Shown here piece after piece: positions 1 to 29,507 of a stretch of 29,507 bases of DNA. The stretch's first letter is position 1. Every line of letters starts with the position of its first letter. Position numbers and translations under genes: made by a program. The notes beneath the pieces are model-generated. The model saw only the letters and a program-made list of their open reading frames with translations, was not told the DNA's origin and searched no databases. The stretch is from Chiloscyllium plagiosum (Eukaryota), in assembly GCF_004010195.1 (NCBI RefSeq), contig NC_057718.1, forward strand, positions 5,478,325 to 5,507,831, written 5' to 3'.

Positions 1-7
1 ATACATA

Positions 8-145
8 GGTGCCCTTGATAAGGTAGTGATGAGCTGCCGTATATGGTGTAGGGGCACCCAGAGTTCCGTCAGGTATGGAATTCCTGAATTTTGACTCAGA
101 GACACTGAAGGTGACAACTGAGAGGTCTGCTTTGTCTTGGATGGC
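8..145 (-). mobile_element. Decayed 3' fragment of the APE-RT LINE family seen at 25845-28819
   Basis: Reverse complement aligns by eye to 28620-28760 (tgcccttg..aaggt..gatgagctgcc; ggaattcc..ttttgac.ca..gaca.tgaagg). Confidence 0.7.
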
Positions 146-260
146 AGGTGAAAGTGAGGATTGCAGACGCTGGAGATCAGAATCAAGATTAGACTGGTGC
201 GATAGGGATGCTCCTCGGATGCTGCCTGACTTGCTGTGCTTTTCCAGCACCACTCCAATC
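146..260. mobile_element. Penelope-like terminal (pLTR) fragment with inverted halves
   Basis: aaagtgaggattgcagacgctggagatcagaatcaagattag followed by the inverted ggatgctgcctgacttgctgtgcttttccagcaccac; same family as 10927-11103. Confidence 0.75.
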
Positions 261-1141
261 CCTTGAACTGAACTAAACTAAATCTTGCTTAGAAAGAACC
301 TAAAACTGGCTTCTGATTTTAAGTTTCAATTCTTCTTACCTAAAACTCTGATGTTTTCTGAATTGAACCAAACTTAACACAAAACTAACAGCTTAATATG
401 TTTACATGGCCCATCATAACCACCAAATTATAAACATCTTAATTATTTAACACTCCGAGGATTGTTCTATGTCCTTAAAGATAGTCACATTCCTTCTTGG
501 AATGGGTGCATTTATATCACTGTTCCAGAATTTCTTTCTGACCTTATTTTTTTTAAAAGACAAACCTCCATGTCACTAACCCACATTCACATGTCTCCCT
601 TATTATGACAATCCACATTCCAAAAAATGATAATAATTCAGTTTATACACCATTTATTACAGCTGATTGTTGCATCAAGAGTTGCTAATAATTGTGAATC
701 TAAGGTATATGAGGTTACTGCTAACCTCTAGAATGAGGCTATCAATGTTGCTGGAAGATAGACTCCGTACATTCTGAGTCATTACTTTTGTCTTCCTGAA
801 GGTGAATGTCAGTGCAAACTGCTTGCAAGCTCAGGAGAACCAGTCTACAAGCTGCTAAAGTGATATGGGATATAAACACTGTACCATCAGCAAACAGTGA
901 CTCACAGACACTGAATGTCTAGGGCAGTATGCTGTTTGGTCGTGGTGAGCTGCATTGCTCAGCTGCACAGGTTTCTCGGAGCTCTGCTCTACAGTTGACC
1001 CTCTTGCTTGAGTTGCCAAGACTGACTGATAACAGCACACAGAAAATATGGCAAAGTGAATTGGCACCATGATGCAGGTCTGCTTTACCCCACTCCTGTT
1101 CTTGAAATCTTCCAATGACACTCTATTGTAATTGATGGAAC

Positions 1142-1622
1142 TGATTCAATTTGATTTATCATGGTCACGTGTACCTAAGTACAGTGAAACGCTTTGTTTG
1201 CGAGCAGTACAGGCAGATCATAGTAAGCAAGGACATACAGATCTTAGGGTGGTTAGACAGAGTGAGGCGTAAAGGTTACACTGCACAGGATGTGCACAAC
1301 ATTAACAAGATCAACATGATTTGAAGTTAGAAAGTTCATTCATTAGTCTAATAATGGCAGGGAAGAAGCTGTTCTTGAACCTGTTTTTGTGTGTGTGTTT
1401 TCAAGCTTCTGTATCTTCTGCATGATGGAAGAGGTTGTAGGAGATCATTAGCAGGGTGGGAGGAGTCTTTGATGATGTTGGTAGCCTTTCCATGGCAACG
1501 AAAAGTGTAAATAGATTCCATGGATGGGAGGTTGGGCTCCATGATGGTCTGGGATGTGCACACAACCTAGGCAGAGCAGTTACCTTGCCAACAAGCCATT
1601 ATGCACCCAGTCTATATGCTTA
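1142..1622 (-). mobile_element. Rex1/Babar-type LINE 3' fragment
   Basis: Minus translation gives RCHGKATNIIKDSSHPANDLLQPLPSCRRYRSL and RFKNSFFP, the C-terminal motifs of Rex1 ORF2. The 3' UTR matches 21075-21260. Confidence 0.85.
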
Positions 1623-1639
1623 CTGTGCCTATTGTGTTC

Positions 1640-1779
1640 AGGTAGAAAGAGGAAATGCTGCCCAGGAATCCAGGCAGGCAGCTGATTTTCACAAGCAGTT
1701 CAAAGAGTCTATCTATGCTGACAAGATCAAACTCCACAGCAGGGTTTATGAGGGTCTGATCATAGCACTTCCCCTATAA
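1640..1779 (+). mobile_element. Possible highly decayed RTE-type LINE C-terminal remnant
   Basis: AADFHKQFKESIYADKIKLHSRVYEGLIIALPL loosely resembles the RTE thumb motif (aaFgrL..vf...ikl.tK.kVY.a.v...LLY). Weak resemblance only. Confidence 0.3.
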
Positions 1780-1889
1780 CTACTGAAGAGAAAAAGGTCA
1801 TGTTGACTGTTGATCTGCCAACACTGAAGCCATATTGAAGGTCGACGTGTGATGCCAGGGTCAACAATTTCATCTGAGTACAGGAGCAA

Positions 1890-1995
1890 ATGAAGTTACA
1901 GACTTTTATAGATGGGTTGCGTGAGTGGTCAAAGGTCTGGCAGGTGGGTGATAGTGTGGGCAAATATGATGTGACTTACTTTGTCAGGAAGTATA
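1890..1995 (+). mobile_element. Old CR1 RT fragment
   Basis: Translates LQTFIDGLREWSKVWQVGDSVGKYDVTYFVRK, a decayed form of CR1 LQ.DID.L.EW...WQM.fNv.KC.V.hfG. Confidence 0.65.
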
Positions 1996-2464
1996 TAAAT
2001 AAATACAGCAATACTTAAAAGGCCATCGCCTATCTCACCTGCAGGAATTAATAGCATTACACCGTAAACCATCATGAGTGGAAACTAGCATCTCCAGGAA
2101 CTTGTGTATCTCCGAAGATGAGACAGGCGATGGCCGTGTTGAGCTCCACAGTGAAGGGCTTCTGTTCAGCCACTCTGTGGCAGGAAAGTCTGGAGTGGGG
2201 CTGAGAGCTTCCCCAATGACAACACTCTCCATTACATAGATTCCTGGATAATTTACCAGTGACTTGTAAGGCAAGTCACCTGCTAGATCGTGAAGCATCT
2301 TGGGTTATTTAAATGAAGGGCTACTTAAATATAAGTTGTCATTGAACTTGTTGACAATACTGAAGAAATAATGGCCTATTATTCAGGAAGGAGACATTTT
2401 CAGGACACCTGTGGCCGACCAAGTGCATGGACTATCGATTGAGATCACTGATGGCAATTTAAAT

Positions 2465-2570
2465 AAACAAAGAACTGTGGATGATGAGATTCTGAAACAA
2501 GGAGACTCATCAGGCCCGGCAGTATCTGGGGGAAGAGAGCAGAATTAACATTTACAGACTGGTGACTTTG
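2465..2570 (-). mobile_element. Decayed PLE terminal fragment (family 2)
   Basis: actcatcaggcccggcagtatctgggggaagagagcagaattaacattt resembles 4800-4855 and 5195-5250. Confidence 0.5.
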
Positions 2571-3117
2571 CAATGAAGCACACAACAACTTGTTGTCTTG
2601 AAGCCGCTTATTGAATCCTTCATTGTTCTTGTCTCTGAAGCTGCACGTGGTTTCAATGTCTTCAATTAGTCCAGGGAGGACAAGTGAGGAACTCATGTCT
2701 ACACTGAACTGGCCAATTGCTCGGCTCTTTTAAGGTGCTGGCAGGGGAGCAGCAGCCTGAATGGCTTCAGTCAGTAATACAAAAAGCCAAGAATATGCAG
2801 ATGATGGAGTAGACTGGTTCCAACTCCAACAAACACCTTCCAGGGATGGGAAATGAAAGGCATCTGAGCAAAGACGCCCACATCCTGAGAAAAATAATCA
2901 TAAAATTTTGCACTTTAGCGAACCTTCTAACTTACTGTGAGAATGATGCCGAAACTAGTTGTTCTGCATGTAAATTGGAATTGCTTGCCTTACAAAGAGC
3001 TGTGTTTAATCTGTGGAGTGTAATTTTCACTGTTACAAATCAGCAGCATGTGAAGACGTGATGCCGTGTCCCACTGCTTTCATCAAACTGTTTTAATTCG
3101 ATTCCTTGTTCATTCAG

Positions 3118-3147
3118 GCCTCGAGCTCAGCGCGAATCTGAAAGACA
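3118..3147 (+). CDS. Candidate 30-nt internal microexon of an unidentified host gene
   Basis: Acceptor ttttaattcgattccttgttcattcag|G, donor ACA|gtgagt, length 30 (frame-preserving), three retained CpGs. The phase 2-2 reading gives PRAQRESER and joins in frame to 10232. Confidence 0.6.
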
Positions 3148-3351
3148 GTGAGTGATTTCCAAGCCAGGGAATTAAGTTTCATTAAGGGAATAATTAAGAG
3201 AGACTTTCTACAGCGTTCAACCAAATCATTTCAAATTACAAGCACGTCGTCAGTGTTAGTGGCGCTACCGACTCTGGGGATGTTGGGGGTCTGTTTCTAT
3301 TGAAAAAGAGAGAGAGAAGATTGACCTGCTCACATGCTTTAGATTTGTTTA

Positions 3352-3669
3352 GAGACAAAACAAAACTGCAGATGCTGGAATCCAAGGTAGACAAGCAGGA
3401 GGCTGGAAGAACACAGGTAGCCTCAGGAGGTGGAGAAATCAACGTTTCGGGTGTAACCCCCTCTTCAAGACTGGGGATGGGTGTAAGGCAAGCTGCAAAT
3501 AAAGGGGGTGGTGGGGGAAGGGTGGTGAAGTGGGGATAGGTGAAGACGGGCAAAGGTATGACCTGGTTGGTTGATAGGAGGGATAAATCCGATTAGTGGC
3601 TGAGATGAATGGAATGGAACGGGGAGGGGCTAGGAAGGGAGTTGGGAGATGGGAAGGGAGGTTATTTTG
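3352..3669 (-). mobile_element. Penelope-like element 3' end (3' UTR plus pLTR with degenerate hammerhead)
   Basis: Terminal motif actgcagatgctggaatcc; minus strand reads cagtc-ttgaaga-gggggttacaccc-gaaacgtt-gattt; followed by a G-rich stretch like the reverse complement of 18690-18900. Confidence 0.8.
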
Positions 3670-4311
3670 AGCTCTCCAATTTCAACAGCGAATTGAGAGT
3701 GAAGTCTGCAGTAATGCAGGACTTTGCTGAACAGTGCAGTGACCCAGGGCTGAGAATCCTGTTACAACTCACTGACAATGTTGCTGAAAGTCCACATTTC
3801 TACCTTGATTAGCAGTTGTTTGTGCACATCAGACGCTGGCTGTTAAAATGCCCATAATCTGGGAAACATTTTAATTGTTAATGTTAGGTTTGTGACTTAA
3901 AGAATCCTTTCTTTAAACTTTTTCTACAATTCAACCTAATTTTCTAATCAACCTGTTCCAAGATATTATGGAGCATGTCAGACTGAAACCTGGAACTCCC
4001 GGTAAAGAAACCTTTAAAAGAACCTGAGGAAATTCAGAGCAAGGACAGAAGGAGGGAAAATGATTTTTAAGACAAGTAAATCTTCATTCACTAAACTCGG
4101 GTGTCACTGGTAAAATCAGTATGCACTGCTATTGCCCTTGAGCAGGTTACAGTACATCAACTTCTTGAATATAACTGAGTTACTTACTAAGTCACTTCCT
4201 TGTGCCTAAGAAGGCTCATGCAGCTTGTCTCAATGACTACCGCCCAGTGGCCCTAACTTCAGTGGTCATGAAGTGCTTTGAAATGCTGGTCATGGCATTA
4301 ATCAACTCCAG

Positions 4312-4542
4312 GGTAAAAACAATGACTGCAGATGCTGGAAACCAGATTCTGGATCAATGGTGCTGGAAGAGCACAGCAGTTCAGGCAGCATCCGAGCAGC
4401 TTCAGCAAAATCGACGTTTCGGGCAAAAGCCCTTCATCAGGAATAAAGGCAGAGAGCCTGAAGCGTGGAGAAATAAGCTACGGGAGGGTGGGAGTGGGGA
4501 GAGAGTAGCATAGAGTTTAAAAATGGGTGAGTGGGGGAGATG
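4312..4542 (-). mobile_element. Penelope-like element 3' end, relatively young
   Basis: ggtaaaaacaatgactgcagatgctggaaaccagattctgg...gacgtttcgggcaaaagcccttcatcaggaat followed by a G-rich UTR; CpGs retained. Confidence 0.85.
4408..4444 (-). ncRNA. Minimal type I hammerhead ribozyme motif (intact core)
   Basis: Minus strand AUUC-CUGAUGA-A-GGGC UUUU GCCC-GAAAC-GUC-GAUU: both conserved core boxes, 4-bp helix II, GUC triplet, palindromic ACGU in place of helix III, and a short imperfect helix I. Confidence 0.75.
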
Positions 4543-4695
4543 ACTACTCTTGAGCCACTCCAATAAGTGGAGAGTGTCAAGCTCCTGGGGGTGGTCATCC
4601 ACAACAAGCTTTCTTGGACTCTTCATGTGGACGTACTGGTTACAAAGGCCTGACAACGTCTCTTTTTCATCAGACAGAGGAAAAAAACAGAATTA

Positions 4696-4784
4696 AAAGT
4701 GTGTTGCTGGAAAAGCACAGCAAATCAAGCAGCATCTGAGGAGCAGGAGAGTTGATGTTTCGGGCATAAACCCTTCATCAGGAA
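4696..4784 (-). mobile_element. PLE pLTR fragment with CpG-decayed hammerhead
   Basis: Minus strand ttc-ctgatga-a-gggt ttat gccc-gaaac-atc-aact. Confidence 0.75.
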
Positions 4785-5020
4785 ATAAAATATGCTGGAG
4801 AAACTCCGCAGACCTGTCTATCTGTAGAGTGAGAGAAACAAAGTTAATGTTTTGAGTCTGGTATGACTCTTCTTCAGAACTTCAATACTTCCAAGAGTAG
4901 TCATATCAGACTCAAATTGTTAACTCTGTTTCTCTCTCTACAGATACAGCCAGACCTGCTGAGTTTCTCCAGCACTTTCTGTTCTTATTTCGGATCACCA
5001 GCATCCGTAACATTTTGCAT
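4785..5020. mobile_element. PLE terminal family 2 as an inverted (fold-back) pair
   Basis: 4792-4873 is the approximate reverse complement of 4893-4974; the minus strand of the left arm reads agtt-ctgaaga-a-gagtc..gactc-aaaac-att-aact. Confidence 0.75.
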
Positions 5021-5174
5021 TTGTATGGCTGCTTGTATAACAAATCAATAGTTTCATTATCAGCATTGCTGCATCCATCTAATTAATTCAGTTATTGAAT
5101 TTAAATTCCCTGCTGCAATGACAGGATTTAAACTCATGTCTCCAGATCATCTAGGTCGTAAGCTTAGGAATAGG

Positions 5175-5892
5175 AAGAAACACAGAGAATGCTTGAGGAA
5201 CTCAGCAGGTCTTGCAGAATCTGTGGAGACAGAAGCAGAGCTAGTGTTCAAGAAGACCATTCAACCAGAACAGGAGTAGGCCATCCAGCCCCTTGAGCTC
5301 GCTCCACCATTCCAAAGGATCATGGCTGATCCGACATTCCCCATGTGTACTTTCTTGCCTTTTCTCCATAAACCTTGATTCCCCGACTGATCAAGAATCT
5401 ATCTCAGCCTTAACTGTTGGCCTGTACCCCCACAGCTCTCTGTGGCAAGGAATTCCAAAGACTCACTTCCTGCTGAGAGAAGAAATTCCTGTTCAGTTCA
5501 GTTTTAAATTGAACTCCCCTTATTCCGATACTATACCCGCCTGATCCTCAACTTTCCCATGAGGGGAAATACTCTCTGTCAGTATCCTTAGGAATCCTGT
5601 ATGTTTCAATCAGATCATGTCTTATTCCTGTAAAGTAGACAGGCAGGAGGCTGGAAGAACACATCAAGCCAGGCAGCATTAGGAGGGGGAGAAGTCAATG
5701 TTGATTTCTCCACCTCCTGATGCTGCCTGATTAACTGTGTTCTTCCAGCCTCCTGTTTGTCTACTTGGGATTCCAGCATCTGCAGTTTTTTTTGTCTGAA
5801 ACCATGTGTAGAGTTCCAACCTGTTTAACCTTTGCTCATAAGACAATCCCTCCACACCAGGGATTTTCAAGTCCAGTATGACTCTTCCTCAG
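5175..5892 (-). mobile_element. PLE family 2 fragment split by a CR1 3' end (5253-5865), itself interrupted by a PLE hairpin (5633-5797)
   Basis: gagctagtgttcaag (ending 5252) resumes as ttcaagtccagtatgactcttcctcag (from 5866). The intervening sequence is a minus-strand CR1 tail (caggagtaggccatccagcc...; IPGVEGLSYEQRLNRLELY). Confidence 0.75.
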
Positions 5893-6039
5893 AGAATTTT
5901 TGCTTTTGCTTTCATTAGGAACATGTAGATATTGACGCTGAACCCTTTAAATTTATTCTGCATCTTCACCTCTGCCCCATATCTTTAAATGCCTTAAATG
6001 AACAAAAACATGACAATCTCAAATTTAAAATTTCCAGTT

Positions 6040-6200
6040 GAGCCAAGACAATCCAAAATGTTTCACTGCCAATGAGTTACTATTGAAGGACAGAAAACAA
6101 GGCACACAGTAAGATCCCACAGGCAACAATGGGATAACGACCTATTAATTCCATGTCTTGATGTTAGTAAAGGGATAGGTATTGACCTGAGGACACCAGA
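6040..6200 (-). mobile_element. Decayed DeuSINE-type SINE fragment
   Basis: gcacacagtaagatcccacaggcaacaatg...tattgacctgaggacacc parallels 24066-24148. Confidence 0.5.
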
Positions 6201-6759
6201 ATTGTTTTTAATCATTTAAACTGAGAGATGGAATCTAAAGCAGGACACAGTGTAGATCAAATTAAAAATAAGACACTCAAAGCAATGTAATTATAAGACC
6301 AGAACAATGACTTCTGTTTCCTGCTGCGGTTTAAAATCTGTTTGGAGAGCACATTTGGATCACTGTCACAATTCATGGGGATGGAGGATTTCATAGTTAG
6401 TCAGGAGCAATCAATTAGGTGAGGCTATTTCCAGTAAGATCCATTACCTCTCGATGCTGCTATCCTTCAATCCAAAGAATTGGTTTACAAATGGCGCAAA
6501 TTTGGAGACATTGGTTTTGGATGTTTTGGATTGTCTTGGCTCAAATGGAAGTTTTAAATCTGAGCTTTTATTCCCCATCGGCAGACTGACAGCACACTGT
6601 TTATACAAGTTGCTTCATATTTTTGTTCTAAAGATTTTTTTTAGCAATCAGTGTCTTTCCGTTTAGGAAATGCAAGCCTAGCCTCTGCAAAAATTGCCCT
6701 CAAAATGTAATCTTTTAAACCCTGGTAAAGTTCTGGTTAAATTATGCATCACTCAATCT

Positions 6760-6965
6760 TGAGGTGTAGTAGAACTGAAGCCAGTTATTCCAGATAATGT
6801 TGGATGAAGATCCTGTCCAAGTGAAACTTCATTTGCATATTCTGTTCTTTTGCCCTCTGGAGAGCAGGACCAATATTCTCTTAGATTTCCTGATAATGTT
6901 TTGTTTCTGTTCTCTAGCTTTTAGTTCTTTCTCTACTTGGACTCCTAAATCGCTCTCATCTGCTA
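6760..6965 (-). mobile_element. Old CR1 ORF2 fragment
   Basis: agaactgaagccagttattccag, ggaccaatattctcttagatttcctgat and ctagcttttagt...ggactcctaaatc match the antisense pattern of the CR1 post-RT region. Confidence 0.5.
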
Positions 6966-6982
6966 CATTCCTTAGTGTTTAA

Positions 6983-7990
6983 TAGAGTCATAGAGTCACA
7001 CAAGATGGAAACAGATCCTTTGGTTCAACTAGTCCACACTACTCATGTTCCCAAATAACTAGTCCCAACTGCCTGTGTTTGACCCATACTCCTCCAAATG
7101 TTCCTATTCATGAACTCATCCAAATGTCTTTTAAACATTGTAACTGTACCCGCATCCACCACATTCTCCGGCAGTTCATTCCATGCTCAAACCATGATTT
7201 GTGTAAAAAAAAGTTGCCCTCATGACCTTTAGACTGGATAGGCTGGGACTTCTATCACTGAAGCTTAGGAAGTTGAGCGTTGACCTTATTGAGGTTTATA
7301 AAATCATGAGGGACGCAGATAAGGTGAATAGCAAAGGTCTTTTCCCTATAATGGGGGAGTTCAAAACTAGATATTTTTAAGGTGAGGGGAGAAAGGTGTG
7401 GAGCTGGAAAAGCACAGTAGGTCAGGCTGCATCCGAAGAGCAGGAGAATCCACATTTCAGGCATAAGTCCTTCATCAGGAATGTTGGTGGTGGGTGGGGG
7501 GGTTGAAGATAAGTAGGAGGGTGGGACTGGGGCAAAGTTACTGAAAGGTGTTAGGTAGATGGCGGTGGGAGGTGATAGTGATAGGTTGGAGGGGAGGATT
7601 GAGCAGATAGGTGGGAAAGAAGATGGTCAGGTGGGACAGGTCAAGGGGGTGGTGCCGAGTTGGAGGGTTGGAAGTGGGATGCGGTGGGGCGAAGGGAGAT
7701 GAGGAAACTGGTGAAGTCGACTTCACACAACCGCTCCCTCCCCACCCCAACCCCCACCCCAACGCTACATTCCTGATGAAAGACTTATGCCCAAAACATT
7801 AATTCTGCTGCTCCTCGGATGCTGTTTGACCTGCTGTGCTCTTCCAGTGCCATACTTTTCAACTCCAGAAGAGGTCTCACCAACATCCTGTACAACCTCA
7901 ACATGATGTCCCAACTTCTATACTCAATGGTCTGAGCAGTTAAGGCAAGTGTGCCAAAAGCTTCCTTAACCACCCTGTCGACTTTGTCAT
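6983..7990 (-). mobile_element. CR1 3' part with internal inversion (7231-7395 on +) and PLE insertion (7396-7864)
   Basis: (tagagtca)n tail at 6983. 7231-7395 reads RLDRLGLLSLKLRKLSVDLIEVYKIMR on +; 7863-7990 reads VDRVVKEAFGTLAL...RLYRMLVRPLLE on -. Confidence 0.85.
7396..7864. mobile_element. Penelope-like fragment with inverted pLTRs
   Basis: 7396-7500 and 7750-7856 are reverse complements. Each carries a degenerate hammerhead (tcatcag 7472-7478; ctgatga 7773-7779). Confidence 0.8.
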
Positions 7991-8014
7991 ATCTTTTGAA
8001 AAAGTATGAATAAA

Positions 8015-8350
8015 AGAAATACGAGCAGGAATAAGTCACTTGGCTTCTGAAGTCTGCTGTATCATAGGATCACGGCTAATCTTTTCCCTCAGTCACATCT
8101 TCCTGCTCTAACCCCATATCCCTTTATTCTCTTAGAATGCAAAATATATCTATCTCTGATTTAAATATGTCCATTAATCAAGAATGCACAGTTCTCTGCA
8201 ATAGAATAATTCACAATGCTCTGAGTGAAGAATTATTTTTCATCCTATTAATGAGTGGCTGTTATCTTATTCTGAGGGTTTTTGCTCCATATACAAGACT
8301 CCCCAGTCACAGGGAAACATTCTCCTGGAAAGCCTGTGTTAAGCCCTCTT
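8015..8350 (-). mobile_element. Decayed CR1 3' end
   Basis: gagcaggaataagtcacttggc...gatcacggctaatc...ccccatatcccttt...ctctgagtgaagaatta; same pattern as 5270-5600. Confidence 0.65.
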
Positions 8351-8639
8351 CCGGTGTTTTTAAGTCCCTGAAGACTCTCCTTACACTTGTCGTAGGTTTA
8401 ATAGTTCATTATGAAAAGCAAACAGAGTATGTTACAAATTGTTCCAGTAGAAACCCTGGCAAAAATGAAGAAAAGAAAATAGAGTCAGGTTACAATGTTC
8501 TAGTTTTACAAGGTCTGTTTAGTAGTACAGAAAATGAGCAGATCTGTTAATCCAACCATCTGGCTTTCAGTCTGTCTCAAATTGAGACTGATGACTGATA
8601 AAGTTCTCATTGAATTGAAAAAACATTGATTGAAAAGCT

Positions 8640-9070
8640 ATAGTAAGCATACAGTATGCAACAGGAAAAGTGAGGGAGGGAGAGAGACAATGAGGTAAAC
8701 AACAGGAAATAAAGAAATAGGCAGATGGACTGAGAGATAGCGAGAGTCCAATATACAGAATGATGTTTGTAGAGACAAAGAGAGGTGTGAGAGGGAATAA
8801 ATGGTGAGATGGAGTAACAAATGGATGGGAAGGTGAAATAGAGAGTTTAGGATGTATCAGCAGAAGAAAAGATGCATTAAGAAGGAGTGACATACAAACA
8901 GAGGAATTAAGAGAGAGTGAGGTAGGGAAAGCCATGAAATGGGATATAGGGTTAAAGTGGAAGATAAAATATAAAGGGAAAGAATAAAGTAGAGAATGAA
9001 AATGAGAAAGGGAGAGTGGAATAGAGAGAAGCAAGAAGAAGGAAGTAAGCAGAAAGAATTGGAATGGGAG
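8640..9070. repeat. Purine-rich (GA) low-complexity tract
   Basis: Strong A/G skew with short gaga/ggaa runs and no fixed period. Confidence 0.75.
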
Positions 9071-9599
9071 ACCTTTAAATTTCTTATTTATCAGAGTCAA
9101 TTAGTGTTCAGTAATAAAGAGAGATTCTCATATAGTACTGAGGAGTCTTAATAAGACAGAAATAATATAGTTCAATATGGAAATACAGGAATTAGGGAGA
9201 CCATTTGGCTTTTAACACTAATTCAATATTCTATGAAATTATAGTTAATCCTAGTCATATTTTACAAGTTCATGTGAACTTACACAATGTGAAACCATGT
9301 TAAACGTAAGAAATGTATTATTAGCATTTTAACTGTTACTTGAAGTTGAAAGAAATGGCAAGTTCCATGATGGAAAGGAGTTGGGAGTTGAAGTGTGAAT
9401 ATGGGTAAAAATGGCAAAGGGCTACCAAACAACAAGATGTCACAGCTATGGTCTGTAGGGGACAGCTTGTTAAACCAAGGCAACATGTGTGGGGTACAGT
9501 ATGGGTTAATTATTCATGCAAAGTTACTGAACAACTCCATTATCATTTTATCACATTGGTATTGTAATAATCTTCTTATCTTATCCAGATGTAACATAA

Positions 9600-9728
9600 A
9601 TGGTGTGCAAAGGTATGGGGACAAAACAGGGCATTGGCACAAGGTAATGATGCTTGTTTGGAATGCCAGTGTAGTTATGATGGGCTGAATAGCCTGTTTC
9701 TGCATTGTAACAATTCTGTCATTCTGTG
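9600..9728 (+). mobile_element. CR1 3' tail fragment
   Basis: atgatgggctgaatagcctgtttctgcattgtaacaattctgtcattctgtg, the CR1 3' hairpin plus the (attctgtg)n octamer tail. Confidence 0.7.
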
Positions 9729-9791
9729 GTAAAGTATAAGGATTCAGCTTACCTAAAGATCTCTGTTGGATTTATTCATATTTAAACCTAG

Positions 9792-9858
9792 ACACAGGCT
9801 GTGCTTTGAATGGTGCAGTGCAGAGGCCTGTGGCATATTGTCAAGTGACAACATCCAG
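9792..9858 (+). pseudogene. Degenerate duplicate (pseudo-exon or alternative exon) of the 10232 exon
   Basis: 9799-9832 matches 10256-10290 at 29 of 35 columns; bounded by cctag| and CAG|gtactt. Confidence 0.4.
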
Positions 9859-10231
9859 GTACTTAGCTCATTTGTACATTCATCTCTTACATAAACATCA
9901 CTTTTTATTTGGCAAAGGTAGTTCTCACATGTTACAAGTAAAAACATAAACATTGGTTAATAGCAAACTATGCAGAGAAAGGACTGTGAAATTCATAGAA
10001 ATTTAATGGTAAATATATCATTTCAGCAGTTTAACAACTCTTTCAGAACTTGTTCTGGTACAACTTCTGGAAGGGTGGAATTCCCACTTGGCTGTTCTTG
10101 GTCTAAAGCTATGTCTTTAGAATGTCGACTGATGTCCTGACGTTTTATCACAGTGTCATGATCTGGGTGTGTTTGCTGAGCATAATTGGTGTAATATCTA
10201 CTTTCTTTAACTGTCTTCTGCTCCTCCGCAG

Positions 10232-10340
10232 CACAATGCACTCTAGAGACATGACCTGTGCCTTGAGAGCTGCTGTGCAGAGAGCCTGTGATAGTGTGGC
10301 ACAGCTTACTCGGCTCTCTTCAAGCGTCGTTCCTCCAAAG
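10232..10340 (+). CDS. Candidate internal coding exon of an unidentified host gene
   Basis: Branch-like ctttaac, then the polypyrimidine tract tgtcttctgctcctccgcag|. Only one frame is open: TMHSRDMTCALRAAVQRACDSVAQLTRLSSSVVPPK. Donor AAG|gtgata, with an alternative AAG|gtgaat at 10370. Confidence 0.65.
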
Positions 10341-10926
10341 GTGATAACGCAAGTATCAGGATGGTCAAAGGTGAATTGGATGGATATTTGTGTGTTTGAC
10401 CTACGTTCCTAAAGTTCTTTAAAAGGGTCTCTGAGGATTTGATTTGAAATGCCACCTGGACCTGAGCATACCAGTGGAAATTACACATTTAGAAGCAGAA
10501 TCACTGTTTGCCTATTGTGAACATCTTTGACACAGAAGTAGCAGCAGTAAGGAAAATTTGTAATTTCTTTAGGATGTTTAGAAAACCATGAATCTTTAAA
10601 TCAGAATGTTGGACAATGACTTATTTGCGCTTGTATCACTTGTTAATGGATCAATTATAATGTTTGGATATTAAAGCTATCCACGTAACTGGCAGGGTAA
10701 CCCTAGACCTGGATGCAATACTATACAAAAGAGGTTAAAATATGGACACAGGCAACTAACAGGTGAACAGAGAGACAAAGACAGAAGTTGAAGACTGGGA
10801 AGATTTTAGAAAAACATGCCATTGTATAGAAGATAGCAGATATGGGACTTTATTTACACTGACCGTGCTGCCTGTGAAAGGGACTGGAATTCTGCTCAGG
10901 AGAACTGTGTAACTAAAACTGAGACT

Positions 10927-11103
10927 AGGCAAAAGTGAGGACTGCAGATGCTGGAGATCAGAGTCAAGATTAGAGTGGTGCTGGAAAAACACAGCAGGTC
11001 AGGCAGCATTCTGATGAAGGTCTCCTGCCCGAAACGTCGATTTTCCTGCTCCTCAGATGCTGTCTGACCTGCTGTGCTTTTCCAGCACCACCCTAATCTT
11101 GTC
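10927..11103. mobile_element. 177-bp PLE-derived fold-back insertion with 15-bp target-site duplication
   Basis: TSD actaaaactgagact (10912-10926) / actaaaactgggact (11104-11118). Inverted arms flank a hammerhead core. Confidence 0.85.
11007..11042 (+). ncRNA. Minimal type I hammerhead ribozyme motif
   Basis: CAUU-CUGAUGA-A-GGUC UCCU GCCC-GAAAC-GUC-GAUU. Core boxes and GUC are intact; there is one mismatch in helix II. Confidence 0.65.
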
Positions 11104-11895
11104 ACTAAAACTGGGACTGCACAGGCTGAGTGCACTGCTTAGCACCGTCATATATCAAAAACTTTGTTGTACCAAATATTCCTTGTGTATTTTTTAGTTC
11201 ATACTGAATATAATGAACATAATATATGTACTGTAAGCACTTACTCAAGTTTTATTTTAGTTGATTCTGATCATGTCAGAAGAAAGTGACTGAGGTAAAA
11301 CATTATCTTGGAAATCCTTCATTTGGGGTTCATTTGGTAAATTTATTTGTTTTAGTTTACAGATCCCCAAGGGGACTGTAACACTGTTAAAGACAGATTG
11401 TATTATGTGTCCTGAGTCTAGAGCACCTTCTGATGAGCAGCACCTTATCATCAAGGACAGAAGTAGATCAAAGATTTGAAAGATTTGGGGCTCTTTCTCC
11501 TAAGCTCATACTGTCAATGTGCCATGCCTTCTGAGAGGATGGGAGAAGTTACTTCCCACAATGTTTTAATTCAAAATGAAATTTGTTTGGGATCAGTTTG
11601 AGGGACAATCCTATGATTTGGAAAATTTCCCCCTTCCTTTCTATGTTGGCTTAAGAATCGCCGTATTTGTTAACAATGAGAAAAGCATGTTTTTTCTCTT
11701 TAACAGGCTGTGATAAAAACAGATCTTGACTCCATTACCAGATGTCCAAGTGTGACACAAGATGATGCTTTGATCTTCCATTCAATTATCTTGTTCCTGA
11801 TGATGCCAACACATATAATACCAGTGTTTGCTGTCCAAAATAATGGAATATAAATCAAAAAATCTTGCTGCAAAAGATGAAGCAAGTTGTTCAGT

Positions 11896-12236
11896 AAAAT
11901 AATGAGAGGTATGGTTGGAGTTGATGGTCGTTCTCTTTTCCCTAACATGGGGAATTTCAAGACTAGAAGGTATATTTTTAAGAGGAGAGATTTAAAAAGG
12001 ACATAAGAGGCAATGTTTTTACAAAGAGGTGGTTTGTGTGTGGAATGAACTTCCTGAGCAAGTGGTGGATGCGGGTACAATAACAACGTTTAAATGGATA
12101 CATGAATAGGGAAAGTTCGGATGGATTTGGACCAGAAGCAGGCAGGTGGGATTGTTTAGTTTGGGATTATGTTCAGCATGGACTAGTTGGACCGAAGGGT
12201 CTGTTTCCGTGCTATATGACCGTATGACTCTATGAT
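11896..12236 (+). mobile_element. CR1 (HER1-like) 3' end
   Basis: FTKRWFVCGMN-like remnant of FFTQRVV..WN.LP, then ttggaccgaagggtctgtttccgtgct and the (atgactct)n tail. Confidence 0.9.
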
Positions 12237-12342
12237 TATCTAGATACATTTGAGAATACCAAATTTCAAAAGGAACAATAATTGGTGCTACATGGTGAAA
12301 GGTTGCTGAATGGTTGGCAGTTCCTGCAAGGAAGTTTACTTA

Positions 12343-13240
12343 ACCCCTACTGTACTCCCTGTACAATCACAACTGTGTCACCAAATTCCGTATGAGCACC
12401 ATTTACAAGTTTGCTGATGACACCACTGTTGTAGGCTGGATATCAAACAATGATGAGTCAGAAAGGAGATAGAGGGCTTAGTGATGTGATGCAATGATAA
12501 CAATTTCTCCCTCAATGTCAGCACAACAAAAAAACTGATAATTGACTCCAGAAAGAAAGGAGGTGGACGTGCCCCCATCTCTGGCAATGGAGTTGAATTG
12601 GAGAGGGTAGAGAGCGTCAAGTTCTGAGGAGTCATGATGACCACCATCCGTACTGGACCTCTCAGTCAAGAAAGCACAACAATGCCTCTTCTTCCTGCGG
12701 AGGCTTCAGAAATTCAGCATGTCTGTAAAGAATTTCACTGACTTCTAAGATACACTATAGAAAGCACTCTATATGGGTGCATCATGGTTTGATATGGTAA
12801 CTGCTCTGCCCAGAACCATAAGAGACTACTCAGAGTGTGAACACAACCTAGAGCATCACAAAAGCCAACCTCCCATCCCTGGATTCCATCTATATGTCTT
12901 ATTGCTGTGGTAAGGCTGCCAACATCATCAAAGACCCCACCCAACCTGTTAATGCTCTTTTCCAACTTCTTCTGGAGGCAGAAGACACAGAAGCTGAAAT
13001 GCATGTTCCAACAGGTTCAAGAACAGCTTCTTCCATGCAATTATTGGGCTGCTGAATAGACCTCTCTAGTTTCAAAACAAATGTTGATCTTGCTTTTGTG
13101 CACCTCCAGCCGTAACCTTGTATGCCTCTCTTTGTCTGAACAATATGGTCTGTATCTCCTTGTATGTTGCCTCTATTGCTTGCAAAACAAAACTTTTCAC
13201 TGTACATAGGGACATGTACCAACAATAAATTTAAAAAATA
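12343..13240 (+). mobile_element. Rex1/Babar LINE, 5'-truncated
   Basis: PLLYSLY..CV.KF...IYKFADDTTVVGWI, VESVKF*GV, IIKDPTQP, RFKNSFF, and the 3' tail cttttcactgtac...acaataaa. Confidence 0.9.
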
Positions 13241-13319
13241 AGTTATTACCATAGTGAATGTGCCGGGGATATATACCTGAAACTCATGCAGCAATGTCCT
13301 GGAACTGAGATGAATGACC

Positions 13320-14975
13320 TCGAAGATCAACAACCATAACGAGTACAGAGCGAAGTCGAGTACAATCACTAACAATAATCCATCCCTCCCCGATGAGCTG
13401 AATGCATTCTACGCTTATTTGGAACAGAATGTCAGTGAAGTGATGTCACCTGCCCCGACAGCTTCGGATGCCCCCGTACCCACAGTCACTGCCAGAGCCG
13501 TCAGATCAACCTGCTTGAGGGTGAACCCTCACGAAGCGACCGACCTGGATGGAGTCCCTAAATGTGCATTCAGATTCTGTGTGGACCAGCAGGTGAGAGT
13601 ATTTGCACACATGTTTAATCTCGCCTTCCTCCGATCTGAGGTTCCCGCCTACTTCACGAAGACCATTGTCATGCTGGTGCCAAAGAAAAATCAGGCTGCA
13701 TGCCTTAATGACTACCATCCAGTGGCTCTGATGTCCATCATTATGGACAACCATACTTTGAGAGGTTACTAATAGCTCACATTAACTCCACCCTCCTAAA
13801 TTGCAATTATCCCCTATAATTCACCTACCATCACCATTGGTCCAAGGGAGACGTCCCTACACTCACCTCATGGAACGTCTGGATAACAAGGGCACCTACG
13901 TCCGACTCCTATTTATTGACATTCAACACTATAATTTAACCAATCTCATCTTCGGCACCAAGGATTCTGCTCCTCGCCCCCACTTTGCAACTGGATCTTT
14001 GACTTCCTGACATGCAGACCTCAGTCAGTAAGGATAGATGACAACACCTCCTCCACCATAATCCTCAACACCGATGCCCCACAAAACTGTATACTCAGCC
14101 CCTTACTGTTCTCCTTACACACTCACAACTGTGTGGCCAACTTCTGCTCTAGCTCCATTTATAAATTTGCTGATAGCACCACCATTGTGGGTTGGATCTC
14201 AAATAACGATGAGACAGAGTACAGGCAGCTTAGCAGCATGGTGTAAACACAACAATCTCTCCCTCAATGTCAGCAAATGAAGGAACTGGTCATTGACTTC
14301 AGGAAGCATGGTGGAGGACACACCCATGTCTGCACCAATGTGGTCGAGGAGTAAATATCACCAACAATCTATCCCGGTCCAACTACATCGACTCTACAGT
14401 CAAGAAAGCACAGTAACACCCCTACTTCCCCAGAAGGCAACGGAAATTCAGCATGTCCACAATGACGTTTACCAATGTTTATAGATGCACCATAGAGATC
14501 ATTCTATCTGGATACAAGACAGCTTGGTATGGCAACTACTCTTTCCAAGACCATAAGAAATTACAGGCAGTTTTGAACACAGTTCAGTCCATCACAAAAA
14601 AACAGCCTTTCTTCCATTGACTCCATCTATACTTCCCACTGCCTCAGGAAAGCACCCAACATAATCAAAGACCCCTCCCACCCTGGTTATATAATCTTCC
14701 ACTCCCTTCTATTGGGCAGAAGATACCAAAGTTTGAAAACACATACTAACAGATTCAAGAACAGCTTCTTCCCTGCTGTTACCAGACTTATGAATGGACT
14801 CTTATATATTAGAGTTGATTTTTCTCTGCACCTTCTCTGTAGCGGTAACATTATATTCTGCATTCTATTCTATTACCCTGATGGTATTTACGTAAGATAT
14901 GATTTATCTGGTTGGCACACAAAATAATACTTTTCACTGTATCTTGGTATATGTGACAATAATAAATCAAATTAA
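13320..14975 (+). mobile_element. Rex1/Babar LINE, 5'-truncated and degenerate
   Basis: [70 protein letters not shown], and the tail gtgacaataataaatcaaa. Confidence 0.92.
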
Positions 14976-14984
14976 GTTGTTGTC

Positions 14985-15520
14985 TTTTGTGCCAGGTATG
15001 ACTCCAACTAGCAGAGAGCTTTTCTCTTGATTCTCATTGACTTCAGTTTTGCCAGGGCTCCTTGATGCCACACTCAGTCAAATGTGGCCTTGATGTCAAG
15101 AGCTGTCATTCTCACCTCACCTCTGAAATTCAGCTCTTTTGTCAATGTTTGAGGTCAAAAACTGAGTGGGGCCTAATCAAACCAACACCTGAGCATTAGT
15201 TGTCTCCTTAAAGATAACAATAGTATTTACAAGAACATAAATATCCACACATAAATACTGTGGCCACAAAAGCAGTTTAGAAGCTAGGAATATTGCATCG
15301 AATAACTCATCTCCTGACTCCCCAAAGCTTGTCCACCATCTACAAGGCAGAGGTCAGGAGTTTGATGGAATACTCCCCACTTGCCTGGATGAGCGCAGCT
15401 CCAACAACACTCAAGAGGCTTGACACCATCCAAGATTAAGAAATCTGCTTGACGGGTGCTACATCCACAAACTTTCACTCCCTCCAGCAGTGATGGTTAG
15501 TAGCAGCCATGTATACATGT
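14985..15520. mobile_element. Fragments of the APE-RT LINE family in opposite orientations (14985-15185 minus, 15245-15520 plus)
   Basis: The first part is the reverse complement of 27560-27765 (ALDIKATFD region); the second matches 28190-28460. Confidence 0.85.
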
Positions 15521-15562
15521 TGCTCCTGAACTTGATCCCTATCCATTTGATAATCCAGCCTG

Positions 15563-15900
15563 AGAGTCATAGAATCATAGAGATGTGCAGCACAGAAACA
15601 GACCCTTTGGTCCAATTTGTTCATGCTGAGTAGGTATCCTAAACTAATTTAGTCTCATTTGCCAGCACATGGCCCATATCCCTCAGAACCTTTGCTATTC
15701 ATGTACCCATCCAGATGCCTTTTAAATATTATAATTGCACCAGCCTCCACCCCTCAGTCTCCGGCGCTCCGGGGAAAACAGCCCCAGCCTATTCAGCCTC
15801 TTCCTGTAGCTCAAATCCTCCAACCTTGGCAACATCCTTATGAATCTCTACTGAATCCTTTCAAGTTTCACAATATCCTTCCTATAGGAGGGAGACCAGT
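15563..15900 (-). mobile_element. CR1 3' end with internal deletion
   Basis: agagtcatagaatcatagagatgtgcagcacagaaacagacc. Relative to 24667-25210 it jumps from gcctccacc to cctcagtctcc. Confidence 0.85.
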
Positions 15901-16129
15901 CTTGGTCTCAACAGGTAACTTGCCTCACATCTGACCCTTCACAAATCCTTGAGATACTCAACAATTGTTGATAAGATGAGGACCAGGCTTTCCGAGGCGC
16001 TACTGAATAAAGAACATTGTACCTTCATACTGGGTGTAACTGCTGAGGCATGTGTAAATGGAGCTATATCTTAGCGATGTCTGTGGAGATGCCCTCTTTC
16101 ACCATCCCCTGCACCTAGCTATGCTGAGG

Positions 16130-16488
16130 GACGAAATGGCCTTATGGCGTTTTCTCTGGATTCTTAATTCAGATGCTCAGGTAAAGTTCTGGAGACCAGC
16201 TTTCAAATCATGCAATGACAGATAGTGGAATTTCACTTCAATAAAAACTAGAATTAAGGCTCTAATGCTGACCATGAATCCATTGTTGATTGTCGTTAAA
16301 AAAAAAACTATCTGGTTCACTGTTGTTTTTCAAAAAGAAACTGCCATCCTTACCTGGTCTGGCTGACGTGTGAGTCCAGATCTACTTCAATGTAGTTGAC
16401 TCTCAATTGACCTCTGGGCAATTAGGAATGGGCAATAAATGCTGGCCCAGCCAGTGATGCTCTAACACCATTCATGAATTGAAAAAAA
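16130..16488 (+). mobile_element. tRNA-headed SINE whose body and tail match the 5' and 3' ends of the 25845-28819 LINE
   Basis: A-box-like tggccttatgg (16137-16147) and B-box-like gctttcaaatc (16199-16209). 16228-16416 resembles 25847-26020, and 16417-16488 resembles 28751-28819, ending in an A-rich tail. Confidence 0.8.
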
Positions 16489-17250
16489 GTTCACTAAGTC
16501 TGTTGTTGTTCAAACACAAAAGTTTCACTCTCAAATGAAGTGAAAACTAGTGACTGTAAACCAAGTGAAAAATGCAGTGATCCAGACTCATAGCAGGAGC
16601 TGCCTGGTGAAATGCATTGAGATATACCAATGTAACAGGAAGCCATTTAACAGGAAAGACTGCCCAGAAACTGATGCCAGCCTAGGTACCACCAGCAGAC
16701 TCTCACTGGAGTTGTGGTTACATTGGTTCAGAAGGTGCTATGGGTTTTCAGTTCCCATTGTAGTCAGGGTTGACACATAATAAAAGCTGATTCTCAGTAA
16801 GGAAAACGGTTGAGTCCCATTCCAGGCATGACAATTGCATATTTCTTTACTGTTAAAATCAGACTTTCACTGTTTGGATTAGTAGCCTTCACGTGGTCAG
16901 GTTCTGGGAACTAATGGAGAATTAGTTGACTGGGTTGAGACCTGACAATAATAGGATGACAGTGATGATAAAATAGGGGAAGCTGTGTTTGAGAATTAGA
17001 TCCAGCAGTCAGTATTGTGGTCCCCCTGCTGCTCCTGTGTCAAACAGGGTGTAATTTATTGGCCACATAACATTTAGACTGAACTAAATGACCAATATAA
17101 GGGTGACAAACAGCACTCAAAGAGTAATGGAGCAATGAAACAGATGGCTTTAAACATGGTTGGATCGATGACAGAGTTTAGCAGGATGCAGTAGAGAGGA
17201 GACAGCACTCATGACAGCTGCACCTCAGATTAATCATTTCACTTGTTCAG

Positions 17251-17342
17251 CCAGTGCGCCTATCAAAAGGTACAGCAAAGGCCAGCAAATTACCTTCATT
17301 GTTCCCATGGAAACCAATGCAACACGGGAGTACCATGGACAG
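17251..17342 (+). CDS. Weak candidate host exon
   Basis: Acceptor attaatcatttcacttgttcag|. A phase 0-2 reading (PVRLSKGTAKASKLPSLFPWKPMQHGSTMD) would bridge the 10232 and 23058 exons. Donors are weak (CAG|gtcata, or AAG|gtacag at 17269). Confidence 0.3.
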
Positions 17343-17439
17343 GTCATACAAAACATTGCAAACAGGTTGTGGAGGCACAGGGGGAAAGTGTGAAAATGAT
17401 TTTATTCAGTTACTCCCAGAACTGAGAGATGTTGCCTCC

Positions 17440-17683
17440 AGCAAAGATTGGTTGGGCTTTTCCCGCAATACATAGCTTTAAACTAATGAAGGTGCTCGAT
17501 AAGTCAAATCAGAAACGATGTATCCAAATGGTGACTTCAAACAACGGACAATGAATGCGGCAGTGATATTTCTAAAAAGGAATTCAGGGGAAACTTTGCC
17601 AGGAGAATGATGAGAAAATGAAAGTCACTTGCTTGGCAAGTGTTTGAGGGGAATATAACAGACACATTTAGGGGATGATGTAG
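17440..17683 (+). mobile_element. Very old CR1 fragment
   Basis: tttaaaactaatgaaggtgctcgataag...ggggaaactttgccaggagaatgatgagaaaatgaaagtcacttgc follows the CR1 FKIMKG.D / FFTQRVV..WNSL layout. Confidence 0.45.
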
Positions 17684-17695
17684 TCTGTTTATGCT

Positions 17696-19005
17696 CCACA
17701 GTTACACTGGCACATCCCCCACCCTTTCCTCCATTACATTGAAGACTGTATCGGTGCCACCTCATGCTCCCATGAGGAGTTTGAACAGTTCATCAACTTC
17801 ACAAACACCTTCCACCCTGAGCTTAGGTTCACCTGGATCATCTCAGATACTTCCCTCCGCTTCCTGAACCCTTTCATCTCCATCTCCAACAACGGACTCA
17901 ACACGGACATCAAACTAACTGACTCCCACAGCTACCTGGACTACACCTCCTCCCACCATCCCCACCCCTGCAAAAACACTATCCCTTACTCCCAATTCCT
18001 CTGCCTCTGTTGCATCAACAAAGCCCTCCAGCGTATCTCCTCCTCTGCCCTTGAACCCCACTCCTCCAACTGCAACAAGGATATACCCCCCCCAACCACA
18101 GTCCTCACTTTCCCACCCAACTAATCTCCAGATACAGCGCATTATCTTCCGCCATTTCTGCCACCTATAGTCAGACCCACCAGAAATGTATTTCCCTCCC
18201 CATCCCTATTTGCGTTCTGCAGAGACCATTCTCTGCATGACACTCTCATTTGGTACATTCCCCCACCGACACACTCTCCACTCCTGGTACCTCCCCTTGC
18301 CACTGCAAGAGGTGTAAAACCTGCTCCAACACCTCTCCCCTCACCTCCATTCAAGGTTTCAAAGGATCCTTCCACATCCAGCAGAGATTTTCCTGCACAT
18401 CCAACCACATCATCTACTGTGTCCATTGCTCTCAGTGTGATTTCCTCTACATTGAGGAGACAGGACACAATTCGCGGAATGTTTCAGGGAACATCTCTGG
18501 CACATACGCATTAACAACCCCACCACCCTCTGGCCAACCACTTCAATTCCCCCTCCCACTCCGCCAAGGACATGCAAGTCCTGGGCTTTCTCCACCGTCA
18601 AATCCAAGTGACCCACCAACTGGAGGAAGAATGCCTCATCTTCCGCCTTAGGACCCTCTAGCCACACAGCATCAATGTTGACATCACCAGTTTCTTTACC
18701 TTCCCTCTCCCCACCTCATCCCAGATCCAACCATCCAACTCAACACCACCCTCTTGAACTGTCCTTCCCACCTTTCTGCTCCACATTCCTCTTCAAACTA
18801 TCACTATCAACCCCCACCTGCATCTACCTATCGCCTTCCCAGCTATCTTCCCCCGATCCCCACCTCCGCCCTCCTATTTATCTCTCAGCCCCCTTCCTCA
18901 CCCACTCTACATTCCTGATGAAGGGTTTGTGCCCAATATGTCGACTCTCCTGCTCCTCAGATGCTGCCTGACCTGCTGTGCTTCTCCAACGCTGCACTTT
19001 TTGAC
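17696..19005 (+). mobile_element. Penelope-like retroelement, 5'-truncated: RT C-terminal half, GIY-YIG endonuclease, 3' UTR and pLTR
   Basis: FLHYIEDCIG (YIDD box), TDSHSYLDYTSSH..CKNTIPYSQFL, PCHCKRCKTC linker and IIYCVHCSQCDFLYIEETG (GIY-YIG). Decayed hammerhead at 18915. 12-bp TSD tctgtttatgct at 17684-17695 and 19006-19017. Confidence 0.95.
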
Positions 19006-19295
19006 TCTGTTTATGCTTTAGTTGTGTTGATATCACAAACTAAAACCTGTATACCACCAACATTTCGATGACTAGTTCTGGCTAAACAGGGCATGAAAGC
19101 AGAGATGTTAATCCCAATAATGAAAACTTATAAATGGAAATAACTTAAAGATGGGCGCTGAAGATTTCACCCGATAGGCAATGCTGTGAAGTCTCTCTGA
19201 AGGTCTGAGCATGCCCACTCCCAACACTGACCTCCAGTTTCAGAAGCTGCTGCAGGGCAGACAATTCAGAGATCCATGCGGGAGGCAAAAGTAGT

Positions 19296-19480
19296 CCATA
19301 AGACCATAAGACATAGGAGTAGAAGCAAGGCCATTCGGCTCATCGATGTTTCAATTCCACTTACCCGCACTATCCCTGTATCCCTTAATTCCTTGCGAGA
19401 TCAAGAATTTATCAATCTCTGCCTTGAAGACACCCAACGTCCCGGCCTCCACTCCGCTCCATGATAATGAATTCCATAGT
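19296..19480 (-). mobile_element. CR1 3' end, (tcttatgg)n-tailed subfamily
   Basis: ccataagaccataagacataggagtagaagcaaggccattcggc. Confidence 0.8.
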
Positions 19481-19948
19481 CGAGGGAATGTGGGTGATGG
19501 GCCTGTACCTGTTTCCTTTAGCAGCTTGCTCCGTTGTGGGACTGTCCTTGATATGTTGTCTTGGAAAGAGAGTTTCTTTGTAGTTGTATGGATGGTACCT
19601 TGTATTTAGTCATTGCCAGGGAGCACTTAGTACTTGTTTCTGTCAATCCCACCATCTATCCCATATCATATAGAAAATGCTCAGTCTATTTTTCACTCAT
19701 CTTTGTTGCAGTGACTCCCACTCCAAAATCTTCTATCAATGATGTGACATGGATGTATTTCCCAGACTGACTCATGCAGGATTGCACACATTTTTTATAT
19801 TGCTTGTTTGCAGGATGTGGATGACATTGGCTGGCCAGTATATATTGCCATTCCTAATGTCACTGAGGAAAGTGAATGCAAGCTGCCTTCTTGAACTGCA
19901 GAAGTCCACTTGGTGTGAACCAACCCTCAGTGAGTTCCATGATTTTGA

Positions 19949-20545
19949 ATGATTGGTTGAATTGAATGACTTACTTATTGTCACCTGCATCTTGAAAATA
20001 AAGTGAAAAGTGATTTATAACCACAATCTGGTACAATAAGGATGAAAAGAAATTACTTAAATAACAGTTCATCCTCTGCTCAAGTTGGGGTCTCAAGCAA
20101 GGCTTCGGGGCTTCTGCAAGTTCTCCATGAGGTCTTCTGGACCTTAAGGAGTAACAATGTTGCCAACATCCCAAGAGGTCACGGCTTTCACTGCCATAAC
20201 CAATACTCTGTGGCTACCATCACCAGGAGTCCCTGCTTGGGGCCTACCATCACCAAGAATCCTCACTCCAGGTACTGACACTACCAAAAGTCCAGGCTGT
20301 GGGCCTACTGCCACTGAGAATCCAGGGTCTGCGCACCACCACTGCTACCGCCACCAGGAGTCCTAGGTCACACTGCCAACGCTGCTGCTACCCCTTACTA
20401 ACACCGTTCTGGGCTCAAAGATGAAGAAGGAAGGAAAAATAAAAGAAATAAAAATGACAAGTATACTGAGAAAACGATGCTGCCAGCCTGGAGTGGATGG
20501 GCTCCAGCAAGCCCAACTGCTACCTACCACACTGACACCATCTTG
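19949..20545 (-). mobile_element. Non-autonomous ~600-bp element with a Rex1-type 3' tail and an internal ~30-bp minisatellite
   Basis: The minus strand starts caagatgg and ends cttttcactttattttcaagatgcaggtgacaataagtaagtcattcaattcaa, like the Rex tail at 14930-14972. No coding homology is apparent in between. Confidence 0.6.
20214..20365. repeat. Degenerate ~30-bp tandem repeat, about 5 units
   Basis: Units of ctacc(a/g)(t/c)cacca(g/a)ga(g/a)tcc start near 20214, 20244, 20275, 20305 and 20345. Confidence 0.75.
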
Positions 20546-21074
20546 ATCCAGTGACACTGTGTCGGCGATATATTTCTCAATCAGGATGGTGAGTGGCTTG
20601 GAGGGGAACCTGAAGGTGGTAGCGTTTCCATGAATTTTCTCCCTTTGCTCTTCAAGCTGGAAGTGGTCGTGAGTTTGAAAGGTGGGTTTGTCTGAGGAGT
20701 CTTGTTAAATGTCTGCAGTGCATCTTGTAGATGCTACTGAGTGTCAGTGGATGAGGCACTGAATGTCTGTGTAGATGGTGTCAGTCAAATGGGCTGCTTT
20801 GTGCTGGATAGTGCCAATCGAGTGCTGTTGGAGATGCATCCATCCAAGAAGGTGGTGAGCATTCTATCATACTCCTGGCCTGTGCCTTGTACTTGATGGA
20901 CTGGCTTTGGGGAGACAGCAGTTGAGTTACAGATGTGTGCACTAGTTTGTCAGAAGAAACACCTGTCGACTATAGAAATGTTAAAGGAGCAATTCTCCTT
21001 GCTTTGAGCTTGTTCCCAAAGTTTAGAGCAATTGAAAGAAACCTAATCAGACATTTGTAGAATTTAATTTTGAG

Positions 21075-21740
21075 TTTTGATTTTGATTGGTTTATTGTCC
21101 CGTATGCCAAAGCACAGTGAAACGCTTTGTTTTGTGAGCAGTACGGGCAGATCATAGTAAGCAAGGGCATACAGATCATAGGGTGAAAAAAAAAGAGGTA
21201 TACAAATTACATTGCATAGGACATGCACTAGCCAAGATCGATATTAGCAAGATCAACATTATTTGAAGTTAGAGAGTCTATTCTTCAGTCGAATAACAGC
21301 AGGGAAGAAGCTGTTCCTGAACCTGTTGGTGCATGTGTTCAAGCTTCTGTATCTTCTGCCTGTTGGAAGAGGTTGGAAGGAAGCATTGCCGGGATGCGAT
21401 GGGTCTTTGATGATGTTGGCAGCCTTTCCACGGCAGCAAGCTGTGTAAATGGAGTCTATGGATGGGAGGTTGGCTTCCATGATGGTCTTGACTATGCACA
21501 CCACCTTCTGTAGTTTCTTACGGAGCTAGGCAGGGAAATTGCCAGACCACGCCGTGATGTATGCATCTGTAAAAGTTGGTGTGGAACCTTGTTGACACAC
21601 TGAATTTTCTGAGCTACCTGAGGAAGAAGAGGTGTTGTTGTGCCTTCTTGACCGTTGCATCTACATGGTAAGTCCTGGACAGGTTGTCTGTTATCATCAA
21701 TTCTGGGAACTTGACGTTCTCCACCATCTCAGCCTCAGCA
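21075..21740 (-). mobile_element. Rex1/Babar LINE 3' fragment
   Basis: ENVKFPELMITDNLSRTYHVDATVKKAQQHLFFLR and CRGKAANIIKDPSHPGNASFQPLPTGRRYRSLNTCTNRFRNSFFP. Confidence 0.92.
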
Positions 21741-21991
21741 CTGCAATTTACAAGGGAAAGAAAGAATATAATGGGATTGATCACTGAGTTAGAGAAACAT
21801 TTTGAGAATGCAAGGGAAATCATGATTATGGAAGAATTCTAAACTGGTAGTTCAGTAAAACTTAAAATATATTCAGATTTCCATCAAGTCCACATCCAGT
21901 GTTTAGGCCAGCATCTATGATATCTCTCACAGACAGTTACATGTGGGGGAATGTTCATACAGGGATTAATGAGAGAATTGGAGCAATATAA

Positions 21992-22350
21992 AGTCATAGA
22001 GTGATAGAGATGTACAGCACGGAAACAGACCTTTTGGTCCAACCGGTCCATGCTGACCAGATATCCCAACCCAATCTAATCCCACCTGCCAGCACCCGGC
22101 CCATATCCCTCCGAACCCTTCCTATTCTTATATCCATCCAAATGCCTCTTAAATGTACCAGACTCCACCACTTCCTCTGGCAGTTCATTCCATAGATGTA
22201 CCACTCTCTGTGTGAAAAAGTTGTCCCTTAGGTCTCTTTTATACCTTACCCCTCTCACTCTAAACCTTGTCCTCTAGTTCTGGACTCTCCGACTCCAGGG
22301 AAAATACTTTGTCTATTTACCCTATCCATGCCCCTCATAATTTTGTAAAA
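21992..22350 (-). mobile_element. CR1 (HER1-like) 3' end, young
   Basis: RYKRDLRDNFFTQRVVHLWNELPEEVVESGTFKRHLD plus the (atgactct)n-type tail. Confidence 0.92.
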
Positions 22351-23057
22351 GCTGATAATGGAAAAGGTATTGATTTTAGGAAACAAGAATTATGACAAAT
22401 TCTAAATGAGAAGGTCTGGAACCTAAAAGTTATATGAATGAAGTAACATGTTTCTGTTGTTATAACATTGAATATACTAAAGTGAATTGCTAGAAATCCG
22501 AGACTGCTTGCATTAGTAAGGATTCATAAGGAATCCTTAGGAACGGTTGTTTCAGCATAAGAATGGTCTATCAAGCCAGGTTTCACACAGAAATTCAACT
22601 TGCCCAGTATTACCATCAACTTAGGTTAACTTCCTCAAAGTTCAGCTACAGGAAATTACACAGTCTGCGGAGAACCCTTTCACTTTGCAAGACTCTCATT
22701 TCAACCTTAAAACATCAACGTCCTTCACAAAACCAGACTTGTTATATGTGCAACTAGAAATCATAATCTATAAAATTACAATAACTCCAACTGTGACAAG
22801 TCTTTGTGTTTGTGAGCGTATATGTGAGAATGAGTGTTTGAGATGTGTTTAATTCAGATAATGAGGAAGATAAATTACTTTCTATTTCTTTAAACTCACA
22901 AAGTCTTCCTGCTTTCTTTTAATGGAGACCCACATGCAAAAGGTAAGAAATGACTTACTTCTTTCCATCAAAAACAGACCAATCACGTTGTAAGAGAGCA
23001 TTGGAAACAAGAATATGAATGGAGAGTAACATTGTGATGCAATTTTTTTTTCTGCAG

Positions 23058-23112
23058 TGGCATGAATAATAATTTAGAACTCAAAGAAATAGAATCCTTA
23101 TTTAAAACAAAG
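23058..23112 (+). CDS. Candidate 55-nt coding exon of the host gene
   Basis: Near-consensus acceptor tttttttttctgcag| and donor AAG|gtaagt. A single open frame (phase 2-0) reads GMNNNLELKEIESLFKTK. Confidence 0.6.
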
Positions 23113-23366
23113 GTAAGTATGAAAGTAAACATTTTATTTTCAGTTCTTTCTCTGGTAACTCAGCCAGTTGCAGAGAATGCAGCCTGACATTACGGCTCAA
23201 TTTGTAATGTCTTTCCCGTCTGCATGTCATTTCAGTTTGTAAAATTGTTATTCTACGTTTATATTCACATGTCACTACTGTTCAGAGGATCATTAGATAG
23301 TGAAGTACATTCAGCACCTCAAGCCTGTCTGGTCAGTTGGTTATGATTGTACTGATATATACTTTA

Positions 23367-23480
23367 TTCTGGATTAGTGGTGCTGGAAGTGCACAGCAGT
23401 TCAGGCAGCATCCGAGGAGCAGTAAAATCCACGTTTCGGGCAAAACCCCTTCATCAGGAATAAAACATCATTGTTTTTAC
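23367..23480. mobile_element. 114-bp PLE terminal insertion with 15-bp TSD
   Basis: ctgatatatacttta occurs at 23352-23366 and 23481-23495. The insert is a minus-sense pLTR/hammerhead piece plus the plus-sense extreme 3' end cattgtttttac. Confidence 0.85.
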
Positions 23481-23719
23481 CTGATATATACTTTACTCTG
23501 TTTATCCACCTTTGCCCCGTATCCATTAATACTGCTACTACCTATCAATGTCAGTCTTGATACCTTCAATTCACCTCGAACATTCATAGAGTATTTGAGG
23601 GCAAAGTTCCGAATTTTCACTGTATCAGAAAAATTTTTTTCTCACTCTTAAATGGCCCACTTTGTGTTGTGCATCTTTTATCCTCAATTCAATGTGAAAT
23701 TTATTTTACACCTTTTCAA

Positions 23720-24238
23720 ATGGCTGTACCTCCGATAATGCAGCACCCCCCACCCCCCCCACCAAAAAATAGACCTGGTGTATCAGTTTAAATTACATGC
23801 TTTTGGCTGGAATTGTATTTGAGATGGGAATTTGAGATGGTATTTCAGATGGGAAAGCTTGTGTATGGCCAATTAAACCAAGCTGACTCTTCAAGGGCAA
23901 TTAATTTGACAAGAAGCTTTAGATAAAAAGAGAAAACACAAAGCCAGACTTGCATTTCATAGCATTTTTTATGATCACCAGACGACTCAAAACACTTTAT
24001 AGCCAGTGTAATCATTTTTGAGGTGTAGCCACTGTTGTGATGTCGAAAATGCAACAGCAAATTTCAGCACAGCAAGATCCCACAATCAGCGATCAGATTG
24101 TCTGTGTTTGTGATATTGATTGAGAAATAAATATTAGCCAGGGCACTGTTAAACTCCCCTGTTCTTTCTTGAAATAATTTCATGGAATATCTGCTCCACC
24201 AAGCAGGCAAAATAGGTTTGAACTTTTCATTGATAAGG
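23720..24238 (-). mobile_element. DeuSINE-type SINE fragments (23720-23825 and 23948-24238)
   Basis: acctccgataatgcagcac; cttgcatttcatagca L2-type tail; aactcccctgttctttcttgaaataatttcatgg Deu-domain-like. Confidence 0.6.
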
Positions 24239-24239
24239 T

Positions 24240-25844
24240 AGGCAGGTACATAAGTTAGAGTCTCATGGGCTCCAGGGTGAGCAGGCGAGGTGGACACAAA
24301 ACTGACTTGGTCATAACAGACAGAAAGTAGCAGTCGAAGGGTGCTTTTCAGGATGGTGATCAGCAACTCTTGGTGTTCTGCGGGGATCAGTGCTGGGACC
24401 TTTGTTGTTTATGATACATATAAATGATCTGGAGGAAAATTTAGGTGGATTAATTAGCAGGTGTGTGGATGATACCACAATTGGCAGAGTTGCAGATAGT
24501 GAGCAGGATTGTCAAAGGATACAGCGAGATATAGATAGTTTGCAGATTTGGGCCAAAAAATAGCAGGTGGACTTTAATCCAGACAAATGCAAGGTGATGC
24601 ATTTTGGAAGATCAAATTCAGGCACAAATTATACAATAAATGGCAGAAACCTTAGGAGAAATGACTTAGAGTCATTGAGTCACAAAGAGGTACAGCACGG
24701 AGTGTCGTCCATGCTGACCAGATATCCTAAATTAATCTAGTCTCATTTGCCAGCACTGTGCCCATATCCCTCTAAATCCTTCCTTTTCATCCAACCATCC
24801 AGATGCTATTTAAATATTGTAATTGTACCAGCCTCCACCACTTCCTCTGGCAGCTCATTCTGTACACACATCACACTCTACATGAAAAAGTTGCCCCTTA
24901 GATCCTTTCCCATCTCACCCTAAACCTATGCCCTCTAGTTCTAGACTCACCCAACCCAGGGAAAAGGCCTAGTCTGTTTACCCTATCCAGGCCCCTCATA
25001 ATTTTATAAACCTCTATAAGGTCATCCCTCAGCCTCCGATGATCTATGGAAAATAGCTCCAGCCTATTCAACCTCTCCCTATAACTCAAACCCTCCAACC
25101 CTGGCAACATCCTTGTGGATCTTTGCTGAACCTTTTCAGGTTTCACAACATCCTGCCTATAGGAGGGAGACCAGAATTGCACATAATATTGCAAAAGTGA
25201 CCTAACCAATCCCAATGTCTGAGTGTTCAGGTCCACAGATCCATCAAAATGGCAACATAGATGGACAGGATGGTCAAAAGGTATACAGCCACTTGCCTTC
25301 ATTGGCCACGGCATCGAATACAAAGTTTGGCAAGTTATGTTACAACTGTACAAAACGTTAGTTAGGCCTCATCTGGAATATTATGTGGAGTTCTGACTGC
25401 CACACTATCAGTGATCATGGAGAGGATGCAGAGAAGGTTTACAGGATGCTGCCTGGTCTGGAGAGTTTTAAATATTAGAAGAGATTGCATAATTTTGATT
25501 GTTTTCACTGGAATGACAGGGGCCGAGGCAGCAGCTTGATAGAGGTCTACAAAATTATGAGAGGCATAGCTAGAGTGGATAGTCAGAGGGCTTTTTCCCA
25601 GGGTGGAAAGGTTAAGTACAGCGGTGAGAGGGGAAAAGTTAAAGGAGAAGTGCAGGGGAGAGTTTTTGACACAAGGGATGATGGATGTCTGGAACATATT
25701 CGCAACGTTTAAGGTGTATCTTGATACATGAACTGGAGGCGAATGGATGGATAGAAACTGCTCATGGGCAATAAGTAGTGGCTTTAAGTAAGGATTAGAA
25801 TCTGCACAGGCTTGAGAGGCCAAACCACCTGTTCCTGTGCTGTA
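24240..25844 (+). mobile_element. CR1 RT-to-3' fragment interrupted by a younger antisense CR1 (24667-25210)
   Basis: GVLRGSVLGPLLFMIHINDL, CVDDTTIG and FNPDKCKVMHFG; resumes at ~25215 with LYKTLVRPHLEY and LIEVYKIMRG, then the 3' tail. Confidence 0.9.
24667..25210 (-). mobile_element. CR1 3' end nested in an older CR1
   Basis: LVRSLLQYYVQFWSPSYRQDV..EKVQQRSTRMLPGLEGLSYRERLNRLELFS...TRGHRFRV, with a tagagtca tail. Confidence 0.92.
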
Positions 25845-28819
25845 TTGAATTCAATAAAATCTGGAGCCTAAGGATGACCATGAAACCACTACCGATTGTC
25901 AGAAAAACCCATTTGGTTCACTAATGTCCTTCACGGAAGGAAATCTATCATCCTTACCTGGTCTGGCCTATATGTGACTCCAGACCCATGGCAATGTGAT
26001 TGACTCTCAATTGTCCTCTGAAATGGCCGAGCAAGCCACTCAGTTGTATCAATCACTAGACAGTCTCAAAGAAATGAAACCAGAGGAATCACCTGCACTG
26101 ACCGAGGCACCAGAAGAGACAATGGCAAAAACAGCCCTGTCAACCCTGCAAAGTCCTCCTCACTAACGTCTGGGGGGTAATGCCAACACTGGGAGAGCTG
26201 TCTCACAGACTAGCTAAGCAACAGCCTGACATAGTCATATTCACGGAATCATACCTTAGAGATAATGTCCCTGACCCCACCATCACCAAACCTGGATATG
26301 TTCTGCCCCACTAGCAGAACAGACCTACCAGAGGGGGCAACACAGTGAGATACTTTTGGGAAGGGATTATCCTGGGTATCTTCAATATTGACTCCAGACC
26401 TTATGGAGTCTCGTGGCTTCAGGTTAAATATGGGTAAGGAAACCCCCTGCTGATTACCAATACTGACCTCCCTCAGCTGATGAATCGGTACCCCTCCATG
26501 TTGAACAACATTTGGAGGAAGCACTGAGGATGGCAAGGACACAAAATATACCCTGGGTGGGAGATTTCAATGTCCCACTACCAAAAGCGGTTCAGCAGCA
26601 GTACGCCTGGTGGAGCTGGTCGGCTCCTAAAGAACTGAGCTGCTAGACTGGGTCTGCAGCAGGTGGTGAGGGAACCACCAAGAGGGAAAAATATACCTGA
26701 CCTCATCCTTACCAATCTGTCAGATGGAGATACATCTGTCCATTACAGTATCGGTGAGAGTGACCACAGCACAGTCCTTGTGGAGACACCTTCACATTGA
26801 GAATAACCTCCATCGTGTTGTGTGGCACTATCACCATGCTAAATGGGACAGATTTCAAACAGATCTAGCAACTCAAGACTGGGCATTCGTGAGGTGCTGT
26901 TGGCCATCAATGGCAGCACAATCTGTAACCTCACCGCCCAGCATATCCCCCACTCAATCATTACCATCAAGCCTGATGATCAACCCTGGTTCAATGGAGA
27001 GTGCAGGAGGGCATGCCAGGAGTAGCACCAGGCATACCTGTAGATGAGATGTCAACCTGGTGAAGCTACCAATCAGGATTACCTGCGTGCCAAATGGCAT
27101 AAGCAATAAGTGATAGACAGAACAAAGGGATCCCACAATCTTCAGCCAGAAGTGCTGAGTGGATGATCTATCTCGGCCTCCTCCAGTGGTCCTCAGCATC
27201 ATAGATACCAGTCTTCAGCCAATTCGATTCACTCCATGCGACATCAAGAAACGGAGACACAGAATATTGCAAAGGCGATGGGCCCTGACAACATTCCACC
27301 AATAGTACTGAAGACATGTGCTCCAGAACTTGCTGCTCCCCTAGCCAAGCTCTTCAAGTACAGTTACAACACTAGCATCTAACCGACAATGTGAAAAATT
27401 GTCCAAGTATATCATATGTACAAAAAAAGTTAAAATCCAACCCAGCCAATTACTGCCGCATCAGTCCACTCTTGATCATCAGTAAAGTGATGGAAGGTGT
27501 CAGCAACAGTGCTATCAATCAGCATCTGCTCAGCAATAACCTGCTCAATGATGCCCACTTTGGCTTTGCTAGGGCCACTCAGCTCCTGTCCCCATTACAA
27601 CCTTGGTTCAAGCATGGACAAAAGAGCTGAATTCCAGAGGTGAGGTGAGATTGACAGCCCTTGACATCAAGGCTAGATTTGATGGAAGTCACAGCAAAGA
27701 GCCCTAGCAAAACTGGAATCGAGGTAACATAGGGCAACCTCTCTGGTGGCTAGAGTCATACCCAACGCATAGGAAGATGGTCGCGGATTTTGGAGGCTAG
27801 TCATCTCAGCTCCAGGACATCTCTGCAGGAGTTCCTCAGGGTAATGTTTTCGGCCCAACCATCTTCAGCTGCTTCAACAATGACATTCCCTCCAACATAA
27901 GGTCAGAGGTGGAGATGTTCACCAAAGATTTCACCATGTTCAGCACCATTCATGACTTCACAGACACTGAAGCAGTCCATGTTCAAATGCAACAAGATCT
28001 GGACAATATCCAGGCTTGGACTGACAAAAGTGGCAAGTCATATTCTCACCACACAAATTCCAGGCTAGGTCCATCAGCAATAAGCAGCAACCTAACCACC
28101 ACTCCTCAACATTCAATTATGTTACAATCACTGAATACCCCACTATCAGCATCTTGGAGATCACTATTGACCATAAACTCAATTGGACTCAACACTAACA
28201 CAATGTCTACAAGAGCAGGTCAGAGGCTCAGAATACTGTGTCAAGTAACTCATCTCCTGACTTCCCAAAGCCTGTCCATCGTCTACAAAACACAAGTCAG
28301 GAGTGTGGTGGAATACTCCCCACTCACCCTGGATGGGGGCAGCTCCCACAACACTCAAGAAGCTTGACACCATCCAGGACAAAGTAACCTGCTTGATTGG
28401 CACCACATCCACAAGCCTCCATTCTCTTCACCACCGACGCTCAGTAGCAACAGTGCGTAATATCTACAAGGTGCATTGCAGAAATTCACCCAAAGATCCT
28501 CAAAAAGCACCTTCCAAACCTACGATCACTTCCATCTAGAAGGATAATGGCAGCAGATACATGGGAACACCACTCCCTGCAAGTTCCCCTCCAAGCCACT
28601 CACCATCCTGACTTGGAAATATATCACTGTTCCTTCACTGTCATTGGGTCAAAATCCTGGAATTCCCTCCCTTAAGGGCATTGTGGCTAATACCTACAGC
28701 ACATGGACTGCAGCAATTCCAGAAGGCAGCTCATCCCCACCTTCTCAAGGGGCACTTAGGGGAAGACAGTAAATGCTGGCCCAGTCAGTGACACCCACAT
28801 CCCACAGATGAATAAAAAA
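25845..28819 (+). mobile_element. Near full-length degenerate APE-RT LINE (CR1/L2 group), single coding region
   Basis: APE: KVLLTNVWG, PDIVIFTESYL, PGY, WVGDFNV, REPPRGKNIPDLILTN, SDH. RT: KAMGPDNIP, SNPANYCRIS, ALDIKA, AGVPQG..FGPTIF, MFTKD (decayed FADD). Also YKTQVRSVVEYSP and an aataaaaaa end. Multiple stops and frameshifts. Confidence 0.93.
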
Positions 28820-28989
28820 CTATTATTATCATTCTGTCCATTTCAAAGTGAAGAGCAGCGGCAACCATTATCATTTTTTTATACCAACCATATCTGAAAA
28901 TATTAACAATCATATTGGGCTTAGAAGATACTTAGGCACTGAGGAATACAGTCTAAAAACAGCTATTAACTCTCTTGCATTTGTCAATC

Positions 28990-29140
28990 AGTGACCCAGG
29001 AATATCATTCCTGGTCTTTGTTGAATAATGCCATGGAAGCTTTTACTTCCATCTCATTGAGTAGGAAGTGGGTCAGTGGTGAGGGCTGTGTTTGGTATAT
29101 TGCTTTGTTCAAATGATGGTATCTCTGACAGTGCAGCACT
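28990..29140 (-). mobile_element. DeuSINE-type fragment
   Basis: gaataatgccatggaagcttttacttcca...gatggtatctctgacagtgcagcactcc. Confidence 0.55.
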
Positions 29141-29507
29141 CCTGGTGCCAGGGTTAAAGACATCACAGACAGAGTGCAGGAAATCCTCAAGGACAAAGGT
29201 GAAGAGCCAGAGGTGGTGGTACATGTCGGCACAAATGATGTCGGGAAGAAGAGAAGGAACATACTATAGCAGGACTTCGGAGAACCAGGAAGAAGGCTGA
29301 AAAGCAGGACGTCCAAGGTGGTTATCTCTGGTTTGCTTCCAGTTCCTCGGGATAGTGAGGCCAGAAACAGGGAGATAATGGACTTGAATGTGTGGCTGGG
29401 GAACTGGTGCAGGAAGCAAGGATTTAAATTCTTGGATCACTGGGGTATGTTTTGTGGTAAGCATAAATTATACAAGAGAGATGGTTTGCACCTTAATAGG
29501 TTGGGGA
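29141..29507 (+). mobile_element. CR1 LINE ORF1 SGNH/GDSL esterase domain (5'-truncated, runs off the window)
   Basis: PGARVKDITDRVQEILKDKGEEPEVVVHVGTNDVG...VVISGLLPV...NVWLGNWCRKQGFKFLDHW...YKRDGLHLNRLG, with one in-frame TAG at 29267. Confidence 0.92.

Follow-up and report, generated by a model that had tools for sequence, protein, structure and literature searches.

Hammerhead copies in pseudo-LTRs of Penelope-like elements of Chiloscyllium plagiosum and the probable 5' end of their template RNAs

Hammerhead copies and Penelope-like elements at the locus

The window, by which we mean the whole analysed stretch of 29,507 nucleotides (NC_057718.1, positions 5,478,325 to 5,507,831), holds eleven hammerhead motifs, all of which were confirmed at the positions and on the strands given in a preliminary description of this DNA, and all of which are copies of a minimal type I hammerhead residing in the pseudo-LTRs (pLTRs) of Penelope-like elements (PLEs). 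The copies are mostly broken and are of a kind already known from Penelope-type elements. The conserved core boxes and the UH cut site are intact in just two of the eleven, 4408 and 11007, the same two that had been singled out earlier as keeping the full core, and helix III is indeed a palindrome without a loop, ACGT being found in every family aligned. In many copies this palindrome has been destroyed by CpG change.

A homology profile built from seven window copies recovers these seven at E<1e-27 and in addition matches 3436, 4890, 4842 and the 3' half of a split copy with E-values of 6e-7 to 0.012. A strict descriptor (at most one core mismatch and at most one bad helix II pair) gives five matches in the window against 0, 0, 0 and 0 in four shuffles, and at up to two mismatches eight matches against 0, 0, 2 and 2, one of the eight (23254-23285) not being a family member. 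Homology alone identifies 7769, 18911, 4890 and the split copy, which do not satisfy the descriptor, and a search of Rfam returned no hammerhead among ten matches at E<=10.

The proposed tie between the motif and PLE pLTRs is borne out by a 5'-truncated and frameshifted Neptune-like PLE at 17696..19005 (plus strand), which comprises the C-terminal part of a reverse transcriptase (RT, to about 18121), a CX4CxxC linker and GIY-YIG region (about 18280-18660), a 3' region and a pLTR, and which is flanked by a 12-14-nt target site duplication (TSD) at 17682 and 19004. Its pLTR contains a hammerhead relic (18911..18946, plus strand, core 18915-18942) altered by G12>A, A14>U and C15.2>U. Positions 17684-18121 and 18241-18648 are 71% identical over 102 residues and 55% identical over 62 residues, respectively, to protein P0003, which carries RVT_1 and GIY-YIG, the PLE-type RT followed by GIY-YIG that defines EN+ PLEs; the broken RT and endonuclease pieces of the window match neither Pfam family directly. 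An optional tail, inverted pLTRs and TSDs likewise give the architecture of EN+ PLEs. Judged from its sequence, family A is a Neptune-like PLE, the CX4CxxC linker of both the window element and P0003 agreeing with the CX2-5CxxC of Neptune, a linker that is also described for Nematis and Naiad (PMC8557442).

The remaining units are shorter. On the minus strand, a family C pLTR stub with tail (3353..3472), found by both profile and descriptor, carries a relic (core 3468-3441) with C3>U, an intact palindrome and a 4-bp helix I; the family C motif is also present genome-wide. A family A pLTR with tail (4311..4444, minus), whose upstream PLE sequence runs on to about 4500, contains an intact minimal hammerhead (core 4440-4413) with a 4-bp helix II and a helix I of two base pairs, a U.U and an A-U. 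A family A solo pLTR (4685..4785, minus) has a relic core (4781-4754) with G16.2>A in the palindrome and G1.1>A in the first helix I pair, and a head-to-head pair of family B pLTRs (4784..4983), seen as inverted-repeat and profile matches, has relics at 4842-4881 (minus; G12>A and G16.2>A) and 4890-4925 (plus; both boxes wrecked). We infer that 5182..5247 (minus), which holds a cut site, the 3' strand of helix I and a tail and aligns to 4921-4982 at 82%, and 5865..5896 (minus), which holds the first box, helix II and GAAA, are the halves of one family B copy, separated by some 620 nt with other repeats in between.

Further along, a family A PLE end that is 5'-truncated and retains some 240 nt of 3' region (7391..7721, minus; 74% to 18677-19001; relic core 7478-7451 with C15.2>U and H17=G) faces an inverted partner (7751..7865, plus; relic core 7773-7800 with G12>A and G16.2>A). 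A palindromic insertion at 10927..11103 (plus), flanked by a 15-nt TSD at 10912 and 11104, fuses an inverted tail and pLTR (10927-11009) to a forward pLTR beginning with the hammerhead, and although the core of the latter (11011-11038, within 11007-11042) is intact with one helix II mismatch, it makes a poor test case since the inverted arm sequesters it in a 175-nt hairpin (-89.7 kcal/mol, with helix II formed at a probability of about 0.01). In its neighbours on the same strand, 7769 and 18911, the palindrome is broken. The last unit, a solo pLTR of family A whose 5' end bears a short stub of inverted tail (23367..23480, minus, core 23457-23430), has H17=G, one helix II mismatch and a TSD of at least 15 nt at 23352 and 23481. 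Two units extend the original list, two pieces of family A pLTR in inverted arrangement that lack the hammerhead (146..261) and a family C fold-back with the helix III palindrome at its centre and no core left (5633..5797). A TSD search on ten window units found one for three and none for seven.

The suggestion that the copies lie inside introns, and that 11007 is sense to a host pre-mRNA, finds no support, as splice-site and protein searches of the window and of the 200 kb upstream gave no host gene. The splice-site scan of the window yielded one strong plus-strand exon candidate (23058-23112), a weak search found no protein relative of an exon candidate near 10230-10370, and the only exon identified in the 200 kb upstream belongs to an opioid receptor on the minus strand, 160 kb off and directed away from the window. 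A search across sequencing runs listed no RNA run as containing the sequence. Sampling about 2% of one poly(A) RNA run yielded 5,383 reads, most of which (5,308) matched the stretch over part of their length; six bins of mostly unique sequence had no coverage, repeat-matching reads came in both orientations, and the 15 joints shown included none of splice type, data too weak to speak for or against a host gene. A second sequencing run placed 0 reads on the stretch.

Fold, decay and abundance

Covariation of helices I and II from family to family is seen in a small set of 15 hand-picked related copies from five families, in which 84% of cells are paired and the score is 0.717 against 0.267 (0 of 500 shuffles; slid controls at most 0.20). 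Helix II is paired in 91.7% and shows two-sided change in three of its four pairs; an unpaired base follows A9, and the first pair, G10.1-C11.1, is G-C in ten copies and G-U in five. Helix I is paired in 76.7% with two-sided change in all four pairs, its third pair being open in 7 of 15 copies. The 4-bp helix I frame AGTY/RACT occurs in 2,071 copies genome-wide, and a hand count of the first helix I pair in 100 listed matches gave T/A 53, C/G 32, T/G 4 and C/A 11. The commonest helix I of family A is weak (probability at most 0.06) and has to compete with an alternative stem. That the catalytic positions are fixed while the helices change fits selection for catalysis. Selection has kept the fold in the source elements.

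Inserted copies, by contrast, decay neutrally, and fastest at three CpGs, which lie at G12, in the ACGU palindrome and at the cut site. In 44 family A copies, 15 of 382 non-CpG core positions are changed as compared with 84 of 1656 in the flanking tail (p=0.43), so that the core shows no excess conservation, and 49 of 168 core CpG positions are changed.

Genome-wide, a descriptor that demands an exact core and no helices finds 169,131 matches against 2,148 in the control, or one per 21 kb. The earlier estimate of one motif per 3 kb is right for relics, with 66 profile matches in 229.5 kb, but not for exact cores, of which there are 11 in the same 229.5 kb. Similarly, the very large reservoir that had been postulated exists as exact cores, but to call its members ribozymes is an overstatement, as core and palindrome are both kept in only 9 of 33 copies spanning the motif.

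5' ends of the copies and the putative RNA start

The role of PLE hammerheads has been called unclear in print (PMC8557442), and the insertions offer a fossil record of template ends that bears on it. Probing the genome for copies with defined 5' ends gave 1,534 starting at -4, that is four nucleotides before C3, and 230 starting at the cut site, with 512 at -5 (a probe with a stricter first letter), 212 at U4 and 90 at +5, where ratios between counts are rough because CpG content and the range of subfamilies reached are not the same for all probes. When 100 listed matches were sorted by hand, 38 began at -8..0, 24 inside the core or helix II and three at -9..-25, while 27 kept at least 25 nt upstream; the others fell in GAAACGTC (two), at the cut site (one), downstream (three), in an N gap (one) or were ambiguous (one). 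An inverted partner is present in about half of these 100 rows. The cut-site starts were considered as a +1 peak recording cleavage and rejected as such, since 51 of 100 listed among the 230 have two element-derived flanks, CTTCAG and CTTCCT, and the +5 control weakens the peak further.

The -4 starts are preceded by an extra G in 868 of 1,534 cases (57%) as compared with 23 of 100 listed for the U4 control (Fisher p=6e-11), a difference partly confounded by the inverted partners seen in about 20 of 100 listed -4 rows. In L1 an untemplated G has been interpreted as a copy of the cap (PMC4859970), and the extra G could alternatively stem from terminal-transferase activity. The -5 starts have an excess of C (46 of 100 listed) that fits no explanation offered here. 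In family E the break falls at most 7 nt from the core in about 81 of 100 listed rows, and TATAAA stands some 29 nt before the A of TCAGTT, an initiator-like motif, in six rows. In family A the sole counterpart of the TATA box is TTTATCT near -30, which is merely TATA-like, and family D lacks an initiator that is both clear and in register. ACGT was rejected as a downstream promoter element, since families place it at different distances from the start. From the -4 pile-up, the extra G and the TATAAA and initiator-like motif of family E it seems that the templates were probably capped and uncut RNAs that opened with the ribozyme, starting four nucleotides before the core, and that very few templates began at the cut site.

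The explanation that best fits the whole, to which we assign a probability of roughly 0.7, is that the copies are retrotransposed pLTRs of several PLE families, made from capped and uncut templates, with dimer processing as the task of the ribozyme and with inert solo copies. The TATA/initiator promoter of a source element would direct Pol II to a +1 at the A four nucleotides before C3, so that the ribozyme would open the capped RNA and recur in the downstream pLTR. The RT would start inside the RNA, at the tail. On the upstream pLTR it would run off at the cap and leave solo copies of 95-135 nt with an extra G; from the downstream pLTR it would make longer truncated copies such as 17696-19005, and head-to-head pairs would arise when both nicked strands served as primers. 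Nearly all templates would be uncut, and the ribozyme would most likely serve to process the element's own RNA, cutting slowly and with help from protein when both pLTR copies in one transcript form a dimer. Scattered solos would be mostly inert, having no upstream promoter and usually no partner. Copies of circles that had been cut and re-ligated would also look uncut when long.

An unlikely extension of this scheme takes the hammerhead as nucleotides 1-36 of the capped PLE mRNA, whose cleavage as a dimer would remove the cap. The 5' strand of helix I would then double as initiator, the partner could be the other pLTR ribozyme or any of the ~170,000 genomic copies read through from the host, and a capped leader of 32 nt would be lost shortly before a probable start codon. 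The ribozyme would thereby make a concentration-dependent choice between translation and replication, and solo copies could restrain the element by cutting in trans.

Alternative explanations and related systems

The notion that the short copies form a self-propagating SINE-like or retrozyme-like family with a life cycle of its own stems from the very many TSD-flanked copies of 95-135 nt that share a common 5' end, and from the report that retrozymes derive from pLTRs (bioRxiv 10.64898/2026.07.22.740005). It appears improbable nonetheless, as three family A subfamilies and family E also have copies that continue into the PLE 3' region, as solos lose the TATA box because it lies upstream of the common start, and as tandem arrangement, the hallmark of retrozymes, is missing in the window and not in excess among same-strand gaps (2 of 98 below 1 kb against 3.5 expected). 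Somewhat less credit still is due to the view that the 5' pile-up reflects endonuclease preference, ATT microhomology or pausing of the RT at the fold, the motif being a protein-binding structure and not a working ribozyme. The endonuclease of an anole PLE does prefer ATT and ribozyme mutants of that element still insert (PMC11167929), several TSDs end in ATT, and the core or helix II contains 24 of 99 listed breaks. Family E, however, starts at AGTT instead of ATT, at an equal distance from C3 and with TATAAA at -29, the extra G is specific to -4, and fixed catalytic positions amid changing helices fit selection for catalysis.

It is highly improbable, finally, that the scattered copies act on host RNA, with intronic sense copies cutting pre-mRNA as dimers of neighbours. 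No host gene was found in the window or the 200 kb upstream, and the core decays like the tail, which is not what a hammerhead co-opted in a host intron should show; furthermore, close same-strand clustering is absent, 11007 is sequestered, and the poly(A) library, weak for this purpose, has no pile-up of read ends at any cut site, only 15772 being listed. Published minimal hammerheads were moreover inactive as monomers and weak as dimers (PMC4209133). These points outweigh the about 85,000 exact cores per strand, the repeat-matching reads in both orientations and the fact that 4408, with an intact core, and 3436, with an intact palindrome and a cleavable H17, lie 972 nt apart on the minus strand and could pair in principle.

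The motif itself is no surprise, since minimal hammerheads in the pLTRs of metazoan PLEs, including fish Neptune and Poseidon, were described by Cervera and de la Pena in 2014 (PMC4209133). Theirs share with ours the type I core, the unpaired base after A9, G10.1-C11.1, a short helix I, the loop-less palindromic 15.2-16.2, the occurrence of several families per genome and the predominance of single truncated copies with some opposite-strand pairs, but differ in helix II, which here has 4-5 bp in most copies; the article text and one supplement file name no shark. In the anole Poseidon element PAc (Frangieh et al. 2024, PMC11167929) the hammerhead likewise sits in the pLTR, two 3' end points form an optional tail and uncut RNA is the main template, and internal RT start, extension of both strands and protein-assisted cleavage have been described. 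The PAc ORF starts at stem II and activity was measured, whereas the present clade is Neptune-like and known from sequence, the 5' end of its RNA being deduced from genomic copies.

The EN+ PLEs of Craig et al. 2021 (PMC8557442) and Arkhipova et al. 2013 (PMC3846280) resemble ours in their 5' truncation, adjacent inverted pLTR, 30-40-bp tail, TSDs of about 8-15 bp and CX2-5CxxC linker, and the pLTR of Adineta Pen2a has a TATA and an initiator-like motif; the relevant passages give no start position relative to the hammerhead. Head-to-head junctions were attributed to self-priming on antisense RNA (PMC3846280), whereas in our view priming on both nicked strands accounts for them better. Non-LTR retrozymes (Li et al. 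2026, bioRxiv 10.64898/2026.07.22.740005), found in one chondrichthyan, are also derived from pLTRs and carry a type I hammerhead, but they are defined by tandem units, while ours occur scattered, as solos or in inverted pairs. Listings from a search of the openly accessible literature showed nothing on PLE hammerheads of sharks or on a start located at a hammerhead. What the present genome adds is also scale, its exact cores being far above the about 4,000 of coelacanth and 9,000 of Xenopus given in PMC4209133, counts obtained with a different descriptor.

Hammerhead copies and the elements that carry them

All 11 hammerhead sites of the preliminary description were recovered in the window, which has a GC content of 43% and a repeat share of about half, and a descriptor allowing one core mismatch gave five matches as opposed to 0, 0, 0 and 0 in shuffles; an Rfam search of the window gave no hammerhead match. 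Numbering is as conventionally used for hammerheads, G8 and G12 having catalytic roles and a G at position 17 preventing cutting, and the family letters A-E are labels introduced in this analysis. The full core is indeed kept only in the copies starting at 4408 and 11007, the other nine sites being altered. An intact core at 4413-4440 (-) lies 972 nt from an intact palindrome and cut site at 3441-3468 on the same strand, and the two constitute the sole plausible natural dimer within the window. Palindromes of the pseudo-LTR (pLTR) lacking a hammerhead are found at 146-261 and at 5633-5797, the latter a family C fold-back centred on the hammerhead's own helix III palindrome.

The proposed link to Penelope-like elements (PLEs) is borne out by reverse transcriptase (RT) and GIY-YIG matches and a shared target duplication at 17696-19005, and the window motifs are PLE hammerheads, an already known kind. 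P0003, a protein relative with RT and GIY-YIG domains, is matched by two reading-frame pieces, 17684-18121 (71% over 102 aa) and 18241-18648 (55% over 62 aa), and since one target duplication of 12-14 nt brackets 17696-19005, the motif at 18911 is part of that same insertion. The element, described as bona fide, is a PLE but should be taken as a relic, since it has lost its 5' part, carries frameshifts and contains a dead hammerhead. Its CX4CxxC linker would be compatible with Neptune or Nematis, for which this linker type has been described (PMC8557442). The endonuclease piece gave 105,996 first-look candidates genome-wide, and 150 of the 150 scored matched; two matches, at G000:C99514:27085-27480 and C6:15017950-15018324, lie in unusually long open frames of 7,920 and 1,721 aa, which may reflect tandem repetition or be artefactual. 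An ATG, which may be the ORF start, begins the best-kept downstream motif 17-18 nt 3' of the cut site in families A, B, C and E. Family D is without this motif and probably represents a separate PLE lineage; its hammerheads, with a helix II of 6-7 bp and an unrelated tail (the pLTR 3' extension), are absent from the window and occur at L017:1495-1540, L035:8361-8406, L037:9621-9666 and L044:9692-9737.

Throughout the 3.56 Gb assembly the exact two-box core pattern has 84,696 + 84,435 matches versus 1,066 + 1,082 for the reversed control, a total that can only overestimate the number of folded ribozymes, since no helices are required and one place may count twice. The window plus 200 kb upstream (229.5 kb) holds 11 exact cores and 66 profile matches. 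About 4,000 PLE minimal hammerheads in coelacanth and 9,000 in Xenopus were reported by Cervera and de la Pena using a different descriptor (PMC4209133). In literature listings and in term searches of PMC4209133 we found no account of shark PLE hammerheads and no description of a start site at the hammerhead, although supplements or repeat databases may hold either.

Selection in source elements and decay after insertion

Judged from the sequences of the copies, the hammerhead fold was under selection in the source elements. In 15 hand-picked copies (14 from 68 descriptor matches and the window copy at 4842) 84.2% of cells are paired, and two-sided changes occur at 7 of 8 pairs, a count equalled or passed in 66 of 500 shuffles and therefore not significant by itself. 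The covariation score of 0.717 compares with 0.267 for shuffles and no more than 0.20 for slid controls, kinship among the copies inflating these remaining measures. The first helix I pair is furthermore Watson-Crick in 85 of 100 rows among the matches listed, so that the lack of helix covariation named in the preliminary description as counting against the motif is not what was found.

Once inserted, the copies decay neutrally. Among 44 family A copies from the unbiased 229.5 kb, with nine subfamily-diagnostic or CpG tail columns excluded, mismatches affect 15/382 non-CpG core positions versus 84/1656 in the tail (p=0.43), and 49/168 CpG core positions. Core and palindrome are both kept in 9 of 33 motif-spanning copies, and exact same-strand cores do not cluster (gaps below 1 kb, 2/98 versus 3.5 expected). 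Folding predictions give copy 4408 a firm helix II and a helix I probability of at most 0.03, bury copy 11007 within a hairpin of -89.7 kcal/mol, and assign the hammerhead fold to one subfamily A3 copy with a helix I probability of 0.5-0.6.

5' ends and a probable transcription start

A survey anchored on the tail gave 116,011 matches (control 0), of which 100 listed rows were sorted by eye. Among these, 38 have 5' ends within 8 nt before core base C3, 3 at -9 to -25, 24 in the core or helix II, 2 in the second box and 1 at the cut site; 27 extend upstream, 3 start downstream, 1 is ambiguous and 1 unreadable. An inverted partner is present in about half, and both halves of a pair may count as rows. 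Start probes requiring six foreign bases followed by 29 element bases gave, genome-wide, 1,534 matches at -4 (the A 4 nt before C3) and 512 at -5 (stricter probe); the counts for U4, the cut site and +5 were 212, 230 and 90, respectively. The preceding base is G in 868 of the 1,534 starts at -4 and in 23 of 100 U4 starts among the matches listed. Family E shows the same concentration of 5' ends: about 81 of 100 matches listed break within 7 nt of the core and about 19 retain upstream sequence, six rows having TATAAA about 29 nt 5' of the A in TCAGTT, as compared with the generally known TATA and initiator consensus sequences. A common 5' end, an extra G and, in one family, a TATA box are thus evident at the sequence level.

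These features probably reflect Pol II transcription starting at -4, and for L1 such an extra 5' G has been interpreted as a copied cap (PMC4859970, PMC9341517). The G could instead be added by terminal transferase. A capped start is furthermore at odds with the C excess at -5 starts, which is unexplained, and with the lack of a clear initiator in family D, and inverted partners account for about 20 of 100 G rows. RT would prime internally on the tail of the upstream or the downstream pLTR, a priming mode measured in the green anole element (PMC11167929); run-off at the cap would yield solo copies, and priming from both nicked strands would yield head-to-head pairs. Hammerhead cleavage would be slow, dimeric and helped by protein, and solos, having lost the upstream promoter, would be mostly inert. 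Such an upstream promoter differs from the internal promoter reported for D. virilis Penelope (PMC2377424); Adineta Pen2a has a TATA and an initiator-like motif (PMC3846280).

Genomic setting

The placement of the hammerheads in introns is unsupported, since a splice scan of the window and the 200 kb upstream, a relatives search and RNA reads identified no host gene. Reads of one RNA run fall on the window's repeats only, which is weak evidence for or against such a gene. The crude splice-site scan gave one strong exon candidate in the window, 23058-23112 (+), of 18 codons and accompanied by what may be a second, short exon that ends at 22941; it is the strongest splice-flanked candidate across the 229.5 kb. 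For a second candidate in the window no protein relative was found. The named best protein relatives are from carpet sharks. Decayed LINE-type fragments occupy 1161-1568, 12334-13061, 13314-14800, 21094-21660, 24430-25850 and 26100-28800, and RT-like Pfam signals that stay under the cut-off lie at 13935-14243 and 27801-28364. L034:9416-9562 (-), some 160 kb upstream of the window, is a mu/delta-like opioid-receptor exon (E 1e-8 to solved structures), and its gene is directed away from the window.
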